A DNA stretch of 64,000 bases, from positions 540,619-604,618 of the forward strand of contig CP064958.1 of the NCBI GenBank assembly GCA_016699085.1, written 5' to 3'. Made by a program: the position numbers and the translations under genes. Below, one piece after another: positions 1 through 64,000 of this stretch. Under the pieces are notes generated by a model. The model made no database searches. It was not told the DNA's origin and was given only the letters and a program-made list of their open reading frames with translations. Each line of letters opens with the position of its first letter. Position 1 is the first letter of the stretch. This DNA comes from Candidatus Nomurabacteria bacterium (GTDB lineage Bacteria; Patescibacteriota; Minisyncoccia; Phycocordibacterales; UBA9973).

Positions 1-143
1 TTCGAGTGACTGCTTCTCAATGTTTGTGACGTAGCCTTTCATATACCTATTGTAGCACAACATAGAGCTCTATAAGTCCAGTGTAGGGAGGAGAATTTTT
101 CCAACCCTACTGGTAGTGAGATAAAAAATGCTAAAATGACTAT

Positions 144-512
144 ATGAAGTCAATCCTCGCTATATGTATTCTTATCGCGTTTGCTACATTTGGTGGATTT
201 GGCATGCTGGCTATAGCGGGAATGGACGGACACCACCATGAGCCAGGCTGTCCTTTTATGCCTGGTGAGCAGGCTATCTGCGACATGAATGCCTCGGACC
301 ATGTTACCGCATGGAAAAATGCGTTTACCGTTCCACTTCCGATGCTCTTCACATACTTCTTACTCGCAGTAGCAGTTTTATTTGTTTGGAAATATTACAG
401 TCCTTCAGACCTCTTTGTTCGGCGACTTCTACCAAGTCGTAGAGATCTTGCATCAATCTCGCTCTACCAAGAATTGTTCTCAGGCGGTATTTTGAACCCT
501 AAAGCCCCTTAA
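144..512 (+). CDS. small membrane protein with His-rich (GHHHEPGCPFMPGE) loop, putative metal-binding; hypothetical
   Basis: ATG ORF with two hydrophobic segments and an HHH/CPxMP-like motif; antisense ORF 140..352 judged spurious. Confidence 0.45.
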   Translation: MKSILAICILIAFATFGGFGMLAIAGMDGHHHEPGCPFMPGEQAICDMNASDHVTAWKNAFTVPLPMLFTYFLLAVAVLFVWKYYSPSDLFVRRLLPSRRDLASISLYQELFSGGILNPKAP

Positions 513-553
513 TATTTTTAAGGATTTTATTAATATTTAATCTTTAAAACATT

Positions 554-964
554 ATGCAAAAAAATACAGCAATTATTATCGCAATCGTTACGCTTGTCGC
601 AGGTCTTGGTATCGGATATCAATTAGGCGGAAGTAGGGGGTCGTTCGAAACAGCCAATCAAAACACTCCAGGTACTCACATGATGCCAAATGGCCAAATG
701 ATGGGTAATGGGGCAAGTATGAGTATGGCAGACATGATGACCAGTATGAATGCAGAGCTAGAAGGGAAGACAGGAGATCTATTCGACCAAGCATTTCTTG
801 CTGAAATGATCGTCCATCACCAAGGTGCGGTAGAGATGGCGGAGCTTGCTCTTACCAATGCCAAGCATCAAGAGCTCAAGGATTTGGCAACCGGAATCAT
901 TTCTGCGCAGAATAAAGAAATTGCAGAAATGAAGTTGTGGCAAACTGATTGGTATAACCAGTAG
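554..964 (+). CDS. DUF305 (ferritin-like) domain protein with Met-rich N-terminal region
   Basis: Motif MIVHHQGAVEMAE typical of DUF305; N-terminal signal/TM; Met-rich stretch MMPNGQMMGNG...MSMADMMTSM resembles Cu-binding Met motifs. Confidence 0.7.
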   Translation: MQKNTAIIIAIVTLVAGLGIGYQLGGSRGSFETANQNTPGTHMMPNGQMMGNGASMSMADMMTSMNAELEGKTGDLFDQAFLAEMIVHHQGAVEMAELALTNAKHQELKDLATGIISAQNKEIAEMKLWQTDWYNQ

Positions 965-1140
965 AAGTGTAATGGGGTCTAAGCTATATCTGAACAAAGC
1001 ACCACAATATATGGTGCTTTGTTTGATGCTCCCTCTGGTGGACAAGTTCAGAACCCTCAATTGGATTCAAATTAAAAGAGATTTAGAGTTTTCTAAAATT
1101 TTTGAGGTATTCCCAATGGTAGCACTTCAGAAATCATAAT

Positions 1141-1178
1141 AAAAAAAAAGACCCGCCCAAGAGCAGGTCTTTTTAAAA
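1141..1178. terminator. bidirectional intrinsic terminator (A-run, GC hairpin agacc..ggtct, T-run)
   Basis: aaaaaaaaagacccgcccaagagcaggtctttttaaaag between convergent genes 554..964 and 1185..1457. Confidence 0.7.
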
Positions 1179-1184
1179 GTCGAT

Positions 1185-1457
1185 TTATAATTTTTCGGCA
1201 ACAACCTTACCTTTCTCGGTCAGATAATAGTACCCTTTGTTGTCTAATTCTCCGAATGAGAAACCAATGAGTTTCATATCCCAGAGGTTGCCACATGGTG
1301 TTCCTGTAAATATTTTTTCTCGTTCATCGAGAGTAATATCTACATCGCCTTTCTTTTTAGTTTCTTTAATAATTTTTTCTTCAGCACTTGAGATTTGAAT
1401 TGATAGTGTACTTTTTATTTGTTTGTGGAGGTTTTTTTCAATTATGATTGTTTTCAT
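1185..1457 (-). CDS. hypothetical protein (90 aa) driven by family-B promoter/leader
   Basis: ATG ORF; conserved leader hairpin ends about 8 nt upstream of the start. Confidence 0.5.
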   Translation of the reverse strand: MKTIIIEKNLHKQIKSTLSIQISSAEEKIIKETKKKGDVDITLDEREKIFTGTPCGNLWDMKLIGFSFGELDNKGYYYLTEKGKVVAEKL

Positions 1458-1571
1458 TTTTTACTTGATTGGTTTCCATAAACCCCAATAAAGGATCTCT
1501 GAAAACCAATCAAATACATGTGAAAGGGCAGTGCTGTTCATATAATACTTATAATATATGTATTTGTCAAA
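1458..1571 (-). promoter_or_regulatory. family-B module: sigma70-like promoter (TTGACA-N17-TATTAT, minus sense) plus conserved 5'-leader hairpin TTGATTGGTTTCC...GGAAACCAATCAA
   Basis: rc of tgtcaa at 1565-1570 and rc of ataata at 1542-1547; inverted repeat ttgattggtttcc / gaaaaccaatcaa at 1467-1513; same module at 4247-4369 and 10506-10627. Confidence 0.65.
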
Positions 1572-1575
1572 CCTT

Positions 1576-1605
1576 GCTCCGAACATGGGTTGACTAAGGA
1601 AACCG
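1576..1605 (+). repeat. family-A-like palindromic element (gctccgaac...ggaaaccg)
   Basis: Shares the CTCCGAAC core with repeats listed below. Confidence 0.5.
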
Positions 1606-1607
1606 AA

Positions 1608-2057
1608 TTAATACACAGTCGGAAACTCAGCAACTGATTCATATTGATACGATGGCGAGGTGTAGTCGGGGAGTGCCTCCTCAAAAGTTTTACGCAGTAC
1701 TAGGTAGGAGTTTTCACCTTTAGTTATCTTAAACCATTGTCCCAACCCAGCTGCATAGCACTGAATCTTGCTGGAACCCGCTACGATATCCGTATCTTCC
1801 TCTGAAGGAAGGATATCATTACAAGAACCATCGACCTCGTCAATTTCTTTTGAAAGCACCTTTCCATTGGCATTCATTGCATCCAAGAAAATTTTAGTAC
1901 CTGGTATACCATCAAGATTTAAAGCGCCTTCTTGATATCGCCATGTAAAAGATACAAGTGGAGCTTGTTTTATAGTAGTAGATTTATATCCCCCTATGCC
2001 TACATAGGTAGCTATAGCTAATATCACAATCACGAGAACTATTGCAATTCTTTTCAT
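1608..2057 (-). CDS. membrane-anchored hypothetical protein
   Basis: ORF with N-terminal TM; the track start at 2081 is TTG, so the ATG at 2057 is preferred. Confidence 0.45.
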   Translation of the reverse strand: MKRIAIVLVIVILAIATYVGIGGYKSTTIKQAPLVSFTWRYQEGALNLDGIPGTKIFLDAMNANGKVLSKEIDEVDGSCNDILPSEEDTDIVAGSSKIQCYAAGLGQWFKITKGENSYLVLRKTFEEALPDYTSPSYQYESVAEFPTVY

Positions 2058-2130
2058 AAAAAAAGTATAGCACAGGTTCAAATTCTTAGTTTTGGCAACA
2101 AAAAAACTTACAGACTAAGAGTACTTAATT

Positions 2131-2178
2131 GTCCGAACCTACTTGTTTATCCTTCAACAGGGGAGGATACTCGGAAAG
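2131..2178 (+). repeat. family-A palindromic element (gtccgaacc...ctcggaaag)
   Basis: Terminal inverted cores ccgaac / ctcgg around a variable centre, upstream of the arsR promoter. Confidence 0.55.
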
Positions 2179-2207
2179 TTTCCAAAACAAATTTAAAATA
2201 AAAGTCA

Positions 2208-2235
2208 TTGACTTTATAAAATACTTTGCTATAAT
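2208..2235 (+). promoter_or_regulatory. sigma70-like promoter TTGACT-N16-TATAAT for the ArsR-family gene
   Basis: ttgactttataaaatactttgctataat located about 25 nt upstream of ATG 2260. Confidence 0.6.
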
Positions 2236-2259
2236 AATTTCAAACAAAAACTAAGCGTT

Positions 2260-2577
2260 ATGGCAGAAAAAAACGGTTTGACCAATGTAAAATTGGTCGC
2301 ATCTATTTTACGTGCTCTCAATCATAAGTTGAGACAGAGCATGATGGAATTAATGGAGAATAAGCCGGGAATCACCGTCACAGAAATATACGCCAAGTTG
2401 CACTTGGAACAGTCTGTGGCATCACAACATCTTGCTATCCTGCGACAGGCGGGAATTGTAAAGATCGAACGAGACAAGAAAATGATTCGCTATTCTTTAA
2501 ACAAGGAGCGAATCAAAGAAATCGATTTGCTGCTTCAAAAAATTGTTGCAGGGCATAAGTCGATAACCAAAGCCTGA
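2260..2577 (+). CDS. ArsR/SmtB-family HTH transcriptional regulator
   Basis: Classic ArsR helix-turn-helix: TVTEIYAKLHLEQSVASQHLAILRQAGIV. Confidence 0.85.
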   Translation: MAEKNGLTNVKLVASILRALNHKLRQSMMELMENKPGITVTEIYAKLHLEQSVASQHLAILRQAGIVKIERDKKMIRYSLNKERIKEIDLLLQKIVAGHKSITKA

Positions 2578-2582
2578 GTCAA

Positions 2583-2612
2583 AAAAGCATCCCAAAATAC
2601 CGGGGTGCTTCT
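2583..2612 (+). terminator. intrinsic terminator after the ArsR gene
   Basis: gcatcccaaaataccggggtgc hairpin followed by ttcttctttt. Confidence 0.5.
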
Positions 2613-2620
2613 TCTTTTGT

Positions 2621-2676
2621 CAGACCTTCACCACATTCACAATGTTCACGTGCTCCGAATGTGAATGTTCGGAGAG
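2621..2676 (+). repeat. family-A element with a short palindromic core (ctccgaa tgtgaatg ttcggag)
   Basis: ccttcaccacattcacaatgttcac module followed by a perfect 7-bp inverted repeat. Confidence 0.65.
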
Positions 2677-2719
2677 TAATAATTGAAACTACTAGTTAAA
2701 CAATAACAGTAAATTACCT

Positions 2720-3169
2720 TTATTTCTCAGCTAACTGCTTTAATGTTTCTAGGGCTTTTGGCCACATACCGTTAAACATATCCTTGTACTCATCTTTCAC
2801 GTTAATGTCTATAATCAATTCAGTTCCACCATCTTTTTCCTTGAACGTGTAGTTTTCAAAATACAACTCATCAGGTCCATAGCTATTTTCCTTGCCCTGC
2901 ATGATTTCACCCGAGTATTTGATAGAAATAAATTCACCTGGTCTGGATTCTTGTATTTTTCCGATCATCCCTGAAATAGTGCCATTTTTTTCCTTGCCTA
3001 AAAACTTAATATCACTTCCTTCATCCCAACCACCTTCAACATATGATTGTGCTGTGGGGTCAGGATTAAAAACTGATGTCCATTGCTTGTATGTTTCTTC
3101 GCCTAGCATTGTGTCCCAAACTTTTTGCTGAGGAGCATTGATATCAATTGTATAGTGTAAATGTTCCAT
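2720..3169 (-). CDS. SRPBCC superfamily protein (AHSA1/Aha1-like START fold)
   Basis: About 150 aa with polyketide-cyclase/Aha1-like pattern (HYTIDINAPQQKVWD...); ArsR-SRPBCC pairs are a known association; track start 3214 is GTG and ATG 3169 is preferred. Confidence 0.65.
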   Translation of the reverse strand: MEHLHYTIDINAPQQKVWDTMLGEETYKQWTSVFNPDPTAQSYVEGGWDEGSDIKFLGKEKNGTISGMIGKIQESRPGEFISIKYSGEIMQGKENSYGPDELYFENYTFKEKDGGTELIIDINVKDEYKDMFNGMWPKALETLKQLAEK

Positions 3170-3237
3170 ATGTGTATTATTGATTATTCTAATAAAGTTA
3201 TTATAACAAAACACCTGCTTTTAACAGATGTGTCTTG

Positions 3238-3296
3238 TTGGCTCCGAACCTGCTCGCCCGACCTCTGGTGGGGAGGATAATCAGAAGAGTTTGGCA
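3238..3296 (+). repeat. family-A element (ggctccgaacc-tgctcgcccgacctctggtgggg-...)
   Basis: Same core and inner cccgacctctggyggg module as copies at 6371, 7471 and 10630. Confidence 0.65.
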
Positions 3297-3304
3297 AGGA
3301 AGTA

Positions 3305-3330
3305 AAAAAACCTGCTGGTGCAGGTTTTAA
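3305..3330 (-). terminator. intrinsic terminator for gene 3350..3805
   Basis: aaaaaaacctgctggtgcaggtttt. Confidence 0.6.
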
Positions 3331-3349
3331 GCTAATCTTTAGCTAATGG

Positions 3350-3805
3350 TTAGTGATAGAGTACTACTTGTGGATCTGCTTTCTCAATTGCGCTGAAGAT
3401 TATTGGAAGATGAGCTTTGTTCCAAAGTTTCTCTTCCAAAGAGAGTGCAATAGGGCCACTGTTCTGTATTTTGTTTAAGCAGCTCTGAAGTGTACTGATA
3501 TCTTCTATTTCATTCTCTGCATGCAATTTGTAACAGACAATGCCATGGTAAGTATGGTCACTCTTCTTTATTTCAATGATCTCACCAAGTTTTCTCTGTC
3601 TAAAATAATTAAACTCTGGAACTATTTTAGTTTTAACAAGTAATCCTGCAAAACTACTCACTCCTTTTTTTGCGTAAAATTGGCTGCTTAAATCGTTGTA
3701 TCCTGAGGGTGGGTACATATAGATACCATCTGTATTCAGGAGCACTGCAATGTCATGGCACCTAGTTGTGAGAATTGATTCGAGGGATACGTGTTTGAGT
3801 AGCAT
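3350..3805 (-). CDS. hypothetical protein (151 aa)
   Basis: ATG ORF with its own promoter; no recognisable motif. Confidence 0.45.
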   Translation of the reverse strand: MLLKHVSLESILTTRCHDIAVLLNTDGIYMYPPSGYNDLSSQFYAKKGVSSFAGLLVKTKIVPEFNYFRQRKLGEIIEIKKSDHTYHGIVCYKLHAENEIEDISTLQSCLNKIQNSGPIALSLEEKLWNKAHLPIIFSAIEKADPQVVLYH

Positions 3806-3849
3806 AGCTTTATTTATTGATTAGGAATGTGAAAAAACTATCTGGATAT

Positions 3850-3878
3850 ATACTACAATATCATTTTATTTAGTCAAC
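3850..3878 (-). promoter_or_regulatory. promoter TTGACT-N17-TAGTAT (minus sense) for gene 3350..3805
   Basis: rc of agtcaa at 3873-3878 and rc of atacta at 3850-3855. Confidence 0.55.
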
Positions 3879-3881
3879 TCA

Positions 3882-3913
3882 TGCTCCAAGCTTGGGAGGA
3901 TATTCGGAAGGGG
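3882..3913 (+). repeat. family-A element (gctccaagcttgggaggatattcggaagggg)
   Basis: Abuts the -35 box of the promoter above. Confidence 0.55.
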
Positions 3914-3967
3914 ATGGTAAAAATAAAAAGCCAACTAAATGAGTTGGCTTCTCTAATCATTTCCTTC

Positions 3968-4246
3968 TCAACAAAAAAGAAATTCCTTACACTTGTCTCT
4001 AACGGCTCTACAATGACTCATTTGTTTTAAGGTAGTGATAATTTCTAAATTTGGCTTATCTTTTTTGAGCAAAATGTTGACTGCGAAAAGAGCTTCTTCA
4101 TCTGAATATTCATTATTTTTAGCCTTAGCTATCTTATATAGTTCATCATCGGACATTTTTTTGATTTGCCTTTTCTTCTGTTCATTTTGTACTTCAGTGG
4201 CAAGATTTTTTAGCTCTTCATCAGTCATGGTTTTTGTTTCTTTCAT
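3968..4246 (-). CDS. hypothetical Lys/Glu-rich protein (92 aa), family-B leader
   Basis: Preferred start ATG at 4246 (MKETK...), because the upstream 66 nt are the conserved leader hairpin; the track ORF extends to 4312. Confidence 0.4.
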   Translation of the reverse strand: MKETKTMTDEELKNLATEVQNEQKKRQIKKMSDDELYKIAKAKNNEYSDEEALFAVNILLKKDKPNLEIITTLKQMSHCRAVRDKCKEFLFC

Positions 4247-4369
4247 TTTATTACGTATTGAATTGGTTCCCACAAAAGCCAGAAGCTTCTCTGGAAACCA
4301 ATCAAATACCATGTGAAAGGGCAGTGCTGTTCTCTACATTACTACGATATTGTTTTTTGTCAAACCTTC
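4247..4369 (-). promoter_or_regulatory. family-B promoter (TTGACA-N17-TAATGT) plus leader hairpin
   Basis: tttgtcaaa at 4355-4363; leader ttggttcc...ggaaaccaatcaa at 4263-4305. Confidence 0.55.
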
Positions 4370-4392
4370 CTTCGGACATGTCTCTTCCTGCC

Positions 4393-4505
4393 AGGTTCAC
4401 AACATACACAACGTTCACTTGACTCCGAACTTGGGACGATGCTCCCGATTTATTAAATTGTACTCAATTTGTTTAAATCGCAGTCCTGTTAAGGGTTCGG
4501 AAAGA
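4393..4505 (+). repeat. family-A long variant (ccttcacaacatacacaacgttcac + gactccgaac...gatttattaaattgtactcaatttgtttaaatcgcag...gggttcggaaag)
   Basis: Near-identical 110-nt copy at 8300-8411 and a mosaic copy at 6371-6497. Confidence 0.75.
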
Positions 4506-4544
4506 GTTTGATAGAAAATTAAAAAGACCAACACTCGGTTGGTC

Positions 4545-4868
4545 TTAAATCAGACTCGGATCATTCTTGAACAAAAAAGGTTTTCTCTTTTCAATAAATT
4601 GGATAATCAGTAAGCATAAGACTCCCATAAGTGCGTTATACCAAATACAATCTACTGAATAAGCGTTGCTTTTTATTTTGAAAAGCCAAACAAAAATTGC
4701 TGAAATAGAGGTGCCAAAGAAAAACTGACTAAGGAGCTCTAATCCCTTAACACGCTTTACTAATAGAGAGACAAGTATTGTTATGACAAATAACAATACT
4801 GTGAAATAAAACCAATGTTCATGACTGTCGTTGCGAAAATGGAAAAGTTCACAGAAGAAATTTTGCAC
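4545..4868 (-). CDS. small integral membrane protein (hypothetical)
   Basis: Two or three TM segments; GTG start. Confidence 0.4.
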   Translation of the reverse strand: MQNFFCELFHFRNDSHEHWFYFTVLLFVITILVSLLVKRVKGLELLSQFFFGTSISAIFVWLFKIKSNAYSVDCIWYNALMGVLCLLIIQFIEKRKPFLFKNDPSLI

Positions 4869-4936
4869 AGCTATTAAGTTTTATAGTGTTAAAGAACTGA
4901 TATTATAATAGCATAAAATATTACAATAGTCAACTA

Positions 4937-4963
4937 TGTTCCGAACGTGGATGTTCGGAAGGG
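4937..4963 (+). repeat. family-A short element (gttccgaacgtggatgttcggaaggg)
   Basis: Perfect inverted cores ttccgaac / gttcggaa next to the -35 box (rc TTGACT) of gene 4545..4868. Confidence 0.6.
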
Positions 4964-4986
4964 TCTATCAAGAAAAGTTAATCACT

Positions 4987-5793
4987 CTATAAAAAGTATT
5001 TATAGGTAAGGAGGATGATTCCGATAAGAGAAAGAGATACAGAAAGGACTTTTGCACTTTTATCTGGTAGCTTATTAAGTATTTTTTTTCCATAGTGTTG
5101 AGCTAATAGTAGGAAGGGGATAACGGTAACTACAAGGATAAGGTCTCTTGCATTAAGATGGTTATGAAATAGAATAATAATTCCAGTTACAAAAAACACT
5201 GAAAGTCCAAGAGTTGAGCCAATTGCTCGCACAGAGACTTCAGAAACTACTGTTCGCAAGTAATTGTTTCTAATATCTGCCCCAGGTAAACCTCCCCCTT
5301 GTAGAAAACCAGAAAATAGTGCAACCATACTAAGCTTTGCTCTGTGCACAGACTCAATTGGTGTTTGGTCTGTTGAAACGTGTCGAAGTGTCTTGTAGAT
5401 AAAATATATTGATGCAATTACAACGACTGCAGCTAAAAGTTTTGCACTCATATATGAAATAAGGGTACCACCTAAGATTGCTCCAATGATTGAGAAGGGC
5501 ATAAGAGCTTTTACAATATCCAGATTCCTCTTTTCAGTAAATGCTTCTTTTCTAAATAAATAGACTCGATGTATACCACTAAAGAAAAAAATAAATGCAC
5601 CAATCCCTATTGCTCTTTGGGGGTCTGTAAAGAACGCAGTTACAGGATTGATAATCATTGATCCAGAAGTTTGAACAACGATGTTTATAAATGTTGTAGC
5701 AATAAGCCAAATATATACAAAAAGATACTCAGAAAGAAAATCTGTTAGTATAGTCATCGGATCACTGTAACATAGTTTTCTGAGAGTGACCAT
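4987..5793 (-). CDS. TauE/SafE (DUF81) family membrane permease
   Basis: Polytopic membrane protein with the GxGGGxxxxP motif (FLQGGGLPGA). Confidence 0.6.
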   Translation of the reverse strand: MVTLRKLCYSDPMTILTDFLSEYLFVYIWLIATTFINIVVQTSGSMIINPVTAFFTDPQRAIGIGAFIFFFSGIHRVYLFRKEAFTEKRNLDIVKALMPFSIIGAILGGTLISYMSAKLLAAVVVIASIYFIYKTLRHVSTDQTPIESVHRAKLSMVALFSGFLQGGGLPGADIRNNYLRTVVSEVSVRAIGSTLGLSVFFVTGIIILFHNHLNARDLILVVTVIPFLLLAQHYGKKILNKLPDKSAKVLSVSLSLIGIILLTYKYFL

Positions 5794-5803
5794 GCAGCTC
5801 TAA

Positions 5804-5858
5804 AACCTTCACAACATACACAACGTTCACTTGCTCCGAACGTGGATGCTCGGAAGAG
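5804..5858 (+). repeat. family-A element (ccttcacaacatacacaacgttcac + gctccgaacgtggatgctcggaagag)
   Basis: Conserved module immediately upstream of ATG 5793. Confidence 0.7.
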
Positions 5859-5909
5859 TATTAGTCAAATAAAATAATAGATTTCGTATGATTATTAAAT
5901 GATTCAAAA

Positions 5910-5945
5910 ACAAAAAAGATACCTGCTCCTACAGATATCTTTTAC
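5910..5945 (-). terminator. intrinsic terminator for gene 5964..6296
   Basis: minus sense aaagatatctgtaggagcaggtatcttttttg. Confidence 0.6.
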
Positions 5946-5963
5946 ATACAAAGTCAGAAGATT

Positions 5964-6296
5964 TTAAACTCCAAGTAATTTTTTAGACTTCAAAATTCCT
6001 TCAGGGTCAAAGGGGGTGTTTAGTTGTCGAACAATCCTTGCTCTTGAAACTTCAAGCTCCACTTCCTTCTCAACTGAATGATTAAGGATTTCACTTTTTA
6101 AATCTGGCACATCGTTCTGCATTTCTATTACTGAAGTAAGTAATTCAAGAAATGTATCCTTGTCGATTGAATGATTTCCAAACTTCCCACAAATAAACCT
6201 AATCGCCCCTAATCGACTTTCGTAAAAATTAGATTGAATATTGTTGATAATTATAGCAACCAACAAGCCATTTTCCGAAATTAAAACGTTTTTCAT
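5964..6296 (-). CDS. hypothetical protein (110 aa)
   Basis: ATG ORF with promoter TTGACT-N16-TAGTAT (rc of 6330-6366). Confidence 0.4.
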   Translation of the reverse strand: MKNVLISENGLLVAIIINNIQSNFYESRLGAIRFICGKFGNHSIDKDTFLELLTSVIEMQNDVPDLKSEILNHSVEKEVELEVSRARIVRQLNTPFDPEGILKSKKLLGV

Positions 6297-6370
6297 ATAT
6301 ATGGGTTTATGTGAAAGTTTGACTTAACAATTTAAACCAATACTACGATATTATTCTATTTAGTCAATGG

Positions 6371-6497
6371 TGCTCCGAACTTGCCTGCCCGACCTCTGGC
6401 GGGGGATGATGCTCCCGATTTATTAGATTGTACTCAATTTGTTTAAATCGCAGTTGATTCAACAGGATCATACTAGGTACACGGAAGGGTTCGGAAA
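6371..6497 (+). repeat. family-A mosaic element (v2 head gctccgaacttgcctgcccgacctctggcggggg joined to v1 tail gatgctcccgatttatta...gggttcggaaaa)
   Basis: Chimeric structure shows the repeat units are modular. Confidence 0.75.
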
Positions 6498-6505
6498 ATT
6501 TTAAA

Positions 6506-7042
6506 TTAACTATTCGCTAGAAACCAAGTTATCTCTTCACTGACACTGGCAAACAAATCATCAAGTTCTTTACTTACACCTCTACACGCATTCGCAACTT
6601 TTTTTACACCTTCAAATCTTTCCAGCCTTTCCTCCTTACTCATTAGTGTATTCTTGGCATCTAATTCACCTCCAGAAATTTGATCCGCAATCTTTATCCG
6701 TCGTACCGACTCACTTTCTTTAGAAATTTTTTCTGCCTGTATTGCTTTTCTTTCACCCACAGGAAGATTTTTCCATTCAGGAGAATCAGTTAAACCATTC
6801 ACCATGGTTGCAATATGTTTACCAAATTCTCTCTCGATATCTTCTATCGTTACACCAGTATCTTCCACAGTGTCATGCAGCCAGGCTGCAGCAATCTCTT
6901 CTTCACTGCCTCCTGATAACTGTACTAGACTAGCAACTCTTTGAAGATGAAAATAATATGGTGTTTTGAATGCATCACTTTCGGTGTGATTTTTGTGAGC
7001 TTCTTTGGCAAACTGCTTTGCTTTTTCGATAAGTGTAGTCAT
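6506..7042 (-). CDS. stand-alone HD-domain (p)ppGpp hydrolase (small alarmone hydrolase, Mesh1/SpoT-hydrolase-like)
   Basis: HD motifs YYFHLQRVA...AAWLHDTVEDT...IEREFG are paralogous to the N-terminal hydrolase domain of the RelA/SpoT gene at 49063..50583. Confidence 0.7.
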   Translation of the reverse strand: MTTLIEKAKQFAKEAHKNHTESDAFKTPYYFHLQRVASLVQLSGGSEEEIAAAWLHDTVEDTGVTIEDIEREFGKHIATMVNGLTDSPEWKNLPVGERKAIQAEKISKESESVRRIKIADQISGGELDAKNTLMSKEERLERFEGVKKVANACRGVSKELDDLFASVSEEITWFLANS

Positions 7043-7059
7043 TAGTAGATTATAGAAAG

Positions 7060-7431
7060 TTAATTTCGATAGATCTCAATTCGTATTCCATCTGGGTCAT
7101 CAAGCCAGATGTATTCATTACCAAATTTGCCTAGTTTTATTTCACTGTGTTCTATATCAACTTCAGAAAGAAGTTTTTGAAATTGTTTTAGTTCATCTAT
7201 TGTTTTTACACCAAAGCCAATATGGTTCATGCCAATACTATCCTTATCGTACTCTCTATCCGAAACATCTTTTGGACTTAGCTTGAAAAACAATCTGGTC
7301 TCTCCAACCTTATACACGACCATGTGTTCATCATGAATAATCGGTTTAGGCAGGAATTTTGAGTAAAACTCTGCAGTCCTACTTATATCTCTAACTATTA
7401 AAGACATGTGATCAATAAATGCTGGTTGCAT
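7060..7431 (-). CDS. VOC (glyoxalase/bleomycin-resistance/dioxygenase) family protein
   Basis: IDHMSLIVRDI...NHIGFGV...IWLDDPDGIRIEI pattern. Confidence 0.75.
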   Translation of the reverse strand: MQPAFIDHMSLIVRDISRTAEFYSKFLPKPIIHDEHMVVYKVGETRLFFKLSPKDVSDREYDKDSIGMNHIGFGVKTIDELKQFQKLLSEVDIEHSEIKLGKFGNEYIWLDDPDGIRIEIYRN

Positions 7432-7470
7432 GGTTGGATTATAGCAGATTGAGAAAGCTTATCTCCTGCA

Positions 7471-7548
7471 AACCTTCACAACATACACAACGTTCACAGG
7501 CTGCGAACTTGCCTGCCCGTCCTCTGGCGGGGGATGATGTTCGGAAGA
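7471..7548 (+). repeat. family-A element (ccttcacaacatacacaacgttcac + gctgcgaacttgcctgcccgtcctctggcgggggatgatgttcggaagaa)
   Basis: Lies in the divergent promoter region between 7060..7431(-) and 7642..8244(+). Confidence 0.7.
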
Positions 7549-7641
7549 ATTTATTGATATAGTTATATTGACAATTTAATTTAAAAATGTTACTATTTCA
7601 CTAGTAAATAAGTTCATTAAATCACATAAACTAATAACATA

Positions 7642-8244
7642 ATGAAAAAAGCTATTCAACCTCAAGGGTTTGGTGAAGGACTAACTGTCCCGATGCCTAA
7701 AATCTGGGTATCAGATGATGACATGATTGACCAAAAGGTTGGAATTCACATGTGTGAATTCCATGAAGATTGTGATCCTGCTCCAGGATGGAAGAGAAAA
7801 GATGTAAGTATGACTGGGAATTGTAACTGTCACCTTAAAGGAACAACAGTGACAATAACTGGTCTGAAAGCAACCAGTCGTGCCACCTTTTATCGTTCCA
7901 CCTGTTACACGATTGCTGAAGATAAAAACCTTATTCATGAATCTGAATTTTCATCTGAAAAAGAAGACTCAGCAGGGGTTTCGGGCTATGTACTGGAAAA
8001 TGAAAAGGGTCAGTTACTTACTGCTGCGTATACATATACCTCAGCTATTAAACAGCCTCTGTTTGGATATGTATTCAATACTGGTCTTCTTAAGATCATG
8101 TTAAAAAACGGACTTGCAGTAGGTAATCCTATTAAGGCCTGGCCTGTAAAATGTAAAAACAATGAGGGTAGCAAAAGATCCTTAAATGGATCATCCCTCA
8201 CATGGCAGGAATTAGCAAATGTTATTTTAGTGAAAAAGAAATAA
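7642..8244 (+). CDS. hypothetical Cys/His-containing protein (200 aa)
   Basis: ATG ORF preceded by TTGACA-N17-TACTAT. Confidence 0.45.
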   Translation: MKKAIQPQGFGEGLTVPMPKIWVSDDDMIDQKVGIHMCEFHEDCDPAPGWKRKDVSMTGNCNCHLKGTTVTITGLKATSRATFYRSTCYTIAEDKNLIHESEFSSEKEDSAGVSGYVLENEKGQLLTAAYTYTSAIKQPLFGYVFNTGLLKIMLKNGLAVGNPIKAWPVKCKNNEGSKRSLNGSSLTWQELANVILVKKK

Positions 8245-8299
8245 TAAAGAAAAGATTGTTTAAGCCAAACCGAAAGGGGAGGCTTTTTCTTTTCCCCCA

Positions 8300-8411
8300 C
8301 ACCTTCACAACATACACAACGTTCACTTGACTCCGAACTTGGGACGATGCTCCCGATTTATTAAATTGTACTCAATTTGTTTAAATCGCAGTCCTGTTAA
8401 GGGTTCGGAAA
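8300..8411 (+). repeat. family-A long variant, near-identical to 4393-4505
   Basis: More than 100 nt identical; preceded by the ggctttttcttttcccc element. Confidence 0.8.
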
Positions 8412-8465
8412 TCCTTGTTTGACACGGTATTGAGTGTATAGTAGGTTTAGTAAAATTATACTGAC

Positions 8466-9137
8466 ATGAAATACATCGATTTAACTCATACACTTTCATC
8501 ACCTATCCCAAGCTGGGATGGAGATTGTTGCTTTACTGCTCCTATTGTTTACGATTATAAGGATTCAAAAGAACCCAATCTATTCCGTATCCATAGAATC
8601 GAGGCAAAAGCTGGTTGTGGTACGCATATGGACGCTCCTGCACACTGTATTCCTGGTGGGAAGACTATCGATACCCTCGATCTTGATACTCTCTTAGTTG
8701 ATTGTATTGTTATCGACATCTCTGAATCTGCACATGAAAAGTATGTTGCTGGTTTAGATTGTATTGAAACTTTTGAGAGGGAACACGGCAAAGTGCCAGT
8801 AGGAAGCTTCGTGATTTTCTATACTGGTTGGGACAAGTATTGGGATGATAAAGAAAAATATCGCAACAATCTAAACTTCCCAAGTATTAGTGAAGATGTT
8901 GCCAAGTTTCTTATTGAGAGAAATGTTTCTGGTGTTGGTATTGATACCTTGTCACCAGATGCAGTCGGTAATGATTTTCCAGTACACCGCGTAATGCTTG
9001 GGGCAGGAAAGTACATTGTTGAAAATGTTGCAAATGCAGGGATGTTGCCTGCAACTGGTGCAAAAATTTCTGTCATGCCAATAAAGATAAAAGATGGCAC
9101 AGAAGCACCAATACGACTTGTCGCTCAGATTCAGTAA
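8466..9137 (+). CDS. cyclase-family protein / kynurenine (aryl)formamidase-like
   Basis: HxGTHxDxPxH motif (GCGTHMDAPAHC) of PF04199. Confidence 0.75.
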   Translation: MKYIDLTHTLSSPIPSWDGDCCFTAPIVYDYKDSKEPNLFRIHRIEAKAGCGTHMDAPAHCIPGGKTIDTLDLDTLLVDCIVIDISESAHEKYVAGLDCIETFEREHGKVPVGSFVIFYTGWDKYWDDKEKYRNNLNFPSISEDVAKFLIERNVSGVGIDTLSPDAVGNDFPVHRVMLGAGKYIVENVANAGMLPATGAKISVMPIKIKDGTEAPIRLVAQIQ

Positions 9138-9184
9138 GGCTTCTTTTAAAAGATCTCTCAAATGGGATCTTTTTCTTTTCCCCA

Positions 9185-9242
9185 GACCTTCACCACATGC
9201 ACAACATTCACTAGCTCCGAACTTGGGATGTTTGGAGGGTGG
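9185..9242 (+). repeat. family-A element (ccttcaccacatgcacaacattcac + gctccgaacttgggatgtttggagggtgg)
   Basis: Diverged copy. Confidence 0.6.
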
Positions 9243-9298
9243 AGCATAATATTGACAATAGTGCATATATAGTATATAATATATAAAAATTTAAGAGT

Positions 9299-9604
9299 AT
9301 GAAAAAGCACTATTTCTTTGTCACAGCTGATTTCAAATTTAGGAAAAAATATGTTAACACACAATATGATTCCCATCCAACTGATGTGTGGAGGTTTGAT
9401 CAGAAAGAGACCTACATGATTGAGCAAAAAAAAGATGAAACGGATGAAATTTTCTTCCCAGCTCTAAAAAAGTATATTACCGATGCTTTGGATGCATATG
9501 CGGATTCGTGGCTTGCTCAAAGTAATTCAAAAGTACCGCAAGATAGTGGGTGGCAATGGGCAAAAGACAGTGTTAGCTTGATAACCTTTTCAAAGTTAAA
9601 CTAA
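9299..9604 (+). CDS. hypothetical protein (101 aa)
   Basis: ATG ORF. Confidence 0.4.
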   Translation: MKKHYFFVTADFKFRKKYVNTQYDSHPTDVWRFDQKETYMIEQKKDETDEIFFPALKKYITDALDAYADSWLAQSNSKVPQDSGWQWAKDSVSLITFSKLN

Positions 9605-9648
9605 CATCTGAGTGTTGTGAGAAGTCTTGCATTATAGGCAAGGCTTTT

Positions 9649-9679
9649 TCTTTTCCCCAGACCTTCACAACGTTCACTT
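9649..9679 (+). repeat. family-A head (ccccagaccttcacaacgttcacttg) truncated by the 176-bp repeat
   Basis: Element interrupted exactly where ggctcgggaggtaggg begins. Confidence 0.6.
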
Positions 9680-9855
9680 GGCTCGGGAGGTAGGGTGATC
9701 TTTCGTTACACGAACAGTAGACCTTTTTGAAATGTTCAGAATATATTCTTCACATTTAGCAAAAAGCTTTTCGATCCCTACACGAAAGCCAAGCAGTTGG
9801 CTTTCTCTCCCTCGCCACAAAAACTAAAAACCCCCGAAGGGGTCTAAAGTTTTTG
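9680..9855 (+). repeat. 176-bp direct repeat copy 1, starting with a 16-nt copy of the tRNA-Asn 3' end (ggctcgggaggtaggg)
   Basis: Copy 2 at 11657-11832 lies exactly 1977 bp away; contains hairpins gaaagccaagcagttggctttc and ccccgaagggg and an inverted tRNA T-arm fragment ttcgatccctac. Confidence 0.85.
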
Positions 9856-9886
9856 GGCTCCGAACTTGGGATGATGTTCGAATGAA
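9856..9886 (+). repeat. family-A core (gggctccgaacttgggatgatgttcgaatg) directly after repeat copy 1
   Basis: Sits in the position that the tRNA body occupies after copy 2. Confidence 0.55.
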
Positions 9887-9950
9887 TATAATGAGGAAAT
9901 AAAAAAGCCCTTTATATCACTAAATGAGAAAGGGCTTTAATAAGTGAAAA

Positions 9951-10505
9951 TCAAAGTTTATTTATTTCGTTTGCAATCTCTAAAAGTTTAGGATCGTTAG
10001 TTTTACAAAGAAAAAATAATTGCTCATAATTTTCTGGTGTAGTAGGATTCTGAGCTTTTAATTTTTCAAGGATTTTAGTTGTTAAATTAAACCACTCGGC
10101 CTCAAGTCTTTTTTCAAGAAGAGAGGCTTTTGCACCCCATCCCATTTTTGAAGAGTCTTCATAGACGTTTTTTATCAGTCTAACTTGATCTAGATCATCT
10201 TCTTTTTTGATATTTGCAAGAAGTTTATTAAACGCAATATACATTTGAAGACAGATGAGATCTTTTATTTCCTGAGAAGCTACACTAACCTTTTCGCCAC
10301 TATAACCAAATGCATTTACACCATAATAAAGACTTATGTAATGTTTTAGTTCTCTGCATTTTGCTAGCACAGCTTTAGTTTCTTCAAGATCCCATTCCCA
10401 AATGTGGATACTATTAGCTTTGCTAACTAGATTTTCAATTGGAGAATCAAGAATGATTTCCATCTTTGTTGCACCTTGTCCCTGTGCTTTTTTAAAGAGT
10501 TGCAT
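9951..10505 (-). CDS. hypothetical protein (184 aa), family-B leader
   Basis: Preferred start ATG 10505 (MQLFKK...) placed after the conserved leader; the track start 10568 is TTG. Confidence 0.45.
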   Translation of the reverse strand: MQLFKKAQGQGATKMEIILDSPIENLVSKANSIHIWEWDLEETKAVLAKCRELKHYISLYYGVNAFGYSGEKVSVASQEIKDLICLQMYIAFNKLLANIKKEDDLDQVRLIKNVYEDSSKMGWGAKASLLEKRLEAEWFNLTTKILEKLKAQNPTTPENYEQLFFLCKTNDPKLLEIANEINKL

Positions 10506-10627
10506 AATTTTGTGTTTATTTGATTGGTTTCCACAAAAGCCATTTATGCTCCTCTGAAAACCAATCAAATACTATGTGAAAGGGCCGTACTGCTTATACA
10601 ATACTGTAATATCTTAATTTGTCAAAT
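10506..10627 (-). promoter_or_regulatory. family-B promoter (rc tttgtcaaa) plus leader hairpin tttgattggtttcc...gaaaaccaatcaa
   Basis: Third copy of the module. Confidence 0.6.
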
Positions 10628-10629
10628 TT

Positions 10630-10680
10630 TGCTCCGAACTTGCTTGCCCGACCTCTGGCGGGGGATGATGTTCGGAAGAG
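10630..10680 (+). repeat. family-A element (gctccgaacttgcttgcccgacctctggcgggggatgatgttcggaagag)
   Basis: Same variant as at 6371 and 7495. Confidence 0.7.
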
Positions 10681-10705
10681 TTTAAAAAAATGTTAATGTA
10701 TACTC

Positions 10706-11599
10706 ATGAACTCTAACCTCGCCCCAGAAATATTTCGCAAACGCCTTATTATTGAAGGGAAATACACGGTTGAAATAAAAGAGGAGCAATTTGTCACTGA
10801 TTTCCTCTCTGATCTCTCTAGAGAGCTTGGAATGACAATTATTGCTGGCCCATTTATTTCGAGTGCCACAGGTAAGTCGGTACCCCTTCATGATGGTTAT
10901 GAAGGTTCACTTGTGTGGGCAGAATCAGGAGCAAACACATATATTTGGACACGTTCGAAATTCTGCACCGTTGATATTTATTCATGCAAGGAATTTGATT
11001 CAGAAAAAGCAATCAGTTTTATAAAAGAACGATTTGGCATTATAGAATTTTCATATTTTGAATTACCAGACCCTATGGCTTCAAAGCAAGATTCTCGAAT
11101 CGTATTACGACAAAGTGAAAATAAGGGGAACGGTGTTTTTGCCAATAAGGCAATACCTCAAGGAACAGTCGTTTCTTATGTGGATGGACAGATTCACTAC
11201 GCTCAAAAAGAATCTGAAGTATATGTGCATGCTTCAAATCACGCAGTTCCTTTTCATAAATATTTTTATAGAAATGGCTTCAACACAGACGCAGTCAAAT
11301 TAAATCACTCGTGTGAACCAAATTGCTATGTAAAAGATTTATTTTTCGTGACAACCATGCGAGATATACAAGCTGGGGAAGAACTTACATACTGTTATGG
11401 GCTTTTCTGTAACTCTGATTGGGAAAATCCCGAAGGTGTGTGTCATTGTGGTTCTAAAGAATGTCTTGGAAAAATTCTGCCATGGAGAGAGCTCCCTCAA
11501 GACTTTAAGATTAAATACTTTGACTACACCGCTGATTGGATTTTGTTTGATGAAATAAAGAATAAAGGACTTCTTGAAGAACTAAAGAAAAGCATTTAG
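10706..11599 (+). CDS. fusion protein: N-terminal pyruvoyl-type S-adenosylmethionine decarboxylase-like domain (SpeH/AdoMetDC fold) plus C-terminal SET-domain lysine methyltransferase with post-SET Cys cluster
   Basis: SET: GNGVFA, NHSCEPNC, GEELTYCYG, CHCGSKEC. N-terminal: LVWAESGANTYIWTRSKFCTVDIYSCKEFD aligns to the AdoMetDC VVIAESHLTIHTWPE...AVDVFTCGD pattern including the ES self-cleavage site. Confidence 0.75.
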   Translation: MNSNLAPEIFRKRLIIEGKYTVEIKEEQFVTDFLSDLSRELGMTIIAGPFISSATGKSVPLHDGYEGSLVWAESGANTYIWTRSKFCTVDIYSCKEFDSEKAISFIKERFGIIEFSYFELPDPMASKQDSRIVLRQSENKGNGVFANKAIPQGTVVSYVDGQIHYAQKESEVYVHASNHAVPFHKYFYRNGFNTDAVKLNHSCEPNCYVKDLFFVTTMRDIQAGEELTYCYGLFCNSDWENPEGVCHCGSKECLGKILPWRELPQDFKIKYFDYTADWILFDEIKNKGLLEELKKSI

Positions 11600-11656
11600 G
11601 TTAGAATTTCTAAAAAGGTAACAAAAAATCACCTTGTTTTGAAAGGTGATTTTTCT

Positions 11657-11832
11657 GGCTCGGGAGGTAGGGTGATCTTTCGTTACACGAACAGTAGACC
11701 TTTTTGAAATGTTCAGAATATATTCTTCACATTTAGCAAAAAGCTTTTCGATCCCTACACGAAAGCCAAGCAGTTGGCTTTCTCTCCCTCGCCACAAAAA
11801 CTAAAAACCCCCGAAGGGGTCTAAAGTTTTTG
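11657..11832 (+). repeat. 176-bp direct repeat copy 2, abutting tRNA-Asn
   Basis: Identical to 9680-9855 as far as I can read. Confidence 0.85.
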
Positions 11833-11834
11833 GG

Positions 11835-11906
11835 CTCGGGAGGTAGGGATCGAACCTACGACCAACCGCTTAACAGGCGGTCGCTCTACCGCTGAGCTAC
11901 TCCCGA
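11835..11906 (-). tRNA. tRNA-Asn (GTT)
   Basis: Cloverleaf read by hand: acceptor TCGGGAG/CTCCCGA, anticodon loop CTGTTAA, T-loop TTCGATC. Confidence 0.85.
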
Positions 11907-12065
11907 ATCTATTTAAAGAAGGCTGTTTCGGCATCCTCTGCCTTCTCTACTCTTTAACCACTGAATAATTTTCTAACATTCTCATATAAGAATGTGCAAT
12001 TATCCTAGCAAAATTAGGCATAAAAAGCAAAAACAGGCATATATGCCTGTTTACTGTTAATTTCC

Positions 12066-12530
12066 TCATTGATAGTAGTCCTGCCCATTTATCCTGTAGC
12101 CATATTGTGTTACAACCTGACCAGTACTTAAAGTCACCGATCTTGAAATTGGTACTGCTTCTACGGCGTTCTCAGTCTTCTTAGTTTGTTGAGAAATATC
12201 TGATATGACTAGGTAGACTATTCCCACCGTCTGTAGTACATCATTTACAGTTCTCATTATTCGAATACCTTGCCCTCTGTCTGAATAGAAATAGCCAGTA
12301 GGGGTCATGTACCTCCTGTCGTTTCCATAGATCGATTGATTAGGAGTCCAATTCGGGTACTGATTTCTGTGTACTGTTTGTCCACTATTGGTATTCCAAC
12401 AGTTTCCATACATTTGTGAATTGGCAGGGTAATTCAATGGAGTATAGTTTGGAGGCGTCATGTTGTACTGTGCATTGACAGCATGTGCCATAAAGCTCAG
12501 TAAGGCTGTAATTACAATGAACGTTTTCAT
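12066..12530 (-). CDS. secreted N/Q/Y-rich hypothetical protein with signal peptide
   Basis: MKTFIVITALLSFMAHAVNA signal; low-complexity composition. Confidence 0.5.
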   Translation of the reverse strand: MKTFIVITALLSFMAHAVNAQYNMTPPNYTPLNYPANSQMYGNCWNTNSGQTVHRNQYPNWTPNQSIYGNDRRYMTPTGYFYSDRGQGIRIMRTVNDVLQTVGIVYLVISDISQQTKKTENAVEAVPISRSVTLSTGQVVTQYGYRINGQDYYQ

Positions 12531-12660
12531 AGTAGATGATTTTCTTCATTGAACCACTTTTGTGCATATACTGCAATGGGTGGAGGTTAATAATCCAATT
12601 CCTCAACATTCGTATATTTGCTATACTTATAGTAAGCATTATCACTAACTATTTACGCTT

Positions 12661-13047
12661 ATGCTTACAGTCAATATAAAAGCAACGAATATCGAACTAA
12701 CAGATGCCATCAAAGACTACGCTGAAAGAAAATTAAATAGTCTCGATAAATTCATGCATTCAGAGGCTGAAAATATGCATGTAGAAATCGGTAAAATTAG
12801 CAATCATCATAAACAAGGGGAAGTATACAAAGCAGAAGTGAACTTAAGTATTGGCGGCAAGAAATTTTATGCTATAGCTGAGAAAGAGGATCTCTATGCA
12901 GCGATCGATGAAGTGAGAGAAGACATTGTTCGACAGCTGACTGAGAACAAAGAGCGAAGTGTGACGTTGTTCCGCCGAGGAGCAAGAAGTGTCAAGAAAA
13001 TGATGAAGGGCATTTCAAAGAGAAATCCATTTACGTCGAAGTATTAA
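12661..13047 (+). CDS. hpf: ribosome hibernation-promoting factor (HPF/RaiA/YfiA family)
   Basis: N-terminal NIELTDAIKDYAERKL pattern and length typical of HPF. Confidence 0.8.
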   Translation: MLTVNIKATNIELTDAIKDYAERKLNSLDKFMHSEAENMHVEIGKISNHHKQGEVYKAEVNLSIGGKKFYAIAEKEDLYAAIDEVREDIVRQLTENKERSVTLFRRGARSVKKMMKGISKRNPFTSKY

Positions 13048-13077
13048 CTAGTAAATAGAAAATAGTTAATAGAAAGC

Positions 13078-13533
13078 ATGGAGACTCAAATTGAATTTAG
13101 AAAGGCAACGATTGCTGATGTGGAACGCTATATAGAGATAGAAAAAACAGCAATTGGTAAGAAAATATATTTAATCACCACTGATCCCGAGGAAGTGCGA
13201 GATGTAATAGAAACAAATGAAATTTTCTTTATATATGTAGATAATCTACTTGCTGGACGTGTTGCATACGAAATAAAAAATAAAAATGAAGTGTATCTGA
13301 GTGATTTAATTATACTACCTGAATTTCAAGGCCTGGGCATTGCTCGGAAAGCAGCTCTATTTCAATTGGATCAAACAAAAGAATATAACTACGTTTGGTT
13401 TGTGACACATCCGCATAATAATAAAATTCTCACTCTCTATTTATCTCTTGGATTCACTATCGAGTCTTGGAAAGATAATTATTTTGGTGACGGGGAACCA
13501 AGGTTGGTACTTGCTCGTACGAAATCTTCATAA
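13078..13533 (+). CDS. GNAT-family N-acetyltransferase
   Basis: Acetyl-CoA motif region LIILPEFQGLGIARKA. Confidence 0.6.
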   Translation: METQIEFRKATIADVERYIEIEKTAIGKKIYLITTDPEEVRDVIETNEIFFIYVDNLLAGRVAYEIKNKNEVYLSDLIILPEFQGLGIARKAALFQLDQTKEYNYVWFVTHPHNNKILTLYLSLGFTIESWKDNYFGDGEPRLVLARTKSS

Positions 13534-14360
13534 CGAACTTCCTTTTTGCCTTCGGGAATTACTTTCTGTATTTTAAACATACCATCTTCGTACATCGCAT
13601 CAGTGATTTTTACGCGCTTATTATTTTTATCCATAAAATAAATTCCTGGCCAGCCATAATACGCACGATATTTTCTCCACAGGACACTTGGGAGCTCAAC
13701 TCCCAAGTCTACGAGGCCATCTTCCTTTTTGATTTTCTTAGTGAAGGTTGCTTTGGTGTGATCCTGTTCTGTCAGAATAATTTTTCCGAGAATGTATTCT
13801 GGAATTATTTTACTTAACATTTCACCACCATGACAGAAAAGTTCATTACCAAGATCATTTGCCCGCTCATTACCAGTTAGTATTCGTTCGTCTTGGAACA
13901 TTATTGGTCCATGGTCGACTTTTGCATCAAGTTTAATAATACTTACTCCTGTTTTTATATCACCAGCAAGTATTGGTCCAACGACTGGCGCAGTGCCACG
14001 GTAGAGTGGCAAGAGCGATGGATGAATGTTGAGTGTGCCAAATGTGGGCATAGTGAGTAATTTCTCTGGCAAAATTTTGCCATAGGCAGCGACGATGCCG
14101 AGCTCAAAGTTCAAAGTTGAAAGTTCGGCAAAAAATGCATCATCAATTTTTGCAGGTTCGAGGACTGGTATATGGTGAGCTAACCCCCAAACTTTTGTAG
14201 GTGATGGTGAGAGAACTTGGTGTCTGCCGACTGGTTTGTCAGGCGAGGTAACAATGGCGGTCGGTAGATATCCATGTTTGGATAATCCTTCAAGTGCACT
14301 CACAGCCAAGTCCGGTGTGCCAAAAAATACGAATGATGGTTTTTGATTCTGGCTTGCCAT
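13479..14360 (-). CDS. fmt: methionyl-tRNA formyltransferase
   Basis: FVFFGTPDLAV...LNIHPSLLPLYRGTAPV. Confidence 0.9.
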   Translation of the reverse strand: MASQNQKPSFVFFGTPDLAVSALEGLSKHGYLPTAIVTSPDKPVGRHQVLSPSPTKVWGLAHHIPVLEPAKIDDAFFAELSTLNFELGIVAAYGKILPEKLLTMPTFGTLNIHPSLLPLYRGTAPVVGPILAGDIKTGVSIIKLDAKVDHGPIMFQDERILTGNERANDLGNELFCHGGEMLSKIIPEYILGKIILTEQDHTKATFTKKIKKEDGLVDLGVELPSVLWRKYRAYYGWPGIYFMDKNNKRVKITDAMYEDGMFKIQKVIPEGKKEVRYEDFVRASTNLGSPSPK

Positions 14361-14365
14361 TAGAA

Positions 14366-14914
14366 TTATTCAGTTTCCTCGTTATGTTTTGGAAGAATTT
14401 CTTCAATATTTTTTGCATGGTCAATGAAGAGTATGCCATCGAGGTGATCCATTTCATGTTGGAAAATTTGTGCCAAGAGTCCACCGCCACCACGAGTAAA
14501 CTTCTTGCCATATCTATCGTAGGCCTCAATCGTGGCATTCTTGGCACGTTTGGTGTCACCATAGAGCCATCTGACTGATAGACAGCCCTCTGGAGCAGTA
14601 ACTTTTTGCTTAGACATTTTGACAAATGTCGGATTGATACAGATAAGGTCATCGGGCCAGCCAGCCTTGGGTTCCTTGATAGGGCCTTTGGCTTTGAGAA
14701 AGTTTTTGTCAAAAATTTTACCAGAGACAATAAAGATACGCAGTGGTAATCCGATCTGCGGTGCAGCAATAGCGACACCATCATCTTCCGCGTGGAGTGC
14801 AGTTTGCATGTCGCGTATATAGCCTTCGAATTTTTTTGTGCCGATGTCAGAGAGGGATACTTCTTTAGCTTTTTTTCGAAGGATCGGATTGTCGGATTGG
14901 AGAATCGTAACCAT
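14366..14914 (-). CDS. def: peptide deformylase
   Basis: GIAIAAPQIGL, EGCLSV and QHEMDHLDG motifs. Confidence 0.9.
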   Translation of the reverse strand: MVTILQSDNPILRKKAKEVSLSDIGTKKFEGYIRDMQTALHAEDDGVAIAAPQIGLPLRIFIVSGKIFDKNFLKAKGPIKEPKAGWPDDLICINPTFVKMSKQKVTAPEGCLSVRWLYGDTKRAKNATIEAYDRYGKKFTRGGGGLLAQIFQHEMDHLDGILFIDHAKNIEEILPKHNEETE

Positions 14915-14924
14915 AGTTTGTAGA

Positions 14925-16229
14925 CTACTTCATTTCCTTGACGTATTCGAGTAGCTTGTCGAGTTTGATTGTTTCTTGGCTTCGGGTACGCATGTCACGG
15001 ACGATGACGGATTTCTCAAGTGCTTCTTTTTGTCCGAAGATAAGTGCGTGCGGGATTTCTAATTTCTCAGCAATAGCGAGCTGCTGTGAAAGACTATCTT
15101 TCGAAAGTGATTGCGCGATCGGGATATGAGCTTTGCGGAGAATTTCAATGACGTTGAGACTTTGGAGTTTTGCATCAGTGCCGAGTTGGATGAAGTACAT
15201 TTTAGGTTTCTTGATAATGCGTGGTGTGAGTTTCTTGTACCATGGAGAGCCGACAATGCGGTCAACGCCGATCGACATACCGACTGCAGGTACATCTTTC
15301 TTGCTGCCTAATTGTTTAGCGAGATAATCATAACGTCCACCACTTGCAATCGTAAGAGCATTGCCGTTCTCATCTGCTTCAGGTTGGATTATTTCAAATA
15401 CAGTTCGTGTGTAGTAGGAAAGACCTCGAACGAGAAGTTTGTTAATCGTATATGGAATACCCATGCCTTCAAGGTATTCGAGTACTTCTTTGAAATGTTT
15501 CTTGCAGTCGTGACAGAGATAGGCTACAGCATCAGGAGCGTTTTGGTTGATTTCCTTAGTCTTTTCTTCTTTAGAATCTAAGATCCGTAGTGGATTGGTC
15601 TTGAGCCGTTCACGATCAACAGGCGGCAAATTAGCCATGTATTTTTTGTAGTAATTCGTAAGTTCACGGATATACGTGTTTCGGCATTCTTTATCCCCTA
15701 TAGAATTAATATCGACAGAAAGATTTGTAGCCCCTGCTTCTTCGAGTATGGTCATCGTTGTCTTTATAGCGAGCGCATCCATGATAGCTTTGTCACTGCC
15801 TAGTATATCAGCGTCAAATTGCCAAAACTGTCGGTAGCGACCTTTCTGTGGGTTATCGTGACGAAAAACTGGACCGTATTGGTAGTACATGACAGGCTGT
15901 GGCATGTTTTGCATACCGTGTTCGATATAGACACGCATAAGAGATGCAGTATGTTCTGGTCGCATAGCGAGTTTGTCACCACCGCGTGTGCGGAGTGTGT
16001 ACATTTCTTTGTCGATAATATCAGTGCCAACGCCGATCGTCGAAGTGAAGACTTCTTCGTTTTCAAGGATTGGTGTTTCTATTGGTTTGAAGCCATAGTA
16101 GATAGCGACTTCTTGTGCTTTTTCGAAAAATCCCTGGAAGAGGTAGTACTCTTCATCTTTGATATCACGCATGCCTTTGACGCTCATGGGCGCTTCTTTT
16201 TTAACTTTTTTTGCTTGTGGTGTAGACAT
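14925..16229 (-). CDS. hisS: histidyl-tRNA synthetase
   Basis: Class II aaRS motifs (FRHDNPQKGRYRQFWQFD and others). Confidence 0.9.
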   Translation of the reverse strand: MSTPQAKKVKKEAPMSVKGMRDIKDEEYYLFQGFFEKAQEVAIYYGFKPIETPILENEEVFTSTIGVGTDIIDKEMYTLRTRGGDKLAMRPEHTASLMRVYIEHGMQNMPQPVMYYQYGPVFRHDNPQKGRYRQFWQFDADILGSDKAIMDALAIKTTMTILEEAGATNLSVDINSIGDKECRNTYIRELTNYYKKYMANLPPVDRERLKTNPLRILDSKEEKTKEINQNAPDAVAYLCHDCKKHFKEVLEYLEGMGIPYTINKLLVRGLSYYTRTVFEIIQPEADENGNALTIASGGRYDYLAKQLGSKKDVPAVGMSIGVDRIVGSPWYKKLTPRIIKKPKMYFIQLGTDAKLQSLNVIEILRKAHIPIAQSLSKDSLSQQLAIAEKLEIPHALIFGQKEALEKSVIVRDMRTRSQETIKLDKLLEYVKEMK

Positions 16230-16247
16230 AGAGATTACTGAATAGTA

Positions 16248-16844
16248 TTAATAGCTGTCGTAGCTTCCTGGGAGCGCTGAAATTTCTTTGATGGGGAAGA
16301 GTCTGAGAAATGCTCTTCCAACGATGAGATCTTTTTTGACACTACCCCAAATACGTGAATCTGAACTTGCCGGTCGATTGTCGCCCATAACATAGTATTC
16401 ATCTTGACCTAATATTTTTGTTTGTGCAATTTGATTGTGCATGTTGTTGACAACATATGGTTCGCTTAGAGTAAAGCCATCAGGGTGTTCACTATTTTTT
16501 ATCACAATCGTAGTATCACCTTTGACCTCAACTGTTTCATTTGGAAGTCCTATTACTCGCTTGATGAAATATTTCGTCGTATCTTTTGGATAATGGAAAA
16601 TAACGACGTCCCCTCGTGCAGGCTCGCCTAAATGGTACGAAAGTTCATCAACGATTAAATATTCGCCATCATGGAATGTTGGTACCATCGATGTACCCGA
16701 AACAATAAATGGTTGTGCCACCCATGTTCGGATCGGTATAACTATCAAAAGTGCAATGATACCAAAACGAACTACATCCCAAATACTTTCTTTTTTTGTT
16801 GGTTGAGGTATCGTCGTAGTCTCAGTACTGTTTTCATTTTGCAT
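16248..16844 (-). CDS. lepB: signal peptidase I
   Basis: SGTSMVPTF and GDNRPASSDSR boxes. Confidence 0.85.
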   Translation of the reverse strand: MQNENSTETTTIPQPTKKESIWDVVRFGIIALLIVIPIRTWVAQPFIVSGTSMVPTFHDGEYLIVDELSYHLGEPARGDVVIFHYPKDTTKYFIKRVIGLPNETVEVKGDTTIVIKNSEHPDGFTLSEPYVVNNMHNQIAQTKILGQDEYYVMGDNRPASSDSRIWGSVKKDLIVGRAFLRLFPIKEISALPGSYDSY

Positions 16845-16950
16845 GCGATGATTGTACTACGAATATGTTGTTGACACAAAGGCTCGTTTGATGGTCTTTT
16901 TTAAAAACACGAATAATTTGCTGATGCAAATTTTCTTTGCTCGCGCCGTC

Positions 16951-17096
16951 GCGCTGCGCAGAGTCTTTAAAAAAGATCATCTGCACTCGCTTGCAATAAG
17001 AGTCGCGCTGCGCAGAGTCTTTAAAAAAGATCATCTGCACTCGCTGTGATGACAAAATTTCTGCGCAAGGTCTTTTAAAACACCATCTTCATTCGC
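16951..17096. repeat. 54-bp tandem direct repeat (2 full copies plus 1 degenerate) with palindrome ctgcgcag; GC-rich
   Basis: gcgctgcgcagagtctttaaaaaagatcatctgcactcgct at 16951 and 17005; the preceding 17-mer gctcgcgccgtcgcgct is identical to the tRNA-Lys-linked element at about 32965; the track ORFs 16834..17055 and 16852..17049 are repeat artefacts. Confidence 0.8.
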
Positions 17097-17140
17097 ATCC
17101 TACACTTTCTACTTTCCACTTTTTACTCTATACTAGCTCT

Positions 17141-17731
17141 ATGTTTATTATCGTCGGACTTGGCAATCCAGGTGAAGAATATACGAAGACTCGTCATAAT
17201 ACTGGCAGGCAAGTATTAGAAATGATTGCCAAGAAATTGGCTTTTTCGCCATGGAAAGAAGATCTCAAGACAAAGTCCCTCATAGCAGAGGGGAAGATAG
17301 GTAAAACTAAGGTAGTCTTTGTGCTTCCGAACAATTTCATGAATAATTCTGGCAAGAGTGTTACGCCGTTTGTGAAAGTTAAAAAAGATCTTGAATCGCT
17401 TGTTGTGCTGTATGATGACCTGGATATTCCTATCGGCAGTATCAAAATTTCTCATAATCGAAGTGCTGGCGGGCATAATGGGCTTGGCTCTATTATCAAA
17501 GCGGTTAAATCAGAAGCATTCGCTCGTATACGTATCGGCATTACACCGACAACCCCTGGTGGAAAATTGAAGCGTCCCACTGGCGAGAAGCCGGTTATTG
17601 ATTTCCTTATGAAAGATTTTCGTGAGCCAGAATATGCTGAACTAAAAAAAGTCGCGAAGAAAATTACCGAAGCACTCGACGTGATGCTTAATGAAGGTCG
17701 ACCGAAAGCTATGAGTATGTTTAATAATTAA
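17141..17731 (+). CDS. pth: peptidyl-tRNA hydrolase
   Basis: IIVGLGNPG...HNTG...VLPNNFMNNSG. Confidence 0.9.
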   Translation: MFIIVGLGNPGEEYTKTRHNTGRQVLEMIAKKLAFSPWKEDLKTKSLIAEGKIGKTKVVFVLPNNFMNNSGKSVTPFVKVKKDLESLVVLYDDLDIPIGSIKISHNRSAGGHNGLGSIIKAVKSEAFARIRIGITPTTPGGKLKRPTGEKPVIDFLMKDFREPEYAELKKVAKKITEALDVMLNEGRPKAMSMFNN

Positions 17732-17878
17732 AATTATACCTAGTACAACTTATGTTCTTACCGCGGAACTCGCTCGACTAAAGTCGAGCTCAAACAGTCC
17801 TCAATAAGTACATTGACCTACTGGGTCGTTTCGGAAAAAATATTGCGTATAAAATTAACACCACTGATATTTAATTGT

Positions 17879-18622
17879 ATGTCTCAAGAATCTCTCTATA
17901 TATATGGCAAGCATCCAGTTGAAGAGCTGCTTACAAGTGATCCTAAACGTATCTCAAAGTTTTTTGTTAAAGAGGGAATTGATGCCCAATTTTTTAACAT
18001 AGTAAAAGCTGCGTCAACCAAACATCGCATTCCGATCGCTCATGTAGATCAAAGGAAATTAGACGAACTTGCAGGAGATGGTATACATCAGGGTATTGTT
18101 GCACTTGTTACCGACGTGCCGTACCTTGAGCTTAAGGAATGGCTCAAAACAATAGATATCACTACGAATCCTTGCTGTGTACTTCTCGATGAAATTGAAG
18201 ATCCGCATAATGTTGGTGCCATTGTGAGAAGTGTGGCTGCATTTGGGGCAAGTGGTATCATATTGGGCAAGCATAGACAGGCGCAGGTAACGGGTACTGT
18301 TGTCAAAGCTTCAGCTGGTACGATCGATAAGATTGCACTTATTCGTACAACAAATACGAATGATGCCATAGAAAAATTGAAAGAAAAAAAGTTCTGGATC
18401 GTTGGGCTTGCAGGTGAGGGCGCGACAACACTTAGAGACCTCGATATGCATATGCCTTTATGTTTCGTTATCGGTAGCGAAGAGCATGGTATTCGTGAAA
18501 AAACTCGCGAGCATTGTGATTTCTTGGCTTCTATCCCTATGCACAATAATGTTGAATCATTGAATGCATCTGTCTCAGCAGCAGTCGCGCTCTATGAATG
18601 GCAGCGGCAAGCAAAAAAATAA
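17879..18622 (+). CDS. rlmB: SpoU/TrmH-family 23S rRNA 2'-O-methyltransferase (RlmB-like)
   Basis: YGKHPVEELL...EDPHNVGAIVRS...GSEEHGI...ESLNASVSAAVALYE; the track start 17813 is TTG and ATG 17879 is preferred. Confidence 0.7.
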   Translation: MSQESLYIYGKHPVEELLTSDPKRISKFFVKEGIDAQFFNIVKAASTKHRIPIAHVDQRKLDELAGDGIHQGIVALVTDVPYLELKEWLKTIDITTNPCCVLLDEIEDPHNVGAIVRSVAAFGASGIILGKHRQAQVTGTVVKASAGTIDKIALIRTTNTNDAIEKLKEKKFWIVGLAGEGATTLRDLDMHMPLCFVIGSEEHGIREKTREHCDFLASIPMHNNVESLNASVSAAVALYEWQRQAKK

Positions 18623-18652
18623 ACTGTCCACAGTGTGGACAGTTTATTTTTT
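18621..18652. terminator. bidirectional intrinsic terminator (aaactgtccacagtgtggacagtttatttttt)
   Basis: Perfect 10-bp stem followed by a T-run, between convergent rlmB and rpsA. Confidence 0.85.
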
Positions 18653-18659
18653 ATTGTTT

Positions 18660-19776
18660 TTATTTCTTCTCCTCCAAATACGCTAGTGTCATGCGTTGAT
18701 CTTTTGGTTCAAAGAGTGTGACTTGGAAATTGTAGGTCTTACCAAGTTCAAGTGTCTCGCGGAGCTTTGCTTCAGAACCAAAGAGCGAATTGTGGACAAG
18801 TCCAGCAACGCCTTCTTTGATTGAGACGAGCGCGCCATGGCGATTGAATTTAATAATGACACCTTTGATAATATCGCCTTTCTTCAATTTGCCTTCAAAT
18901 TCTTTCCATGGATTTTCTTTAAGTGCTTTGATTGAGAGAGAGATTTTACCTTCTTTGATTTCGATTACTTTAGCTTTCACAGGATCACCTATCTTATACA
19001 TACTGCGCAAGTCTTCGATAAGTCCCCAATCGATTTCAGAAATATGAACAAGTCCTTCAAGTCCTTCTTCGATCTTCAAAAAGACACCGAAATCAACAAT
19101 GCCGGCCACCGTAGTGTCGAGCTCATCTCCGATATTGTATTTGCCAATAATTTCTTTGCGTTCCTCTGGATTGTTATCTTTTTCTGAGAAAATGAGTTTA
19201 CCTTCTTTTGGTAGTGCTGAGATCATAATGACAGAGAGTTTCTTGCCAACGAGTTTCTTGAGTTCGCGAAGAATTTTCTCTTTATCACTGTCTTCAACAC
19301 GAGGGTAGTGTTCAGGTTTAAGTTGTGAAGCAGGAAGGAAACCTTGGATGCCTTGCCATTCTAAGATAAGACCACCTTTGTTGGCTTCCTTGACCATAAT
19401 TTCAAGCAATGATTTTTCGCTGATTGCACGTTCTGCGTCACTCCAGATAAGAGCTTGTTTTGCTTCTTTGAGGGACAGTTCAATATAGCCATTGTCATTT
19501 TCTGATTCGACAACTTTCGCTTTGATAGCGTCGCCGATATTGATTTTCTTGATGATATCGCGTGCATTGATAAACTCACGTCCATAAATAATACCCGTAC
19601 CATACGGTGCGAGATCGATATAAACTGATGCTTTTTCAACAGCGATAACTGGTCCTTCGACAAGTGCGTCTACTTCAGGTCGAAGTGCTGCGCCATCGAG
19701 CAATGCTTTTGTTCCAGTTAATTTCTCCGGTACTTCTTTGTCTTTCTTTGTATCGTCTGATTTTACTTTCGGCATA
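18660..19776 (-). CDS. rpsA: 30S ribosomal protein S1 (four S1 domains)
   Basis: Repeated S1 motifs (GxV..I...GAFV-like); preferred ATG at 19776 (MPKVK), whereas the track start 19862 is GTG. Confidence 0.8.
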
Positions 19777-19977
19777 TAAATAAAAAATCCGCCGCAGCGG
19801 AAAAACTCCAACTTCGAGTATGGGTATTTTGGGTTGTTTCTCCCAAAAGGGTTATTCCACACTTCACGTAAAGCCTCTCGACTTCACGGCTGCTAATGTG
19901 GAGACTGTACCACAACACATGGAAATGCACAAGCAATTTTTATTTGAAATACAACGAATTTCTGGTACACTACAAAA

Positions 19978-20610
19978 GTGATTATTACCTATTACGGCAA
20001 ACAATTTTTCAAAGTGCAGCAAGGAGATCTAACGATTGCGCTTAATCCTATAGCAAAAGAAAGTGACTACAAAGGCACTGCCGCTCGCTTTGGTGCTGAT
20101 ATTGTACTTTCAACACTCCATCATCCAGATTACAATGGTCTTGAGACAGTGACGTACGGTGAACGGGAGCCTTTTATCGTTGACGGTCCTGGAGACTTTG
20201 AGGTAAAGAATGTATTCATCAAAGGTGCCATGACCAAGACATTGTTAGACAAGAAAGAGTATATCAATACAGTCTACTCATTTATTGTTGATGGTATTAC
20301 GGTTGTTTTTTTGGGTGGTATACAAGACTTAAGTCCAGAGGCTAAAGAACTCATTACAGATGCCGATATACTATTCGTTCCAGTCGGTGAGCCATTTGTG
20401 GCACCAGGGGCAGCGTATAAACTAGCTGTATCACTCGAATCAAGTATTGTTATCCCTATGGATTTTGGAAGCATGCAATCTGGTGAGCTTAAACAGTTCC
20501 TCAAAGAAGGCGGTGCAGAAAAAGTGACTGAAATTGATAAACTAACTATCAAGAAGAAAGATTTAGAAGGCAAAGTTGGAGAGATCGTATTACTATCATA
20601 TGGAGCATAA
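19978..20610 (+). CDS. metallo-beta-lactamase-fold hydrolase (UPF0173-like)
   Basis: N-terminal ITYYG...; GTG start; the HxHxDH motif is degenerate. Confidence 0.45.
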   Translation: MIITYYGKQFFKVQQGDLTIALNPIAKESDYKGTAARFGADIVLSTLHHPDYNGLETVTYGEREPFIVDGPGDFEVKNVFIKGAMTKTLLDKKEYINTVYSFIVDGITVVFLGGIQDLSPEAKELITDADILFVPVGEPFVAPGAAYKLAVSLESSIVIPMDFGSMQSGELKQFLKEGGAEKVTEIDKLTIKKKDLEGKVGEIVLLSYGA

Positions 20611-20612
20611 TT

Positions 20613-20891
20613 ATGTACCATCGCTTACTTACAACATTACATCAAAAACCAGAACACGTACGACAAAAAATTGCTCTTGTTAGTGCGATTTGTGTGACTG
20701 CTGTTATCGCTCTTGTTTGGATTAGTACGTTTCGCATTCATCCAGTATCGTCTTCTGCTGCGACTGCAATCAAACCACTCCTGCTCTTGAAAGAAGGTTT
20801 TGTCGGCATGCTACATACATCAGGATCAGGACTTGCAAATATTAAAGCCGGCTTTGATCAGCAATCACAACTAATTGTTCCAGGTAATTAA
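20613..20891 (+). CDS. small membrane protein (hypothetical)
   Basis: Single TM ORF upstream of gyrA. Confidence 0.35.
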
Positions 20892-20896
20892 TTCAT

Positions 20897-23362
20897 ATGG
20901 CAAAGAAAACTAATGAACCAATAGTTCCCGAACTTGCACCGCGACAAAGCGTGGTGGCGATGAATATTACGACAGAAATGAAAGATTCTTTCATTAGTTA
21001 CGCCATGTCGGTTATTACTGACAGAGCCCTGCCGGACGTCAGAGATGGGCTCAAGCCTGTGCATCGACGTATTCTCTATTCCATGCATGAAAATGGCCAT
21101 ACAGCGAGTGCGCGAACGGTCAAATCTTCCCGCATTGTGGGAGACGTGCTCGGTAAGTATCATCCTCACGGCGACGCATCTGTCTATGATGCTATGGTTA
21201 CGATGACACAGGAATTTTCTACGAGGTACCCACTCATTATTGGTCAGGGTAACTTTGGTACGATTGATGGTGATAATGCTGCTGCTATGCGTTATACAGA
21301 AGCTAAAATGTCACGAATTTCAGGTGAGCTCTTGCGGGATTTAGATAAAGAGACAGTAGATTTCAGGCCAAACTATGACAATACGCGCAAAGAACCAGTT
21401 GTGTTACCGACGGCCGTACCTAATTTGTTATTGAATGGAACTCTGGGAATTGCTGTTGGTATGGCGACAAGCATTCCGCCGCATCATTTGGGCGAAGTCA
21501 TCGATGCAACATTGCATTTGATTGATTCACCAGAAGCAACTACAGAAGATTTGGTTACCTATATCAAAGGCCCAGACTTTCCAACCGGTGGTGTTATTTT
21601 TGATCAAAAGGAAATTTTACGTGCCTATGCAACTGGCCGCGGTGGTGTGGTAACTCGTGGTGAAGCTGAAATTACAGAACAAAAATCTGGTCAAGCACAG
21701 ATCGTGATTACATCACTACCGTATCGAGTCAACAAAGCAGACCTTATTATGCATATGGCAGATTTGATTCGTGAGAAGAAACTCGAAGGCATCAAAGATG
21801 TTCGTGATCTTTCAACCCGCGATATACGTGTGGTGATCGATTTGAAAAATGGCATTCACCCACAGAAAGTATTGAACTTTTTATACAAACATACACAGCT
21901 TGAGAATACATTCCATTTCAATATTGTGGCTCTGGTTGATGGCGTACCGCAGACGTTATCCTTGAAATCATTGCTAACAGAATTTATCGCTCATCGCGAT
22001 ATTGTGGTTCGCAAACGTAGTGCCTATGATCTTCGCAAAGCCCAAGAGCGAGAACATATCCTGTTGGGTCTTAAAAAAGCGCTTGATCATATCGATAAGG
22101 TTATTTCAGTTATTCGTGCATCAAAAGATACAGCAATTGCTCGAGAAAATTTGATGAAAGAGTTCAAATTCTCAGAACTTCAGGCAATCGCAATCTTAGA
22201 GATGAAATTGCAAAAGCTTGCTGGACTCGAAAGAAAAAATGTTGAACTTGAGCTCAAAGAGAAACAAGAATTAATTGCATTTTTGACAGATCTTTTAGCA
22301 CATCCAAAAAAGATTATGGCAGTTGTTGCCAAAGAATTAGCAGAAATCAAAGATAAATATGCGGATGAGCGCCGGACAAAAGTCATCAAAGGTGGCGTCA
22401 AAGCAATAAGCGATGAAGATCTAATTCCAGAGAAAGAATCAGTCTTAGTTTTTACTGAAGGTGGTTATGTCAAACGCACTGACCCCGTAGAATATCGTAG
22501 CCAAAAGCGTGGTGGAGTCGGTGTCATAGATCTCGAAACCAAAGAAGAAGATTTCGTTACGATGCTTTTAAATACCAACACGCACAGTGATCTTTTATTC
22601 TTTACGAATTTAGGTAAAGCCTACCAGATCAAGATGTATGACATTCCCGAAGGACGCAAAGCAACCAAAGGCAAATCAATTATGAATTTCTTGTCGCTTA
22701 GTAGTGATGAGCGAGTCATGTCAATATTACCTGTCGGTAAAGCTGAAAAAGGTAAAGAACAATATCTGATGCTCGTCACAGCTGGTGGTACGGCCAAGAA
22801 AATGGCGTATTCACAATTCAAAGAAGTCAGACGCAGTGGTATCATTGCTATCAGACTAGATAAAGATGACTCACTTAAAACTGCCCTCCTTATTGAGCGA
22901 GGGGATGAAGTCATGCTCGCTACTCGCGGTGGACAATCAATCCGCTTTAAAGAAAGTGATATTCGTGAAATGGGGAGAACGGCTGGAGGTGTACGGGCGA
23001 TGAAGCTCAGCAAGACTGATACGCTCGTAGGAGTTGATGTTATCAAAAAAGATACCGCTAAAGATGCAGCACTGCTCGTCATGAGTGCCAATGGTCTCGG
23101 TAAGAAAACCAAGTTATCTGAATACAAAGTCCAGAACCGTGGTGGCTCCGGCATCAAGACCGCCAAGATAACTCCAAAGACTGGTCCACTCATTGTTGCT
23201 AAAATAATTACTATCGAAGAAGAATTAATCGCTATGTCAAAGAAAGGTCAGGTACTCCGCACTGAACTCAAATCAATTCCATCGCTCGGACGACAAACTC
23301 AAGGTGTTACTATTATGAAACTTCGCGCAGGGGATGGTATTGCATCGCTGACATGTTTCTAG
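20897..23362 (+). CDS. gyrA: DNA gyrase subunit A
   Basis: Quinolone-resistance-determining region region and GyrA box present. Confidence 0.95.
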
Positions 23363-23381
23363 AATATTTTATTAATTAAAT

Positions 23382-23479
23382 GAAATGTACCAAATTAAAA
23401 ATTTCGAACCGAACACTGTCTGAGTCCCGTCTTACGGGACGAGTTTGAGAGGAGAGAAATTTTTAATTTGGTACATTTT
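23382..23479. repeat. 98-nt structure: perfect 24-bp inverted repeat (gaaatgtaccaaattaaaaatttc / rc) enclosing the internal hairpin gtcccgtcttacgggac
   Basis: Fills the gyrA-methyltransferase intergenic region; could be a terminator, a structured RNA or a miniature IR element. Confidence 0.8.
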
Positions 23480-23493
23480 CTAACTTAGCGTAT

Positions 23494-24021
23494 ATGGAAT
23501 TCATTGACCCAGCCTCAACAATAAAATATCTCGAATTAGCTGATACGATGCATGTGGCTGACATGGGATCAGGTTCAGGTCACTACACAATCGCCCTTGC
23601 GAACATCGTCAAAGCGGGCAAGGTGTACTCCTTTGAAGTGCAAAAAGAAGTATTGGAGCGATTGCGCCATGAACTTCAAAGTCTCCATATTACAAATGTT
23701 GAATGCCTATGGGTTAATATGGAGAAAATGAATAGCACGAAACTTGCTGACAATTCACTCGATGCTGCGGTAGTCTCAAATGTGCTTTTCCAGATTGAAG
23801 ATACGTTTACCTTTATGAAAGAAATTGGGCGAATCATTAAGCCTGGGGGTAAAGTACTCTTTATTGACTGGTCGGATTCTTTTGGTGGCATGGGACCAAA
23901 GAGTGATGCAGTCATTACCAAAGACAAAGCGATTGCATTATTTGCCCAAGTCGGTTTTAGTGTCGGCAACGATGTTCCATGCGGATCGCATCATTACGGC
24001 GTACTATTTCGCAAGCAATAA
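23494..24021 (+). CDS. class I SAM-dependent methyltransferase
   Basis: VADMGSGSGHYT motif I and following motifs. Confidence 0.75.
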   Translation: MEFIDPASTIKYLELADTMHVADMGSGSGHYTIALANIVKAGKVYSFEVQKEVLERLRHELQSLHITNVECLWVNMEKMNSTKLADNSLDAAVVSNVLFQIEDTFTFMKEIGRIIKPGGKVLFIDWSDSFGGMGPKSDAVITKDKAIALFAQVGFSVGNDVPCGSHHYGVLFRKQ

Positions 24022-24117
24022 ACTGAGTTAGTAGATTCTCTTTACAAAAAGTACTATACTAGTAGTATACATTTTTAGCATAACGACAAATGTATACGTT
24101 GTCATACCTAAAATTGC

Positions 24118-25419
24118 ATGAATAATTTTCAAATTGGTCTGTCGATTACTTTTGTTGTTGCTTTTGTTGTTGCTGTAGCAATTTTTGCTGGAATTATTAA
24201 AGTTCCCACAAAGGCAAGCAAGGCTGTTGGTGGTGCTGAGGGTCAAGTCGTCATGTGGGGAACACTCGATGGTGGTGTATTAGCAAAGCCCCTTGAGGAT
24301 TTTAATTTCAAAAAGCCGTATAACGTCAAATACGTCAAGAAAAATATTGAGACTTTGGACCAAGAATTACTCGAAGCACTAGCCTCTGGCAAGGGTCCTG
24401 ATCTTGTCCTCATGCCATCTGAACTTCTCTGGCACTTCAAAGATAAAGCGTACATGATTCCCTACACTGGCTATAGTGAGCGATCGTATCTAGATACCTT
24501 TATACCTGAGGCAAATATGTACCTCTTTAAAGATGGAATATTGGCACTACCGTTTAGGATTGATCCCTTGGTGTTGTATTACAATCGGGATTACTTTACC
24601 AACGCTGGTATAGTCAATTATCCACGAACATGGACTGATGTCATTACTGATGTACCGTTACTTACCAACAAAGATGCCAATGGCAATATTATCCGCAGTG
24701 CTATCGCGCTCGGAACGTTTGGTAATACAACACATGCCAAAGCAATCATGTCAACACTACTTTTCCAAGCTGGGAATCCAATCATGAGTTATGACAGAAA
24801 TGAGGATACAATCAATCCAACATTCAAAGGTAATTTTTCTGGTAAAGCATCAGAAGATGCGCTAGCCTTTTACCAAAGTTTTGCGAACCCAGCTGTTAGT
24901 AATTATTCTTGGAATGCTGTTTTCCCGAATGCACGTGATGCGTTCGTGGCTGGTGATGTTGCGATGTATATAGGATACGCGAGTGAGCTCACATCACTGC
25001 ATGATAAAAATCCAAATCTTAATTTTGACGTCGTCACTATTCCTCAGACAGCGGAAGGTGATACGAAGGCAACCTATGGCAATCTCGAAGGGCTTATGGT
25101 GATGAACTCATCTCGAAATCTTACAACAGCCTATGTTGTAGCGGCGCTTCTTACGGGAAAAGATTTTATGAATACGATTATTCCAAATTTGCTACTACCA
25201 CCAGTGCGTCGTGATTTGTTGGCTGAGCGTCCTACTGATCCGGCGCTTCTTGTGTTCTATACTGCAGCATTGAACGCTCGAGGGTGGATAGATCCAAATA
25301 CCAAAGAAACTGATGCGATTTTTGCAAAAATGCTTCAGGATATTACAACTGGCATAGCAACACCCGCACAAGTGTTGACTGATGCGCAAGCTACATTATC
25401 TTTATATCTAGGTAAATAA
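24118..25419 (+). CDS. membrane-anchored extracellular solute-binding protein (family 1 ABC substrate-binding-protein-like); no cognate permease or ATPase nearby
   Basis: GKGPDLVL...DPLVLYYNRDYF pattern; N-terminal TM anchor. Confidence 0.65.
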   Translation: MNNFQIGLSITFVVAFVVAVAIFAGIIKVPTKASKAVGGAEGQVVMWGTLDGGVLAKPLEDFNFKKPYNVKYVKKNIETLDQELLEALASGKGPDLVLMPSELLWHFKDKAYMIPYTGYSERSYLDTFIPEANMYLFKDGILALPFRIDPLVLYYNRDYFTNAGIVNYPRTWTDVITDVPLLTNKDANGNIIRSAIALGTFGNTTHAKAIMSTLLFQAGNPIMSYDRNEDTINPTFKGNFSGKASEDALAFYQSFANPAVSNYSWNAVFPNARDAFVAGDVAMYIGYASELTSLHDKNPNLNFDVVTIPQTAEGDTKATYGNLEGLMVMNSSRNLTTAYVVAALLTGKDFMNTIIPNLLLPPVRRDLLAERPTDPALLVFYTAALNARGWIDPNTKETDAIFAKMLQDITTGIATPAQVLTDAQATLSLYLGK

Positions 25420-25422
25420 TAT

Positions 25423-25836
25423 ATGAAACTAAAACACCTCCTTGTTACGCTTATGTTCGCTGCTTCTTTCGTTGCAGTGCCAGTTTTTGCAGAACCTACG
25501 TATGATGCTTCGAAAGGTCTCGTGCCGTGTGGGGGCTACAACCCGGACGGGAGCGAGCAGGCAATGTGTACCTTTACTGACATTATGATTTTGATTAATA
25601 CCGTCATTAATTTCTTGATTTTTACATTAGCTCTACCGATAGCGGCCATCGTCTTTGCATGGGCAGGATTTATATTTATTACTGAAGGCTCAAATCAATC
25701 CAAACGCACACAAGCAAAAAATATGATGATAAACGTAGTTATCGGCCTGGTGCTGGCGCTTGCATCATGGCTCATCGTGAAGACGATCTTGGTGTCATTA
25801 GGAGTTAAAATTAATTTCCTTGGTATAGAAATGTAA
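25423..25836 (+). CDS. pilin-like two-TM small protein, paralog 1 (TrbC/VirB2 or T4SS-pilin-like architecture)
   Basis: Signal peptide, Cys pair, TM1, basic loop NQSKRTQAK, TM2 IGLVLALASW. Confidence 0.45.
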   Translation: MKLKHLLVTLMFAASFVAVPVFAEPTYDASKGLVPCGGYNPDGSEQAMCTFTDIMILINTVINFLIFTLALPIAAIVFAWAGFIFITEGSNQSKRTQAKNMMINVVIGLVLALASWLIVKTILVSLGVKINFLGIEM

Positions 25837-25845
25837 GGTATACTT

Positions 25846-26241
25846 ATGTATATGAAAAAACTTCTTAGTTCGATTGTAGTGATTGTAATACCGGTGCTCT
25901 TTGTTATGGGACTTGCGAGTATTGTCTATGCACTCGATGCTACATCAACTGAAAGCATTAGTCTCGATATAAATATTGCAAACCCGCTCAGTTCTGAAAT
26001 TGATACATTGCCAGCATTCGTCGAGGAAATACTTCGTATTGTGCTTAAGATTGGTATACCGATCGTCGTTATATTTATCATTTATGCTGGCTTCCTTTTT
26101 GTGACAGCTACAGGCAATGCAGAGAAACTAAAGACTGCTAAAGCTACATTGCTGTATACACTCGTAGGTTCTGCGATCCTATTAGGTGCGTGGGTTATTG
26201 CGGAAGCTATCCAAGGCACTATTAACCAGCTCGGCGCGTAA
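25846..26241 (+). CDS. pilin-like paralog 2
   Basis: Same architecture; loop NAEKLKTAK; TM2 LVGSAILLGAW. Confidence 0.45.
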   Translation: MYMKKLLSSIVVIVIPVLFVMGLASIVYALDATSTESISLDINIANPLSSEIDTLPAFVEEILRIVLKIGIPIVVIFIIYAGFLFVTATGNAEKLKTAKATLLYTLVGSAILLGAWVIAEAIQGTINQLGA

Positions 26242-26242
26242 T

Positions 26243-26605
26243 ATGCTAGATCTATTTGCTAAAACTGCCTTCGCTGATCTAACTGGCGGCAAAGCTGCTG
26301 TAACAGCTTCGTTTTGTCCCGCTAGTATCAAGACTGTCGCTGACTTTCTTAATTTCTTTACTTGCCTTATTAGCAAATCAGTTATACCGCTTTTGATCGC
26401 AGCCGCACTCATTTGTTTCATCTGGGGTATCCTTACATTTATTTTACATGCTGATGATGAGACCAAGCGCAAAGAAGGCAAGTTGTTTATTATGTGGGGC
26501 ATTATTGGGCTCTTTGTTATGGTCTCGATTTGGGGATTGGTGAATATTTTGGTTAATACGTTTGGTACAGCTAACGTTATTCCACTACTACCGACGAATT
26601 ATTAG
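26243..26605 (+). CDS. pilin-like paralog 3
   Basis: ATG 26243 lies right after the stop of paralog 2; loop DDETKRKEGK; TM2 IIGLFVMVSIWGLV. Confidence 0.45.
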   Translation: MLDLFAKTAFADLTGGKAAVTASFCPASIKTVADFLNFFTCLISKSVIPLLIAAALICFIWGILTFILHADDETKRKEGKLFIMWGIIGLFVMVSIWGLVNILVNTFGTANVIPLLPTNY

Positions 26606-26705
26606 TTGTGTTTTAAGCATGCTCTAGTATACTTAATCCATATACAGCTTATCTCATCCTGGTCGGAGAGAAGGCAATTATTAATAAAATTTAGGAACTG
26701 TTTTT

Positions 26706-27008
26706 ATGACAATTACATCAGTCTTACTTAAAATTGGAGGTATATTAAATGTTATCATTCCAATATTGATCACCTTAGGTGTTATCTACTTTATCTGGGG
26801 TGTTATCAAATACGTTACAGCGAAAGATGAAGAGCAGCAGAAAGAAGGCCGCACAACCATAGTTTCTGGTATCGTCGGACTCTTTGTTATCGTAGCGATT
26901 TGGGGTCTTGTTGGCATTCTTCAGAATACACTTTTTGGCGGAGCAACTAATAACCAGCTCAACACGAACCAAATTCCTTGTATTCCAGGAACAGGTGGTA
27001 ACTGCTAA
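26706..27008 (+). CDS. pilin-like paralog 4
   Basis: Loop DEEQQKEGR; TM2 IVGLFVIVAIWGLV. Confidence 0.45.
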   Translation: MTITSVLLKIGGILNVIIPILITLGVIYFIWGVIKYVTAKDEEQQKEGRTTIVSGIVGLFVIVAIWGLVGILQNTLFGGATNNQLNTNQIPCIPGTGGNC

Positions 27009-27009
27009 T

Positions 27010-27327
27010 ATGTTTCTTGATCTCATCAAGAGGGCATATGCAGCGGGTCCAATCGAGAGTTCTGTTGATTCGCTCCTAGCGAAAATCAATAAAGTCATAT
27101 TGAATCCACTCATCATTCTCATGTTCGCTGTTGCGCTGGTCTACTTCATGTATGGTGTCGTTGAATTTCTCGCGAACTCAACCAGTGAAGATGCTAGGAA
27201 AACAGGCAAGGCTCACATGCTCTACGGAGTTATCGGTATGTTCATTATGATTGCGGTGTATGCGATTATGAATATTATCGTGAACACACTCGGAGTCACG
27301 AATATCAATATTCCAAATCCACGTTAG
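27010..27327 (+). CDS. pilin-like paralog 5
   Basis: ATG 27010; loop SEDARKTGK; TM2 VIGMFIMIAVYAIM. Confidence 0.45.
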   Translation: MFLDLIKRAYAAGPIESSVDSLLAKINKVILNPLIILMFAVALVYFMYGVVEFLANSTSEDARKTGKAHMLYGVIGMFIMIAVYAIMNIIVNTLGVTNINIPNPR

Positions 27328-27344
27328 ATATTGCATGGTATAGA

Positions 27345-27385
27345 AATAAAAAAAGCCGCTCTCAGAAATGAGGGGCGGCTTTTGC
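27345..27385. terminator. bidirectional intrinsic terminator (aaaaaaagccgctc...gaggggcggcttttg)
   Basis: GC-rich stem flanked by an A-run and a T-run. Confidence 0.8.
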
Positions 27386-27402
27386 TGTAATAAAAATTCT
27401 TT

Positions 27403-27918
27403 TTAATGGGGGAATAATGGTGTCCATGTACCTGGACTTACACGAAGTTTAACCGTGTTGTTGTCTGCGCTATCCTCAAAAGGAGTCACGAAGCCAAGTA
27501 CATATGCACCAGCAGCTCCTGCAGCTTTAGCTTGGTCATATGCCATTTGCATTGCCTGAATTGGCTGCGATCCATCATCACTCAACCTTACTGTAAATAC
27601 CGGCCATGGATTATTTGAAATTGAAGACTGTAATAATCCAAGCACGCTGGCATTTAACGGCCACACATTTACGTTCCACGTATCTCCCCAAGGGCGTGGT
27701 GCGCTTGTTGAAATATATACATAAAATTGTGCTGGTTGATTAATACTGAATGCACAGGAGATCTTTCCTGTATAGTCATGAGTATAGAACCACTCACCGT
27801 TTGGTGAAGTGTTCGGGGCTACCTCTCCACCTATTCCAAACAGCTCGCTGCCTTTCGTGCAGCTTGCAAATGATAATGTAACAAAAACAAAAGTAAGAAT
27901 TTTTATTGAATTTTTCAT
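27403..27918 (-). CDS. secreted lipoprotein (hypothetical)
   Basis: MKNSIKILTFVFVTLSFASC signal plus lipobox. Confidence 0.5.
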   Translation of the reverse strand: MKNSIKILTFVFVTLSFASCTKGSELFGIGGEVAPNTSPNGEWFYTHDYTGKISCAFSINQPAQFYVYISTSAPRPWGDTWNVNVWPLNASVLGLLQSSISNNPWPVFTVRLSDDGSQPIQAMQMAYDQAKAAGAAGAYVLGFVTPFEDSADNNTVKLRVSPGTWTPLFPH

Positions 27919-28118
27919 AGTGTATGGTTTTTTTGAAAGGTTTAGAATGAATGATTCTAGGCACAAAGATGTGCTCACAATCATTCACTCAAACCAAAAC
28001 CAAACTACGAAGTAATGAACCTTTCTGATATAAGTATAGCATATACAACTATAAATGTCAAGTAGCTGTGATATCTAAAATGCTTTATAAAATAAGGCTT
28101 ATTTGCTAGGATAGGAGA

Positions 28119-28805
28119 GTGAAATTAACTATTCTCATCCCTTGCTTCAATGAAGAAAGAACTATCGCAACAGTTCTCGAAAGGGTAAAAAAGGCTCCGA
28201 TTGGGGATGTAACAAAAGAAATTATCGTAATTGATGATGGTTCGACAGATAAGACCAGAGATATTCTTTTGAGCTATCAAGATGATGCAGTAATCCAAGT
28301 CGTACATCATGCGGTAAATGAAGGCAAAGGCAAATCAATACGTACAGGACTTGAGATCGCAACAGGGGATATTGTTTTGATCCAAGATGCAGATCTTGAG
28401 TATGATCCCAACGAGTATATGAAACTTTTGGAACCGATGCTTCATACTAACGCACCTGTTGTATATGGTTCGAGATATATGACCCCTCTATCAAAAAATC
28501 TTCGACCTTGGGGAACAGGATTTATTACAGAGGTAACTAATGTGTTGTATGGCTCAAAACTTACTGATGAACCGACATGCTACAAATTATTTACAAGAGA
28601 AGTAATCAAAAATATTACATTTGAAACATCTGGTTTTGCGTTTTGTCCAGAAGTAACAGCAAAAATCCTAAGAAAGCATATATCTATCGTTGAAGTACCG
28701 ATAACATATCATCGCCGTACTAAAAGTGAAGGCAAGAAGTTATCGTGGTTTCGAGATGGTTTTGGTGCATTGTGGACACTTATAAAGTATCGAATTGTTG
28801 ACTAA
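28119..28805 (+). CDS. family-2 glycosyltransferase (polyprenyl-phosphate sugar synthase, Dpm1/GtrB/ArnC-like)
   Basis: ILIPCFNEE...VIDDGSTD...DADL...motifs; GTG start. Confidence 0.8.
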   Translation: MKLTILIPCFNEERTIATVLERVKKAPIGDVTKEIIVIDDGSTDKTRDILLSYQDDAVIQVVHHAVNEGKGKSIRTGLEIATGDIVLIQDADLEYDPNEYMKLLEPMLHTNAPVVYGSRYMTPLSKNLRPWGTGFITEVTNVLYGSKLTDEPTCYKLFTREVIKNITFETSGFAFCPEVTAKILRKHISIVEVPITYHRRTKSEGKKLSWFRDGFGALWTLIKYRIVD

Positions 28806-28936
28806 ACAGAAAATAATTTTCGGCGTGGATTTTTAAGAAGACGGATATTTTCTTGCTAGAAAATTCCTCGTACTCGGCTCGCCAGCCTCACAAGCATCTT
28901 AAAAATCCACACCTCAACAATAAGTATCGACTTATA

Positions 28937-30601
28937 TTATTTAAGGCTATACACTCGGACATTGGGGAATGTCGCGTCTTCGAATACTTTAGTAAATCTG
29001 GGGTCATTTTCCAAAAGCTTTTGAAATGTTGGCTTGTTTTTATTTTGTAAGAAATAACGCGTATCAATAAAGACAAATTGGGTCTTTATTGTATCTTGTA
29101 GGAATGCGTATGCATCTTCGCCTTGGCTGCATGTTGGTTCACCACAGATAAGCTCACCAGAGTTTAGGTGGAGCATTTTATAATATAGTGTCTCATCATG
29201 CATATAGGTAAATGTCGGATCAAGGCCGCTGGTGTACTGAAGTGTTGGGTTAAAGAAAAAGAGTCCCGTAAACATACCAAATCGTGGTGTGTAGATGATT
29301 GATCCTGGGATTACATGAGTTTGCAGGTATTCGCTCGCACCCTTGTACATAAGGTAGCTCGGTGCCTTTCTCTCTGTACGGATCATGCTGGTGGTTTGAG
29401 CGACAAATATAAGTGCCATAAAAAGGAATGCCAGTATTCTAAACTTTTTTGCATGGTCGATGAACATTCTGTATAAGACACGTAGTAAGTCTTGGAATTT
29501 ATGATGTATAGCAGTGACTTCGTATATATCCTGTTTAAGGATCGGTATATACAAAGTGATAGTTGTCAGTACATATAGTAATGCAAAAGGAAATGCGTAT
29601 TCAATCGTGCGTTCAACAACAAAAAATCCAATAACGAACGAACTAGCCAGGCAAAATAAAAACCACGTTGTAAAAGATACTACTCGTTTGCCGCGAGTGA
29701 AAAGTATGTAGAGTGTTGTCAGGAAGCATATAGCAAACAATGCTACCCAATATTCGTGGGCAATATTGCCTAGTGCATTGCCAAGTTCTGCTGGTTGACC
29801 TGGGGTATCGGTAAATATCGTTCTATAAATCGTGAGTATATGCACCAGGTAGCCATTGTACAGGTACTGGAGCGAATCTGGTCGGGTAGCTATACCGACG
29901 GCAAGTGCTGCAAAAGAGATAAGTAGTGGTTTTATTGATACAAGAAAAGATTGCTTGCCATGATAGAAAAGTGACGCAAGGAAATAAATTCCTGGTGGGA
30001 TAAGAATTAAAAATGAGGCAGAATAAAAGAATGGAAATAGAAAAATGGATAGAAATAACCAGGTGTATCTCTGCCTTACTAAGCAGGCAAAGACGATAAG
30101 CATAAAGATAATCGAAATCGTATGCGGCCGCTCTAATAAAATACGGAAGCTAAAAATATGTGAAACAGCAAAAAGGAGAATCGTCCCTATGAGTGCAGTT
30201 GGGATTTTGCTGAGTCTGCTATTGATTAAAAACAGACATCTGGAAATCACTAAGTAAAACGTCAGGAATAGTAATCCGTTAATGAGTGAATGATATATTT
30301 TATCTCCAATTATGAGCGCCTGGTAGTTATCTCCTTGGAAAAGGAATGTAAAAGGTGCCATGGTGACGTGATAGAGCGCATAGAGATTAACAGGCTTATC
30401 GGAAAGGGTAGAGAATACTGGCATCAGTATCGTTTCGTTACTCCAGATACTTGCAGAACGCATCGCATGATAGTACGGATCATCGGCAGATGATAGTGAG
30501 AAGGATTGGAGGCGAATACAGAGTGTAAAGAGAAAGAAAAAGAGAAATACAGCTAGCGGAAAGAACTTTTGATATTTCGTAAGGTTATGAGATATAGCCA
30601 T
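28937..30601 (-). CDS. large polytopic membrane protein, putative GT-C-fold glycosyltransferase (ArnT/PMT/YfhO-like)
   Basis: About 12 TM segments plus a C-terminal soluble domain, next to a GT2 gene; ATG 30601 preferred over the TTG track start. Confidence 0.45.
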   Translation of the reverse strand: MAISHNLTKYQKFFPLAVFLFFFLFTLCIRLQSFSLSSADDPYYHAMRSASIWSNETILMPVFSTLSDKPVNLYALYHVTMAPFTFLFQGDNYQALIIGDKIYHSLINGLLFLTFYLVISRCLFLINSRLSKIPTALIGTILLFAVSHIFSFRILLERPHTISIIFMLIVFACLVRQRYTWLFLSIFLFPFFYSASFLILIPPGIYFLASLFYHGKQSFLVSIKPLLISFAALAVGIATRPDSLQYLYNGYLVHILTIYRTIFTDTPGQPAELGNALGNIAHEYWVALFAICFLTTLYILFTRGKRVVSFTTWFLFCLASSFVIGFFVVERTIEYAFPFALLYVLTTITLYIPILKQDIYEVTAIHHKFQDLLRVLYRMFIDHAKKFRILAFLFMALIFVAQTTSMIRTERKAPSYLMYKGASEYLQTHVIPGSIIYTPRFGMFTGLFFFNPTLQYTSGLDPTFTYMHDETLYYKMLHLNSGELICGEPTCSQGEDAYAFLQDTIKTQFVFIDTRYFLQNKNKPTFQKLLENDPRFTKVFEDATFPNVRVYSLK

Positions 30602-30782
30602 ATCCCATAATAGCCCAAAAACCTTTATTTCCAATCTATTATTGACAAATAGGTATATTTATGATATTATGTTGTCTATATAGGTACTTTGACAAAGGTT
30701 GCATGTAATCAGTTTTGTCTGTCTCAAAAAGTAACAGAGATTGATAAACCTGATTACATTTCTAACCTAAAATAAAAAATAC

Positions 30783-31916
30783 ATGAAAAATCAAATCCTG
30801 TTTTTCTTTTTGTTGATTGTAATTCTTACTTCATGCAATAAAAAAAATGATACATCAGCAGATGGATCAACGTTTGTTATTTCTGAAAGAAACAGCAAAT
30901 GGGCAATTCATAAAGCAACTGATTCTGGTGTATATCGATATGATAGGGTTTATGATTTATACCTGAATGAAAATATGGATAAAACAATTCACCAGAATGC
31001 AATCGTAAAAAAACGAGATGCATATCCAACAAATTCCGATTATTTTTTTGTCACTGAAATTGCTGACCCAAAAACTTGGAAATCAATGTATGGGTTAGTT
31101 ATTGACGACGAAGTTCTATTTGAACCGGGTCAATTTGACTCGTATGAGTTATTGGATGCAAAAGAAAACGGCGTTTTTATCAGAACAAAAAAAGGCACGG
31201 CGTATAGTGTGTATGATATTTATGGAGAGATCATAGTGCCTGCCACTGACAGTCTCCCGGATATTGCACGTTGGCAGGAGAGTGCTTTTATTGTTAATTC
31301 GACAAAAGGAAAGTTAGTCTACACATTCAGTGGACAATATAAATTTGGTCCATACGAAAATATATATTTTACTGATGGGTGTCTTAATTGGAGAAACAAA
31401 AATATCGCTGGACTCATTGATTTGAGAAATAATAATAATGCCTTCTCAATTGAAGATAATGATAAAGATATGACGTTTTATCGATATGATGGTCGAGGGA
31501 AATTTTTCCTTATCTCAAAAGAGAAAAGTAGTATGTGGGGAATTGTAGATAAAAAAGGTAAAATTATTATTTCACCAAATAATACTGGGAGGCGTTGTTT
31601 TGTTACAGACAGTATAGTTGCGTATATTGAAAAAAACTTTCTTACATATTGTACTCTGTATAATGGGCAATGCTACTCAACTGATATTAAAGTTAGTTCA
31701 GTTGGGGATAAGGCGCAAGATGGGCTCTTTACAGTAGCCTTTGACAATAAGACAGGTGTCTTTGATTTTAAGTCAAAAAAATTACTTCTTCCCATGGAGT
31801 ATATAAGGGTGGATATTAATGAGAAAAACATTGAATGTAAGAAAAGTGTTGACGATGCGAAATGGGGAGTATTTGATTTTTCAGGAAAATTCATTATGTT
31901 TGACTACGTTTATTAA
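30783..31916 (+). CDS. WG-repeat lipoprotein
   Basis: Lipobox LTSC; repeated (K/M)WG(I/V)(V/F)D..GK.I(I/M) units (SMWGIVDKKGKIII, KWGVFDFSGKFIM and others). Confidence 0.6.
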   Translation: MKNQILFFFLLIVILTSCNKKNDTSADGSTFVISERNSKWAIHKATDSGVYRYDRVYDLYLNENMDKTIHQNAIVKKRDAYPTNSDYFFVTEIADPKTWKSMYGLVIDDEVLFEPGQFDSYELLDAKENGVFIRTKKGTAYSVYDIYGEIIVPATDSLPDIARWQESAFIVNSTKGKLVYTFSGQYKFGPYENIYFTDGCLNWRNKNIAGLIDLRNNNNAFSIEDNDKDMTFYRYDGRGKFFLISKEKSSMWGIVDKKGKIIISPNNTGRRCFVTDSIVAYIEKNFLTYCTLYNGQCYSTDIKVSSVGDKAQDGLFTVAFDNKTGVFDFKSKKLLLPMEYIRVDINEKNIECKKSVDDAKWGVFDFSGKFIMFDYVY

Positions 31917-32033
31917 GAAGTTAGTAAGTGAACAGATCCTATGCATTCATGCATGGGATTTTTTATATCTGGTCCTTAACTTTTAATCAAAAATAAGCTA
32001 TGATGCAAAAGCTATTCAATATATTGGATACAT

Positions 32034-32120
32034 GCCGGGATGGCGAAATTGGCAGACGCACTTGCCTTAGGAGCAAGCGAGAGTAATCTCATGGAGGTTC
32101 AAGTCCTCTTCCCGGCACCA
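32034..32120 (+). tRNA. tRNA-Leu (TAG)
   Basis: Acceptor GCCGGGA/TCCCGGC, anticodon loop CTTAGGA, long variable arm, CCA encoded. Confidence 0.85.
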
Positions 32121-32122
32121 AC

Positions 32123-32194
32123 GGCCTAGTCGCCAAGTGGTAAGGCAAGAGTCTGCAAAACTCTTATACGGCGGTCCGATTCCGCCCTAGGCCT
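32123..32194 (+). tRNA. tRNA-Cys (GCA)
   Basis: Acceptor GGCCTAG/CTAGGCC, anticodon loop CTGCAAA. Confidence 0.8.
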
Positions 32195-32213
32195 CCGTTT
32201 TGATATTTAACAT

Positions 32214-32297
32214 GCCCGGGTGACGGAATTGGTAGACGTAGGGGACTTAAAATCCCCAGACAGCAATGTCGTGCGGGTTCGATTCCCGCCCTGGGCA
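32214..32297 (+). tRNA. tRNA-Leu (TAA)
   Basis: Anticodon loop CTTAAAA, long variable arm. Confidence 0.85.
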
Positions 32298-32300
32298 CAT

Positions 32301-32852
32301 TTATATTTCATAGATATACAACGTATGGTATCCGCGAGGCAATGAATATTTTTTTGTCTCGATCGGGGCGAGATCTTTAAACTTAAAGTCACATGAGACG
32401 ATACGAGTGCCAGGCTTGAGTTCCTGCCTTAGTTTAGGTAGCAATGCATCCATAACTTTTGGTAAGAGGTACATAAAAATATGTGTGGCATTATGAATAT
32501 CTACGTTAAAAAAATCTCCGTGGATGAGTGTTAGATTTCTCTTTGACCAAAAGGTATTCCAAAACTTTGCAGTGTAGTAGGGAAGGTCTGCCCACTCAAC
32601 ACCGACCGTATGGATAGTTTTGTTTCTTTTCATAGCGTAGCGAAGCGCTCGGCTGTCGCCACAACCGAGGTCATACAGGATGGCATCCGGAGACAAATGT
32701 AATTCCTCGTAAATATAGGGGAGCATTTTCTCTGGAACTGGCAGAAATGGGACCTTGGTTTTGGCTTTGCCTCGAATAAGCATAATGAGCGCTATGAGCT
32801 CAAAGAGGATAGTGATGATGAGGAGAGTAAGGAAAATATAGTAGAGGGTCAT
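32301..32852 (-). CDS. class I SAM-dependent methyltransferase with N-terminal TM anchor
   Basis: ILYDLGCGDSRALRYA motif I; ATG 32852 preferred; the longer track ORF runs into the tRNA-Lys-linked element. Confidence 0.6.
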   Translation of the reverse strand: MTLYYIFLTLLIITILFELIALIMLIRGKAKTKVPFLPVPEKMLPYIYEELHLSPDAILYDLGCGDSRALRYAMKRNKTIHTVGVEWADLPYYTAKFWNTFWSKRNLTLIHGDFFNVDIHNATHIFMYLLPKVMDALLPKLRQELKPGTRIVSCDFKFKDLAPIETKKYSLPRGYHTLYIYEI

Positions 32853-32930
32853 GAGATGATTTTTGAAATTAATACTTGCGACCCCGCCTCGGCACCGACG
32901 TGCCTGCGGCTCGCACAAGTCCATCTTTGT

Positions 32931-33016
32931 GGTCAGGAATAGTTTTCTACTGAAAACTTTCCCGACCCTGGCTCGCGCCGTCGCGCTCCGCCTCGCACAA
33001 AGTGCCCCGCACTTTG
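32931..33016 (-). repeat. tRNA-linked conserved element, copy at tRNA-Lys (hairpin ggtcaggaatagttttctactgaaaactttcccgacc plus GC module ctcgcgccgtcgcgctccgcctcg)
   Basis: Same family as 45911-46036, 47705-47837 and 61421-61566; the most diverged copy. Confidence 0.7.
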
Positions 33017-33089
33017 TGCGCCCGGTAGGAATCGAACCTACGACAATCTCCTTAAGAGGGAGCTGCTCTACCAACTGAGCTACGGGCGC
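33017..33089 (-). tRNA. tRNA-Lys (CTT)
   Basis: Acceptor GCGCCCG/CGGGCGC, anticodon loop CTCTTAA. Confidence 0.85.
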
Positions 33090-33152
33090 AAATATTCTAA
33101 TTACGAATTAGGAATGCAAAATCAGTATACCGAAAATTATAACAAAATCCAG

Positions 33153-33491
33153 TTATCGGTCTTTGTCACCAAGTAGAAGCTCATCAATCTTCTGCCGGTT
33201 GATTTCACCACCATCAATCATGGCATCCAAATAGGGGATGGAATGAGTTCGCATATGTTCCATAAGGTATGTTCGAAGTTCGCCTAAGTTGCGCTTGATA
33301 AAATCAAGCACTTGTTCGCGTTTAGAATCAGGAAGAACTGAAAGTAGTATTGTCGCACTTTTTTCATCCTGTGAGACGATCACTCTCGTTACTGAAACCA
33401 ACGCATCTCTGTTACTGATAGTTTCAATAAATGTTGCTGCAAGTTCTCTAATAAGTTCTTCTATTCGATCGTGTCGGTGTGGATTATTCAT
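33153..33491 (-). CDS. rbfA: ribosome-binding factor A
   Basis: RIEELIRELAATFI...VSVTRV pattern. Confidence 0.85.
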   Translation of the reverse strand: MNNPHRHDRIEELIRELAATFIETISNRDALVSVTRVIVSQDEKSATILLSVLPDSKREQVLDFIKRNLGELRTYLMEHMRTHSIPYLDAMIDGGEINRQKIDELLLGDKDR

Positions 33492-34989
33492 AGATAGTTA
33501 CAAAGGTTTCAAGTATGTCGCCAGCTGAGATTTCAACTTTTGATTCAATCAAAATGCCGCACTCGACGCCTTCGATTACTTCTTTTACTTTTGCTCTGCC
33601 TTGCTCGATGCCGACAATATTACCTTTGCCGATTTCGAAATCACGGCGAAGAATTCTTACTGTTCCGCCATCGACAATTTTACCTTCGGTAACCTTACCG
33701 CCAACGACTTGTTTTTCTTTTGTCTTACTGAAGCATTTAATAATTTTAAGTCGTCCAGTGACCGAGAGTACCTCCTTGCGGGGTTTACGTTTCTCCGCTT
33801 CTTCCTTTAGGAAATCATTCATATGGTAAATAACATCAAATAATTTGATGGTGACGCCAGTTTTCTCATTCAAGTCACGTGCGCGTGGATCTAGTTTCGT
33901 ATTAAAGCCAAGAATTATTGTGGTTGGATCAGAGCCCGCGAGTCTAATATCGTTCTCGCCGATTGATCCGACTGTACTATCAAGAATTTTAAATTTCACT
34001 TCTTCGAGTTCGAGTTTTTTCAATTCTTTAACTACTGCTTCACTTGCACCTTGGACATCTGTTTTAATAATTATCGGAATAGTGACTGTGCCTACGGGAA
34101 CACTATAGGCATCAGGTACAATCTTTTGATTGTTGGCGCAAAAATTTTGTACGCATGCATCAGCTTCTTTTTTAGTAGCAAAGGTCGCAAAGACACTACC
34201 AGCAGGTGGTAGCTCAGAAAATCCTGCAATAGCAATAGGAGATGATACTGTTGCACTATCGATGCTCTTGCCCGTATAGTCTTCGAAAATTCGAACAGGC
34301 GCACTTGCTTTGTCTGCAACAATAAAGCTTCCGCGTGTTACGGTGCCATTTTTAATGATGAGAGTAGATGATATGCCGCGCTTGCGATCAAGATGAGACT
34401 CGATAATCACACCAACGCCTGGGAGGGTTGGATCGGCACGCAATTCTTTTACTTCTGCAACGAGGAGTATGGTATCGAGAAGTTCAGGTATGCCATCGCC
34501 TGTTTTAGCTGATATAGGAACGACTGGTACATCACCGCCATAGCCTTCGAGGTAAATACCTTTTTCCGCTAAATCAATTTTTACTTTTTCAATATTGGCA
34601 CCTGGCTTATCGATTTTATTAATAGCGACGATGAGTGACAATTTACTTTCGGAAATAGTTTGCCAAGCTTCTACTGTTTGTGCTTTGACAGAGTCTTCTG
34701 CTGAGACGACGAGTATGGCAATGTCTGCGGCGATCGCACCACGTTCGCGCATTTTGGTGAATGCTTCATGACCTGGTGTATCTAGAAAGGTAATTTTTTT
34801 ATCTTTGCCTTCATGCTTCTGGATAACTTCGTAGGCAGATAAATGTTGAGTAATGCCTCCGGCTTCACCTGCGGTACTGTTCGACTTCCGAATAAAATCA
34901 AGCAAGGTTGATTTGCCGTGGTCGATATGTCCCATGACAACGACAACAGGGGGACGCTCTATGCTTGTAGGTGTAGTTGCATTTTTCAT
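33484..34989 (-). CDS. infB: translation initiation factor IF-2 (short form)
   Basis: G domain GHIDHGKSTLLD, DTPGHEAF, NKIDK. Confidence 0.9.
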   Translation of the reverse strand: MKNATTPTSIERPPVVVVMGHIDHGKSTLLDFIRKSNSTAGEAGGITQHLSAYEVIQKHEGKDKKITFLDTPGHEAFTKMRERGAIAADIAILVVSAEDSVKAQTVEAWQTISESKLSLIVAINKIDKPGANIEKVKIDLAEKGIYLEGYGGDVPVVPISAKTGDGIPELLDTILLVAEVKELRADPTLPGVGVIIESHLDRKRGISSTLIIKNGTVTRGSFIVADKASAPVRIFEDYTGKSIDSATVSSPIAIAGFSELPPAGSVFATFATKKEADACVQNFCANNQKIVPDAYSVPVGTVTIPIIIKTDVQGASEAVVKELKKLELEEVKFKILDSTVGSIGENDIRLAGSDPTTIILGFNTKLDPRARDLNEKTGVTIKLFDVIYHMNDFLKEEAEKRKPRKEVLSVTGRLKIIKCFSKTKEKQVVGGKVTEGKIVDGGTVRILRRDFEIGKGNIVGIEQGRAKVKEVIEGVECGILIESKVEISAGDILETFVTIYE

Positions 34990-35450
34990 TATTGTTTACT
35001 GTTGGTTATTGCGTTTGTAACAACTGTACTCTCTTCGTCAGTAAGTTCATACGTTGATTCGCCGCGTACAATTGGTTTTGCGAATACACTCATTCGCTCT
35101 CGTGCATAGAGACTCGAAAGTACAATGCCATCGCCGTGTTCATCTGTTAGTGCAATCGCAAAACTTTGATTACTACCAGCATCAGGAAAAGGATTAAATC
35201 GAGTCATGGAAACGCCACGAATTGCTGTCGCGAGCTTGTGGTTAATCGTTGAGAGCTCTCCCTTTATCTGTTTGTTTTCGGATCGTATTTGGCTAATTTC
35301 TTGATTGAGTGCATTGATCTGTCCTTCGAGAGATTGTCCATCTTTACCGCGGAAAAACTTGGCTAGCCTGCGGTGGGTGTGTATAGTAAAAACAGCGAGT
35401 GCGATCGCAAGTAAAATGACTAATATGACGACAATAGTGATTGATTGCAT
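34989..35450 (-). CDS. DUF4446-like membrane-anchored protein
   Basis: N-terminal TM plus coiled coil, and RFNPFPDAGSNQSFAIALTDEHGDGIVLSSL pattern. Confidence 0.5.
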   Translation of the reverse strand: MQSITIVVILVILLAIALAVFTIHTHRRLAKFFRGKDGQSLEGQINALNQEISQIRSENKQIKGELSTINHKLATAIRGVSMTRFNPFPDAGSNQSFAIALTDEHGDGIVLSSLYARERMSVFAKPIVRGESTYELTDEESTVVTNAITNSKQ

Positions 35451-35489
35451 TGAGACAGAGATTATATACTATAAATCGACTTTCGTAAA

Positions 35490-36704
35490 ATGAAAAAAAA
35501 CACTAATAAAAAAAATAAGAGGATATATCTTGACCATGCATCGAGCACTCCGATAGATACATCGGTGTACAATATTCTCACAAAAACGACGAAGACGTTC
35601 TTCGGTAACCCGAGTGCGCTCTACCTTGAAGGACAACAGGCAAAAAAACTGATTGAAGATTCAACAGCAAGTATAGCGAGACTTTTCGACATCCATGCAG
35701 ATGAAATTATTTTTACAAGCGGCGGCACAGAAAGCGATACGCTTGCAATCCAGGGAGTCGTTCGGGGAATTATGACTGACGTTGCCTGGAAAAACCGTCG
35801 GCCACATATACTAGTAAGTGCAATTGAACATGTGGCTGTTTTAGAGACAGTGAAGCAGTTTACAAAGCAGGGGATTGACGTGACGTTGTTGTCGGTGACA
35901 AGCGAAGGTATTGTTGAACCAAAAAGTATTCGGCAGGCAATAACACCTGAGACGATTTTAGTTTCAATCATGTATGCAAACAATGAAATCGGCACTATAC
36001 AACCAATTCGCGAAATTGCAAAAGAAATACGCCATGCAAGAAAGAAAAATAAAAGCTCATATCCATATTTCCATACAGATGCAGCCCAGGCAATCAATTA
36101 TTTGCCAATTCGTATTCCTGCGCTCGGCATTGATATGCTAACCGCAAGCAGCTCAAAGCTATACGGACCAAAAGGTATTGGTATGCTCTATATAAAAAGA
36201 GGAGTTCTCGTTACTCCTATTTTATTTGGCGGTGATCAACAACAGGGATTGCGGCCTGGCACAGAAAGTGCACCGCTGATTGCTGCATTTGCTAAAGCGC
36301 TCGAAATAACAGAGAAAATAAAAGAAAAAGAAACGCTGCGATTGCTGGTACTTAAAAAATTTTTAACATTAGAACTCTTGCGAGCTTTCCCATCCATGCG
36401 TAGTAATGGAAGTAGTGAGGTGAGCTTGCCAAATATTCTCAATGTTACATTCCCGGGATTTACTAGTGAACTTTTGGTCATAGAACTAGACGCAAAAGGT
36501 ATTTCAGTTTCTGCAAAGAGTGCTTGCAAATCTGATGACCCTGAAATCTCTCATGTGCTCGCTGCTATTGGTAAAAATACTCACGATGAGGGAAGTATAC
36601 GCATAGCAATGGGCAGATCAACAACAAAAAATGAGCTGATACATTTTATTGCGTCACTTAAAACAATTTTTGCAAAATATAATACTGTACGTAAAAAATC
36701 CTAA
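35490..36704 (+). CDS. cysteine desulfurase (class V aminotransferase, IscS/NifS-like)
   Basis: SGGTESDTLAI, PLP-lysine region SSSKLYGPKGIG. Confidence 0.85.
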   Translation: MKKNTNKKNKRIYLDHASSTPIDTSVYNILTKTTKTFFGNPSALYLEGQQAKKLIEDSTASIARLFDIHADEIIFTSGGTESDTLAIQGVVRGIMTDVAWKNRRPHILVSAIEHVAVLETVKQFTKQGIDVTLLSVTSEGIVEPKSIRQAITPETILVSIMYANNEIGTIQPIREIAKEIRHARKKNKSSYPYFHTDAAQAINYLPIRIPALGIDMLTASSSKLYGPKGIGMLYIKRGVLVTPILFGGDQQQGLRPGTESAPLIAAFAKALEITEKIKEKETLRLLVLKKFLTLELLRAFPSMRSNGSSEVSLPNILNVTFPGFTSELLVIELDAKGISVSAKSACKSDDPEISHVLAAIGKNTHDEGSIRIAMGRSTTKNELIHFIASLKTIFAKYNTVRKKS

Positions 36705-36720
36705 ATGCTATACTTTTAGT

Positions 36721-37470
36721 ATGAATATTGAAGACTTAACAAAAACACAACTTGTCTTCCTCTTGCTTCTCATCACGTTTGTTACTTCGATTGCGACTAC
36801 CATAGCGACCTATACGCTTTTAGGCACAACACCAGCATCAGTTACAAGTGTTATCAATCGTGTTATTGAGCGAACAATAGAGAAAAATCCAATTGAGGAT
36901 ACAGTAACACCTGTGCAGTCAGTTTTGGTGAGTGAGCAAGATAAATTACTTGCTGTTATTGCAAAATATAAAAATGCAGTAGTCACAGTTGCTTCATCTG
37001 TCAACACAGATTCGTATACAGGGACTGTACTCGATACACAAGGTCATGTCGCGATGGTTGATGTACTTAACTTCACTAACCCTTTTACTGTATCAATCAA
37101 CAAAGAAATATATGATACGACATATGTACGGACCGAAGGAGATTTGGCACTGTATAGAATATTACCAAAGCCAGGCATAGCATTTACATTTGTGCCACTG
37201 CCAATTACTAGTTCACGGTCACCACAAATTGGGGAAGTTGTACTTTTCTTGGGACCTCAAGGTACATTTATTAATAAAGGTACAGTGACAAAAATTATAG
37301 GCGAAAATAGTTCTCAAGCATTTGAAACAACGGTCCCGTTGACCACTGAGCTTACTGGATTGCCGATATTTGGACTCGATGGGAAATTATTAGGGTTTGT
37401 TGATCATGACGCTTTACATATGCCTATAATTCAAAATCCAAGTAAGCTCACTGAACTGTTGCAACCATAG
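36721..37470 (+). CDS. membrane-anchored trypsin-like (S1C/HtrA-like) domain protein, possibly catalytically degenerate
   Basis: His (TQGHVAMV) and Asp (DLALYRI) regions are present, but the GNSGGP serine box is replaced by TGLPIFGLDG. Confidence 0.4.
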   Translation: MNIEDLTKTQLVFLLLLITFVTSIATTIATYTLLGTTPASVTSVINRVIERTIEKNPIEDTVTPVQSVLVSEQDKLLAVIAKYKNAVVTVASSVNTDSYTGTVLDTQGHVAMVDVLNFTNPFTVSINKEIYDTTYVRTEGDLALYRILPKPGIAFTFVPLPITSSRSPQIGEVVLFLGPQGTFINKGTVTKIIGENSSQAFETTVPLTTELTGLPIFGLDGKLLGFVDHDALHMPIIQNPSKLTELLQP

Positions 37471-37546
37471 GCATTGACAAAATATTATAAAGTTTCATAA
37501 TGTAGATTCAGTCATTAATACTTGACGCATTCGTTATACTATACAT

Positions 37547-40240
37547 ATGCAACCATTCAATAATTTCACAACAAAAGCCAAAGAAGCCATACGCAAAGCT
37601 CATGAGCTGGCAATCGAGCGTGGGCAAAATCACGTTAACTCGATTCACTTATTGACCGCACTTGTGTTACAAGAAGAGTCAATGGTTATTTCTGTGCTTG
37701 ACCGACTCGAAGTAGATACGGTTCTCCTTACTGATTCATTGCTCGAATCGATAGAATCTGCTGAGTCACGTACTACAGTTTCACCTTCGTATCAAATATT
37801 TCTTACCCCTGATTTGGCCCAAGTGATCGAGCACTCAAGTAAAATTGCGCAGTATCTTAAAGATGAATTTGTTTCAACTGAGCACTTACTCGTTGCGATA
37901 CTCGAAGTACCATCTGAAGCAAAAGAAATCATCAGTAAGTTTCGAATTACTAAAGAGCAAATACTTAAAGTACTCGAAGAGTTTAGAGCAAATAATATTA
38001 CTGATGCTGAGACGCCAAAGAAATTCCGTGTCCTAACTAAATTTACAAGAAATCTCACTAAGCTTGCACGCGAAGATAAGCTGGATCCTGTGATTGGTCG
38101 TGATACGGAAATCATGCGCATTATGCAGATTCTTTCTCGTCGTACAAAAAATAATCCAATACTCATCGGTGAGGCAGGTACCGGCAAGACCGCTGTTGTT
38201 GAGGGGCTTGCACTTCGAATCACAAAAGGTGAGGTGCCAGAATCTTTAAAAGATAAAGAACTTGTTTCGCTTGATCTGGGGTCACTCTTGGCTGGTACTA
38301 AATATCGGGGAGAATTTGAAGAGCGTCTCAAAGCTATTATGAAAGAGATCGAGCGTTCTGACGGCAAGATAATTTTATTTGTCGACGAAATTCACACAAT
38401 AGTTGGTGCAGGATCAACTGAAGGATCGCTCGATGCAGCAAATATGTTAAAGCCGGCACTTGCTCGGGGGGAACTCAGAGCTATCGGAGCAACAACACTG
38501 AAGGAATATCAGAAGCATATCGAAAAAGATCCAGCACTCGCACGACGATTCCAACCAGTCTTTATTGATGAGCCATCACCTGAGGATGCTATTGCAATAT
38601 TGCGTGGGCTCAAGGAAAAGTATGAGTTATATCATGGCGTTAGAATTACAGACGATGCAATTATCGCAGCTGTCCAGCTTTCGTCGCGCTATATAACCAA
38701 TCGCTACTTGCCTGATAAGGCAGTTGATCTGATCGATGAAGCATCATCGGCACTGCGGATCGCACTTGAGAACAAGCCACCACTACTCGAAGAGGCGCAT
38801 CGGAAAATTATGCGACTTGAAATAGAAAAAGAAGCGCTTAAAAAAGAGCTTGAAGTTCATGAGTCAGATAAAGCTACCAAAGCTCGTGTCAAAATCATCG
38901 ACAAGGAAATTGCTAATCTTAAAGAAAAGACTCGGGAACTTGAACTCAAGTGGCAAAATGAAAAGGAGACGGTTACTGAAATCAGGAGTATTAAGAAAGA
39001 ATTAGAGGCACTTCGCCTCGAAGCTGAGTCTGCAGAAGTGCGAGCTGACCTAGGGCGTGCTGCAGAGATACGCTATGGCAAAATTCCAACACTGCAAAAG
39101 GAGCTTGAAACCAAATCAAATCGTTTGAAAAAATTGCAAAAATCACGCCGAATTCTAAAGGAAGAAATAATTGAAGAGGATATTGCTGAAGTGGTATCAC
39201 GCTGGACTGGCATACCACTTGTAAAAATGCTCGAAGAAGAACGTACTAAGCTTGCGCGCATGGAAGCTGAACTTAAAAAGCGCGTGGTTGGGCAAGATGA
39301 AGCTATCAAAAAGATCGCTGATGTTGTGAGACGTTCACGGGCTGGGATCGCCGATCCAAATCGTCCTATCGGATCCTTTATATTTTTGGGCCCGACAGGT
39401 GTGGGAAAGACAGAGCTAACTAAAGCATTGGCTCAGTTTATGTTCAATGATGATAAAGCGCTTATTAGGATTGATATGAGTGAATATATGGAACGGCATA
39501 GTATATCGAAATTGCTAGGCTCTCCTCCAGGATATGTTGGCTACGATGAATCTGGACAACTAACTGAAGCCATCCGTCATCGCCCATACTCAGTGATACT
39601 TTTTGATGAAATTGAAAAGGCACATCCAGAAGTCTTCAATATACTTCTCCAGGTCTTGGATGAAGGTCGTATGACTGACGGAAAGGGAAGAGTGGTAAAC
39701 TTCAAAAATGCGATTATTATATTGACCTCTAATAGCGGATCAAACTTTATCGATAAAATGGAATCAATGGGCTTTACCGCCAAAGATACTCAAGCTGAAT
39801 ACGCTTCTATGAAAGAGCGCGTACTAGAAAGTCTCAAAGATTACTTCCGCCCAGAATTTCTAAATCGACTCGATGAAGTGATTGTCTTTGATGTGTTATC
39901 TCCAGAAGTTATCCGACAAATCGTCACGATTCGAGTACAGCTGGTGATCGAGCGGTTGGGGCAAAAAGAAATTAAATTAGAATTAAGTGATGCGGCATAT
40001 ATGTATCTCGCTAAAGAAGGATACAATCCCCACTATGGTGCGCGCCCACTCAATCGTCTCATCCAGACGAAGATTTTGAGTCCTGTTGCAATGCATATCA
40101 TCGAAGGTGGCGTTGGGAAAGGTGATGCCGTTATTGTCGATGTTAAAGACAATGAGCTTACAATTGAAACTAAGAAAATGAAAAGTAAAGCAAGGATTAA
40201 AAGTTCGATTCAAATGAGAAATTCAGAGCAAACAGTATAA
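37547..40240 (+). CDS. clpB: ATP-dependent chaperone ClpB
   Basis: Two AAA+ modules, a coiled-coil middle domain, and N-domain repeats. Confidence 0.95.
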
Positions 40241-40276
40241 AAACGAAAACACCCAAATGGGTGTTTTCGTTTTTAT
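40240..40276 (+). terminator. intrinsic terminator after clpB
   Basis: aaaacgaaaacacccaaatgggtgttttcgtttttat. Confidence 0.85.
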
Positions 40277-40316
40277 ACTTGTAGACTTCTCTATTAAGAA
40301 ACTGTAGAATTGGCAC

Positions 40317-41705
40317 ATGGAAGGAAGAAAAGCACCATCATTAATCGAGACAAAAAAGGGGACTAGGCCCAAGCCAGAGGATGCATATGGCGAAAATCAG
40401 GTAATTAGCAAATATCCTAAAAAACGTGAGGAAGGCAATAGCAGCATAGAAGAAATTCGTGAGTTGCTTGCCCAAGGTGTCGACCGAATTGTGGTGCATG
40501 GTAATACCAAGGAGCTCCTAGGTGGACAGAAACATTTAATCTCGGAGCCTGATCTTGATGTTTTGGGGGCAACGTACTTGCTTAATACACTTACCAAAAA
40601 TGGCAAACCGCTTGTCTCGTATAATATGGGAGATCTGAATCGCGATGGAGCCTATAGTGAAATTGTCCCTAAAGGATCAAAAGCTATTAATCCTACACAA
40701 CGTGGTGAAGTGATTGTGCATATTGATACTGGAGAGGAATCATTTTCTGTAGAAACTCAAAATGGCACTAAAACTATATATATTGACCACCATGGCAAAG
40801 AGAAAGAAAAACGTCCAACATCTGCAACAAGCATTATGGCGGAAGTGTTAGGCCATTCAGATACCTGGAGAGAAAAGCCGTGGCTCAACAACTTCGTCAA
40901 ATTTGTTAATGCAGCTGATAACCTGTCATATGTTGATGATATGCGAGATGGTAAAAGAATGTTTAATGAGGGATCGTTTCAAAGTGCGTGGCCAAAATCT
41001 CTCTATGCTTTGTATAAAGAATTACCTTTCGATATGATCCTCAAGCTTTTTGAGGAGAAACGAGATCCATGGAAACCGTTTACAGAGGATGAACTTACAG
41101 GAAAAGATAAAAACTTTCTTCTCACGAAAAAAGTCACTAAGAAAGGATGGAAAGCCACCAAAGAAGAAAATGCACTTCTAGCAAAAGATCCTGAGAAAAA
41201 GTCAGATGAAGAGAAAAAGGCAACATTAGCGATATTTAAAGATATATATGAAATTAAAACTTCAACCATACATGAAGTAGTTAAGACATTACAAGAAACT
41301 GCAAAATATTCAGTTTGGTCTGCCAAAAACGCAGATATCATTGCAAGGCGAGAAGCTATTCGTACTGAAACTAAGGATCTCGGCACTTTTACCTATCATA
41401 ACTATGGTCAGTTACCAGATAAAGATGATCCAAAAAAAATGTATGTTAATACGTTTCCACCATTCGAGTTTGGATTTCTCAGTGCAAAAGCCCTGGGTAA
41501 TGAGACCTTCCTTTCATTTAATCCTAAAAACAGATCTGTGTATGTTAATTCATCGCGAGACCTGATGCCGGTATTTCAGAAACTAGAAAAGGTATGCCCG
41601 GGTCTTAAATTGATCAGAGGTGTCATGATTTTATCGCCCCGGGGTGAGGAGACGTGTCCAGGTCTTACTGAAGCAAAATTTATACAAATATTAGGGCTGA
41701 AATAA
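40317..41705 (+). CDS. hypothetical protein with N-terminal DHH-phosphoesterase-like motifs
   Basis: HGNT...DLDVLGAT and IYIDHHG motifs; the remainder has no recognisable motifs. Confidence 0.35.
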   Translation: MEGRKAPSLIETKKGTRPKPEDAYGENQVISKYPKKREEGNSSIEEIRELLAQGVDRIVVHGNTKELLGGQKHLISEPDLDVLGATYLLNTLTKNGKPLVSYNMGDLNRDGAYSEIVPKGSKAINPTQRGEVIVHIDTGEESFSVETQNGTKTIYIDHHGKEKEKRPTSATSIMAEVLGHSDTWREKPWLNNFVKFVNAADNLSYVDDMRDGKRMFNEGSFQSAWPKSLYALYKELPFDMILKLFEEKRDPWKPFTEDELTGKDKNFLLTKKVTKKGWKATKEENALLAKDPEKKSDEEKKATLAIFKDIYEIKTSTIHEVVKTLQETAKYSVWSAKNADIIARREAIRTETKDLGTFTYHNYGQLPDKDDPKKMYVNTFPPFEFGFLSAKALGNETFLSFNPKNRSVYVNSSRDLMPVFQKLEKVCPGLKLIRGVMILSPRGEETCPGLTEAKFIQILGLK

Positions 41706-41790
41706 AAATTAGGATAAAACTCTTGCCTACATGAGGTATTTATTCGTTGCCGTTAGACAAATATGAAGTTTTAAGTATAATCGATGTATT

Positions 41791-41876
41791 GCGTCGGTGG
41801 TAGAGTGGTCAATTACAACAGACTGTAAATCTGTCGCCTTCGGGCTACGAAGGTTCGAATCCTTCCCGACGCACCA
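41791..41876 (+). tRNA. tRNA-Tyr (GTA)
   Basis: Acceptor GCGTCGG/CCGACGC, anticodon loop CTGTAAA, long variable arm, CCA encoded. Confidence 0.85.
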
Positions 41877-41984
41877 GAATAGAACTTAGCGGTTTCTTCG
41901 AAACCAAGGAATGGGCGTGCCGAAGGCACGCCCATTCTGTTTGCCCTGATTTTACGGGCGGGTAACTGGAAAAAATATCTAAAA

Positions 41985-42794
41985 ATGATAAAGTATGAAT
42001 ACTTTATGGAATCTTTAGATAACCGCAAACCTCTTACTGGCGGAAAGAAAAAAATTGAAGAATACGTCAATCGTATAAAAAACGGAGAATCTAAAGATTC
42101 CATTTTTCAAGGTTTGCCAGAATCATTTATATCTGGTGTCAAAAAAAAACTTGTAGAGCCACCTGATGAAAAAACGAAACAAGAATTAAATGAAATTCCT
42201 TCGCAGTATAAAGGATTAGATTTTGAAATTCTAAAAACACAAAGACGTGAAGCTGATCAAAAAAAGATTGAGGAACTGAGAAAACAATTAGGAGTCACTG
42301 AAGAACACCTAGATAAAAAAAATATTAATTATGATTTACTAAAACCTGAAGAAGTCTTGATAAAACTTGCAGAATATTGTGAGCCCTATATGAGTGCTCC
42401 ACGAGAGGCTGTACAAGATGGTACGTTTGCAGGTGTAGCGAAACTTAAGATTGAAGCAGGAAATATTGTTCTTATTCGCCATGCTGCAGATGAGAATCAT
42501 TTAATTAAGCAAGGAAAAAATGCATCCGCGCAAGAAATGATGGATTCCAGTTTGTTTTCTGGTGGATCCCATGAAGCAGGAGCAGTTCATACCTCCGCAG
42601 ATGTTGAGAATTGGATTGGTAGATATGAGAGATATCCAGTATATGGAGAATTTCGAATACCGGTAAAAGATTTTTTAGATTTGGCAAAAGAAGGTAAAGT
42701 GATTATTGGTAATCTCGGAGAAGCAGAAATTGTAATTTCAGGTGATGTAGCCAAAAAATATCTAACAAAAATTATTGAGAAAGCTAAAGAATAA
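41985..42794 (+). CDS. hypothetical protein (269 aa, Lys-rich)
   Basis: ATG ORF inside the tRNA-Tyr-linked element. Confidence 0.4.
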   Translation: MIKYEYFMESLDNRKPLTGGKKKIEEYVNRIKNGESKDSIFQGLPESFISGVKKKLVEPPDEKTKQELNEIPSQYKGLDFEILKTQRREADQKKIEELRKQLGVTEEHLDKKNINYDLLKPEEVLIKLAEYCEPYMSAPREAVQDGTFAGVAKLKIEAGNIVLIRHAADENHLIKQGKNASAQEMMDSSLFSGGSHEAGAVHTSADVENWIGRYERYPVYGEFRIPVKDFLDLAKEGKVIIGNLGEAEIVISGDVAKKYLTKIIEKAKE

Positions 42795-42800
42795 ATTTTT

Positions 42801-43376
42801 ATGAAAGATGATCTAAGAATAAAACAATTAGAGAAAAAATTTAAGGTCAAAAATATTGGTCTTTTAACTACTGGTCTATTTTTAGAAGATTTCGGTTTAA
42901 CTATACAAATATCAGACGGAATTCTTGATAAAGAAAGTTTGATTGCGCCCTGTATAGTTTTTGAATTATCAAAAAAGCCAAAATTTAGATTTTTGAGTGA
43001 AAATAAATTCCTTAAATCATACCTGACTAAAATTGGCAAAAAGAACATCAAAGAAATGGGTAATCATGAATATATTAATTATATTTTTTCTTCTACAAAA
43101 AACGGTGAAACACGAGAGTATAAAAAATGGAGAGAGAATAATCAGAAGAAAGTTAAATATATTCACTCCCTAATTTCTAAATTTAATAAGAAAAGAAAAA
43201 ATCCAATATTAGAACTTACTCAATTTGAAGATGGTGTTGCACGAATAGATTTTGGAGCTGACGATTCTCTTTTTAATAAAAGACAAAAAATGAGTTTTGT
43301 AAAAAAGAAAAAGCTTTTCGGTGAAATGCTAAATGAGTTTGGCTTATTTTCTACTAATCTGAAAGTACTTAAATAA
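42801..43376 (+). CDS. hypothetical protein (191 aa)
   Basis: ATG ORF inside the tRNA-Tyr-linked element. Confidence 0.4.
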   Translation: MKDDLRIKQLEKKFKVKNIGLLTTGLFLEDFGLTIQISDGILDKESLIAPCIVFELSKKPKFRFLSENKFLKSYLTKIGKKNIKEMGNHEYINYIFSSTKNGETREYKKWRENNQKKVKYIHSLISKFNKKRKNPILELTQFEDGVARIDFGADDSLFNKRQKMSFVKKKKLFGEMLNEFGLFSTNLKVLK

Positions 43377-43838
43377 ATTCAGCCAGTTTTTCTTTTTTAA
43401 TACCCGCCCACCAAAAATCCAAAATGAATCTGCCTCCCATTCCTCCCCAGACTCCTCCTGCGGGGCGGAAGCTTAAACCCCGCCGAATTTCAAAAACCGA
43501 ACTCGCATTTGTATTCGTACACTCCGTCTTTTCCCTTTGGGAAAGCTCTGTGCTTCGCACAGAGGCGCTTCAGTGCACGGATGTCCGATTAGTGTTTGTT
43601 TTGAAAAATTGTTCGAGCTTGGTACAATAGAGACACAAACAAATCCCGAAAGGGATTTTTGTCTTGTGCGTCGAGAGAAAGCCAACTACTTGGCTTTCGT
43701 AAGGATTCGAAAGATTTTTCGTTATCCGTGTATTACGGATCGAAAAATACCTGTGGCAGTCGGCCGAGAAATTCCTTCCCGACGCACAAAAAAATCAATT
43801 ATATCTCATTTACTTGACAGCTTTGCTATACTTGAAAC

Positions 43839-44393
43839 ATGAATACACAAACAGTTATATTTTCTGGAGGATGTTTCTGGTGCACTGAACATGACTTGAG
43901 GGCGCTTACTGGTGTCAACAACGCAATTTCAGGTTATACAGGAGGAAGCGAAAATACAGCAAGGTATAGTGAAGTTGTAAAGGAAACAACAGGGCACAGA
44001 GAGTCAGTTCTGGTGACCTATAATCCCGAAGTAACAAGCTTCAAGAAAATCTGTCAGTTTTTCTTGGACCACATTGATCCAACTGATGCAGGAGGTCAGT
44101 TTGCTGATCGTGGTGAAAGTTACAAAACAGCAATTTACTACGAAAATGAGGAAGAGAAAGCTATTGCAGAAAGTTTACTCAAAGAGCTCGCTGAAAGCGG
44201 TATTTATGACAAAGCGATCGCAGTTGAAGTATTGCCACGACAAGTATTCTACAATGCTGAAGACTATCATCAAGACTATGCTGATAAAAATCCAGGACAT
44301 TATGGTATGTATCGCAAAGGCTCAGGCAGAGAAGACTTTGTGAACCAAGTGTGCCAAATCCGTGATGATAAAAAGGTGCAGTGGAAGGAGTAA
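43839..44393 (+). CDS. msrA: peptide methionine sulfoxide reductase A
   Basis: GGCFWC active-site motif. Confidence 0.9.
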   Translation: MNTQTVIFSGGCFWCTEHDLRALTGVNNAISGYTGGSENTARYSEVVKETTGHRESVLVTYNPEVTSFKKICQFFLDHIDPTDAGGQFADRGESYKTAIYYENEEEKAIAESLLKELAESGIYDKAIAVEVLPRQVFYNAEDYHQDYADKNPGHYGMYRKGSGREDFVNQVCQIRDDKKVQWKE

Positions 44394-44575
44394 AACTAGT
44401 AAATAGCAATAAGTGAGCAGCGAACAGAGTAAGTCAAAGCACTACATGTGCTGTTTTTGAGTTGAGAACGGTTTGAACATCGCAAAGCGAGGTGAGTTTT
44501 CGAAAGGAGAAAACAGTATATTTGGTGCTTCAAATAAGTATTTACAAGGATTTTTTTTCATGCTAAGATACTCCC

Positions 44576-44734
44576 ATGCCGCAAAAACAATTAATTAAGC
44601 TGACCAATAAAGACACAAAAGAGGTCTATTGGACTCGGAAAAACAAGAAGCTCGTGACTCGCAAGATTGAGCTCAAAAAATACAGTAAAAAACTCCGCAA
44701 ACATATCATGTTTAAGGAAGCAAAGAAAAACTAA
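44576..44734 (+). CDS. rpmG: 50S ribosomal protein L33 (non-zinc form), 52 aa; not in the ORF track
   Basis: MPQKQLIKLTNKDTKEVYWTRKNKKLVTRKIELKKYSKKLRKHIMFKEAKKN matches the L33 pattern Y.T.KNK...ELKKY...RKH; followed by terminator aaaaaatcccttaagggatttttt. Confidence 0.75.
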   Translation: MPQKQLIKLTNKDTKEVYWTRKNKKLVTRKIELKKYSKKLRKHIMFKEAKKN

Positions 44735-44754
44735 AAAATCCCTTAAGGGATTTT

Positions 44755-45783
44755 TTAGTTTTCAGTAACTTTTACCTTACAAACAAATATTTTTGGATGT
44801 AAATATGCACCGCTTGCAGTAGGTATTGTAAGATCCAAAATCTCTATGATAGTAAATTTTGATTGCAGTAGCAGTGTGTGCAAAAGAGTATGTTCGGATG
44901 TGTATGCAACTAGTATTCCATTAGGATTTAGAGATCTCTCGCTGTAGTCTAAAAAACATGTATAGAGCTTGTGTAGATCTTCACCTTTGCCGATTTGCAT
45001 ACCAAATGGTAGATCAGAAGTAATAACATCGAAAGTACCTATGGTTGGTGTCGAGTAAATATCCTCAGTTTTAAGAGTAATCTTTTTTAAACTCCCAGCT
45101 TTTTTTATATTTTTTATTGCTTCTGATACAGTTTTTCCATTATTATCAAAACCTACAAGATGTAAGTTTGGATTTATATCTGCCGCTTCGATAAGTAGTG
45201 TTGCACTACCACAAAAGATATTTAGATACGAATGTTGTGAATTTAAATTGCAGAAAGTATTCATTGCATAGGCAATAGTAGGGTTAAGGCCACCTTTTAT
45301 ATTTGCTACTTTATAGTCCCTTAAGGATAGGGGACGCCCACTAAGTCTTACTCCAATTTCCCAAATTGTTCCTATTTTACCTATATAGATTTCTAAATCA
45401 GCATCTTCTGTCTCAGTGATTGTATATGTTTCTGTTATAAATTTTTTTATTGCCTGGATTTCTTTGGTGTCAGAACCTGCACAGCTTAATTTAAATGTTG
45501 TAAATGTATCATTGCTAGTGTTTAAAACAGTTTCAATTAGTTCCCCAAGTATTGATTTATGGTTAGATACATAAAGGGGATTATACTTCGCGTCTTGTTT
45601 AACAAGATAGGCATTCATTACACTTCTAAGGTTAAGCAAATTTCTTGTGTTTTGAATAAAATCAAGATATATCGCATTGTTTGTACTTTTTACAATGGTA
45701 AATTCTGGGTATTGTTTTGTCTCATCGAGGACAACTTCTTTTAATCCTGGAATAAATGTAAGTTTAAGAAAAGTTTGTAGCAT
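44755..45783 (-). CDS. THUMP-domain class I SAM-dependent RNA methyltransferase (RlmL/Trm14-like)
   Basis: NIFCGSATLLIEAA motif I and DLPFG motif IV; ATG 45783 preferred over the GTG track start. Confidence 0.6.
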   Translation of the reverse strand: MLQTFLKLTFIPGLKEVVLDETKQYPEFTIVKSTNNAIYLDFIQNTRNLLNLRSVMNAYLVKQDAKYNPLYVSNHKSILGELIETVLNTSNDTFTTFKLSCAGSDTKEIQAIKKFITETYTITETEDADLEIYIGKIGTIWEIGVRLSGRPLSLRDYKVANIKGGLNPTIAYAMNTFCNLNSQHSYLNIFCGSATLLIEAADINPNLHLVGFDNNGKTVSEAIKNIKKAGSLKKITLKTEDIYSTPTIGTFDVITSDLPFGMQIGKGEDLHKLYTCFLDYSERSLNPNGILVAYTSEHTLLHTLLLQSKFTIIEILDLTIPTASGAYLHPKIFVCKVKVTEN

Positions 45784-45836
45784 TAGTAGGCAAAATAGCA
45801 CAAATAAGCTTACTTTGCTATAGTATTCAAATATTA

Positions 45837-45910
45837 GGGCGATTAGTTTAGTGGTAGAACAGCGGTCTCCAAAACCGCTGGCGGGGGTTCGATTCCCTCA
45901 TCGCCCGCAA
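45837..45910 (+). tRNA. tRNA-Trp (CCA)
   Basis: Acceptor GGGCGAT/ATCGCCC, anticodon loop CTCCAAA. Confidence 0.85.
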
Positions 45911-46036
45911 CTTCGAAGAAGTTATCTTTGGGGGAATCGAAGGCCGGAGCGCACGAAGTCGGTCGAAGACCGGCGCGAGGCGGGGTAGCGGAAATTTTCG
46001 AAGAAAATTATCTGTGACCGATTCCCTCATCGCCCT
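45911..46036 (+). repeat. tRNA-linked conserved element, copy at tRNA-Trp, ending with a duplicate of the tRNA-Trp 3' end (cgattccctcatcgccc)
   Basis: gaatcgaaggccggagcg...acgaggcgggg, hairpin gcggaaattttcgaagaaaattatctgtgacc, then the 17-nt tRNA 3'-end copy. Confidence 0.8.
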
Positions 46037-46045
46037 CAGAATAAA

Positions 46046-46396
46046 ATGAATTTAGACGAAATAAATAAAAAAATAAATCCTAAGAATATTCCTTGGTATT
46101 ATCAGAATCCAACAACCTGGCAAAAAATTCGCTACGTATTTTGCCTTATTTTATTAGTTGCATTTTTTACCATACTCATATGGATTATCATCCAGATCAG
46201 TAAGTATAGTATTCTCTGTAAAAACATGGGCGGGACATACCATCAGACTTGGGGAAAACATCAAAACTATAATCATCCAGATGGTTGCTACCTTGATGAA
46301 TTTCAATATCAGTCAAAACAAGAAGAAATAAATGTACTGACTACAAAATACAAGTCCCATTTTCCATCGCTCAAATTTTATATTCAGCAATTTTAA
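46046..46396 (+). CDS. small membrane protein (hypothetical)
   Basis: One TM; ATG ORF. Confidence 0.4.
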   Translation: MNLDEINKKINPKNIPWYYQNPTTWQKIRYVFCLILLVAFFTILIWIIIQISKYSILCKNMGGTYHQTWGKHQNYNHPDGCYLDEFQYQSKQEEINVLTTKYKSHFPSLKFYIQQF

Positions 46397-47249
46397 ATTT
46401 TCTTGGATCAATCCAATCAATCTCTTTGTTCCTCTTAAACCAAGTCTTTTGCCGCTTGGCATACTGCCAGATTTCTTGCTCAAGTTTCTCCAGCATTTCT
46501 TTTTTGTTTATCTTGCCCTGCAAATATAGTGCAGTATAGCGTACTTCCAAGCCTAGCTCATGCATGCGTTTCCAAGATACACCACTCTCATGGAGTTTCT
46601 TTGCTTCACGTAGCATGCCACTTTTTAATCGGTTTTGAAGTCTGATATGGATTTTTTTCTTTAGAAGTTCATCTGGTACATTAAGTCCAATCCATGTTGT
46701 TTCATATTTGGACAGTCCATGTTTCAAAGGTGGTACTTTGCCAACAGCTTGCACAATTTCAATTGCTCGTATAATTCGAACATTATTATGTCTATCTATT
46801 GTTTTCGCACGGTTGGGGTCAAGCTTTTTCAATAGTACAAAATTTTTCTCAGCAGAATTTAAAGTTAGCTTTTTGCGCAATACTTGGTTTGGTGGGACCT
46901 CTGGCAAGACATTGCCTGAGACGAGTGCATCAATATAAAATCCGGTACCTCCCACAATGATCGGTGTTTTGTCCCTACTTAAAATATCTTGTATTATTTT
47001 TTCTCCAGTCTTTTTGAAATCCGCGACTGTATATGATTTCTTGGGACTAACAATATCGAGCATATGATGGGGGATACCCCGCATCTCTTTTTTAGTGATT
47101 TTACCCGAAAGGAGATTGAGTCCTCTATATACCTGTCTCGAATCCGCAGAAATAATCTCACCTTTGATATTCTTGGCGAGTGTAACTGCAAATGCACTTT
47201 TGCCAGTAGTTGTTGCTCCGACGATGACTATAACTTTGGGTTTTTTCAC
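46371..47249 (-). CDS. miaA: tRNA dimethylallyltransferase
   Basis: P-loop GATTTGKS and DSRQVYRGL; GTG start. Confidence 0.85.
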   Translation of the reverse strand: MKKPKVIVIVGATTTGKSAFAVTLAKNIKGEIISADSRQVYRGLNLLSGKITKKEMRGIPHHMLDIVSPKKSYTVADFKKTGEKIIQDILSRDKTPIIVGGTGFYIDALVSGNVLPEVPPNQVLRKKLTLNSAEKNFVLLKKLDPNRAKTIDRHNNVRIIRAIEIVQAVGKVPPLKHGLSKYETTWIGLNVPDELLKKKIHIRLQNRLKSGMLREAKKLHESGVSWKRMHELGLEVRYTALYLQGKINKKEMLEKLEQEIWQYAKRQKTWFKRNKEIDWIDPRKFKIAEYKI

Positions 47250-47529
47250 ACTCGGAGTATAGTCTTTCGTAATATAGTTGGATACTTGACAAATTTAGAT
47301 AGGTATGATAGGCTTTATTCGAATCAAATTGTATCCAGCATGCAGATCAAAATAGGAAGTTTCATACACTTCCTTTATTTGTTGCCAATGCTGTTGTTGC
47401 CCCCGGTTTTTTTGAAAGTGCCACAGCAATCAATGCCTTACCACCTCCACCAGAGGTTGCGTATGGTTGCTGTTGTACTAAAAACAACAGTATCTCGAAC
47501 ATTGCCCCCTGATCTTTATCGGGGGGCTT

Positions 47530-47704
47530 TTTGTTGTGCCCAGAGACAATCCCCCGCGACTCTCGTTTTGTCGTCACAAGACTCGGTCTGGGCACCAGCT
47601 CGTCTATTTTTGAAGCTTCAAAAATGAGACTCCGCTGTTCGATTCTCTACAGGAGCAAAGCAGTTTGCTCGTTCTCAGGACACAAAAAACGCTATGCTTA
47701 TTTT
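47530..47704. repeat. decayed region with partial tRNA-Leu(CAA) fragments in both orientations (gtgcccagagacaatcc; ggtctgggcaccag; ctgttcgattctctacagg)
   Basis: Several short matches to the tRNA 3' end and T-arm within about 590 bp of non-coding DNA. Confidence 0.55.
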
Positions 47705-47837
47705 GTGCCCAGAGAGAGAATCGGTCACGAGTATTTTTCTACTGAAAAATCTCGCGACCCCGCCTCGTGTCGCCACGCTCCGGCTTTCGATTCTCTTGAC
47801 CATTATAAAAACACTTCAAAAAGAAGTGTTTTTATAA
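47705..47837 (-). repeat. tRNA-linked conserved element, copy at tRNA-Leu(CAA): 19-nt duplicate of the tRNA 3' end, hairpin ggtcacgagtatttttctactgaaaaatctcgcgacc, GC module, then a perfect palindrome cattataaaaacacttc/gaagtgtttttataatg
   Basis: gtgcccagagagagaatcg appears at 47705 and again as the tRNA 3' end at 47840. Confidence 0.85.
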
Positions 47838-47924
47838 TGGTGCCCAGAGAGAGAATCGAACTCTCATGATGTTGCCATCGAAGGATTTTGAGTCCTTTGC
47901 GTCTACCAATTCCGCCATCTGGGC
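47838..47924 (-). tRNA. tRNA-Leu (CAA)
   Basis: Anticodon loop CTCAAAA, long variable arm, CCA encoded. Confidence 0.85.
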
Positions 47925-48016
47925 ATATACTTAAACTAGCTTATACGCTAATACACTTTTTCGCAAATAATAAAACTGCTCTTTTATGAGTTGCAAAAAT
48001 AAGCTATACTCTCTCC

Positions 48017-49066
48017 ATGCAAGGATCATACGAAAAGGCGATTTTTTTTATTGATGTAGAAAAGATTCTGCCGAACCCATTCCAACCCCGTCGCGAATTC
48101 GAAGAAGGTCCACTTCGTGACTTGGCGGACTCTATTCGTCAGTACGGTGTACTCCAACCACTTGTTGTCTCACGTACAGAGAAAGAAACGCCTGAAGGAG
48201 GTCTCACAACCGAATACGAACTTATCGCTGGTGAACGTCGACTGCGAGCATCAAAGCTCGCAGGACTACCACAGGTGCCCGTCATTATTCGTACCGGTGA
48301 TGACTCAATGGCAAAGCTTGAGCTTGCGATCATTGAGAACCTGCAGCGCGAAGATCTCAACGCTGTCGATCGGTCACGTGCGTTTCTTAGACTTCAAGAT
48401 GAATTCAAATTTACCCATGGCCAGATTGGCCAGAAAGTAGGCAAGAGTCGTGAATATGTCTCGAATACGATGCGTTTATTGGCATTACCGCAAGAAATTC
48501 TTGAGGCGCTTTCTCAAGGTAAAATCAGTGAAGGTCATACACGTCCACTGCTTATGCTTTCAGACAAGCCAGAAGAGCAGATGGTACTATTTAAAGAAAT
48601 AGTCTACAAGAAAATGACGGTTCGCGAGGCAGAACGAGCGGCACGGCGGGTTGCGGTTAATAAAATTCGCAATAAAGAATATCTGCCTGATCCAGAAATA
48701 TCTGAAATCGAAACCAGGCTCGAAGAAGCGTTGGGTACTCGAGTTCATATCGAACGTAAAGAAAATGGCGGACATATTACGATTGATTTCTTTACTAACG
48801 ATGACTTGAGGACAATACTCGGCATGATTCATGCAGAAGAAATCAAAGACAAAAATGCCATGCTCGAGAAATTTATTGCTGCCGGCAAAGAAATACCACC
48901 AGAAATTAAATTAGAGGAAAACCCAACACCTGAATCAGAATCAATAGAAACGCCTTTGACTGACGCATTAGCAGCCGAGTCTATCGAACTTGTCGATGAT
49001 CGAGGAACTACAGAAAAAACCGAGGATGATGCTGATCTCTACAGTATCAAGAATTTCTCTATTTAA
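48017..49066 (+). CDS. parB: ParB/Spo0J-family partition protein
   Basis: ParB box YELIAGERRLRASKLAGL and HTH region. Confidence 0.85.
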   Translation: MQGSYEKAIFFIDVEKILPNPFQPRREFEEGPLRDLADSIRQYGVLQPLVVSRTEKETPEGGLTTEYELIAGERRLRASKLAGLPQVPVIIRTGDDSMAKLELAIIENLQREDLNAVDRSRAFLRLQDEFKFTHGQIGQKVGKSREYVSNTMRLLALPQEILEALSQGKISEGHTRPLLMLSDKPEEQMVLFKEIVYKKMTVREAERAARRVAVNKIRNKEYLPDPEISEIETRLEEALGTRVHIERKENGGHITIDFFTNDDLRTILGMIHAEEIKDKNAMLEKFIAAGKEIPPEIKLEENPTPESESIETPLTDALAAESIELVDDRGTTEKTEDDADLYSIKNFSI

Positions 49067-50583
49067 CGTCCAAATGATAAAAACTTGGAAAGTAGGCTGT
49101 GCTCTTTGAGGTACTTTTGTATTTTATTTCGTGCGAGGGTTGTTTTTGCAAACGTAAGCCACTTACTCGATGGTACAGTTTCTTTTTTTACAATTATTTC
49201 GACGATGTCGCTATTTTTAAGCTTTGTTGCAATGGCATTGAACTTGCCATTGATATGCGCACCACTTGCATGATCGCCAATATCAGTATGTACCGCATAG
49301 GCAAAATCAATCACACTTGAATCTTCGGGCAAATCAATAATGTCACCATTTGGGGTAAAGACAAAAACTCGATCTTTGAAGAAGTCCATTTTAAGTGTTT
49401 CAACAAATTTGTTCGTATTCGCAATTTCACGTTGAGCTTCTCGGAGTTCTTCTACCCAAGCATATTGTTTTGTTAGTTTCTTTTTAGTTCGAGATACGGG
49501 TAACTTTTCTTTGTAGGTAAAATGCGAAGCAATACCGTATTCGGCTTGTGCATGCATTGCTTGTGTCCTAATTTGTATTTCCACAACACCGCCGGTGCCA
49601 GTAAAGATAGTGGTATGGAGACTTTTGTATCCATTTGGTTTTGGTGTTGCAATATAATCCTTGATACGTCCCGGTAGAGGCTTCCAGAGGCCGTGTACGA
49701 CACCCAATACTCGATAGCATTCTTCAATATCACTAACAATTATTCGAAGCGCCATAATGTCATATATCTTATCTATATCCATGTCGTATTTCTTGAGTTT
49801 CTTGTACAGAGAGTACAAATGTTTAAGTCGATGATCAATCGTAATGGCAGATACCTCAAGCTTTCTAAGTTCACGCTTCAATGCTCGCTCAACTTCAAGC
49901 ATGTATTTCTCGCTGATTCTAGATTGCTCACCTAAAAGCGCGGTAACTTGTTCGAATTCTTTTGGATATGCATATGGAAATGCTGCGTCTTCAAGCCAGC
50001 CTTTCAATTTACCTATACCCAAGCGATTTGCTAAAGGTGCATAAATCTCAAGTGTTTCAAGCGCGATACGCTCTCGTTTGTCGGGGCGAACATATTCCAG
50101 TGTTCGTACATTATGTAGTCGGTCAGCAAGTTTGATAACAATTACTCGTAAGTCTTCTGCCATCGAAATAAAAAATTTGCGTAGATTTTCAACATTACGT
50201 TCAATGCCGCGGTACTTTACTTTACCAAGTTTTGTAACACCGTTGACGAGGAATAAAATTTCTTTACCGAATTCCCGGTCAATATCTGCTTCGGTTGCTT
50301 GGGTGTCTTCAATCGTGTCGTGAAGCAATCCTGCAGCGACTACTGTCGGACTCATGCCGAGTTCTGCAAGCGTAAGCCCTGTGGCAAAAACATGGTTGAA
50401 GTATGGCTCGCCAGAAGCACGCTTCTGACCTTCGTGGGCAAACTCAGCGAAGTGATATGCTTTGGTTATAAGTTCGCGATCCTTGTGATCAGTAAGTTCA
50501 AGCTTTTGAGTGAGGAGACGGATATGGGGCTTTTGTATTTTATAGGTAGTAGTTTTCATGCGTGTATAGTATAGCGAACGCAT
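49063..50583 (-). CDS. RelA/SpoT-family bifunctional (p)ppGpp synthetase/hydrolase (short form)
   Basis: HD hydrolase, a synthetase domain (RIKDYIATPKPNGYKSLHTT) and a TGS domain. Confidence 0.85.
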   Translation of the reverse strand: MRSLYYTRMKTTTYKIQKPHIRLLTQKLELTDHKDRELITKAYHFAEFAHEGQKRASGEPYFNHVFATGLTLAELGMSPTVVAAGLLHDTIEDTQATEADIDREFGKEILFLVNGVTKLGKVKYRGIERNVENLRKFFISMAEDLRVIVIKLADRLHNVRTLEYVRPDKRERIALETLEIYAPLANRLGIGKLKGWLEDAAFPYAYPKEFEQVTALLGEQSRISEKYMLEVERALKRELRKLEVSAITIDHRLKHLYSLYKKLKKYDMDIDKIYDIMALRIIVSDIEECYRVLGVVHGLWKPLPGRIKDYIATPKPNGYKSLHTTIFTGTGGVVEIQIRTQAMHAQAEYGIASHFTYKEKLPVSRTKKKLTKQYAWVEELREAQREIANTNKFVETLKMDFFKDRVFVFTPNGDIIDLPEDSSVIDFAYAVHTDIGDHASGAHINGKFNAIATKLKNSDIVEIIVKKETVPSSKWLTFAKTTLARNKIQKYLKEHSLLSKFLSFGR

Positions 50584-50691
50584 GGCACGTTGGTCTACTG
50601 CTCATTGTACATTTGACAATTTGACAATATTCGCTAGGATTTGGAAAGATAACATTCTTTCATAAAATCTTTTCCGAAGGAGGGAAATCCT

Positions 50692-51117
50692 ATGAAAAAA
50701 TTCTACGTGACGGTTAAAAGAAACGAAGGAAGAATCGCTTCTGCCATGAGAGTACTCTTTCTTCTTTTTGGAATTTTTATGTACGTGTATTTTCCTTTCT
50801 CACGCCTTTTGTATTGGGTAGCACTTTTAATTGGCATGGTTGTCTTTGCTTCCATTTCAAGGAAAATGTTTGCACCGACATTTACAGAAGAACATGATAT
50901 TTTTGTTGACATCTGTATATTTATTTTTGATGTCGTTATTATTTTAGTTGCACTAAGTGTGGGGTGCTTCTTCAGACATATTCTCAGCCTTAATCACAAC
51001 CTTCCATGGCTTATTTTTGGTATAGATTTTGTCTTTTTATATTTTGATATAAAAGATTGGATACATCAATCAAAAAGGATGCAGTATAAATCATGGGTCA
51101 AGTATCGACCTGGGTAA
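50692..51117 (+). CDS. integral membrane protein (hypothetical)
   Basis: Four hydrophobic segments. Confidence 0.4.
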   Translation: MKKFYVTVKRNEGRIASAMRVLFLLFGIFMYVYFPFSRLLYWVALLIGMVVFASISRKMFAPTFTEEHDIFVDICIFIFDVVIILVALSVGCFFRHILSLNHNLPWLIFGIDFVFLYFDIKDWIHQSKRMQYKSWVKYRPG

Positions 51118-51157
51118 TACAAAACAATATAAAAAAAGTTCCCACATGGGAACTTTT

Positions 51158-53353
51158 CTATTTTTTATTAAGTTTATCGGGTCTATGGTTGGGACACTTA
51201 GTATTACTGCATCGTTCTGGAATCGTTTTGGTGCCTTCCATCATGAGAGAGTCACACATAGTGCAAATATTACCAGTTGGTTTGGCTTTGATGGCATTTT
51301 TGCAATCTGGATAATTTGAGCATGAATAAAATATCCCAAATCTGCCCCGGCGCTCCATCATTTCACCTTTCTTGCACGTTGGGCAAGCAACACCAGTCAT
51401 CTTTTTTTTCCTCTCTTCTTCGTCCTCCTTTATGAATTTACATTTTGGATATCTTGAACAGGAGACAAACATACCGAAGCGACCTTCGCGTGTTACTAAT
51501 TTGCCGCCTTGCTTCTCCCCGCAAAGTGGGCACATTTCTCCAGTTTCTTTTGGTCCCTCCATAACCTTGCCTTCAATAGTTCGTGCTCCTTCGCAATCAG
51601 GATAGCGCGAACAAGACATGAACTTGCCATTCTTACCGAGTTTGATAATCATATCAGCGTTGCATGTCGGGCATTTAAATTCTTCTGGTGCATCACCAAG
51701 TGTTGTTAGTTTATCCATTTTTTCTTTGGACTTCACTTCTTTGGTAAATGGACCATAAAAATCTTTAAGAGTTTTTACATATTCGCGTTCACCCCGAGAA
51801 ATTTCATCGAGTTCATCTTCGAGTTCGGCTGTAAAAGTATCGCTTATATAGTGTTCGAAGTTTTTCTCAAGAAAACTTGATACGACATCGCCTGTATCGG
51901 TAGGGAAAAGTGTTCGGCCTTCTTTGGTAACGTACCCGCGCTCTTCGAGTGTGCGCATGATTGATGCATAGGTTGACGGTCGACCGATGCCTCGAGCTTC
52001 GAGCTCTTTGACGAGTCCTGCTTCAGTGTAGCGGTTGGGTGGCTCGGTCGCTTTTTCTTTGCTCGTTAAATCTGTGAGCTTGAGTATTTCCCCCTCATGC
52101 ACTTCTGGTAGTTCTACGTCATCACCTCGTGATGCAACATCAGCTATAAGCCAGCCAGGGAAAAGCACTCGAGACCCATTGGCAGAGAATTCAGGAATCG
52201 TATCGTTACCATCTACCATTGCAGAAATTTTAGTCTTCAAAAGTTTGGCGTCAGTCATCTGTGAAGAAATAGTTCTCTCCCAAATGAGTTTATACAATTT
52301 GCCTTGCTCGTCATTGGCGCCTTCGCTCATATGTTCCGGATGTGTTGGTCGGATTGCCTCATGTGCCTCCTGCGCATTTTTACTTTTTGTTTTGTAGGTT
52401 CTAACTTCTAGATATTCTTTGCCATATTTTTTCACAATAATATCTGTGATTTGTGATTGGGCAGTTTGTGCCAAGTTTGTACTGTCGGTACGCATATAGG
52501 TAATATGACCAGCCTCATAGAGTTTCTGGGCAACTTGCATGGTACGTGATGGTGAAAAACCAAGACGTGTACTTGCAGTCTGTTGTAGTGTAGATGTAGT
52601 AAATGGTGCTCGAGGTGAACGTTTCTGTTCAGAGGCTTTTACACCACTTACTTTCCATGTGCCAGCTTTGCCTTCTTTTAGTATTTTTTCTACTACTTTT
52701 TCATCTCGTGGCTCAACGCTACAAATGAGTGTAAGCATGTCCTTTTTCTTTGTTTCGAAAATGCCTTGCAGTGTCCAATATTTCTCTGGGATAAATGCTC
52801 TAATTTCGCGTTCGCGTTCCATAATGATACGGAGCGCAGGTGATTGGACGCGTCCCGCAGAAAGTCCATAGCGGACTTTTTTCCAGATAAGACCTGACAA
52901 ATCATACCCAACCAGTCGATCAAGTACTCGGCGTGCTTCTTGGGCTTTGACTAAGTTGCCATCAATTTTTCGTGGATGTAGTAATGCCTCTTCAATCGCT
53001 TCTTTTGTTATTTCGTGGAACGCGACTCGCTGTATTGGTGCTTTTACTTTCTTATCTTCATGCAATAACTCTCCGATATGCCATGAGATGGCTTCACCTT
53101 CGCGGTCCGGATCAGTTGCAAGCATGATTTCTTTGGCAGTATGTGCCAGACTGCGAAGTTCGTTAACAATTTTTTCTTTACCTTTTGAAATTTCATAGTT
53201 GGGTACAAAGCCAGCTTCGATATTGATTGCTTTCTTATTTGATTTTGGCAGGTCACGAATATGTCCAACTGAAGCACGCACTGTATAGCTGCCGCCTAAA
53301 TATTTTTCTATTGTCTTGGCTTTTGAAGGGGATTCGACAATTAATAGTTTCAT
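51158..53353 (-). CDS. topA: DNA topoisomerase I with C-terminal zinc ribbons
   Basis: TOPRIM plus active-site Tyr region, and several CxxC...CxxC modules. Confidence 0.95.
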   Translation of the reverse strand: MKLLIVESPSKAKTIEKYLGGSYTVRASVGHIRDLPKSNKKAINIEAGFVPNYEISKGKEKIVNELRSLAHTAKEIMLATDPDREGEAISWHIGELLHEDKKVKAPIQRVAFHEITKEAIEEALLHPRKIDGNLVKAQEARRVLDRLVGYDLSGLIWKKVRYGLSAGRVQSPALRIIMEREREIRAFIPEKYWTLQGIFETKKKDMLTLICSVEPRDEKVVEKILKEGKAGTWKVSGVKASEQKRSPRAPFTTSTLQQTASTRLGFSPSRTMQVAQKLYEAGHITYMRTDSTNLAQTAQSQITDIIVKKYGKEYLEVRTYKTKSKNAQEAHEAIRPTHPEHMSEGANDEQGKLYKLIWERTISSQMTDAKLLKTKISAMVDGNDTIPEFSANGSRVLFPGWLIADVASRGDDVELPEVHEGEILKLTDLTSKEKATEPPNRYTEAGLVKELEARGIGRPSTYASIMRTLEERGYVTKEGRTLFPTDTGDVVSSFLEKNFEHYISDTFTAELEDELDEISRGEREYVKTLKDFYGPFTKEVKSKEKMDKLTTLGDAPEEFKCPTCNADMIIKLGKNGKFMSCSRYPDCEGARTIEGKVMEGPKETGEMCPLCGEKQGGKLVTREGRFGMFVSCSRYPKCKFIKEDEEERKKKMTGVACPTCKKGEMMERRGRFGIFYSCSNYPDCKNAIKAKPTGNICTMCDSLMMEGTKTIPERCSNTKCPNHRPDKLNKK

Positions 53354-53587
53354 ATGACCTTAACTAATACTATAGTTTCTTTTTTAAAGCAAATAAAAAC
53401 CACCGATAACTGCTTATCGGTGGAGACGCTCATCTTTTCATGTATCATTCAGGGGTGTTGTGTTTCATCCATGCTCAGTATCCGACGTGATTAGCACTTT
53501 GTGCTCGAATCCGGGATAAAGACAAATCTGAACTAGCACATCATAGAGCTATCTAAGATAAGTATACCATTTTCTGCAATATACTAT

Positions 53588-54439
53588 TTAGCACCTGCGG
53601 ATTTCACCGAGTTCTTCTTTGATAAGTCCTTTGATTTCAAGTATTGAGATAGTTGCATTGGCTTCGTGAATTGGCTTTTCAAGTAGTCTTAAAAGTTCAT
53701 CTTTTGGTATTGGTTCGCGCAGAAGGTCTAATATTTGTAATTCTTCTATAGAGCAATCAATGAGCTCTCGTGAGACATCTGCATTTTCCGTAGGTTCAAA
53801 CCCAAGCAATTCCAAAAGCTGTGAAGCATTTGTTATAGGGGTGGCGCCAAGTCGGATGAGCATATGAGTTCCAGCAGAAAGTTCTGAAAAAATTGACCCA
53901 GGCACAGCGCCGATATCACGGTTATATTCGGTGGCAAGCTTAGAGGTAATAAGGGTGCCGGATTTTTCTTGCGCCTCAATAATAAGTACCGCTTTGGCAA
54001 TACCAGCCATTAAGCGGTTGCGCTTTGGGAATGTCCACATCGCTGCTTTGGTGTCTGGTTCAAATTCCGAAATGAGCGCACCACCCGAAGTGACTATTTT
54101 TTCAGCCAATGCACGATTACTCGCCGGATATAGATTTTTTGGATTAAGTCCAGAGCCCGGGAAGGCTACAGTCGTAAGACCACTATCTATGGCCTTACGG
54201 TGTGCAATACTATCAATGCCAAGTGCTAGTCCTGATACAATGACGATAGGGTATCCTCGTAATCCTTCAATTAATTTTTCACACACATCTCTGCCGTAAC
54301 TTGTATGTTTTCGTGAACCGACAATAGTTAAGTATACGGATCCAGGTTTGGGTAGGGTCCCGATGCAATAGAGCTTCTTTGGTGGTTGAGGGATTTCAAG
54401 AAGCTGCTTAGGTATCTCGTTTTCCTCTAGAAGTTTCAT
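53588..54439 (-). CDS. dprA: DNA-processing protein DprA (Smf)
   Basis: Rossmann-like GIDSIAHRKAI core. Confidence 0.85.
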   Translation of the reverse strand: MKLLEENEIPKQLLEIPQPPKKLYCIGTLPKPGSVYLTIVGSRKHTSYGRDVCEKLIEGLRGYPIVIVSGLALGIDSIAHRKAIDSGLTTVAFPGSGLNPKNLYPASNRALAEKIVTSGGALISEFEPDTKAAMWTFPKRNRLMAGIAKAVLIIEAQEKSGTLITSKLATEYNRDIGAVPGSIFSELSAGTHMLIRLGATPITNASQLLELLGFEPTENADVSRELIDCSIEELQILDLLREPIPKDELLRLLEKPIHEANATISILEIKGLIKEELGEIRRC

Positions 54440-54486
54440 ACGCTATGACATTTGTCCATTTTAGCATTTTTTTGTATACTCGAGCC

Positions 54487-55770
54487 ATGCTAGATATCAA
54501 GTTTATAAAAGAGAATAAAGATATTGTCACAGCAGCTATAAAGAATAAGAATATTAAGGCGCCTATTGACCTTGATCGACTTTTCGTTTTATACGATGAA
54601 CGCCAAGCAAAGAGAACTCAACTGGATGAGCTAAATCAAAAAAGAAACCTGGCCGCTGGAGAGCGAAACATTGAAGAGGGGAAAAGATTAAAAGAAGAAT
54701 CCACAGAGATTGAAACAGCATTTGAAGCTATCAATAAAGAATTTATGGCGATGATGCTTTTAATCCCAAATATACCATCACCTGATACTCCTGTCGGACC
54801 AGATGAAAGCGGAAATGTAGTTATTAGAAAATGGGGAGAGCCTAAGGTTTTTGATTTTACTCCCAAGGAACATTTTGAACTTGGGAAAGCATTAGACGTA
54901 ATCGATAATGAGACTGCTGGGGAAGTAGCTGGTGCAAGATTTACGTATCTTAAAGGTGATCTTGCGTTGATGCAATTTGCGTTAATTCAGTATGCATTTT
55001 CTGTACTCACCAATAAAACAATTCTTGAGCAAATCGCACGTACTGCAAATATTGATATCGCGATTACGGCGTTTATGCCGATCATTCCGCCTGTGTTTAT
55101 AAAACCTGCAGTTTTTAATCGTATGGCTCGACTTGAACCAAGAGATGAGCGGTATTATATTCCAAGCGATGATCTTTTTCTTATTGGCAGTGCTGAACAT
55201 ACAATTGGACCAATACACATGGACCAAATTATTGAGGAAAAGGATTTGCCAAAACGTTATGTTGGTTACTCAACAGCATTTCGAAGGGAGGCAGGGACTT
55301 ATGGAAAAGATACAAAAGGCATATTGCGAATGCATCAATTTGATAAGATCGAAATGGAAACCTTCTGTCTACCAGAACGTTCAATGGTGGAACAAGATTT
55401 TATTGTTGCAATTCAAGAATATTTAATGCAGCAACTTCAATTACCATATCAAGTTATTTTAATTTGTACTGGTGATATGGGTGCTCCAGATTATCGTCAG
55501 CTGGATATAGAAACTTGGCTTCCTGGTCAAAATAAATATCGAGAAACTCAAACGGCAGATCTCATGGGAAGTTATCAGGCACGAAGGTTAAATACTCGTG
55601 TTCGAAGAATAGATGGGAAAGTAGAGCCAGTGCATATGAATGATGCTACTGCATTTGCAATTGGTCGTACTCTTATTGCAATTATGGAAAATTACCAACA
55701 AGCTGATGGATCAATCAAAGTACCAGATGTCCTGAAACTATATCTCGGGAAAGATAGCATTACACACTAG
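54487..55770 (+). CDS. serS: seryl-tRNA synthetase
   Basis: N-terminal coiled coil plus class II motifs; ATG 54487. Confidence 0.9.
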   Translation: MLDIKFIKENKDIVTAAIKNKNIKAPIDLDRLFVLYDERQAKRTQLDELNQKRNLAAGERNIEEGKRLKEESTEIETAFEAINKEFMAMMLLIPNIPSPDTPVGPDESGNVVIRKWGEPKVFDFTPKEHFELGKALDVIDNETAGEVAGARFTYLKGDLALMQFALIQYAFSVLTNKTILEQIARTANIDIAITAFMPIIPPVFIKPAVFNRMARLEPRDERYYIPSDDLFLIGSAEHTIGPIHMDQIIEEKDLPKRYVGYSTAFRREAGTYGKDTKGILRMHQFDKIEMETFCLPERSMVEQDFIVAIQEYLMQQLQLPYQVILICTGDMGAPDYRQLDIETWLPGQNKYRETQTADLMGSYQARRLNTRVRRIDGKVEPVHMNDATAFAIGRTLIAIMENYQQADGSIKVPDVLKLYLGKDSITH

Positions 55771-55779
55771 GAAAAGCTC

Positions 55780-56670
55780 ATGGAAATAAATCGAGCACCA
55801 ATAAAACCCTCGCATATTGTACGACGAGAACGGCGCTTGAAATTCCGCAAGCGTATATTGATAGTTTTTTTAACCCTCGTGTTTTTAGGTGGTCTTATTT
55901 ATTCCACCCATGCACGATTTATGAGGATTGAAACAATTACAATTGAAGGAAATCGCGTCGTTGATACAAGAGAAGTTAATCGTTTACTTGAAGCAAGTAT
56001 TGATGGCAATATGATCTTTGTTTTTCCTAAAAATAATATTTTTTTAGTAGGAACACATAGCTTAGAAAATACAATATTACGTGATTTTCCAAGAATTGAA
56101 ATGGTTAGTATTACGAAACATTTTTTCCACGAACTCAAGGTGTCAATCACAGAACGTAAAGGAACATACCTATGGTGTGGTGCACTACTTAGTAATGATT
56201 CACAAGAAAATACTTCTTGTTACTTTGTCGATGATGCAGGGTATATATTCTCTCCGTCCCCATATTTTTCTGGTGGCGCATATTTTAAATTTTATGGGGG
56301 ACTCGACACAAATGAGATCGCAAATCCCGTTGGTGCATATATCTTAGAAGAAGACACATTTGCATCACTAGTACATTTTACCGATCAAATTTTGACATTA
56401 GGATTTGAGAGTGAGGCACTTGAAATCGAGGAAAATGGTACATATAGCATTTTACTGAGCAAGAATTCAGATAAGCAAGAATCAAACACAAAAATTATTT
56501 TCACAAAGGATAATACACTAGATGATATATATAAGAATTTAGTTACAGCATTATCATCTGTTGATTTCAAGCGTGAGGTTCGGGATAATCGTGATCGCTT
56601 ATTATATATTGATCTACGATTTACGAATAAAATTTATTATAAATTTGCTCCTGCAACCGCTTCATTCTAA
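55780..56670 (+). CDS. FtsQ/DivIB-like cell-division protein (TM plus POTRA)
   Basis: IETITIEGNRVV...FPRIEMVSITKHFFHELKVSITERK resembles the POTRA-domain pattern. Confidence 0.5.
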   Translation: MEINRAPIKPSHIVRRERRLKFRKRILIVFLTLVFLGGLIYSTHARFMRIETITIEGNRVVDTREVNRLLEASIDGNMIFVFPKNNIFLVGTHSLENTILRDFPRIEMVSITKHFFHELKVSITERKGTYLWCGALLSNDSQENTSCYFVDDAGYIFSPSPYFSGGAYFKFYGGLDTNEIANPVGAYILEEDTFASLVHFTDQILTLGFESEALEIEENGTYSILLSKNSDKQESNTKIIFTKDNTLDDIYKNLVTALSSVDFKREVRDNRDRLLYIDLRFTNKIYYKFAPATASF

Positions 56671-56671
56671 T

Positions 56672-57682
56672 ATGGCTTCATTTTGGAATAGTCTACCCAA
56701 GCCCTTCTTTGCCCTTGCACCTATGGCGGATGTTACGGACGCAGCATTTCGAAGTATAATTGCAAAATATTCTAATCATGGTACTCCCGATGGGGGCCCC
56801 GATGTTTTTTGGACTGAGTTTGTTTCTGCTGATGGTCTCATGAGTCAAGGCAGGGAAGTATTGAAAAGAGATTTAATTTTTAGTGATAATGAACGTCCAA
56901 TAGTTGCGCAGCTTTTTGGTTCTAATCCTGAAGTTATGGAAGGTGCAGCAAGGCTCTGTATGGAGCTTGGATTTGATGGTATCGACATCAATATGGGTTG
57001 TCCAGATAAATCTATTGAGAAACAAGGATCCGGAGCAGCCATGATACAAAATCCTGAACAAGCTAAAGCTGTTATTGTTGCAGCGAAACGTGGGGCACCA
57101 ACGCTACCAGTATCAGTTAAAACAAGGGTTGGCTATAACAAGGTCATACTCGATGATTGGTTGCCCCAACTACTTCGTTGCGATCTTGCTGCTATTACTG
57201 TTCATGCGCGGACTCGCAAAGAAATGTCGAGTGTGCCGGCGCGTTGGGAACACGTAAAAGAAGCTGTAGAAATTAGAAATGCTATAGGGGCAGAGACGCT
57301 CATTATTGGGAACGGCGATGTTAAAAATATTGAAGATGCAAAACAAAAAGCATTTGAAACCAATTGCGATGGTGTGATGTTGGGGAGAGCAATTTTTGGC
57401 AACCCATGGTTGTTTGCCCAATCGAGAAATAATCAAGACAGTGTGCAAGGTATTTTATTAGAAGAGCGATTGCTAGTTATGGTTGAACATACAAAACTTT
57501 TTGAAGAATTACTCGGTGATATCAAAAGTTTCGCGATTATGAAAAAACACTTCAAGTCTTATATTGGAAGTTTTGAAGGCGCTAAGGAGTTTCGAATGCA
57601 GCTTATGGATGAAGCCAAAAACAGCCATGATGTAGAGAAGATTGTGGATAACTTTCTTGCTGTGCACAAGAATCTGTTATAA
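56672..57682 (+). CDS. tRNA-dihydrouridine synthase (Dus family)
   Basis: ALAPMADVTD...IDINMGCP FMN/active-site motifs; ATG 56672. Confidence 0.85.
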   Translation: MASFWNSLPKPFFALAPMADVTDAAFRSIIAKYSNHGTPDGGPDVFWTEFVSADGLMSQGREVLKRDLIFSDNERPIVAQLFGSNPEVMEGAARLCMELGFDGIDINMGCPDKSIEKQGSGAAMIQNPEQAKAVIVAAKRGAPTLPVSVKTRVGYNKVILDDWLPQLLRCDLAAITVHARTRKEMSSVPARWEHVKEAVEIRNAIGAETLIIGNGDVKNIEDAKQKAFETNCDGVMLGRAIFGNPWLFAQSRNNQDSVQGILLEERLLVMVEHTKLFEELLGDIKSFAIMKKHFKSYIGSFEGAKEFRMQLMDEAKNSHDVEKIVDNFLAVHKNLL

Positions 57683-57746
57683 TGCATTCTGATGAGTCAA
57701 AAGAAAAAGCAAAGATGTTTTTTGTCGACCATTTTTGTTGTTTCGC

Positions 57747-57782
57747 AAAAACACCCCGCTATCGCGGGGTGTTTTTGTTTTA
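57747..57782 (+). terminator. intrinsic terminator after the dus gene
   Basis: aaaaacaccccgctatcgcggggtgtttttgtttt. Confidence 0.85.
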
Positions 57783-57865
57783 TCACTTCTTATGCATTAT
57801 TAAAAACTATTTGAAATAATCAGTTTTTTTGTTTTATTCCCATATGCGCTATACTCTCATTATCT

Positions 57866-58900
57866 ATGCAAGAACTGACTCTCTATCGTAAATATCGCCC
57901 ACAGAAATTTGATGAAGTTATGGGGCAGGAACATATTGTAAAAGTTCTATCTGCTTCGATAAAAAGTGGCAAGATTGCTCATGCCTATCTCTTCTGTGGT
58001 GGTCGAGGCACCGGCAAGACAACGATTGCAAGAATCTTGGCAAAAGAGCTCGGTACCAATGAAAATGATATTTATGAAATCGATGCTGCGTCCAATAATG
58101 GCGTTGATGATATTCGCGAGCTTCGTGAAGGCGTATCGACGCTACCGTTTGATTCAAAGTATAAGATTTATATTCTTGATGAAGTGCACATGCTTTCGAA
58201 AGGTGCATTTAATGCATTACTGAAAACACTCGAAGAGCCGCCACAGCATGCCTTGTTTATGCTTGCAACAACAGAGATTGAGAAAGTACCTGAGACGATT
58301 ATTTCTCGCTGCCAAGTGTTTACGTTAAAAAAGCCGAACGAAGCGATGCTCAAAGAAATAGTGAAAAATACTGCCAAGAAGGAAGGGTATACATTGGCTG
58401 ATGGATCTCTTGGGCTTATTGCAACACTCGGTGATGGGTCATTTCGTGATACGTTAGGTATACTGCAGAAAGTAATCAGCTACTCAAAAGATACTAAAAT
58501 TAATGAAGCAGAAGTTGCATTGATAACTGGTGCGCCACGGAGTGAATTAGTGAATGACTTTATCACAATGCTTGCAACGAGAGATATTGCTGGTGGCTTT
58601 GCAACTATCCAAGAAGCAGTGAAAGCTAATATTGATATTAAAATATATTTGAAACTTATACTTGCAAAGCTCCGCTTTGCACTGGTGCTTCGGTATGCAC
58701 CTAGTATGAAGCCATTGCTCGCAGAATCAGTTTCGGAAAGCGACCTGATATTTCTAGAAAAATTAATTAAAGATAAGCCTGATACAATAACCTCTAAGTC
58801 CCTGGAAGTGCTTCTGGCAACGTCTCAAAAACTTCGATACGCGTTTATTCCAAATCTACCTCTTGAGCTCGCACTCGTTGAAATTATTGAGGGAAAATAA
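57866..58900 (+). CDS. dnaX: DNA polymerase III subunit gamma/tau (short)
   Basis: YRPQKF...GGRGTGKTT...DEVHML...SRCQ. Confidence 0.85.
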   Translation: MQELTLYRKYRPQKFDEVMGQEHIVKVLSASIKSGKIAHAYLFCGGRGTGKTTIARILAKELGTNENDIYEIDAASNNGVDDIRELREGVSTLPFDSKYKIYILDEVHMLSKGAFNALLKTLEEPPQHALFMLATTEIEKVPETIISRCQVFTLKKPNEAMLKEIVKNTAKKEGYTLADGSLGLIATLGDGSFRDTLGILQKVISYSKDTKINEAEVALITGAPRSELVNDFITMLATRDIAGGFATIQEAVKANIDIKIYLKLILAKLRFALVLRYAPSMKPLLAESVSESDLIFLEKLIKDKPDTITSKSLEVLLATSQKLRYAFIPNLPLELALVEIIEGK

Positions 58901-58932
58901 AATCTCAAGCAACTTGTGCTTGAGATTCGTGC

Positions 58933-59616
58933 TTAAGATGATGTGGCTACCTGGAGGATTCTCTCCTTTATTTTAGAGAGTAATATTTCAGGCTTATGCA
59001 TTAGCCAATAAAAAGGAAGCTCAATGACAACATCCTTTTTACTTTTCATCATCAGGCGCAAATAATATTCCAGATCACACGGCTCATTTTTCAAAAAATA
59101 TGATAGTTCAGACCACGATCTGGTTTGGAAATGAAGCACTCTTGTTATTCTTTTCCCCAGTACCTGATGTAAGAAATCTTCTTTTTTGTAGCGAGTACAT
59201 TTGAATTCCTTAATGTGTTGTGTATCGAGTACAAGTCCATGAGGATGATGTAGAAAATAATCAAAATTTCCATTTACCGGTGAAACTTCTACGAGACTTA
59301 TTGGATCTGTTGCAATGTCTATTCTCATTGCATTAGGGAAAAATGATTCAAATAAATAAAGTGTGTAGTCAACTTCATTTTGATTTCGGAAAAAAATATC
59401 CGCAATTAGGTCCCATTTTTTCTTAGGATCTCTAAAACTTCCCTTATACGCTACAACTAGGTCTTTGGGATAATTGCGCAAAACATCAAAATGAATTCCT
59501 CTGGCAGGCACAAGTTGGAGTCCGTCAAGCTTTGCATCTTTTCGTATTACTTCGATTTGTTGAATTTTTCTTGGCCAAAGTGTCAAAGTCGATATGTAGA
59601 TTTTTGGAATGTACAT
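58933..59616 (-). CDS. hypothetical protein (227 aa)
   Basis: ATG ORF. Confidence 0.4.
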   Translation of the reverse strand: MYIPKIYISTLTLWPRKIQQIEVIRKDAKLDGLQLVPARGIHFDVLRNYPKDLVVAYKGSFRDPKKKWDLIADIFFRNQNEVDYTLYLFESFFPNAMRIDIATDPISLVEVSPVNGNFDYFLHHPHGLVLDTQHIKEFKCTRYKKEDFLHQVLGKRITRVLHFQTRSWSELSYFLKNEPCDLEYYLRLMMKSKKDVVIELPFYWLMHKPEILLSKIKERILQVATSS

Positions 59617-59661
59617 TTTTACCTCCTGTTTTTTTCAATTTACATTGTATTTTAAATTTTG

Positions 59662-59946
59662 TCAATCAATTGTATATTTTATTTTGTTATTTTTGATTAT
59701 AGTTAGCTTATCCTTTCGACTTAATTTTTTTAATTCAGCTTCTCGATGGCGAGCTTCATTGTATGTCGCAAAGACTTCCTTGTATTGTAATGTGACAGGC
59801 CGTCTAATCTTTGTATAATGAGCACCAGATTTCAAATTATTATGGGCATACAGCCTCTTGGTAAGATTATTCGTTGACCCTATATAGAAAGTAGCATCAC
59901 TGCATTTTAAAATGTAGGTGAAGTATGCTTGGTGTGCAGTTTTCAT
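59662..59946 (-). CDS. GIY-YIG nuclease-family protein (UPF0213-like)
   Basis: YILKCSDATFYIGSTNNLTKRLYAHN... Confidence 0.8.
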   Translation of the reverse strand: MKTAHQAYFTYILKCSDATFYIGSTNNLTKRLYAHNNLKSGAHYTKIRRPVTLQYKEVFATYNEARHREAELKKLSRKDKLTIIKNNKIKYTID

Positions 59947-59947
59947 T

Positions 59948-60688
59948 TTATTTTCCGCTTATTGTGAGACTTTCAACCATTTTCTTGAGATCATCTCCAA
60001 ATGCTCTAACAGGAACTGCCGTTATGCCTTTATTTATATACTGTTCCATATCACCACTGAAGTTATTTTCCAATTCTTCAAGCTCTGGTGAGTCAAAATA
60101 GGGAATAAAACTCATGTATGCTTGAAGTACAGTAAGACCAGTGGATTGGTTTTTCGGGATGAAAAATGTGTATTGTGTTCGAGATTCGGTATTGAGTCTG
60201 CTAGCTTCGGGATTATGTATTCCTGATAGTCCAGATGGAGTTGTTATAGAAAAAAGTCTGAAAGATGAAAGTATTTCTGGGGCCACTTCTCCTGTGGCAA
60301 TTTTCAAAAGAAAATCATCTCCACAATCATTTTTGTTTTGTGGTTCAAGCTCATACATTCTAATGCCACTGCGGATAAAACTCTCTGAATTTTCAAGTTG
60401 TACATCTGGAAATACATATTCAAAGTCAAAGACATTCAAGGTGTCAGCTGTACGATAAGTGTCTTCCTCAGGACAATTTTTGTTACCCTCATTGAGACTA
60501 ATAGAGCCCCAGCTTTTAGGAAAAATAAATTCTAATCCGTACTCTGAAATTTTATATGTTACATATTCTTGTGATTCTGAAATATGTGTCGCATCAGGCT
60601 TGTTGATTGTTTCGTTTTTAATCGAAACAATCAATGCGATACCAACTAATGCAATGATGCCAAGAGCAATAAGATGCGATCTATTCAT
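59948..60688 (-). CDS. membrane-anchored hypothetical protein
   Basis: N-terminal TM. Confidence 0.4.
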   Translation of the reverse strand: MNRSHLIALGIIALVGIALIVSIKNETINKPDATHISESQEYVTYKISEYGLEFIFPKSWGSISLNEGNKNCPEEDTYRTADTLNVFDFEYVFPDVQLENSESFIRSGIRMYELEPQNKNDCGDDFLLKIATGEVAPEILSSFRLFSITTPSGLSGIHNPEASRLNTESRTQYTFFIPKNQSTGLTVLQAYMSFIPYFDSPELEELENNFSGDMEQYINKGITAVPVRAFGDDLKKMVESLTISGK

Positions 60689-60740
60689 ATGAATAGTATA
60701 GCAAATAGATTAATCTTTTTATCTTGATTCGCTTAACAGT

Positions 60741-61352
60741 TTATTGTGTCGCAATACATTGTGATTCGGCCAAATCTTTTTTAATTAGAGTAGTCAAATC
60801 TAGGCTTACTTTCGTATGTATTATTGCGTCAAAACCATCAGATATATAGCTACTTGCTTCGGGACAATTTTCTGGAGTTACTGGAAGAGTTGTTGGATTC
60901 CAGTAGGTAAGCACATCTGCCTCTGCTACAACTGGTTTTTTATATAAATCCTCGTACACTTTTTTACGAGAATTTAAGTCATATATTTTTAAACCTCGAT
61001 CAGGGCCAGTGCCGCTATCTAATACAAGGAAATTATTAGTGAAAAGCATAAAATATTCGGCATACTCATTCTTCACTTCAAAGTCATTTGTGCCTACTGT
61101 ATATGAACATTCAAATTTCTCATTTTCATCTGTCTTAAACTTTACTAAAATATCTGAACCAGCGTCAAGATTTGAATTTTTTTGAATAGCAAAATATTTT
61201 GAATTCTCAAAACATTTATTTAAATTAGGTGTATTAGTAGTAGCAAGTTGTGCAGGTTGAATATTATTTTTGTCGTATATATATATTCCGTAACAAATCG
61301 CTAAAATTGTTACAATTATTATTGAAATAATGAGGCCTTTTTGTTTGTTCAT
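60741..61352 (-). CDS. membrane-anchored hypothetical protein
   Basis: N-terminal TM. Confidence 0.4.
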   Translation of the reverse strand: MNKQKGLIISIIIVTILAICYGIYIYDKNNIQPAQLATTNTPNLNKCFENSKYFAIQKNSNLDAGSDILVKFKTDENEKFECSYTVGTNDFEVKNEYAEYFMLFTNNFLVLDSGTGPDRGLKIYDLNSRKKVYEDLYKKPVVAEADVLTYWNPTTLPVTPENCPEASSYISDGFDAIIHTKVSLDLTTLIKKDLAESQCIATQ

Positions 61353-61420
61353 GCGTATGAGTAATTAATAATAAACTAAACTTAGTAAACTCAACAAGCA
61401 AATGACGCTTCGCTTGACTT

Positions 61421-61566
61421 GCTGGGGGACAGGGATTCGGTCACAGGTATTTTTCTACTGAAAAATCTCGCGACCCTGCCTCGCACCGTCGTGCTCCGGC
61501 TTTCGAATCCCAACCCGCCCCATCGATGCAAATTTGCAATAGAAGTATCTATACAAATTTCCATTG
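61421..61566 (-). repeat. tRNA-linked conserved element, copy at tRNA-Gln: 19-nt duplicate of the tRNA 3' end (gctgggggacagggattcg), hairpin gtcacaggtatttttctactgaaaaatctcgcgacc, GC module ctgcctcgcaccgtcgtgctccggctttcgaatcc
   Basis: Duplicate of 61564-61582; the track ORF 61391..61705 is spurious. Confidence 0.85.
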
Positions 61567-61637
61567 CTGGGGGACAGGGATTCGAACCCCGATTAAAGGC
61601 TTCAAAGGCCTCTGTCCTACCATTAGACGATCCCCCA
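61567..61637 (-). tRNA. tRNA-Gln (TTG)
   Basis: Acceptor TGGGGGA/TCCCCCA, anticodon loop CTTTGAA. Confidence 0.8.
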
Positions 61638-61822
61638 ATGTATGTATCTTCGGGCCAATAGAGTGGTAGTAGGCAGAAGATTTGCTTGACGAATTGAGAA
61701 TACACTATTTTTCTTTCTCTTACAATAAATAGATGTATCTCTAAGGTTGCATTGCCTTTGCATATAGTGATTTTCCCCAGAAAATCTTACGTTTTACATG
61801 GTATACTTAAGGAACTATATCT

Positions 61823-64000
61823 ATGCATTTTCTTCAACACTTTTTTAAAAGACGCAAAGAGTCTGAACAGGCCCATCTTGATGATATTTTTTTTGATGAA
61901 AAGAATACAGTTTTGTCTTTAAAAGAGAAAGTTTGGACGATTACCCTAAGCTACAATCGAATCAAGTCATTTTTACGGCAGCATGAATGGCCACTTTTTT
62001 ATATTACAATCACGATTGTTGTCTTTGTTATTCTCGGTAGTTCCATGAGGAGTCAAGCCTCTGTTGCGCAGTTATATGCTACTTCATGTCTTGGAGGCTG
62101 GCAGAATACTAAAAATGCAGAAAATGCACCCGATGTTGCCGATAGAAATAATCTTTCACTTTTCTCAAAAGCAAACTCTGCATTCCTCGATAGTGCGAGT
62201 GGACAAATGTACTGTGGAGGATTTATCGGTGAATTTCCTGAAGCATCAATTCCAAATCAAATTAATGTTAAGTTTTCCTTATCAGTAGATACAGGCGATG
62301 TCCTTCATACAATAAATGAAGTTCCACAAAATGTTTCGCCGATTGACGCCTCACTAAATGGAACTGGCGACACTATACAAATACTTGAAGATATTAGTAC
62401 AACAAATACAGAAGATACAAATGTCCCAAGTGATGTTGAGATTGTGCCAGAACCTCAGGCGATTGAAGAGCCTGCTGCACCAAGTGAAGAAGTCCCTGTC
62501 GTGCCACCATCTCCAGAACTCGGTGCATTTCTTTTTAGAAATCTTTTTGCTAGGGCTCTTGCAGAAGATACTGTGCCTGAGTCTGTAGTACCATCTGAGC
62601 CACCTGTTTCAGATGTTATTCCAGAAACCAACAATGAATCTTTAGTAGAGGTAATACCTATTGAAACGCCATCAGATGTCGAGCCAGTGCCTGAAGTGTC
62701 AAATAGTGAGGAACAAGTTCTTGAGGTGTCCAATACTGAACAGATAATAGATGCGACTATAACCGCAGAAGAAGTAAGCAAAGCGGGAGACATATCATCT
62801 TCTGGATCATCTGCTGCAACATCTAACGTGCAGGAGTCAGTACTGAAAGTTGCGTACACCTTAAATGGTGTAGATTGGAAACCGCTTGGTTTTATTACTT
62901 GGAATACTTGGAAAGATGCTAGCTTCTCAATTCCATTGTCAGAAGCAAGCACATGGGGCGATATTGCAAAAATCCAAATAAGCATCGAGAGTGTTCCGAG
63001 TATTGATGAGCCACCAATTATCTATGTGGATAGTGTCTACATTGAAGTCGGGTATGATGAAATCAATGAATCAGATAATCATCCAGTCATTAAAATTATT
63101 GATCGATCCCTCAACCCGATTTCTGGAGAAACAAATTTCACGACTAATGATGCTGTTATTTTTGATGTCGTAGAACCTAATTTCACTAATGAGGAGATTA
63201 CACGTCTTATTCAAGAAGGCAAAGTTGAAGTGCTCCATGAAAAAGAAAATATATTTGGAGATGAGACATTTTCAGATGAGTTACTTCCGTCAGAAAGCTT
63301 AGATTCATTAAAGGAAGTTATTCAGCCTGCTATTGATGGAATAACTACTGAGGCCAATAACCAGTCTGATGAAAATGCTATAAATGACTTACAAATTATA
63401 GAAGGTGCTCCGCCTGAATCTTCTGAGCAAAGCATGGTACATGCCACCCCACTTAGTTTACTTCGTACTAGTAACACTAGAAAAGATTTTTTTTCGTTTA
63501 GTCCAAACGTTGCAATTGCAGCATCAATATATAACCAACCGCTTGATGTTGTTGTTTTAGATACTGATGGCAAGCCTACTGAAATTGCTGTAACAGTAAC
63601 AAATGTAGAAGTAGACGGTATCTTTAAGCGCCACATTAGTATCGAAAAACCTGAACGAAGATTTCGTCCAGGTAAATACACATTACGTATTGGGATTCAT
63701 ACACAAAATGCTGTCATTCAGTCAGATCAGGATTTTACATGGGGAGTGCTGGCTATTAACATAGATCGTTCAATTGAATTACCAGGCAAAGACGCATATA
63801 TCCAAATGGGCGTATTGAATGATCTGGGTCATACAATATGTAATGCCGTACTTACTCTTGATATAAAAAGTCCAAGTGGAATTGTGACGCATTTTGATAC
63901 GAGCGATGACAGTATTGTATCAGCAGATGAATGTGGCCCCGATAATATAACTGAAGTTCCAGATTACTTTAGTCACTATGTAGTTCCGGAAGAGATTGGT
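61823..64000 (+). CDS. large membrane-anchored surface protein with acidic Pro/Glu/Ser-rich linker, truncated at the window end (at least 726 aa); not in the ORF track
   Basis: Hand translation from ATG 61823 found no stop before the window end; TM segment WPLFYITITIVVFVILG; antisense track ORFs 62455..62985 and 63322..63681 are spurious. Confidence 0.55.
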   Translation, partial: MHFLQHFFKRRKESEQAHLDDIFFDEKNTVLSLKEKVWTITLSYNRIKSFLRQHEWPLFYITITIVVFVILGSSMRSQASVAQLYATSCLGGWQNTKNAENAPDVADRNNLSLFSKANSAFLDSASGQMYCGGFIGEFPEASIPNQINVKFSLSVDTGDVLHTINEVPQNVSPIDASLNGTGDTIQILEDISTTNTEDTNVPSDVEIVPEPQAIEEPAAPSEEVPVVPPSPELGAFLFRNLFARALAEDTVPESVVPSEPPVSDVIPETNNESLVEVIPIETPSDVEPVPEVSNSEEQVLEVSNTEQIIDATITAEEVSKAGDISSSGSSAATSNVQESVLKVAYTLNGVDWKPLGFITWNTWKDASFSIPLSEASTWGDIAKIQISIESVPSIDEPPIIYVDSVYIEVGYDEINESDNHPVIKIIDRSLNPISGETNFTTNDAVIFDVVEPNFTNEEITRLIQEGKVEVLHEKENIFGDETFSDELLPSESLDSLKEVIQPAIDGITTEANNQSDENAINDLQIIEGAPPESSEQSMVHATPLSLLRTSNTRKDFFSFSPNVAIAASIYNQPLDVVVLDTDGKPTEIAVTVTNVEVDGIFKRHISIEKPERRFRPGKYTLRIGIHTQNAVIQSDQDFTWGVLAINIDRSIELPGKDAYIQMGVLNDLGHTICNAVLTLDIKSPSGIVTHFDTSDDSIVSADECGPDNITEVPDYFSHYVVPEEIG

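Follow-up and report, generated by a model that had tools for sequence, protein, structure and literature searches.

A tRNA-Asn-anchored array of one-gene cassettes in Candidatus Nomurabacteria: a probable accretion island with units mobilised in trans

Why should a short non-coding sequence that opens with the end of a tRNA gene occur twice, on either side of two protein-coding genes and immediately next to that same tRNA? In the 64-kb stretch of a Candidatus Nomurabacteria genome that was analysed here (hereafter, the window), a repeat search yields a single direct-repeat family consisting of two 182-nt blocks on the minus strand (copy 1, 9679-9860; copy 2, 11656-11837; start-to-start distance 1977) that are 100% identical, a string comparison revealing no difference between them. 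Each block contains a 176-nt unit, denoted X, that is bounded on both sides by GGCTC (in copy 1, at 9680-9684 and 9856-9860), and each starts with the final 16 nt of tRNA-Asn, GGCTCGGGAGGTAGGG, a 16-mer with exactly three occurrences in 64 kb (9680, 11657 and 11833) against 0.11 expected, a count reached in 0 of 100 shuffles. The tRNA-Asn(GTT) gene that anchors the array (11831-11907 according to ARAGORN, 11835-11906 according to Rfam, with 71.9 bits) lies on the minus strand, and therefore the 16-mer is the reverse complement of the tRNA 3' end, comprising the T-stem 3' strand, the acceptor 3' strand, the discriminator and 2 nt. Copy 2 joins this gene via a common GGCTC (11833-11837). Thus, the initial annotation, which described 176-bp direct repeats, 1977 apart, that open with the tRNA end and the second of which runs into the tRNA gene, was exact in all these respects.

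Read along the tRNA strand, X has first a terminator, next the tRNA end in inverted form, interrupted by a hairpin, then an AT-rich inner module and, finally, the last 16-21 nt of tRNA-Asn copied in direct orientation. There are three hairpins in it, not two as originally counted: a palindrome (9730-9757), a perfect 9-bp hairpin that reads GAAAGCCAA-CTGC-TTGGCTTTC on the tRNA strand (hereafter hp22; minus strand, 9784-9805, with the second copy at 11761-11782), and an intrinsic terminator of the tRNA strand found by a terminator scan, AGACCCCTTCGGGGGTTT followed by a T-run (minus strand, 9828-9845, with the second copy at 11805-11822). The inverted T-arm copy, which had been recognised from the outset, corresponds to TTCGATCCCTAC at 9770-9781 and covers T-loop and T-stem sequence; an inverted copy of the acceptor strand, CTCCCTCGCC, is found at 9807-9816. 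The tRNA end, the terminator arms and the inverted tRNA-end copy make up a long inverted repeat centred on the terminator loop (the 9773-9860 region). X is a small, non-coding, cargo-less unit that mimics the end of the neighbouring tRNA-Asn. In a comparison with MITEs, the direct copies flank the unit and, at 16-25 nt, are long for a target-site duplication. Elsewhere, X is found at 99% identity (locus L169), 97% (L001) and approximately 73% (L049 and L089).

The DNA between the two copies encodes, as previously reported, a hypothetical protein and an AdoMetDC/SET fusion. The former is a 184-aa protein without a Pfam family (9951-10505, minus strand), with a conserved leader hairpin (10517-10571), that is also called in L002/L171; the latter, of 297 aa, combines the AdoMet_dc and SET domains of Pfam (10706-11599, plus strand) and is followed by a bidirectional terminator (11623-11655), and its homologues, at 69-80% identity, are ordinary chromosomal genes in other Parcubacteria. 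These two genes are two separate cassettes, the SET cassette having a different neighbour in L001. Together with one X, they form a 1977-bp block at the tRNA-proximal end of a much longer array (1024-11837, about 10.8 kb, no strand assigned) that fills the space between a DUF305 gene (554-964) and tRNA-Asn and comprises about 15 single-gene units. The functions of the array genes, as judged from sequence and Pfam, are unrelated: ArsR, SRPBCC/AHSA1, TauE, HD_4, glyoxalase, cyclase, SET and several unknowns. According to promoter and terminator scans, most cassettes possess a TTGACA/TATAAT promoter and a terminator of their own, and the genes are found in both orientations; the promoter at 9252-9280 is a perfect TTGACA-17-TATAAT, and further ones lie at 7568-7596 and at 10598-10625, the last being that of the 184-aa protein gene. 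When further alleles were sought by exact protein identity to the cyclase and the 200-aa cassette proteins, every contig recovered was from the same sample.

So what holds these cassettes together? Each junction is an imperfect inverted repeat whose ends are conserved (..CCGAAC and GTTCGG..) and whose centre varies from 6 to >100 nt; the arms, CTCCGAAC and GTTCGGAAG, cluster at 1577-10678, all in one orientation, and beyond 12 kb the window contains only isolated one-mismatch matches to single arms, never pairs. The junction motif has 4 matches against 0.01 expected; in viral sequences, the junction pattern gave 3 matches. In appearance, the junctions resemble degenerate, partial tRNA-Asn ends with an inverted arm (GCTCCGAAC...GTTCGGAAG), matching the tRNA of locus L181 in 15/21 positions. 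X copy 1 sits exactly within one of these conserved inter-cassette junctions, J3, at the core GGCTC, so that the left half of J3 (CCCAGACCTTCACAACGTTCACTTGGCTC; 9656-9684, plus strand) is severed from the right half (GGCTCCGAACTTGGGATGATGTTCGAATG; 9856-9884, plus strand), which is the start of the 184-aa cassette; the same join between the end of X and CGAAC heads the Logan unitig L002. If 9656-9684 is joined to 9856-9884, the result is an intact junction similar to those at 8296-8412 and 9181-9240, the reconstituted sequence without X being CACTTGGCTC followed by CGAAC. The next junction, J4 (10629-10680, plus strand), is a long form with an internal 19-nt hairpin and lies between the two bracketed cassettes; in L001, the SET cassette has a short-form junction.

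The boundaries of X are equally precise. On the right, three contexts, from the window and L001, share ...GGGCTC and then diverge into CGAAC, GGGAGG and CTATCG; on the left, TGGCTC is common to both contexts available; and in L089, where X is separated from tRNA-Asn by about 2 kb, the boundary pattern is equivalent, with a core of its own, GCTCC. GGCTC or GCTCC is present at every unit boundary, the cassette termini being GTTCGGAAG... and ...GCTCCGAAC, and GGCTC is, on the tRNA strand, GAGCC, that is, the end of the acceptor strand, the discriminator and CC. Judging from the sequence, the crossover would have occurred within or beside GGCTC, and a finer placement is not possible. With three right-hand and two left-hand contexts, one of them away from any tRNA (L001, L089), X is a discrete unit: L001 has a different cassette, a junction, the SET cassette, X and then a different type of junction, with no tRNA. 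Furthermore, locus L169, from a related strain (SRR32414321), runs from ORF101 and the J3 left half through a single X directly into tRNA-Asn, and because this allele has one X and no module, the 1977-bp block is a natural insertion/deletion polymorphism.

Which enzyme could be responsible? In the window, no recombinase was detected when the serine recombinase of L181 was used as a tblastn query and 38 ORFs were compared with Pfam, and there is no XerD-like match in the 64 kb either, the best tblastn hit having E = 2.5 with E. coli XerD as the query. As the island lacks a gene for such an enzyme, its units are non-autonomous. The relatives provide a candidate. At tRNA-Asn, L181 encodes a large serine recombinase of 509 aa that is intact (Resolvase, 4.7e-22; Recombinase, 4.3e-14; Zn_ribbon_recom, 1.1e-12), overlaps the tRNA gene and has a 148-nt inverted repeat of 98% identity on both sides; L048 is organised alike at tRNA-Gln, its inverted repeat measuring 156 nt (99% identity); and remnants are found in L089, L182 and L003. 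These elements of the relatives are 1.7-1.8 kb long and consist of the recombinase gene and a terminal inverted repeat of about 150 bp, both of which run into the tRNA 3' end. The termini of the L181 element (TTCGGAGCC... and ...TTTGGCTCCGGA) resemble those of the cassettes (GTTCGGAAG... and ...TTGGCTCCGAAC), the match extending over 7-12 nt.

Taken together, these observations make it probable, in our judgment, that the locus is an accretion island anchored at a tRNA gene, with non-autonomous units that are set in motion in trans. The island would have been built by site-specific recombination at the extreme 3' end of tRNA-Asn, with the locus considered here representing the tRNA-proximal, growing end, and two kinds of units would have been involved, namely one-gene cargo cassettes with their own promoter and terminator, and the cargo-less 176-bp X. 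The presence of two X copies would then reflect the joining of the 1977-bp block between an older X and the tRNA by a crossover in the GGCTC core, or else, in the opposite direction, the loss of this block from the relative. The most likely enzyme would be a large serine recombinase supplied in trans, such as those found in relatives at tRNA-Asn and tRNA-Gln, and we suggest that a recombinase of the L181/L048 type moves these units. The original proposal of a site-specific insertion at tRNA-Asn with an expanded or duplicated att region holds with respect to the insertion point, the inserted DNA, which L169 lacks, and GGCTC at all boundaries; it is not supported with respect to a single element with an expanded att, because X is a discrete unit, the bracketed genes are separate cassettes, and the whole is but the end of the array of about 10.8 kb. 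Several considerations count against accretion mediated by a serine recombinase. The window has no recombinase of any kind; the resemblance of the junction arms to the L181 termini extends over no more than 7-12 nt; the crossover can be narrowed down only to GGCTC or its immediate surroundings; and the covariance model of the sister units described below does not match X. The sites of large serine recombinases are compact, with a central dinucleotide, and an arm spacing of 6 to >100 nt is unlike a single site; if such an enzyme acts, each junction would have to represent the abutted ends of two elements together with what is left of a tRNA. Finally, with two X copies at hand, homologous recombination over 176 bp can also gain or lose the block.

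X is only one representative of a much wider assemblage. The exact 22-mer of hp22 is present in at least 120 metagenome contigs, nearly always just 3' of a tRNA or tmRNA gene, and more than 30 variants of its stem retain the apical AA-CTGC-TT while the stems covary. The window itself contains sister units, namely one that lacks hp22, trails tRNA-Trp and terminates in a direct copy of the tRNA 3' end with 17/18 positions matching (45930-46037, plus strand; 78.6 bits with R1), two in tandem behind tRNA-Leu(CAA) (minus strand, 47705-47797 and 47536-47649, spanning 47536-47797), the second of which is preceded by a hairpin variant, GAGCAAACTGCTTTGCTC (47653-47670), and one behind tRNA-Gln (61421-61513, minus strand), the last three also identified with R1. 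R1 is a covariance model of the sister units that describes a three-way junction closed by a helix including the T-loop copy of the tRNA; over 672 kb, it has 82 matches, and about 25 unrelated bacterial loci and 13 viral loci gave not a single one. X itself is not matched by R1 (E up to 1, filters off): it shares the architecture, hp22 and the position, and differs in the AT-rich inner module, with its own homologues in L049 and L089. A sensitive search of Rfam 15 returned only the tRNA in 1-14000 and no family, at E up to 10, for the sister units in 45700-48100; in viral sequences, the 4 matches of hp22 all come from GC-rich phage contigs with unrelated context, and the 6 matches of the sister-unit motif are all due to chance, in GC-rich phages. 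An all-against-all BLAST of the ORFs within 5 kb of about 120 hairpin loci recovered housekeeping families only, and nothing on the hairpin sequence or on a family or system of this kind came up in the literature searched. A report on tRNA introns in Patescibacteria deals with anticodon-loop introns only (PMC13011429). Bridge RNA, omega RNA, casposons, retrons, group I introns and tmRNA were dropped as identities, for want of an associated protein or because repeat lengths or topology are wrong.

Could X and its sisters, then, be primarily genes for structured RNAs that trail tRNAs, for example mimics of a tRNA minihelix involved in processing or serving as a decoy, with their duplication being incidental? 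Such a function, which would be compatible with the island model, is suggested by the strong covariation in the sister family (91.9% of the cells paired, compared to 60.6% after shuffling and 39-45% after sliding; double changes in 19/21 pairs), by the better folding of the tRNA strand in 34/40 units (p = 2e-6), by the distribution of the model matches described above, and by the retention of the apical AA-CUGC-UU in the face of covarying hairpin stems. However, a good intrinsic terminator separates the tRNA from X, and no consistent promoter is seen; in L050 and a small subgroup, the inverted copy mismatches the neighbouring tRNA while the direct copy is exact, which weakens in particular the notion of X as a tRNA minihelix RNA with obligate stem pairing; several units stand in tandem arrays that are decaying (L110, L152); in L001, X has no tRNA next to it; and the paired terminal repeats of a mobile element can also mimic covariation. 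All things considered, we regard a primary RNA function as possible, if somewhat unlikely.

Homologous recombination alone would be another mechanism, in which the X copies and the shorter junction repeats are passive homology, and the block entered or left by a Campbell-type single crossover, unequal sister exchange between X copies or natural transformation, with no dedicated recombinase at all. The 100% identity of the X copies over 182 nt, the difference between L169 and the window of exactly one repeat period, and the presence in the window of a gene for DprA, a transformation protein (53588-54439), are all in line with this possibility. Homologous exchange is possible between the X copies, and therefore the difference between L169 and the window alone is no proof of a site-specific event. 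Nevertheless, homologous recombination cannot create in the first place the hybrid junctions, that is, those of the J3 left half with the start of X and of the end of X with the J3 right half, in which only GGCTC is shared, and it leaves unexplained both the location of X beside other junction types in L001 and L089 and the convergence of all boundaries on one core of 4-6 nt. As the sole mechanism, it appears unlikely.

Even less probable, in our view, is an integron-like platform, in which the junction hairpins and X would be folded, single-stranded sites akin to attC, the tRNA-Asn end would be the equivalent of attI, and a tyrosine recombinase would be encoded elsewhere. As in integrons, with their attI and attC sites and IntI, small cassettes of unrelated function, mostly with one gene each, alternate with imperfect inverted repeats that all point the same way, conserved at their ends and variable in the middle; there are duplicated cassettes, and growth is at one fixed end. 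The strand asymmetry noted above, the G-T/G-U pair that is retained in 25 sequences, and the location of the units behind a terminator, which argues against an abundant RNA, also fit. In contrast to integrons, however, the window contains no gene similar to IntI or XerD, nor do about 120 related loci within a distance of 5 kb, the cassettes come with promoters of their own and in both orientations, the fixed end is a tRNA gene, and the recombinases of relatives at such sites are serine recombinases only. Compared to attC sites (55-140 nt, R''/L''-L'/R', RYYYAAC...GTTRRRY), the arms TCCGAAC...GTTCGGA are similar in having AAC/GTT at the ends and a centre that varies but are far shorter, and many junctions span only about 22-27 nt, with no L boxes or extrahelical bases definable. 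Finally, an assembly artefact, whereby the second X and the order X, module, X would stem from a mis-join at the repeat, is hardly credible: the 182-nt repeat exceeds common assembly k-mers and Logan unitigs do break at its ends, but the independent unitigs of SRR11674009 (L170, L002 and L004) reproduce the arrangement of the window with all three junction types, the J3 left half joined to X in L170, X joined to the J3 right half and the module to X in L002, and L004, from the same sample, ending inside tRNA-Asn, while the join of X to the tRNA is assembled through in another sample, in L169, which disposes of the assembly duplication that the initial annotation had named as its own refutation.

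How does the accretion island proposed here compare with known systems? One parallel is offered by tRNA-anchored islands built by repeated integration, namely Islander-type islands and the tycheposons of Prochlorococcus (bioRxiv 10.1101/2020.12.28.424599), which are likewise adjacent to tRNA genes, with partial tRNA copies flanking the units, and whose integrases are either tyrosine or large serine recombinases. As in these islands, newer units push older ones outwards, degenerate remnants are left behind, and the cargo is a miscellany of adaptive genes. The configuration expected of such islands, in which the inserted DNA lies between an intact tRNA and a displaced, partial copy of its 3' end, is present here (11833 within the gene; 11657 and 9680 displaced), and an element-encoded integrase is absent from the array and the window and found only in the relatives L181, L048 and L003. 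Unlike those islands, the units at this locus carry one gene or none (176 bp) and no integrase or replication genes, the partial tRNA is limited to the last 6-21 nt, every unit contains the tRNA end in inverted form as well, and units of this architecture are found behind many kinds of tRNA. The composite islands of the staphylococcal cassette chromosome (SCC) integrate at the 3' end of a conserved gene and form tandem cassettes with short direct repeats between them and inverted repeats at the ends; their Ccr enzymes are large serine recombinases, and cassettes devoid of a recombinase are moved in trans. The 3'-end target, the tandem cassettes and the short direct target repeats combined with terminal inverted repeats are all found at the tRNA-Asn locus, whereas the target is a tRNA gene rather than rlmH, the cassettes are one gene long, the island has no ccr-like gene, and the recombinase of the relatives shares with Ccr only the domain architecture of large serine recombinases. 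The elements of L181 and L048, with one large serine recombinase gene between terminal inverted repeats, are reminiscent of Tn4451 (TnpX) and Tn5397 (TndX), and the short non-coding units, which fold into long hairpins, of the MITE-like derivatives of insertion sequences; in contrast to Tn4451 and Tn5397, the inverted repeats of the relatives are about 150 bp long, the proximal one has its start in the tRNA 3' end, the tRNA gene also contains the end of the recombinase reading frame, and the target is a tRNA end, not a dinucleotide.

Patescibacteria have tiny genomes with few recognised mobile elements, and the ways in which they acquire and exchange accessory genes are poorly understood. Gene collection behind tRNA genes in these bacteria is apparently widespread and undescribed. 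We would therefore tentatively, and with more doubt than confidence, extend the accretion scenario to a general system of gene capture in Patescibacteria that uses the 3' ends of tRNA and tmRNA genes as landing sites. Under this proposal, X-like units, with the AA-CUGC-UU hairpin and direct and inverted copies of the end of their own tRNA, would be portable attachment sites, in the form of folded DNA or RNA, for large serine recombinases that overlap the tRNA end, and one-gene cassettes would be shuffled between strains in an integron-like manner, with another class of enzyme and with the tRNA as the fixed site. Should the link to the recombinases fail, the units still constitute a large structured family with no matching model in Rfam 15; should it be true, this would be a new cassette-capture system with compact recombinases and predictable tRNA-end targets, and it would account for a class of intergenic structures that are common in these genomes and unannotated. 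The tRNA-Asn locus is, in any case, a concrete strain-variable platform, tied to the very abundant structured units that trail tRNAs and to a family of serine recombinases that overlap tRNA ends, in which one-gene cassettes are stacked behind the tRNA gene and a natural allele differs by exactly one block. The exact 27-nt junction is also found 3' of tRNA-Asn in L030 and L024, the first of which has the adjacent fmt-def-hisS-lepB gene order in common with the window, and in L003 the flanking gene is the same as in the window and the content at the site is different.

The direct repeat comprises 182 nt (9679-9860 and 11656-11837), the two copies being 100% identical at a spacing of 1977. Each copy starts with GGCTCGGGAGGTAGGG, a 16-mer that occurs three times in the 64 kb (0.11 expected), the third occurrence being the 3' end of tRNA-Asn(GTT) (11831-11907, minus strand). 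Within the repeat, 9730-9757 is a palindrome, 9784-9805 forms hp22, a perfect hairpin of 22 nt, and 9828-9845 is a terminator on the tRNA strand; hp22 also divides in two an inverted copy of the T-loop/T-stem and acceptor strand of the tRNA. The bracketed DNA codes for a 184-aa protein of no family and an AdoMet_dc + SET fusion, so that the initial annotation described the repeats and the two-gene content correctly (identity, spacing, tRNA-Asn 16-mer and gene calls). Two genes indeed lie between the copies, but what had been taken for a single module is two out of about 15 cassettes, with a junction, J4 (10629-10680), between them.

The existence of such junctions becomes apparent from the flanks of copy 1 of X, the 176-nt non-coding unit inside the repeat: when the left flank, 9656-9684 (...ACCTTCACAACGTTCACTTGGCTC), is joined to the right flank, 9856-9884 (GGCTCCGAACTTGGGATGATGTTCG...), the result is an element that is found unsplit between nearby genes, for example, at 8296-8412 and 9181-9240. 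Given the split flanks and the intact copies elsewhere, X sits inside a junction, between two GGCTC copies. In each junction, a spacer of between 6 and more than 100 nt separates a first arm, GCTCCGAAC, from a second, GTTCGGAAG; about 14 junctions, all in a single orientation, are located between 1577 and 10678, and past 12 kb in the window no paired arms were found, only isolated single-arm matches with one mismatch. The intervals between junctions are occupied by single, functionally unrelated genes (ArsR, SRPBCC, TauE, HD, glyoxalase, cyclase, SET and several unknowns), located on both strands and most with a consensus promoter and a terminator. The junctions, together with single genes that possess their own signals, identify 1024-11837 as a cassette array with about 15 members and tRNA-Asn at its end.

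An identical segment of about 112 nt is present inside two junctions (4389-4500 and 8301-8412), with a longer variant in a third (6411-6497), and an insert of about 55 nt between junction arms (CTCCCGATTTATTAAATTG...GTTAAGG), itself preceded by GCTC, has the appearance of a nested mini-unit. The far end of the array is marked by a second, distinct junction type, GCTCC..TGGACAAGTTCAGAAC..CTAATTGGA..AAATTAAAAG, that is conserved in four genomes (window, 1024-1082; contigs L001, ~11133-11190; L024, ~6720-6770; and L089, ~3441-3500).

Natural alleles, which we found through exact-protein look-ups, provided the key comparison. In locus L169 (SRR32414321), ORF101 (9299-9604 in the window) is followed by the left half of junction J3, a single X and tRNA-Asn, without the module, and the difference from the window is exactly one 1977-bp block, namely, the 184-aa cassette, the SET cassette and X. 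Unitigs from SRR11674009 (L170, L002 and L004) carry the junctions of the window and are broken at the ends of X; in L001 (SRR32414319), an identical SET gene stands after a different cassette and is followed by X at 97% identity and then another junction type, with no tRNA; and in the metagenome contig L089, X at 73% identity is followed by ~2 kb of other DNA and tRNA-Asn. On the left side of X, the contexts part company directly outside (T)GGCTC, and on the right side, directly past GGGCTC; the boundaries in L089 show the same pattern, with GCTCC as the core, and the left boundary of the SET cassette is at or adjoining GCTCC. Two other genomes, L024 and L030, likewise carry the exact 27-nt junction 3' of tRNA-Asn, with the relative orientation unchanged, and L030 has the adjacent gene order fmt-def-hisS-lepB in common with the window. 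The AdoMet_dc + SET fusion (10706-11599) is widespread in Parcubacteria as an ordinary chromosomal gene at 69-80% identity (its neighbour is gyrB in one genome, and gdh and alaS are close by in another; L179 and L180), so the SET cassette of the window is a captured version of a common gene.

Several further observations pertain to the tRNA-Asn end itself. The L004 contig ends in ...CCCTACCTCCCGA, one base before the tRNA-Asn discriminator, and contigs from two other samples, L005 and L007, end within the tRNA 3' end (ARAGORN coordinates); such contig ends suggest a graph branch and, hence, population heterogeneity at the attachment core. Locus L003 has the same flanking 154-aa gene as the window, yet entirely different content at the site. 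It contains a chimeric tRNA-Asn (1051-1125) with 25 native nt at the 5' end and foreign sequence in the remainder; acceptor stem pairing is lost, and ARAGORN calls no tRNA. Next come a large serine recombinase gene with a frameshift (1133-2755) and a copper-resistance operon.

X is one member of a very large family of units that trail tRNA genes. A metagenome scan with hp22 matched at least 120 contigs. Among the matches listed, a tRNA is convergent to the plus-strand hp22 copy in about three quarters of the contigs, with mostly 14-77 nt, and up to ~110 nt, separating the tRNA 3' end from hp22; these tRNAs represent nearly all specificities, and two matches are beside tmRNA. In the same set of listed matches, the hp22 flanks duplicate the T-loop/T-stem and acceptor strand of that very tRNA, and most loci include a near-exact direct copy of the last 18 nt of the tRNA 70-140 nt further out; such a copy is detected downstream of 58 of the 158 tRNAs and upstream of none. 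The hairpin is itself a family, with more than 30 different stems around a constant apical AA-CTGC-TT. Sister units lacking hp22 are found in the window behind tRNA-Trp, tRNA-Leu(CAA) (two in tandem), tRNA-Gln and, in part, tRNA-Lys, and decaying tandem arrays of units trail several tRNAs (L110 and L152). X shares position, architecture and hp22 with the sister units; its AT-rich inner part is its own, and X itself is not matched by R1, a covariance model made from 15 sister units. An Rfam search over 1-14000 and 45700-48100, which cover X and sister units, gave no matching family for the units, and literature searches for such a family returned no description.

R1 yields 82 matches in 672 kb of these tRNA-unit loci; 13 viral loci and ~25 unrelated bacterial ones gave none. 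Of the cells, 91.9% keep their pairing, compared with 60.6% after shuffling and 39-45% after sliding; double changes are seen in 19 of the 21 pairs, and the tRNA strand is the better-folding one in 34 of 40 units (p = 2e-6). Such covariation, with its strand asymmetry, favours a folded single strand, and the units might act as folded DNA, as RNA or simply as paired element ends. The terminator in front of the units argues against a simple RNA gene, as do the mismatched units in L050: on the reverse strand, two tandem units behind tRNA-Val both terminate with the tRNA-Val end copied exactly, but their inverted copies fit some other tRNA. One of these units has the hairpin variant GGAAACTGAA-GCAG-TTCAGTTTCC. 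The mismatch suggests that units move between tRNA species.

A 237-nt tandem duplication beside a tmRNA gene (L155, 11482-11720) takes in an hp22 unit and, from the tmRNA 3' end, 56 nt; neither endpoint of the duplication coincides with the end of the RNA, indicating a mechanism unlike that in the window. Exact hp22 is also present in GC-rich contigs, some of them phage-like (viral L165-L168; L045, L075, L095, L115 and L123), in a conserved but different context (...GTTCGTCGTTCG-hairpin-CGTCCGCT...) that lacks a nearby tRNA, and may represent a motif, mobile or convergent, that extends beyond Patescibacteria.

So which enzyme could move these units? No recombinase gene was found in the 64-kb window, and none recurs within 5 kb of the hp22 loci. 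The ORF abutting tRNA-Asn in L089 has 81 homologues, all short and many with a recombinase zinc-ribbon domain, which have the appearance of large serine recombinases of Patescibacteria reduced to C-terminal remnants; recombinase remnants are present in L182, L003 and L089. An intact counterpart, 509 aa long and with the full set of three Pfam domains, is found in L181; the reading frame of this large serine recombinase extends ~40 nt into tRNA-Asn. The gene lies between the arms of a 148-nt inverted repeat (98% identity; 108-255 and 1733-1880), the proximal arm containing the last 8 nt of the tRNA. The same design recurs at tRNA-Gln in L048 (156-nt inverted repeat, 99% identity; 11645-11800 and 13202-13357). 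These are compact elements of 1.7-1.8 kb with one large serine recombinase gene and ~150-bp inverted repeats of 98-99% identity, of which we found no description in the literature searched; in the far arm, a short ORF repeats the recombinase C-terminus.

The termini of the L181 element (TTCGGAGCC... and ...TTTGGCTCCGGA) are similar to those of the cassettes (GTTCGGAAG... and ...TTGGCTCCGAAC), and the junction left arm plus spacer (GGCTCCGAACTTGGGATGA) matches the L181 tRNA in 15 of 21 positions and reads as a putative degenerate, partial tRNA-Asn end. Furthermore, in many junctions, the stretch ahead of GGCTC is similar to the 3' end of the recombinase gene. Taken together, these similarities are best read as each junction consisting of one unit's end, then a remnant of the tRNA, then the beginning of the following unit.

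The sequence features, the alleles, the unit family and the recombinase elements in relatives are directly observed; from them we infer the identity of the enzyme, the position of the crossover and the direction of events as follows. The island would grow and be shuffled through crossover in the terminal core of tRNA-Asn, and its non-autonomous units would be mobilised in trans, the most likely enzyme being a serine recombinase of the L181/L048 type; X would be a cargo-less unit that gives the tRNA a terminator and copies of its end. The duplication could have arisen by joining of the block (two cassettes and X) in between a resident X and the tRNA, or by entry of an X copy into J3, and with two X copies in place, homologous exchange would also be able to gain or lose the block.

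Among known systems, the closest to this locus are tRNA-anchored islands that arise by serial integration, such as tycheposons, and SCC composite islands, which are moved by serine recombinases. The locus contains a partial tRNA and boundary repeats and has no integrase within the island; integron cassette arrays are close in form only, as no integron integrase was found in the window and the cassettes mostly carry promoters of their own and are not co-oriented. The chance is substantial that tRNA-trailing units and tRNA-overlapping recombinases together constitute one undescribed system.

Several minus-strand cassettes also have in common a conserved 5' leader, in which a long hairpin (TTGATTGGTTTCC...GGAAACCAATCAA) immediately precedes the start codon (10517-10600, 4255-4345 and 1458-1530 in the window; ~9830-9890 in L001; ~640-700 in L169). 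This leader matches no Rfam family and may be a common translational control element of the cassette genes.

What the first reader, a model, noticed from the sequence alone, without database searches (positions are those of the whole stretch)
25423..27327. Tandem array of five paralogous pilin-like two-TM genes behind an orphan solute-binding protein
Five consecutive, tightly packed genes of 100-137 aa share one plan. Each has an N-terminal hydrophobic leader, a first TM helix, a short basic loop (NQSKRTQAK, NAEKLKTAK, DDETKRKEGK, DEEQQKEGR, SEDARKTGK) and a second TM helix with an (I/V)GLFV(I/M)V(A/S)IWGLV core. This matches conjugative TrbC/VirB2-type (T4SS) pilin architecture, but no T4SS ATPases are nearby. 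The array is apparently co-transcribed with a membrane-anchored family-1 solute-binding protein that has no permease or ATPase partner. This may be a lineage-specific surface-filament or host-interaction module.
Basis: partly seen in the sequence, partly recalled or inferred. Interest (0 to 1): 0.6.

Follow-up and report, generated by a model that had tools for sequence, protein, structure and literature searches.

The report
Binding-protein-linked operon of five VirB2-like pilins
The five small genes are real members of the known pilin-like family that ultrasmall Patescibacteria use with their type IV secretion system. The new point is that they form an ancient, fixed-order set inherited together with a sugar-binding protein and a methyltransferase, which hints at what this poorly understood surface apparatus handles.

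Summary
The five genes exist at the stated coordinates. All five best-match Pfam PF18895 (T4SS_pilin, VirB2-like); four score above the curated cut-off. They are under strong purifying selection (dN/dS 0-0.07 against a close relative). Tandem VirB2-like pilin arrays in Patescibacteria are already published, so the kind is known.

- Only genes 1-2 have a signal peptide.
- The strict GLFV..IWGLV motif occurs only in genes 3-4.
- The array is not specific to this lineage.

Comparison with about 90 related loci adds four points:
- The five genes are five ancient orthologue groups kept in the order 1-2-3-4-5. They are not recent duplicates.
- The array directly follows a membrane-anchored MalE-like binding protein in all 35 loci with enough downstream sequence.
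- A small SAM methyltransferase sits upstream, usually overlapping or within about 10 nt, and stays attached where gyrA linkage is lost.
- A conserved promoter and an ATTATTA-GGTCG box lie between genes 3 and 4.

No VirB4, ABC permease or ATPase lies in the 64-kb window or beside any related locus.

Best reading: a heteromeric T4SS-type surface filament genetically coupled to a glycan-binding protein, driven by a T4SS encoded elsewhere.

The parts
23494..24021 (+). Small class I SAM-dependent methyltransferase (175 aa), probable first gene of the module
   Evidence: Pfam Methyltransf_31/11/25 and UbiE-like hits. Only generic NCBIfam hits; the nearest solved structure is the uncharacterised 3dh0. 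It lies upstream of the binding protein in 46 of 47 loci. The gap to the binding-protein gene has a median of 9 nt, with many -1/-4/-8 overlaps, although it is 96 nt in this window. It stays attached in L091, where gyrA is replaced by other genes. Substrate unknown.
24118..25419 (+). Membrane-anchored family-1 (MalE-like) solute-binding protein, 433 aa
   Evidence: SBP_bac_1 E 6e-21 and SBP_bac_8 E 6e-20. AlphaFold2 model has pLDDT 91.4, with a TM helix at residues 3-23, a disordered linker at 28-36, then a two-lobe binding-protein fold. Foldseek best PDB matches are maltodextrin, cyclodextrin, acarbose and manno-oligosaccharide binding proteins, TM 0.65-0.72 (query-normalised) at about 17% identity. 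There are 876 relatives, all named as Patescibacteria groups. The TM anchor is as conserved as the globular part, 0.54 versus 0.57, while the linker is 0.28.
25423..25836 (+). Pilin-like gene 1 (137 aa): signal peptide, short disulfide-type ectodomain (C36, C49), then the two-helix hairpin
   Evidence: PF18895 41.6 bits; TrbC 22.7 bits, below cut-off. Orthologue group g1. In other loci, g1 orthologues carry Fn3-like or TSP_1 modules on the N-terminal side of the hairpin, or an SLT lytic transglycosylase domain on the C-terminal side. dN/dS 0.036.
25846..26241 (+). Pilin-like gene 2 (131 aa): signal peptide, invariant NP(L) motif, then the hairpin
   Evidence: PF18895 28.4 bits. Orthologue group g2, 48-73% identical across the genomes compared. 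The invariant residues N46 and P47 come from the 40-sequence alignment. The AlphaFold2 model has helices 3-30, 55-87 and 92-130, pLDDT 76.
26243..26605 (+). Pilin-like gene 3 (120 aa): no signal peptide here, about 37-residue N-terminal tail, then the hairpin
   Evidence: PF18895 40.5 bits. Only two hydrophobic segments. Its orthologues in L003 and L004 have signal peptides, and in many loci the gene is a fused double pilin. dN/dS 0.028.
26606..26705 (+). Conserved spacer between genes 3 and 4, with a promoter-like site and a cis element
   Evidence: In this window: -35 TTGTGT at 26606-26611, -10 TATACT at 26628-26633, GGTCG at 26661-26665, ATTATTA at 26677-26683. This is the only long gap in the array: median 108 nt against 9-12 nt for the other junctions in 38 five-gene arrays. 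GGTC[GT] is present in 27 of 39 spacers, downstream of a TATAAT-like box where one is found. TTATTA-N0-8-GGTCG occurs almost only at this position across the 84 loci then held. No conserved RNA structure. No Rfam family.
26706..27008 (+). Pilin-like gene 4 (100 aa): bare hairpin with a C-terminal Cys-containing tail
   Evidence: PF18895 38.0 bits. 49% identical to gene 3. 16 synonymous and 0 non-synonymous differences from L001. An identical protein is named as from Candidatus Nomurabacteria by NCBI. Most orthologues elsewhere have a signal peptide.
27010..27327 (+). Pilin-like gene 5 (105 aa): leaderless, Cys-free, with a conserved short N-terminal peptide
   Evidence: PF18895 23.8 bits, just below the cut-off. 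Orthologue group g5. Across 36 arrays, 28 show only two hydrophobic segments, 35 have no Cys, and the N-terminal motif M(D/N)LFxxK(I/V)AYA recurs; the window has MFLDLIKRAYAA. dN/dS 0.063.
27351..27383 (.). Terminator-type GC hairpin between the array and the convergent gene at 27403-27984
   Evidence: Stem GCCGCTCTC / GAGGGGCGGC, flanked by an A-run and a T-run. Minimum free energy -22 kcal/mol, z = -3.6, with 0 of 200 shuffles folding as well. Gene content downstream of gene 5 differs between loci.

Best explanation
The region is one instance of a deeply conserved Patescibacteria operon. Relatives are labelled Nomurabacteria, Parcubacteria or Paceibacterota. The operon consists of a methyltransferase, a membrane-anchored MalE-like binding protein and five different VirB2-like (PF18895) pilin subunits.

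Proposed mechanism:
- Each pilin inserts as a helical hairpin with both ends outside and the Lys/Arg-rich loop in the cytoplasm. Genes 1-2 would use a cleavable signal peptide. Genes 3-5 would insert without one.
- A VirB4-type ATPase of the monoderm-type T4SS, encoded elsewhere in the genome, extracts the subunits and polymerises them into a heteromeric surface filament or channel.
- Gene 1 is the subunit that displays extracellular modules.
- Genes 4-5 have their own promoter and probably supply the bulk subunits.
- The co-expressed binding protein sits at the membrane through a sequence-conserved TM helix and binds an oligosaccharide-type ligand. It serves either adhesion to host glycans or capture of host-derived glycans at the apparatus.

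Shown here: family membership, hairpin plan, gene order, purifying selection, operon cohesion, the fold of the binding protein, and the domain fusions. Inferred: filament formation, dependence on a T4SS, ligand class, and the role of the methyltransferase.
For: - Family: PF18895 is the best hit for all five genes. Of 71 relatives, 70 hit PF18895 and 24 hit TrbC/VirB2. All five hit NF045849, a pilin-like conjugal transfer protein, below cut-off.
- Plan: hydropathy shows a two-helix hairpin with a basic loop. The AlphaFold2 model of gene 2 is a helical hairpin after a signal helix.
- Ancient paralogues: each gene's best match in three distant genomes is the gene at the same position. Of 40 arrays with five or more genes, 27 read 1-2-3-4-5, and the rest differ only by g3/g4-type copies.
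- Selection: dN/dS is 0-0.07.
- Cohesion: all 35 binding-protein loci with at least 3.5 kb downstream carry the array immediately after it, and 27 have exactly five genes. The methyltransferase-to-binding-protein gap has a median of 9 nt. The trio stays together in L091, where gyrA is absent. Downstream content varies.
- Surface or T4SS link: g1 orthologues are fused to Fn3-like, TSP_1 or SLT (VirB1-type lytic transglycosylase) domains.
- Literature: pilin arrays lie inside the essential T4SS cluster of Southlakia (PMC10633639). VirB4 is present in 2,417 of 3,035 Patescibacteria assemblies (PMC12102498).
- Binding protein: confident MalE-like model and matches, with a conserved TM anchor.
Against: - No VirB4, VirB6, VirB3 or VirB8 gene is in the 64-kb window.
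- No Walker-A ORF of 450 aa or more lies within 7-10 kb of any of the 86 related loci then held.
- The link to classical pilins exists only at profile level. The window proteins are below the TrbC cut-off. A 71-sequence profile finds no solved pilin. tblastn against 72,556 plasmids finds nothing. Fold search of the hairpin is uninformative.
- The whole neighbourhood, from the S1 protein to IF-2, is syntenic in this group. Adjacency of the binding protein could therefore partly reflect low rearrangement rather than function.
- Three loci have the binding protein without pilins downstream: L026, L027 and L071.
Confidence: 0.6

Rival explanations
1. The pilins belong to the T4SS, but the binding protein and methyltransferase are unrelated neighbours. 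They are kept next to the array only because gene order in these reduced genomes is very stable. The binding protein would serve an ABC importer encoded elsewhere.
For: GyrA, the Lactamase_B_3 gene, the S1 protein gene and RbfA/IF-2 are also conserved neighbours: GyrA is upstream in 47 of 47 loci. Three loci have the binding protein without pilins directly downstream. The binding protein has an ordinary MalE-like fold.
Against: Gaps are typical of co-translation: 3 nt in the window, and about 22 nt as the middle of the 62 ranked SBP-to-pilin gaps. The methyltransferase-to-binding-protein gap has a median of 9 nt, against 120 nt for gyrA-to-methyltransferase. The trio survives loss of gyrA linkage in L091, whereas content after gene 5 varies freely. 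The TM anchor is conserved in sequence, which is unusual for a passive anchor. No permease lies in the window.
Confidence: 0.22
2. The module works without a T4SS. The binding protein and the five hairpin proteins (10-12 TM helices in total) form a self-contained membrane complex. This could be a binding-protein-dependent uptake channel or a surface 'bindosome'.
For: The operon is never next to virB4 in any of the 86 loci held at that point. The subunit set and order are fixed, as expected for a stoichiometric complex. The operon begins with a binding protein. Sulfolobus offers a precedent in which sugar-binding proteins depend on small pilin-like proteins (PMC3047682).
Against: The TM helices are purely hydrophobic, with no polar or charged residues suggestive of a solute path. 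The family is embedded in T4SS clusters in other Patescibacteria (PMC10633639, PMC12102498). One g1 orthologue carries a VirB1-like SLT domain and others carry adhesion-type modules, which fits an external filament better than a permease. No energising component is present.
Confidence: 0.12
3. The array is a set of interchangeable pilin variants used for antigenic or host-range variation, as proposed for Bartonella Trw and Anaplasma VirB2 paralogues.
For: Copies within the array are divergent at 19-49% identity. This is the explanation offered for Patescibacteria arrays in PMC12102498.
Against: Each copy has a one-to-one orthologue at the same position in distant genomes. dN/dS between close relatives is 0-0.07, no higher than for flanking genes. 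Copy number is five in 27 of 35 loci. The copies differ systematically in leader, Cys content and fused domains.
Confidence: 0.04
4. The small two-TM proteins are holins, bacteriocin or immunity proteins, or another unrelated small membrane-protein family.
For: Small size and two TM helices are shared with many such families.
Against: No holin or bacteriocin family was hit in Pfam or PHROGs. No relatives were found on viral contigs. The chromosomal housekeeping context is conserved across a class.
Confidence: 0.02

Closest known systems
VirB2-like pilin arrays of Patescibacteria T4SS (Southlakia epibionticum ML1 cluster SEML1_0006-0019; Nanosynbacter lyticus TM7x 'array of small signal-peptide proteins'; 441 arrays in PMC12102498)
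   Same: Same Pfam family (PF18895). Several divergent pilin genes in tandem, with a mean within-array identity of about 25% reported and 19-49% here. Chromosomal location, and no relaxase nearby.
   Different: The published arrays were described inside or next to the virB4 cluster. In PMC12102498 the Pfam hits sampled from Table S3 and the array ring of Fig. S9 are restricted to the virB4 neighbourhood. This array is detached from virB4. It is welded to a methyltransferase and a MalE-like binding protein, usually lies beside gyrA, and consists of five fixed orthologue groups. Three of the five subunits here lack signal peptides.
TrbC/VirB2 conjugative pilins of Gram-negative T4SS (RP4 TrbC, Agrobacterium VirB2; Pfam PF04956)
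   Same: A leader followed by a two-helix hairpin with a short basic loop. There are profile-level cross-hits: 24 of 71 relatives, best E 8e-7.
   Different: The window proteins score below the TrbC cut-off. No detectable similarity to solved pilins or to any plasmid gene. Classical systems have one pilin gene inside the T4SS operon together with VirB5, whereas this is a five-gene set in a monoderm.
Tandem trwL (VirB2) copies of Bartonella Trw, and VirB2 paralogues of Anaplasma
   Same: Multiple VirB2-type genes side by side.
   Different: According to PMC12102498, those copies are thought to support immune evasion or varied host-surface binding. Here the copies are ancient, position-specific and under purifying selection.
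Mbov_0395 / MMCAP2_0565 family pilin-like conjugal transfer protein of Mycoplasma ICEs (NCBIfam NF045849)
   Same: All five window proteins match it over the whole hairpin, E 1e-6 to 5e-9. It belongs to a monoderm conjugation system, the class to which the Patescibacteria VirB4 is related (PMC12102498).
   Different: Scores of 27-36 bits are below the 40-bit cut-off. It is a single gene within a mobile element, not a five-gene chromosomal set.
Bindosome of Sulfolobus solfataricus (Bas system; PMC3047682)
   Same: An analogy only: surface sugar-binding proteins are functionally and genetically tied to small pilin-like proteins.
   Different: The bindosome uses type IV pilin-type (class III signal peptide) proteins and its own ATPase. 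The binding proteins there still feed ABC transporters. There is no homology to PF18895.

Membership tests
PF18895 T4SS_pilin (Patescibacteria VirB2-like pilins) | Sequence match to the family model above the curated cut-off (26.6 bits) | tested here: met
   Genes 1-4 score 41.6, 28.4, 40.5 and 38.0 bits. Gene 5 scores 23.8 bits, just below, but its orthologue group is hit in other loci. 70 of 71 relatives match.
PF18895 T4SS_pilin (Patescibacteria VirB2-like pilins) | Two hydrophobic helices joined by a short basic loop | tested here: met
   Hydropathy for all five. AlphaFold2 hairpin H55-87 / H92-130 for gene 2.
PF18895 T4SS_pilin (Patescibacteria VirB2-like pilins) | N-terminal Sec signal peptide (reported for the TM7x array, bioRxiv 10.1101/258137) | tested here: inconclusive
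   Present in genes 1-2 and absent in genes 3-5. Gene 5 is leaderless in 28 of 36 arrays.
PF18895 T4SS_pilin (Patescibacteria VirB2-like pilins) | Genetic linkage to VirB4 and other T4SS genes | tested here: not met
   None in the 64-kb window or within 7-10 kb of the 86 related loci then held. The rest of the genome could not be searched.
PF18895 T4SS_pilin (Patescibacteria VirB2-like pilins) | Assembly into an extracellular filament | not testable with these tools
   Indirect only: extracellular-type modules and an SLT domain are fused to g1 orthologues.
TrbC/VirB2 conjugative pilins (PF04956) | Match to the TrbC model above its cut-off (27.9 bits) | tested here: not met
   The best window score is 22.7 bits, for gene 1. 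24 of 71 relatives reach E <= 0.01, best 8e-7.
TrbC/VirB2 conjugative pilins (PF04956) | Detectable similarity to experimentally characterised pilins | tested here: not met
   The profile against all PDB sequences gave no pilin at E <= 10. Foldseek gave no significant match. tblastn against plasmids gave none.
TrbC/VirB2 conjugative pilins (PF04956) | C-terminal processing or cyclisation by a TraF-type peptidase | not tested
   The only signal-peptidase-type gene seen in the window is an S26 peptidase at 16248-16844.
Family-1 ABC-transporter solute-binding proteins (for gene 24118-25419) | Two-lobe periplasmic-binding-protein fold and a match to the family model | tested here: met
   SBP_bac_1 76 bits against a cut-off of 26. 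pLDDT 91.4. Foldseek E about 1e-22 to maltodextrin-binding proteins.
Family-1 ABC-transporter solute-binding proteins (for gene 24118-25419) | Cognate permease and ATPase genes in the same operon | tested here: not met
   None in the window or in the annotated contexts.
Variable VirB2 tandem arrays (Bartonella Trw type) | Recent lineage-specific duplication and diversifying selection | tested here: not met
   Positional orthology. Pairwise dN/dS 0-0.07. This is a whole-gene pairwise test only.
Holins or small bacteriocin-type membrane proteins | Match to a holin or bacteriocin family, or a phage context | tested here: not met
   No such Pfam or PHROGs hits. No relatives on viral contigs.

The most novel reading that the evidence does not exclude
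The methyltransferase, binding protein and five pilins form a dedicated 'binding-protein-armed' T4SS filament. This would be a heteromeric VirB2-type structure that carries or docks a maltodextrin-type receptor through its conserved TM helix. These biosynthetically poor bacteria would use it to recognise host cell-wall glycans and channel them inward. The T4SS would then act as a nutrient-import device, a bacterial counterpart of the archaeal bindosome. The methyltransferase would modify the charged pilin loop that would line the lumen.
Probability: 0.15. Interest if true: 0.85.

Novelty: new variant of a known kind. Interest (0 to 1): 0.5.

Why it matters
The T4SS and its pilin array are essential for the epibiotic life of the one Patescibacterium tested genetically (Southlakia, PMC10633639). 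A recent review can only speculate that the pilus is a conduit for uptake from the host (PMC12857230).

A class-wide operon that ties five non-redundant pilin subunits to a glycan-type binding protein and a methyltransferase gives that idea concrete, testable parts:
- a candidate ligand receptor;
- a candidate modification enzyme;
- a defined subunit set;
- a candidate regulatory site.

It also argues against the published 'antigenic variation' explanation, at least for this type of array.

Tried and rejected
- Exact look-up of the window's binding protein found nothing.
- A profile of 71 pilin cores against all PDB sequences returned only chance hits, such as cytochrome oxidase at E 0.4.
- Foldseek of the gene 2 model against the PDB gave nothing below E 2.7. 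A helical hairpin is too simple to be diagnostic.
- tblastn of genes 1 and 2 against 72,556 plasmids, and a scan of viral contigs, found no matches.
- The promoter and terminator pattern scan was no better than shuffles, and it missed both the spacer promoter and the final hairpin.
- RNAalifold on the spacer found no conserved structure, so the ATTATTA-GGTCG box is treated as a sequence element.
- Supplementary tables of PMC12102498 did not contain the assemblies I had fetched.
- Searches with genes 2 and 4 reached only orthologues in the same operon (70 and 37 hits). I therefore could not show with my own data that these orthologue groups also occur inside virB4 clusters.
- Rejected readings: holin or bacteriocin, a recent duplication array, and a type IV prepilin-type signal on the binding protein (no Gly at -1 and no Glu at +5).
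Full report
**What is in the sequence.** Between 25423 and 27327 the + strand carries five short genes. They lie at 25423-25836 (137 aa), 25846-26241 (131 aa), 26243-26605 (120 aa), 26706-27008 (100 aa) and 27010-27327 (105 aa). Genes 3 and 5 begin at an ATG one base after the preceding TAA. Public gene calls on near-identical contigs use the same starts. Gene 1 starts 3 nt after the stop of a 433-aa gene at 24118-25419. The only long gap, 100 nt, lies between genes 3 and 4. A strong hairpin at about 27351-27383 (-22 kcal/mol, z -3.6) separates gene 5 from a convergent gene.

**Are the genes real, and what family are they?** All five best-match Pfam PF18895 'T4SS_pilin', at 41.6, 28.4, 40.5, 38.0 and 23.8 bits against a cut-off of 26.6. 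Gene 1 also scores 22.7 bits on TrbC/VirB2, below that model's cut-off. All five give sub-threshold hits (E 1e-6 to 5e-9) to NCBIfam NF045849, the pilin-like conjugal transfer protein of Mycoplasma ICEs. No holin or bacteriocin family appears in Pfam or PHROGs.

A MAG contig with a 97% identical binding protein (L001) has the same five genes. Synonymous divergence is 0.26-0.69, and dN/dS is 0.036, 0.068, 0.028, 0 and 0.063. The corresponding values are 0.032 for the binding protein and 0.010 for GyrA. The genes are therefore coding and under purifying selection.

**Corrections to the observation.**
- Hydropathy shows a signal peptide plus two helices in genes 1 and 2, with cleavage-type sites VFA|E and VYA|L.
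- Genes 3, 4 and 5 have only two hydrophobic segments, and no upstream start would add a leader.
- The quoted basic loops are all there.
- The strict GLFV..IWGLV motif occurs only in genes 3 and 4.
- Identities among the five are 19-49%, highest for genes 3 and 4.
- The AlphaFold2 model of gene 2 (pLDDT 76) is a signal helix followed by a helical hairpin.

**What was already known.**
- Arrays of four to six small VirB2-like proteins were noted in Saccharibacteria in 2018 (bioRxiv 10.1101/258137).
- A series of pilin genes inside the T4SS cluster is essential in Southlakia (PMC10633639).
- A phylum-wide survey reports 441 arrays of 2-11 pilin genes with about 25% mean identity, and suggests host-range or antigenic variation (PMC12102498).
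- A 2025 review speculates that the pilus is a conduit for uptake from the host (PMC12857230).

The kind is therefore known. None of these papers mentions a binding protein or gyrA next to an array. In PMC12102498 the Pfam PF18895 hits I sampled in Table S3, and the array ring of Fig. S9, concern the virB4 neighbourhood.

**The upstream gene.** The 433-aa protein matches SBP_bac_1 and SBP_bac_8. Its AlphaFold2 model is confident (pLDDT 91.4). It has a TM helix at residues 3-23, a disordered linker at 28-36 and a two-lobe binding-protein fold. The best solved matches are maltodextrin, cyclodextrin, acarbose and manno-oligosaccharide binding proteins, with TM 0.65-0.72 (query-normalised) and about 17% identity.

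It has 876 relatives at E < 1e-10. Every named one comes from a Patescibacteria group. The TM anchor, with consensus M-x-N-F-Q-I...F...F-S-G, is as conserved as the globular domain (0.54 against 0.57), while the linker is not (0.28). That is unusual for a passive anchor. The anchor does not look like a prepilin signal.

**Comparative genomics: the main new result.**
- Contexts of three distant relatives of the binding protein (40-54% identity, on contigs of 387-705 kb) all show the same order. That order is the Lactamase_B_3 gene, a small ORF, GyrA, the methyltransferase, the binding protein and five PF18895 genes.
- A metagenome scan found 592 relatives, of which 80 loci were kept.
- Using a pilin HMM built from 20 sequences, all 35 loci with at least 3.5 kb downstream of the binding protein carry pilin genes immediately after it. 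Twenty-seven have five genes, four have six, one has seven and three have fewer.
- Best-hit analysis shows that each gene matches the gene at the same position in other genomes. Groups g1, g2 and g5 score about twice the runner-up.
- Of 40 arrays with five or more genes, 27 classify as 1-2-3-4-5. The rest differ only by extra or ambiguous g3/g4-type copies.
- Searches starting from genes 2 and 4 returned only proteins from this same operon.

The five genes are thus five old, non-redundant subunits. They are not a recent or variable expansion.

**Where the unit begins and ends.** GyrA is upstream in 47 of 47 loci and the methyltransferase in 46 of 47. Conserved synteny alone is therefore weak evidence of function. 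The spacing is more informative:
- The methyltransferase-to-binding-protein gap has a median of 9 nt, with many 1-8 nt overlaps.
- The gyrA-to-methyltransferase gap has a median of 120 nt and ranges up to 2.5 kb.
- In L091 gyrA is replaced by unrelated genes, yet the methyltransferase, binding protein and six pilins remain contiguous with 5- and 9-nt gaps.
- After gene 5 the content differs from locus to locus.

The cohesive unit is therefore methyltransferase plus binding protein plus pilins. The methyltransferase is a generic class I SAM enzyme with no specific assignment. Three loci are exceptions that lack pilins after the binding protein: L026, L027 and L071.

**Differences between the subunits** (hydrophobic-segment, Cys and N-terminal-motif counts from 36 five-gene arrays).
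- g1 usually has two Cys before the hairpin. In several loci it carries long extracellular modules: Fn3-like repeats (L063, L003, L066) or a TSP_1 domain (L060). In L048 it carries a C-terminal SLT lytic transglycosylase domain (E 1e-15). SLT is the domain type of VirB1, so this fusion ties the array to T4SS-type cell-wall biology. It also shows that the termini face outward.
- g3 is often a fused double pilin.
- g5 is leaderless in 28 of 36 arrays and Cys-free in 35 of 36. It starts with a conserved M(D/N)LFxxK(I/V)AYA peptide.

**A conserved internal control region.** The g3-g4 spacer is the only long one, with a median of 108 nt against 9-12 nt for the other junctions. It contains a promoter-like site, often TGnTATAAT. 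In the window this is TTGTGT-16-TATACT at 26606-26633. It also carries a GGTC(G/T) motif in 27 of 39 spacers, usually flanked by ATTATTA repeats. The combination TTATTA-N0-8-GGTCG occurs almost only at this position in the 84 loci then held. No conserved RNA fold was found, and no Rfam family matches. Genes 4-5 probably have their own regulated promoter.

**What is missing.** The window is ordinary chromosome. It holds GyrA, ClpB, IF-2, TopA, RelA/SpoT, the seryl- and histidyl-tRNA synthetases, ParB, DnaX, DprA and nine tRNAs. It has no VirB4, VirB6, VirB3 or VirB8 gene and no ABC permease or ATPase. No large Walker-A ORF lies within 7-10 kb of any of the 86 related loci then held.

Similarity to classical pilins exists only at profile level. 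Twenty-four of 71 relatives hit TrbC, best E 8e-7. A profile search of the PDB, a fold search and tblastn against 72,556 plasmids found nothing. VirB4 occurs in 80% of Patescibacteria assemblies (PMC12102498), so one is likely elsewhere in this genome. I could not check this.

**Most likely mechanism.** The operon supplies five distinct VirB2-type subunits, and a binding protein, to a monoderm-type T4SS encoded elsewhere.
- The hairpins insert with a cytoplasmic basic loop and external termini.
- They are then extracted and polymerised into a heteromeric filament or channel.
- g1 displays variable outward-facing modules. g4-g5 are separately promoted.
- The binding protein, held by a conserved TM helix, binds an oligosaccharide-type ligand for adhesion or capture.

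Family, plan, gene order, selection, cohesion, fold and fusions are shown. Filament formation, T4SS dependence, ligand class and the methyltransferase's target are inferred. My confidence is about 0.6.

Rivals:
- mere synteny of the binding protein (0.22);
- a T4SS-independent membrane complex (0.12);
- variation arrays (0.04);
- holin-type proteins (0.02).

**Verdict.** The pilin interpretation is right, but the array is neither lineage-specific nor a simple paralogue expansion. The array type is published. The coupled methyltransferase and binding protein, the fixed five-subunit order, the location away from virB4 and the internal control box were not found in the searchable literature.

I rate it a new variant of a known kind, with interest 0.5.

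On the organism: the nearest MAG is titled Candidatus Saccharibacteria. NCBI names the identical gene 4 protein as Candidatus Nomurabacteria, and all relatives are Parcubacteria-type.

Noticed in passing
window 26606-26705; the same position in about 27 related loci, e.g. L025:9839-9944 and L003:13535-13649: Conserved promoter-like site plus an ATTATTA-GGTCG-TTATTATTAG box in the spacer before pilin gene 4. In several loci a GC hairpin (CCGCC...GGCGG) follows. No Rfam match and no conserved fold. It may be an operator or a 5'-UTR sequence element.
   Followed up: partly
window 23494-24021: A 175-aa generic SAM methyltransferase is translationally coupled to the binding-protein gene in most relatives. 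It stays with the operon when gyrA linkage is lost (L091). Its substrate is unknown. The cytoplasmic Lys/Arg/Glu-rich pilin loop is one candidate.
   Followed up: partly
L048:1257-2381; L063:8309-10186; L060:8296-9537; L003:11292-12404: Orthologues of pilin gene 1 are fused to an SLT lytic transglycosylase (VirB1-like), Fn3-like repeats or a thrombospondin type 1 domain.
   Followed up: yes
L003:12821-13534 and about 14 other loci: Pilin gene 3 is often a single polypeptide with two PF18895 domains (four TM helices).
   Followed up: partly
window 28119-28805 (+) and 28937-30634 (-): A family-2 glycosyltransferase lies next to a 565-aa polytopic membrane protein with no family match. The pair is also present after the array in L001, L002, L087 and L088. 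It may be a surface glycosylation module. Any relation to the pilins or binding protein is unknown.
   Followed up: no
window 27403-27984 (-): Convergent ORF with no family match. An internal Met starts a lipoprotein-type signal (MKNSIKILTFVFVTLSFASC). It shares the terminator hairpin with the array. Its conservation is limited to close relatives.
   Followed up: no
window 10706-11599 (+): A 297-aa protein combines an S-adenosylmethionine decarboxylase-type domain with a SET domain. This is an unusual pairing.
   Followed up: no
window 33484-34989 (-): IF-2 is only 501 aa. ORFs of similar length (489-510 aa) were called in the related loci with annotated contexts.
   Followed up: no
L018:5191-8290: Two tandem paralogues of the binding protein with a pilin-type gene between them, and a rearranged, shorter array.
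   Followed up: no
L027:2452-2949; L018:10140-10602: Small gene pairs that look by eye like HicB/HicA-type toxin-antitoxin genes. In L027 they sit directly after the binding protein, where the pilins are missing. In L018 they follow a shortened array.
   Followed up: no
L001 (CAZLWF010000008.1) versus P0191: Conflict in taxonomic labels. The nearest MAG is titled 'uncultured Candidatus Saccharibacteria', while the identical gene 4 protein is named Candidatus Nomurabacteria, and all relatives of the operon are Parcubacteria/Paceibacterota-type.
   Followed up: partly
PMC12102498 Table S3, e.g. GCA_000990275.1 genes 786-788: T_virB2 and FATA_PrgF profile hits lie side by side, far from virB4. 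These may be the same array type. If so, the pilin-like proteins may be related to PrgF of monoderm conjugation systems.
   Followed up: no

Follow-up and report, generated by a model that had tools for sequence, protein, structure and literature searches.

The closest described systems are the elements that tyrosine recombinases integrate at tRNA genes, together with their integrase-less derivatives, the cis-mobilizable elements (CIMEs); at their sites an intact tRNA gene precedes the insert, which is flanked by a direct repeat of the tRNA 3' part from the T-loop onward, they accrete in tandem at one site, and the CIMEs have no integrase in cis. Casposon insertion at tRNA 3' ends gives 14-15-bp duplications. 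In the small genome studied here, from which a 64-kb stretch was analysed (the window), most tRNA genes are followed by a short inserted unit ending in a three-armed fold and a copy of the tRNA tail. These units share the above features of tRNA-integrating elements and CIMEs, but they are as small as ~150-200 bp, form a family at tRNAs of 18 amino-acid types, and come without a cognate autonomous element or integrase found here. Whereas ordinary attP arms have no such parts, the modules in these units add a covarying three-way junction and an inverted, tRNA-matched segment (X').

Distribution and empty sites

The module lies 26-115 nt behind its tRNAs at 120 or more genome loci, the hosts being mostly Patescibacteria with some Elusimicrobia. 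The initial annotation had tied it to tRNA genes; copies away from them exist but are a minority, since 91 of 119 model matches fall within 200 nt downstream of a same-strand tRNA. The module has no match in Rfam (even at E up to 10), it was not found in IMG/VR or in phage or plasmid collections, and no description of it was found in the literature searched. The units look like an apparently undescribed, widespread way to park DNA and small gene cassettes at tRNA genes.

Comparison with genomes lacking the insertion identified empty sites for tRNA-Leu(CAA) and tRNA-Trp (empty/filled pairs L170/L142, L146/L188 for Leu-CAA; L145/L137 for Trp), in which the downstream flank of the tRNA in the empty genome sits beyond the distal repeat in its filled counterpart, and the insert at filled sites carries its own hairpin. 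The units are thus insertions relative to empty orthologous sites, bounded by direct repeats from C56, as had been proposed from the T-loop breakpoint. In a sample picked independently of the motif, occupancy of orthologous sites is patchy at ~20% (8/52 for Trp, 9/38 for Leu(CAA) and 3/10 for Tyr). Units can be tandem (three in L095, two each in L018 and L046) and gene-carrying: the order in L043 is tRNA-Asp, module, X, one ORF, module and X, the second module being degenerate, and the L011 cargo of 1.1 kb includes two tRNA genes. Decayed copies stand alongside intact ones, as in a birth-and-death repeat family.

Architecture of the module

A unit comprises an intact tRNA gene, whose positions 56-73 are X; next come either a hairpin or cargo of as much as ~2 kb, then X', a conserved structured core and a second X. 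X' is the complement of the tRNA T-loop and T-stem, sometimes of the acceptor strand as well, and the class-1 core consists of P2 and P3. Read in reverse complement, the module 5' edges AGAGAATCGAA, GGGATTCGAA and GGGGGAATCGAA match the neighbouring tRNA over its T-loop and the 3' strand of its T-stem. Pairing of the edge with the distal repeat forms P1, which closes a three-way junction; a further hairpin lies between tRNA and module. The distal copy agrees with the tRNA from C56 in the T-loop in all cases, and across 86 modules its identity is at least 0.94 at positions 56-63, ~0.8 to position 73 and 0.4 by position 77. Exact repeat lengths cluster at 17-24 nt, with a fixed left boundary and right ends clustering at positions 73-77.

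Pairing is seen in 89.7% of cells compared with 33-44% when the partners are slid, and double-change cells, indicative of covariation, number 216 compared with 73 in shuffles. One G:U (G:T) pair is invariant (42/42), and the junction also has tandem G.A pairs and a bulged A; the covariation, the invariant G:U and the tandem G.A pairs are equally compatible with RNA. In a genome of 39% GC, the GC-rich core and P1 remain conserved and covary, whereas the acceptor portion of the distal repeat is decaying, which argues for a functional structure and against the earlier reading of these elements as scars.

The core and P1 form a conserved single-strand fold of the tRNA-sense strand, which as DNA folds better than its complement (-23.6 versus -20.1, -18.0 versus -15.8 and -21.1 versus -16.1 kcal/mol). 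Against an expectation of 1.7, the heptamer GCGAAGC has 12 occurrences, and its complement has none. Among terminal loops the most frequent are C-GACG-G (30) and C-AGCA-G (28), neither of them of the GNRA or UNCG type, and the triloops C-GAG-G (16), C-GAA-G (14) and C-GTA-G (4) recur. As mini-hairpins of DNA, d(GCGAAGC) and C-GNA-G loops have unusual stability, and the loop types are a weak hint of DNA folding. X' is complementary to tRNA positions 54-62, its CGAA covering T54-G57 and reaching 3 nt beyond the part used in P1. Spacer hairpins are unrelated among copies of one genome though the cores are ~90% identical, so the likeness of the cores does not come from whole-unit transposition between tRNAs.

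Sites in the window

ARAGORN places the tRNA genes where the initial annotation had put them, and a covariance model (CM) built from other genomes recovers the conserved module downstream of tRNA-Lys, tRNA-Trp, tRNA-Leu(CAA) and tRNA-Gln (Table 1). The motif GAGGCGGGGT, at one mismatch or fewer, has 6 occurrences compared with 0.85 expected. A distal tRNA copy of 17-19 nt had been claimed for these sites; exact copies of about that length are present at Leu, Gln and Trp, but at Lys the only tRNA-region repeat is CACAAAG (7 nt, tRNA end plus flank).

Table 1. Features of the tRNA-linked units and of module copies in the window
Feature	Position	Strand	Details
Unit A', Asn	9679..9860	(-)	100% identical to 11656-11837 (D1, 182 nt)
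Two-ORF cassette between unit A copies	9861..11655	(-)	ORFs 10706-11599 (+), 9951-10568 (-)
ORF-less unit A, Asn	11656..11837	(-)	repeat D1; fold z -7.25
tRNA-Asn, intact	11831..11907	(-)	ARAGORN
Degenerate intergenic module copy	16891..16973	(-)	CM 31.5 bits, E 1e-8
Non-tRNA module copy	28817..28911	(-)	CM E 1e-5; fold z -5.9
Second Lys core, tandem, degenerate	32847..32910	(-)	CM 20.7 bits, E 8e-5; P3 decayed
Class-1 core, Lys	32911..33008	(-)	CM 63.9 bits, E 3e-20, aligned
tRNA-Lys(CTT), intact	33016..33089	(-)	ARAGORN
tRNA-Tyr, intact	41791..41876	(+)	ARAGORN
Cargo, tRNA-Tyr to its module	41877..43661	(+)	ORFs 41985-42794 (269 aa), 42801-43376 (191 aa)
Class-4 module, Tyr	43662..43790	(+)	1.9 kb from tRNA-Tyr
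tRNA-Trp, intact	45837..45908	(+)	ARAGORN
Class-1 module, Trp	45926..46039	(+)	CM 76.2 bits, E 1.4e-24
Trp module, X'	45930-45941		
Trp module, long-P2 core	45942-46018		
Trp module, distal repeat	46019-46035		17 nt, exact
Second Leu module, class-3, tandem	47532..47653	(-)	CM E 0.0035
Class-1 module, Leu	47703..47801	(-)	CM 95.1 bits, E 2.5e-31
Leu module, distal repeat	47705-47723		tRNA 56-74; 19 nt, exact copy
Leu module, P2 + P3 core	47724-47785		
Leu module, X'	47786-47796		T-loop/T-stem complement
Spacer, tRNA-Leu to module	47797..47837	(-)	perfect 16-bp A/T-rich hairpin, terminator-like by sequence
tRNA-Leu(CAA), intact	47838..47924	(-)	ARAGORN + Rfam tRNA; positions 56-73 = proximal repeat
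Class-1 module, Gln	61419..61517	(-)	CM 93.9 bits, E 7e-31
Gln module, distal repeat	61419-61439		21 nt, exact
Gln module, core	61440-61501		
Gln module, X'	61502-61511		
tRNA-Gln, intact	61566..61637	(-)	ARAGORN

The three-way-junction fold of the class-1 Leu module has z -4.7 as RNA and z -5.2 as DNA, and the spacer hairpin before it is unconserved between module copies. Its class-3 neighbour has its own T-complement (GTAGAGAATCGAA), a P2 motif as in the class-1 module, a P3 unlike that module's and a tRNA 3' copy that has degenerated (GATTGTCTCTGGGCAC); class 3 is also present in L197, L156, L056 and L154. Behind the Trp module the next ORF begins at 46046. P1 of the Lys core is CUUUGUG/CACAAAG, of which the T-arm is not the source, and this core subtype recurs in L097, L084 and L149.

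At the Tyr and Asn right ends, which the initial annotation had set beside the four copies, the modules are related ones of class 4, in which the entire tRNA 3' strand copy is paired, and Asn has two identical copies. Along the Tyr module lie, successively, the complement of the acceptor 3' strand (43666-43675), the conserved hairpin GAAAGCCAAC..TTGGCTTTC, the T-complement GTAAGGATTCGAA (43700-43712), A/T-rich hairpins and a tRNA-Tyr 3'-end copy (43770-43787); its DNA fold (-34.6 kcal/mol, z -8.0) has acceptor-like and T-like outer stems, and neither ORF of the Tyr cargo has a Pfam match. Unit A at Asn consists of the tRNA end GAGCC, a terminator, the class-4 module and a tRNA-Asn 3'-end copy again ending in GAGCC, the sequence at which all junctions of the array lie. 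The cassette between the unit A copies encodes a protein with SET and AdoMetDC domains (ORF 10706-11599) and terminates in the hairpin TTCGAAC..GTTCGGAGCC. Because the 182-nt duplicate around this cassette is 100% identical, it indicates a recent event and current activity.

Of the copies away from tRNAs, that at 28817-28911 directly follows the stop of ORF 28937-30634 and has as P1 an arbitrary 14-bp stem (GUGGAUUUUUAAGA/UCUUAAAAAUCCAC) together with a P3 identical to that of L145, and that at 16891-16973 overlaps a 44-nt tandem repeat (D20). Non-tRNA copies elsewhere have arms of 24-28 bp common to L145 and L138. The initial annotation, whose observation is partly confirmed and whose interpretation is partly supported, had overlooked X', the spacer hairpin, the second Leu module, the Tyr and Asn modules and the two non-tRNA copies.

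Proposed recombination in trans and rival explanations

Neither the window nor the surroundings of the Asn array yielded a recombinase, Xer-like ORFs adjoin modules in only 2 of ~200 loci, and neither an excised circle nor a free form of the element was observed. The label "non-autonomous" therefore fits, as no recombinase is encoded in cis; a tyrosine integrase, earlier named as the agent, is at most a candidate, with none found in the window and X' foreign to ordinary attL/attR. We give about an even chance to the proposal that a recombinase supplied in trans makes these units as non-autonomous insertions, the module serving as a folded att arm. What inserts would be a small circle of X, spacer or cargo, X' and core, and the site-specific recombinase, perhaps the host Xer-type tyrosine recombinase, would be encoded at another place in the genome. 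X' would pair with X in single-stranded DNA, so that the fold would rebuild the duplex of the tRNA T-loop-to-acceptor segment beside a constant arm (the base of P3), and it might work as a structural att site, much as attC does in integrons and the folded attP does in CTX phage. Crossover at the P3/P1 junction (tRNA position 55/56) would restore the tRNA and displace the old 3' end to the far side. Counting against recombination in trans, an X-carrying element must suit one tRNA, yet the family occurs at 18 amino-acid types, and the non-tRNA copies have arbitrary P1 stems and no direct repeat.

The module may instead be a cis-acting structured RNA in the tRNA 3' trailer, the direct repeats merely tracing its origin, which we consider a tentative and somewhat unlikely explanation. 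X' would pair either with the T-arm 3' half of its own tRNA, causing that tRNA to misfold, or with the distal copy, in which case P1 would close an aptamer built on the three-way junction; the RNA could serve as a switch, as a signal for processing or quality control, or as a clamp neutralising an orphan tRNA 3' fragment. Such a role would suit the strong covariation of the junction with its invariant G:U, tandem G.A pairs and bulged A, the GC-rich core and P1 kept in an AT-rich genome while the acceptor copy decays, the complementarity of X' to tRNA 54-62, the invariable placement on the tRNA-sense strand and the location of non-tRNA copies directly behind a stop codon or terminator; in filled sites the distal repeat is followed by the original terminator (L137), so tRNA and module could share one transcript. 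However, a hairpin with A and T runs usually lies between the two and may terminate transcription, the exact repeat runs well past the 7-9 bp of P1, and empty sites, the large majority, function without the module. Decayed copies, tandems and gene cargo are unexpected of a host RNA, the terminal loops are unlike the usual stable RNA tetraloops, and the lack of an Rfam match also speaks against it.

We regard it as unlikely that the module is a REP-like or miniature transposable repeat moved by a transposase whose gene lies at another locus. The enzyme might be of the single-strand HUH type or a casposase-like integrase that cuts with a wide stagger; it would use X' as a built-in guide that pairs with the conserved T-loop or other hairpins, and gap repair would leave the tRNA 3' copy as a long duplication of the target site. 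The P1 arms are inverted repeats, arbitrary or long at non-tRNA copies (14 bp in the window, 24-28 bp in L145 and L138), and the core at 28817-28911 shares its P3 with L145 while the arms differ. X' is largely complementary to C56-C62, a near-universal segment, so many tRNAs could be within reach of a single element, which would explain the 18 amino-acid types. The repeat boundaries, fixed on the left and at 73-77 on the right, match the expectation for staggered cuts, and casposons (PMC5137440) are a precedent for tRNA 3'-end targeting. Against a transposase stand the spacer hairpin, which would belong to the element but is unconserved among copies, the lack of any transposase seen in the window, repeats that reach 12 nt or more past the tRNA (L137) and non-tRNA copies without flanking duplication; in L142 the distal copy has 4 mismatches to the resident tRNA although X' matches that tRNA, which a fresh duplication does not predict. 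That the units are inert remains of old, larger integrations or slippage tandem duplications with no present function agrees with the lack of genes in cis and with the degenerate copies (the second Lys core, 16891-16973 and the second L043 module), but is highly improbable given one core conserved across phyla with compensatory changes, GC-rich stems retained in AT-rich genomes and the identical Asn duplicate.

Comparison with cassette systems and dispersed repeats

As in Prochlorococcus tycheposons and in ssrA/tRNA island arrays such as the Dehalococcoides ssrA islands (PMC3146451), cargo units gather at tRNA/tmRNA 3' ends, leave arrays of partial tRNA repeats and vary in content among strains. 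Tycheposons and these islands, however, encode their own recombinases and are not known to have a conserved folded module or an inverted tRNA segment. REP/REPIN and MITE families are a further parallel: like the units, they are short dispersed non-coding repeats that form hairpins, lie behind genes or terminators and include both intact and decayed copies; here, however, the arms derive from the neighbouring tRNA, the direct tRNA-end repeats are long, and neither the GTAG-type REP head nor a RAYT gene was seen.

The resemblance to integrons lies in an imperfect palindrome at the distal end of the unit, whose outer inverted repeat, as in attC, holds the primary-site sequence, in a structure more conserved than its sequence with one strand the better folder, and in ORF-less and single-gene cassettes, the tRNA-Asn array having a duplicated cassette by the primary site. 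The platform, however, is a tRNA gene and not attI, no IntI gene lies beside it, class-1 modules lack the R''/R' consensus (RYYYAAC/GTTRRRY), the segment in common has 17-24 nt and not 7, and the folded form is a three-way junction whose core is conserved in sequence. CTX phage differs in targeting dif and not the tRNA T-loop/3' end, and its phage genes are absent here. Its attP(+), like other Xer-dependent elements, nevertheless has two inverted target-like copies 65-150 nt apart that fold in single-stranded DNA into the duplex of the chromosomal site; as in the units described here, both copies remain at one element end after integration, and a host recombinase could act in trans.

Module structure and tRNA-derived repeats

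The window is a segment of bacterial chromosome (GC about 39%) with genes for ClpB, GyrA, TopA, RelA and a short IF2 of 501 aa, and one of its proteins is identical to a protein of a JGI metagenome contig. Nine tRNA genes were found by ARAGORN, and six of seven tRNA loci have a module or a related variant behind them. A gene for DprA, which protects single-strand DNA in natural transformation, is relevant here only as a possible source of such DNA.

Comparison of four sites on the tRNA strand bore out the proposal of the initial annotation that a common module lies behind tRNA-Leu(CAA), tRNA-Gln, tRNA-Trp and tRNA-Lys; three of the four were grouped by a repeat finder (families D4 and D6), and GAGGCGGGGT occurs six times with at most one mismatch, against 0.85 expected. 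The distal copy of the tRNA 3' end that had been described for all four sites is exact over 19 nt at Leu, 21 nt at Gln and 17 nt at Trp, where it runs from T-loop C56 to just beyond the discriminator; the direct repeat stands at both ends of the insert, and the tRNA is intact. At tRNA-Lys this description does not hold: the site has two tandem cores, and its sole repeat is the 7-nt CACAAAG, spanning the tRNA end. Overlooked earlier was a segment at the 5' edge of the module, X', that is reverse-complementary to the neighbouring tRNA over its T-loop and T-stem 3' strand (AGAGAATCGAA at Leu, GGGATTCGAA at Gln, GGGGGAATCGAA at Trp). Pairing of X' with the distal copy of the tRNA 3' segment (X, positions 56-73) forms the helix P1, and the hairpins P2 and P3 are the other arms of the three-way junction that P1 closes; an extra hairpin, unlike from site to site, lies between the tRNA and X'. 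The whole insert, made up of a spacer hairpin or cargo, X', the core and the second copy of X, is here called a unit.

Coordinates of modules and associated features in the window and in two related-genome loci (L047, L067)
Feature	Coordinates	Strand	Remarks
Class-1 module, tRNA-Leu(CAA)	47703-47801	-	
Class-1 module, tRNA-Gln	61419-61517	-	
Class-1 module, tRNA-Trp	45926-46039	+	
Class-1 module, tRNA-Lys	32911-33008	-	
Copy of tRNA-Tyr 3' end	43770-43787		in module behind two ORFs
Hairpin of Tyr module	43673-43700	+	GAGAGAAAGCCAAC..TTGGCTTTCGT
Same hairpin, Asn modules	9782-9809; 11759-11786	-	96% identical, Tyr vs Asn
Cassette array behind tRNA-Asn	2652-11837	-	eleven intergenic hairpin junctions and two Asn modules, one strand
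DUF305 gene	554-964		
Off-tRNA module copy	28817-28911		
Off-tRNA module copy	16891-16973		
Exact 44-nt tandem repeat	16948-17045		GTCGCGCTGCGCAGAGTCTTTAAAAAAGATCATCTGCACTCGCT x2
dprA	53588-54439	-	
XerC/D-like gene	L047:2932-3846	-	44 nt from tRNA-Lys module, convergent
XerC/D-like gene	L067:6072-7016	-	347 nt upstream of non-tRNA module

Single-sequence RNA folding recovered the three-way junction (z of -4.7, -3.5 and -5.8, and -1.4 for Trp), and DNA folding of single sequences gave the same junction. An alignment (A1) and a covariance model (R1) were built from 42 compact copies, with the structure on A1 drawn by hand; standard pairs fill 89.7% of the A1 cells, against 33-44% when the partners are slid by 1-3 columns, and both partners are changed in 216 cells (73 in shuffles). 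P2 consists of GCC, a bulged G, a likely tandem G.A/A.G, GC and a variable hairpin, while P3 starts as GGUCGYG...YGUGACC; one A in P3 is bulged, its tip varies, and it contains a G:U pair invariant in 42/42 copies. The fold belongs to the tRNA-sense strand, since G:U pairs are common and A-C pairs rare. Among 86 well-placed modules, the complementarity of X' to the tRNA is at least 0.94 at positions 56-62, 0.81 at 63 and 0.70 at 64 and then falls to background, which limits P1 to 7-9 bp, whereas the identity of the distal copy to the tRNA stays at about 0.8 through position 73 and has faded by 77. Pairing does not account for the repeat beyond P1, which speaks for a duplication or recombination of DNA.

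Besides this class 1, three other arrangements can be distinguished. Class 2 (related-genome loci L006, L028, L153, L161 and L129) combines one long hairpin with a small GAANC-UGUAA-GNUUC hairpin, and class 3 (the second Leu module of the window, L197, L156, L056 and L154) has the P2 of class 1 and a different P3. In class 4, represented by the Asn and Tyr modules of the window, the complement of the acceptor strand is also present, with a conserved hairpin between it and the T-complement, and the entire copy of the tRNA 3' strand is paired (z of -7.3 and -8.0), which counts in favour of an integrative mechanism. A hairpin similar to the one that Tyr and Asn share, AGCAAGCAAAC..TTGCTTGC, occupies the same place in L129. 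A reading of GTGCCCAGA, in the second Leu module, as complementary to the acceptor was dropped, as this sequence is a conserved part of class 3 at other tRNAs. A subtype with P1 formed by UUGUG/CACAA at the extreme tRNA end comprises the window Lys site, L097 and L084. In some class-1 modules (L013, L026, L027, L036, L092, L137, L152 and L196) an additional hairpin of 3-4 bp, its loop being UAAU, UACU or UAUU, lies between GACCGA and the tRNA copy, and the small hairpin that is the hallmark of class 2 is related to it. Copies away from tRNAs, two in the window and others in L067, L145 and L138, lack a direct repeat, and their arms are arbitrary or long. The 44-nt tandem repeat of the window overlaps a degenerate module copy between divergent signal-peptidase and peptidyl-tRNA-hydrolase genes.

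Against Rfam 15, only tRNAs reached the gathering score in the whole window, and no match fell on the modules between 45800 and 47950 at E up to 10. Known motifs compared by eye were each set aside: the bulge length is wrong for a K-turn in P2, the conserved junction strands of a hammerhead or other ribozyme core are missing, a T-loop mimic would need the absent U54, and a T-box does not fit. The group I tRNA introns of Patescibacteria are located in the anticodon loop and bear no relation to the module (PMC13011429).

Occurrence across genomes and empty sites

Searching one genome per species for the exact pattern gave at least 120 loci. Among the matches listed, most come from Saccharibacteria, Paceibacterota/Parcubacteria and other Patescibacteria and some from Elusimicrobia, WS2 and WWE3; a few GC-rich matches look like chance. 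As the loci that share the module are mainly from Patescibacteria, the organism of the window is probably one as well. Where a listed locus has a tRNA upstream on the same strand, the module mostly follows it at a distance of 26-115 nt, and X' and the distal copy agree with that tRNA. At least 17 amino-acid types are represented among the listed loci, and the tRNA-Gln of the window makes eighteen. R1 gave 119 matches in 100 loci, 91 of them at most 200 nt behind a tRNA of the same strand and the remainder mostly at locus edges. In loci L002-L111, tRNAs for Ser, Arg, Val, Phe and Ala are often occupied, and no module stands behind tRNA-Thr (0/14) or tRNA-Ile (0/2). No description of the module was found in the literature searched, outside which lie most subscription journals, so that an earlier description is possible; the family is real, widespread and apparently undescribed, and marks small insertion units at tRNA genes.

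A sample independent of the motif, 80 loci around homologues of MiaA, whose gene lies between tRNA-Trp and tRNA-Leu(CAA), showed model-detected modules at 8/52 tRNA-Trp, 9/38 tRNA-Leu(CAA) and 3/10 tRNA-Tyr genes. In the empty locus L170, AATGCAAAATAAATCCCTTTCATATATAG follows the tRNA; in the filled L142, a near-identical sequence follows the distal repeat. Likewise, the terminator behind tRNA-Trp in the empty L145 stands behind the distal repeat in the filled L137, where a new hairpin is found behind the tRNA and the repeat reaches 12 nt beyond the tRNA, and the L146/L188 pair has the same pattern. These three pairs provide an empty attB with continuity of the flanks, which are 65-90% identical and not from the same strain; a strain-level comparison through exact protein look-up returned only short or identical contigs. 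The initial annotation had named an ancestral tRNA trailer as the contrary case, and the pairs speak for insertion instead. The units are insertions at the 3' parts of tRNA genes, with direct repeats from C56 and a conserved sense-strand fold, and an insertional origin is in our judgement probable.

The distal copy of L142 (CAAGTCTCTCCTCCGGCAC) departs from the resident tRNA at four positions and has the exact sequence of the tRNA 3' end in the relative L191, and X' of L142 agrees with the resident tRNA. This fits an element that displaced the host 3' end with its own X and X', after which the 5' strands of the tRNA were compensated, in a single case where the tRNAs also differ elsewhere. With strict positioning of the distal copy, little is left of an apparent closer fit of X' to the tRNA (36 to 6 over the distal copy), L142 being the sole clear case.

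Tandem units, cargo and the tRNA-Asn array

The units can stand in tandem and carry cargo, and both intact and decayed copies occur; that the modules are inert scars, the other reading offered in the initial annotation, we regard as highly improbable. Three identical units, with an assembly gap nearby, follow one another in L095, and two units each in L018 and L046. In L043, tRNA-Asp is followed by a module and X, then by one ORF (about 190 aa) and by a second module with X, and in L011 a tRNA is separated from its module by 1.1 kb including tRNA-His and tRNA-Arg. Behind tRNA-Tyr of the window, two ORFs lacking a Pfam match precede the module. One comparison contig, L126 (from SRR11674009), starts near tRNA-Lys and ends at tRNA-Tyr; assembly breaks at module-bearing tRNAs are as expected for repeats or strain variation, and the module accounts for such breaks in metagenomes.

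Behind tRNA-Asn come an ORF-less unit, then a cassette of two ORFs and then the unit again at 100% identity, with all junctions at GAGCC. The array hairpins have the form TCTTCCGAAC-(6 to about 110 nt)-GTTCGGAGC, their 3' arm is similar to the tRNA-Asn acceptor end, and about 12 small ORFs lie between them; many are followed by a conserved AAGTGAACGTTGTGTATGTTGTGAAGGT or a TTGACW/TAnnnT promoter. The locus resembles in its behaviour an integron array in which a cassette beside the primary site was freshly duplicated, and this counts for an integrative mechanism. Strains with the DUF305 gene (the window, L122, L123 and L124) differ in content to its right (window 965 onward), where L122 lacks the array hairpins and its genes include those for a CsoR-like regulator and a copper P-type ATPase; this region is a strain-variable island.

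Mechanism, alternative explanations and known systems

We give about an even chance to the explanation that the units are integrative. A circle of X, spacer or cargo, X' and core would integrate through site-specific exchange at the P3/P1 junction, with P1 restoring the tRNA gene segment in duplex form, much as folded attC rebuilds integron core sites and folded CTX phage DNA rebuilds dif. DNA folding that is stronger on the sense strand than on its complement counts for it, as does the frequency of GCGAAGC (12, against 1.7 expected and 0 for the complement). Against it, the spacers are unrelated although the cores are alike, and the mechanism gives no account of one family at 18 tRNA types. 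No free form was found: in IMG/VR the exact motif had 0 matches and a looser one matched 49 loci, none upheld by the model, and in PLSDB and INPHARED the module had no BLAST match. Nor was the enzyme found: Pfam scans of 40 window ORFs and a motif scan of the remaining ones detected no recombinase. The interpretation of the initial annotation stands in outline, with its structure incomplete and its enzyme unproven. A strict recombinase motif scan returned nothing, and a looser one of about 200 loci only three Xer-like ORFs (L047, L067 and L143), whose position beside modules in L047 and L067 may be chance.

All of the structural evidence is equally compatible with a role of the module as RNA, a role that we consider rather doubtful. 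C-GACG-G and C-AGCA-G, the terminal loops seen most often, are unlike the usual RNA tetraloops, which counts for integrative units. A transposon with a long target duplication appears unlikely. MITEs bear their own terminal inverted repeats and make a short target duplication, whereas the module arms mirror the adjacent tRNA and the repeat measures 17-24 nt with one arm included. Because L145 and L138 share long arms, a MITE-like subfamily may exist.

Building on the integrative explanation, we tentatively propose, as a possibility short of probable, that Patescibacteria and some other uncultivated lineages capture cassettes with tRNA 3' ends serving as attI, each unit ending in a folded single-stranded three-way-junction att that would rebuild the T-loop-to-acceptor duplex for a host recombinase (e.g. 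Xer) acting in trans. If true, this would be an integron-like platform lacking an integron integrase, on which gene cassettes and units free of ORFs could be stored at the 3' side of most tRNA genes. Patescibacteria are described as having highly reduced genomes, and a recurrent structured insertion unit behind many tRNA genes would be a main route of gene gain and strain variation in them. A working single-stranded fold would add to the few recombination systems that read DNA shape, not sequence (integron attC, CTX phage), and show hairpin mimicry of a tRNA gene; an RNA would be a large new tRNA-linked structured family absent from Rfam. In either case the covariance model is a ready annotation marker for such loci.

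In comparison with known systems, tRNA elements of tyrosine recombinases carry the integrase inside the element by the att site, whereas none was found for the modules in the window. No intI lies by the primary site at tRNA-Asn; the genes beyond it are housekeeping, and the 10 kb to the left of the window contain no integrase. Integron attC has the core RYYYAAC...GTTRRRY and L''/L' boxes, in place of which class-1 modules have GGAWTCG...CGAWTCC, and the Asn-array hairpins (TCCGAAC...GTTCGGA) merely resemble the attC consensus. The short Asn-array junctions, CTCTTCCGAAC ATCCAC GTTCGGAGCAA, have an 11-6-11 layout reminiscent of Xer sites and may be dif-like, as in Xer-dependent elements of the CTX type. 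One integron trait is present at tRNA-Asn, namely a co-oriented cassette array in which each cassette ends in a structured palindrome.
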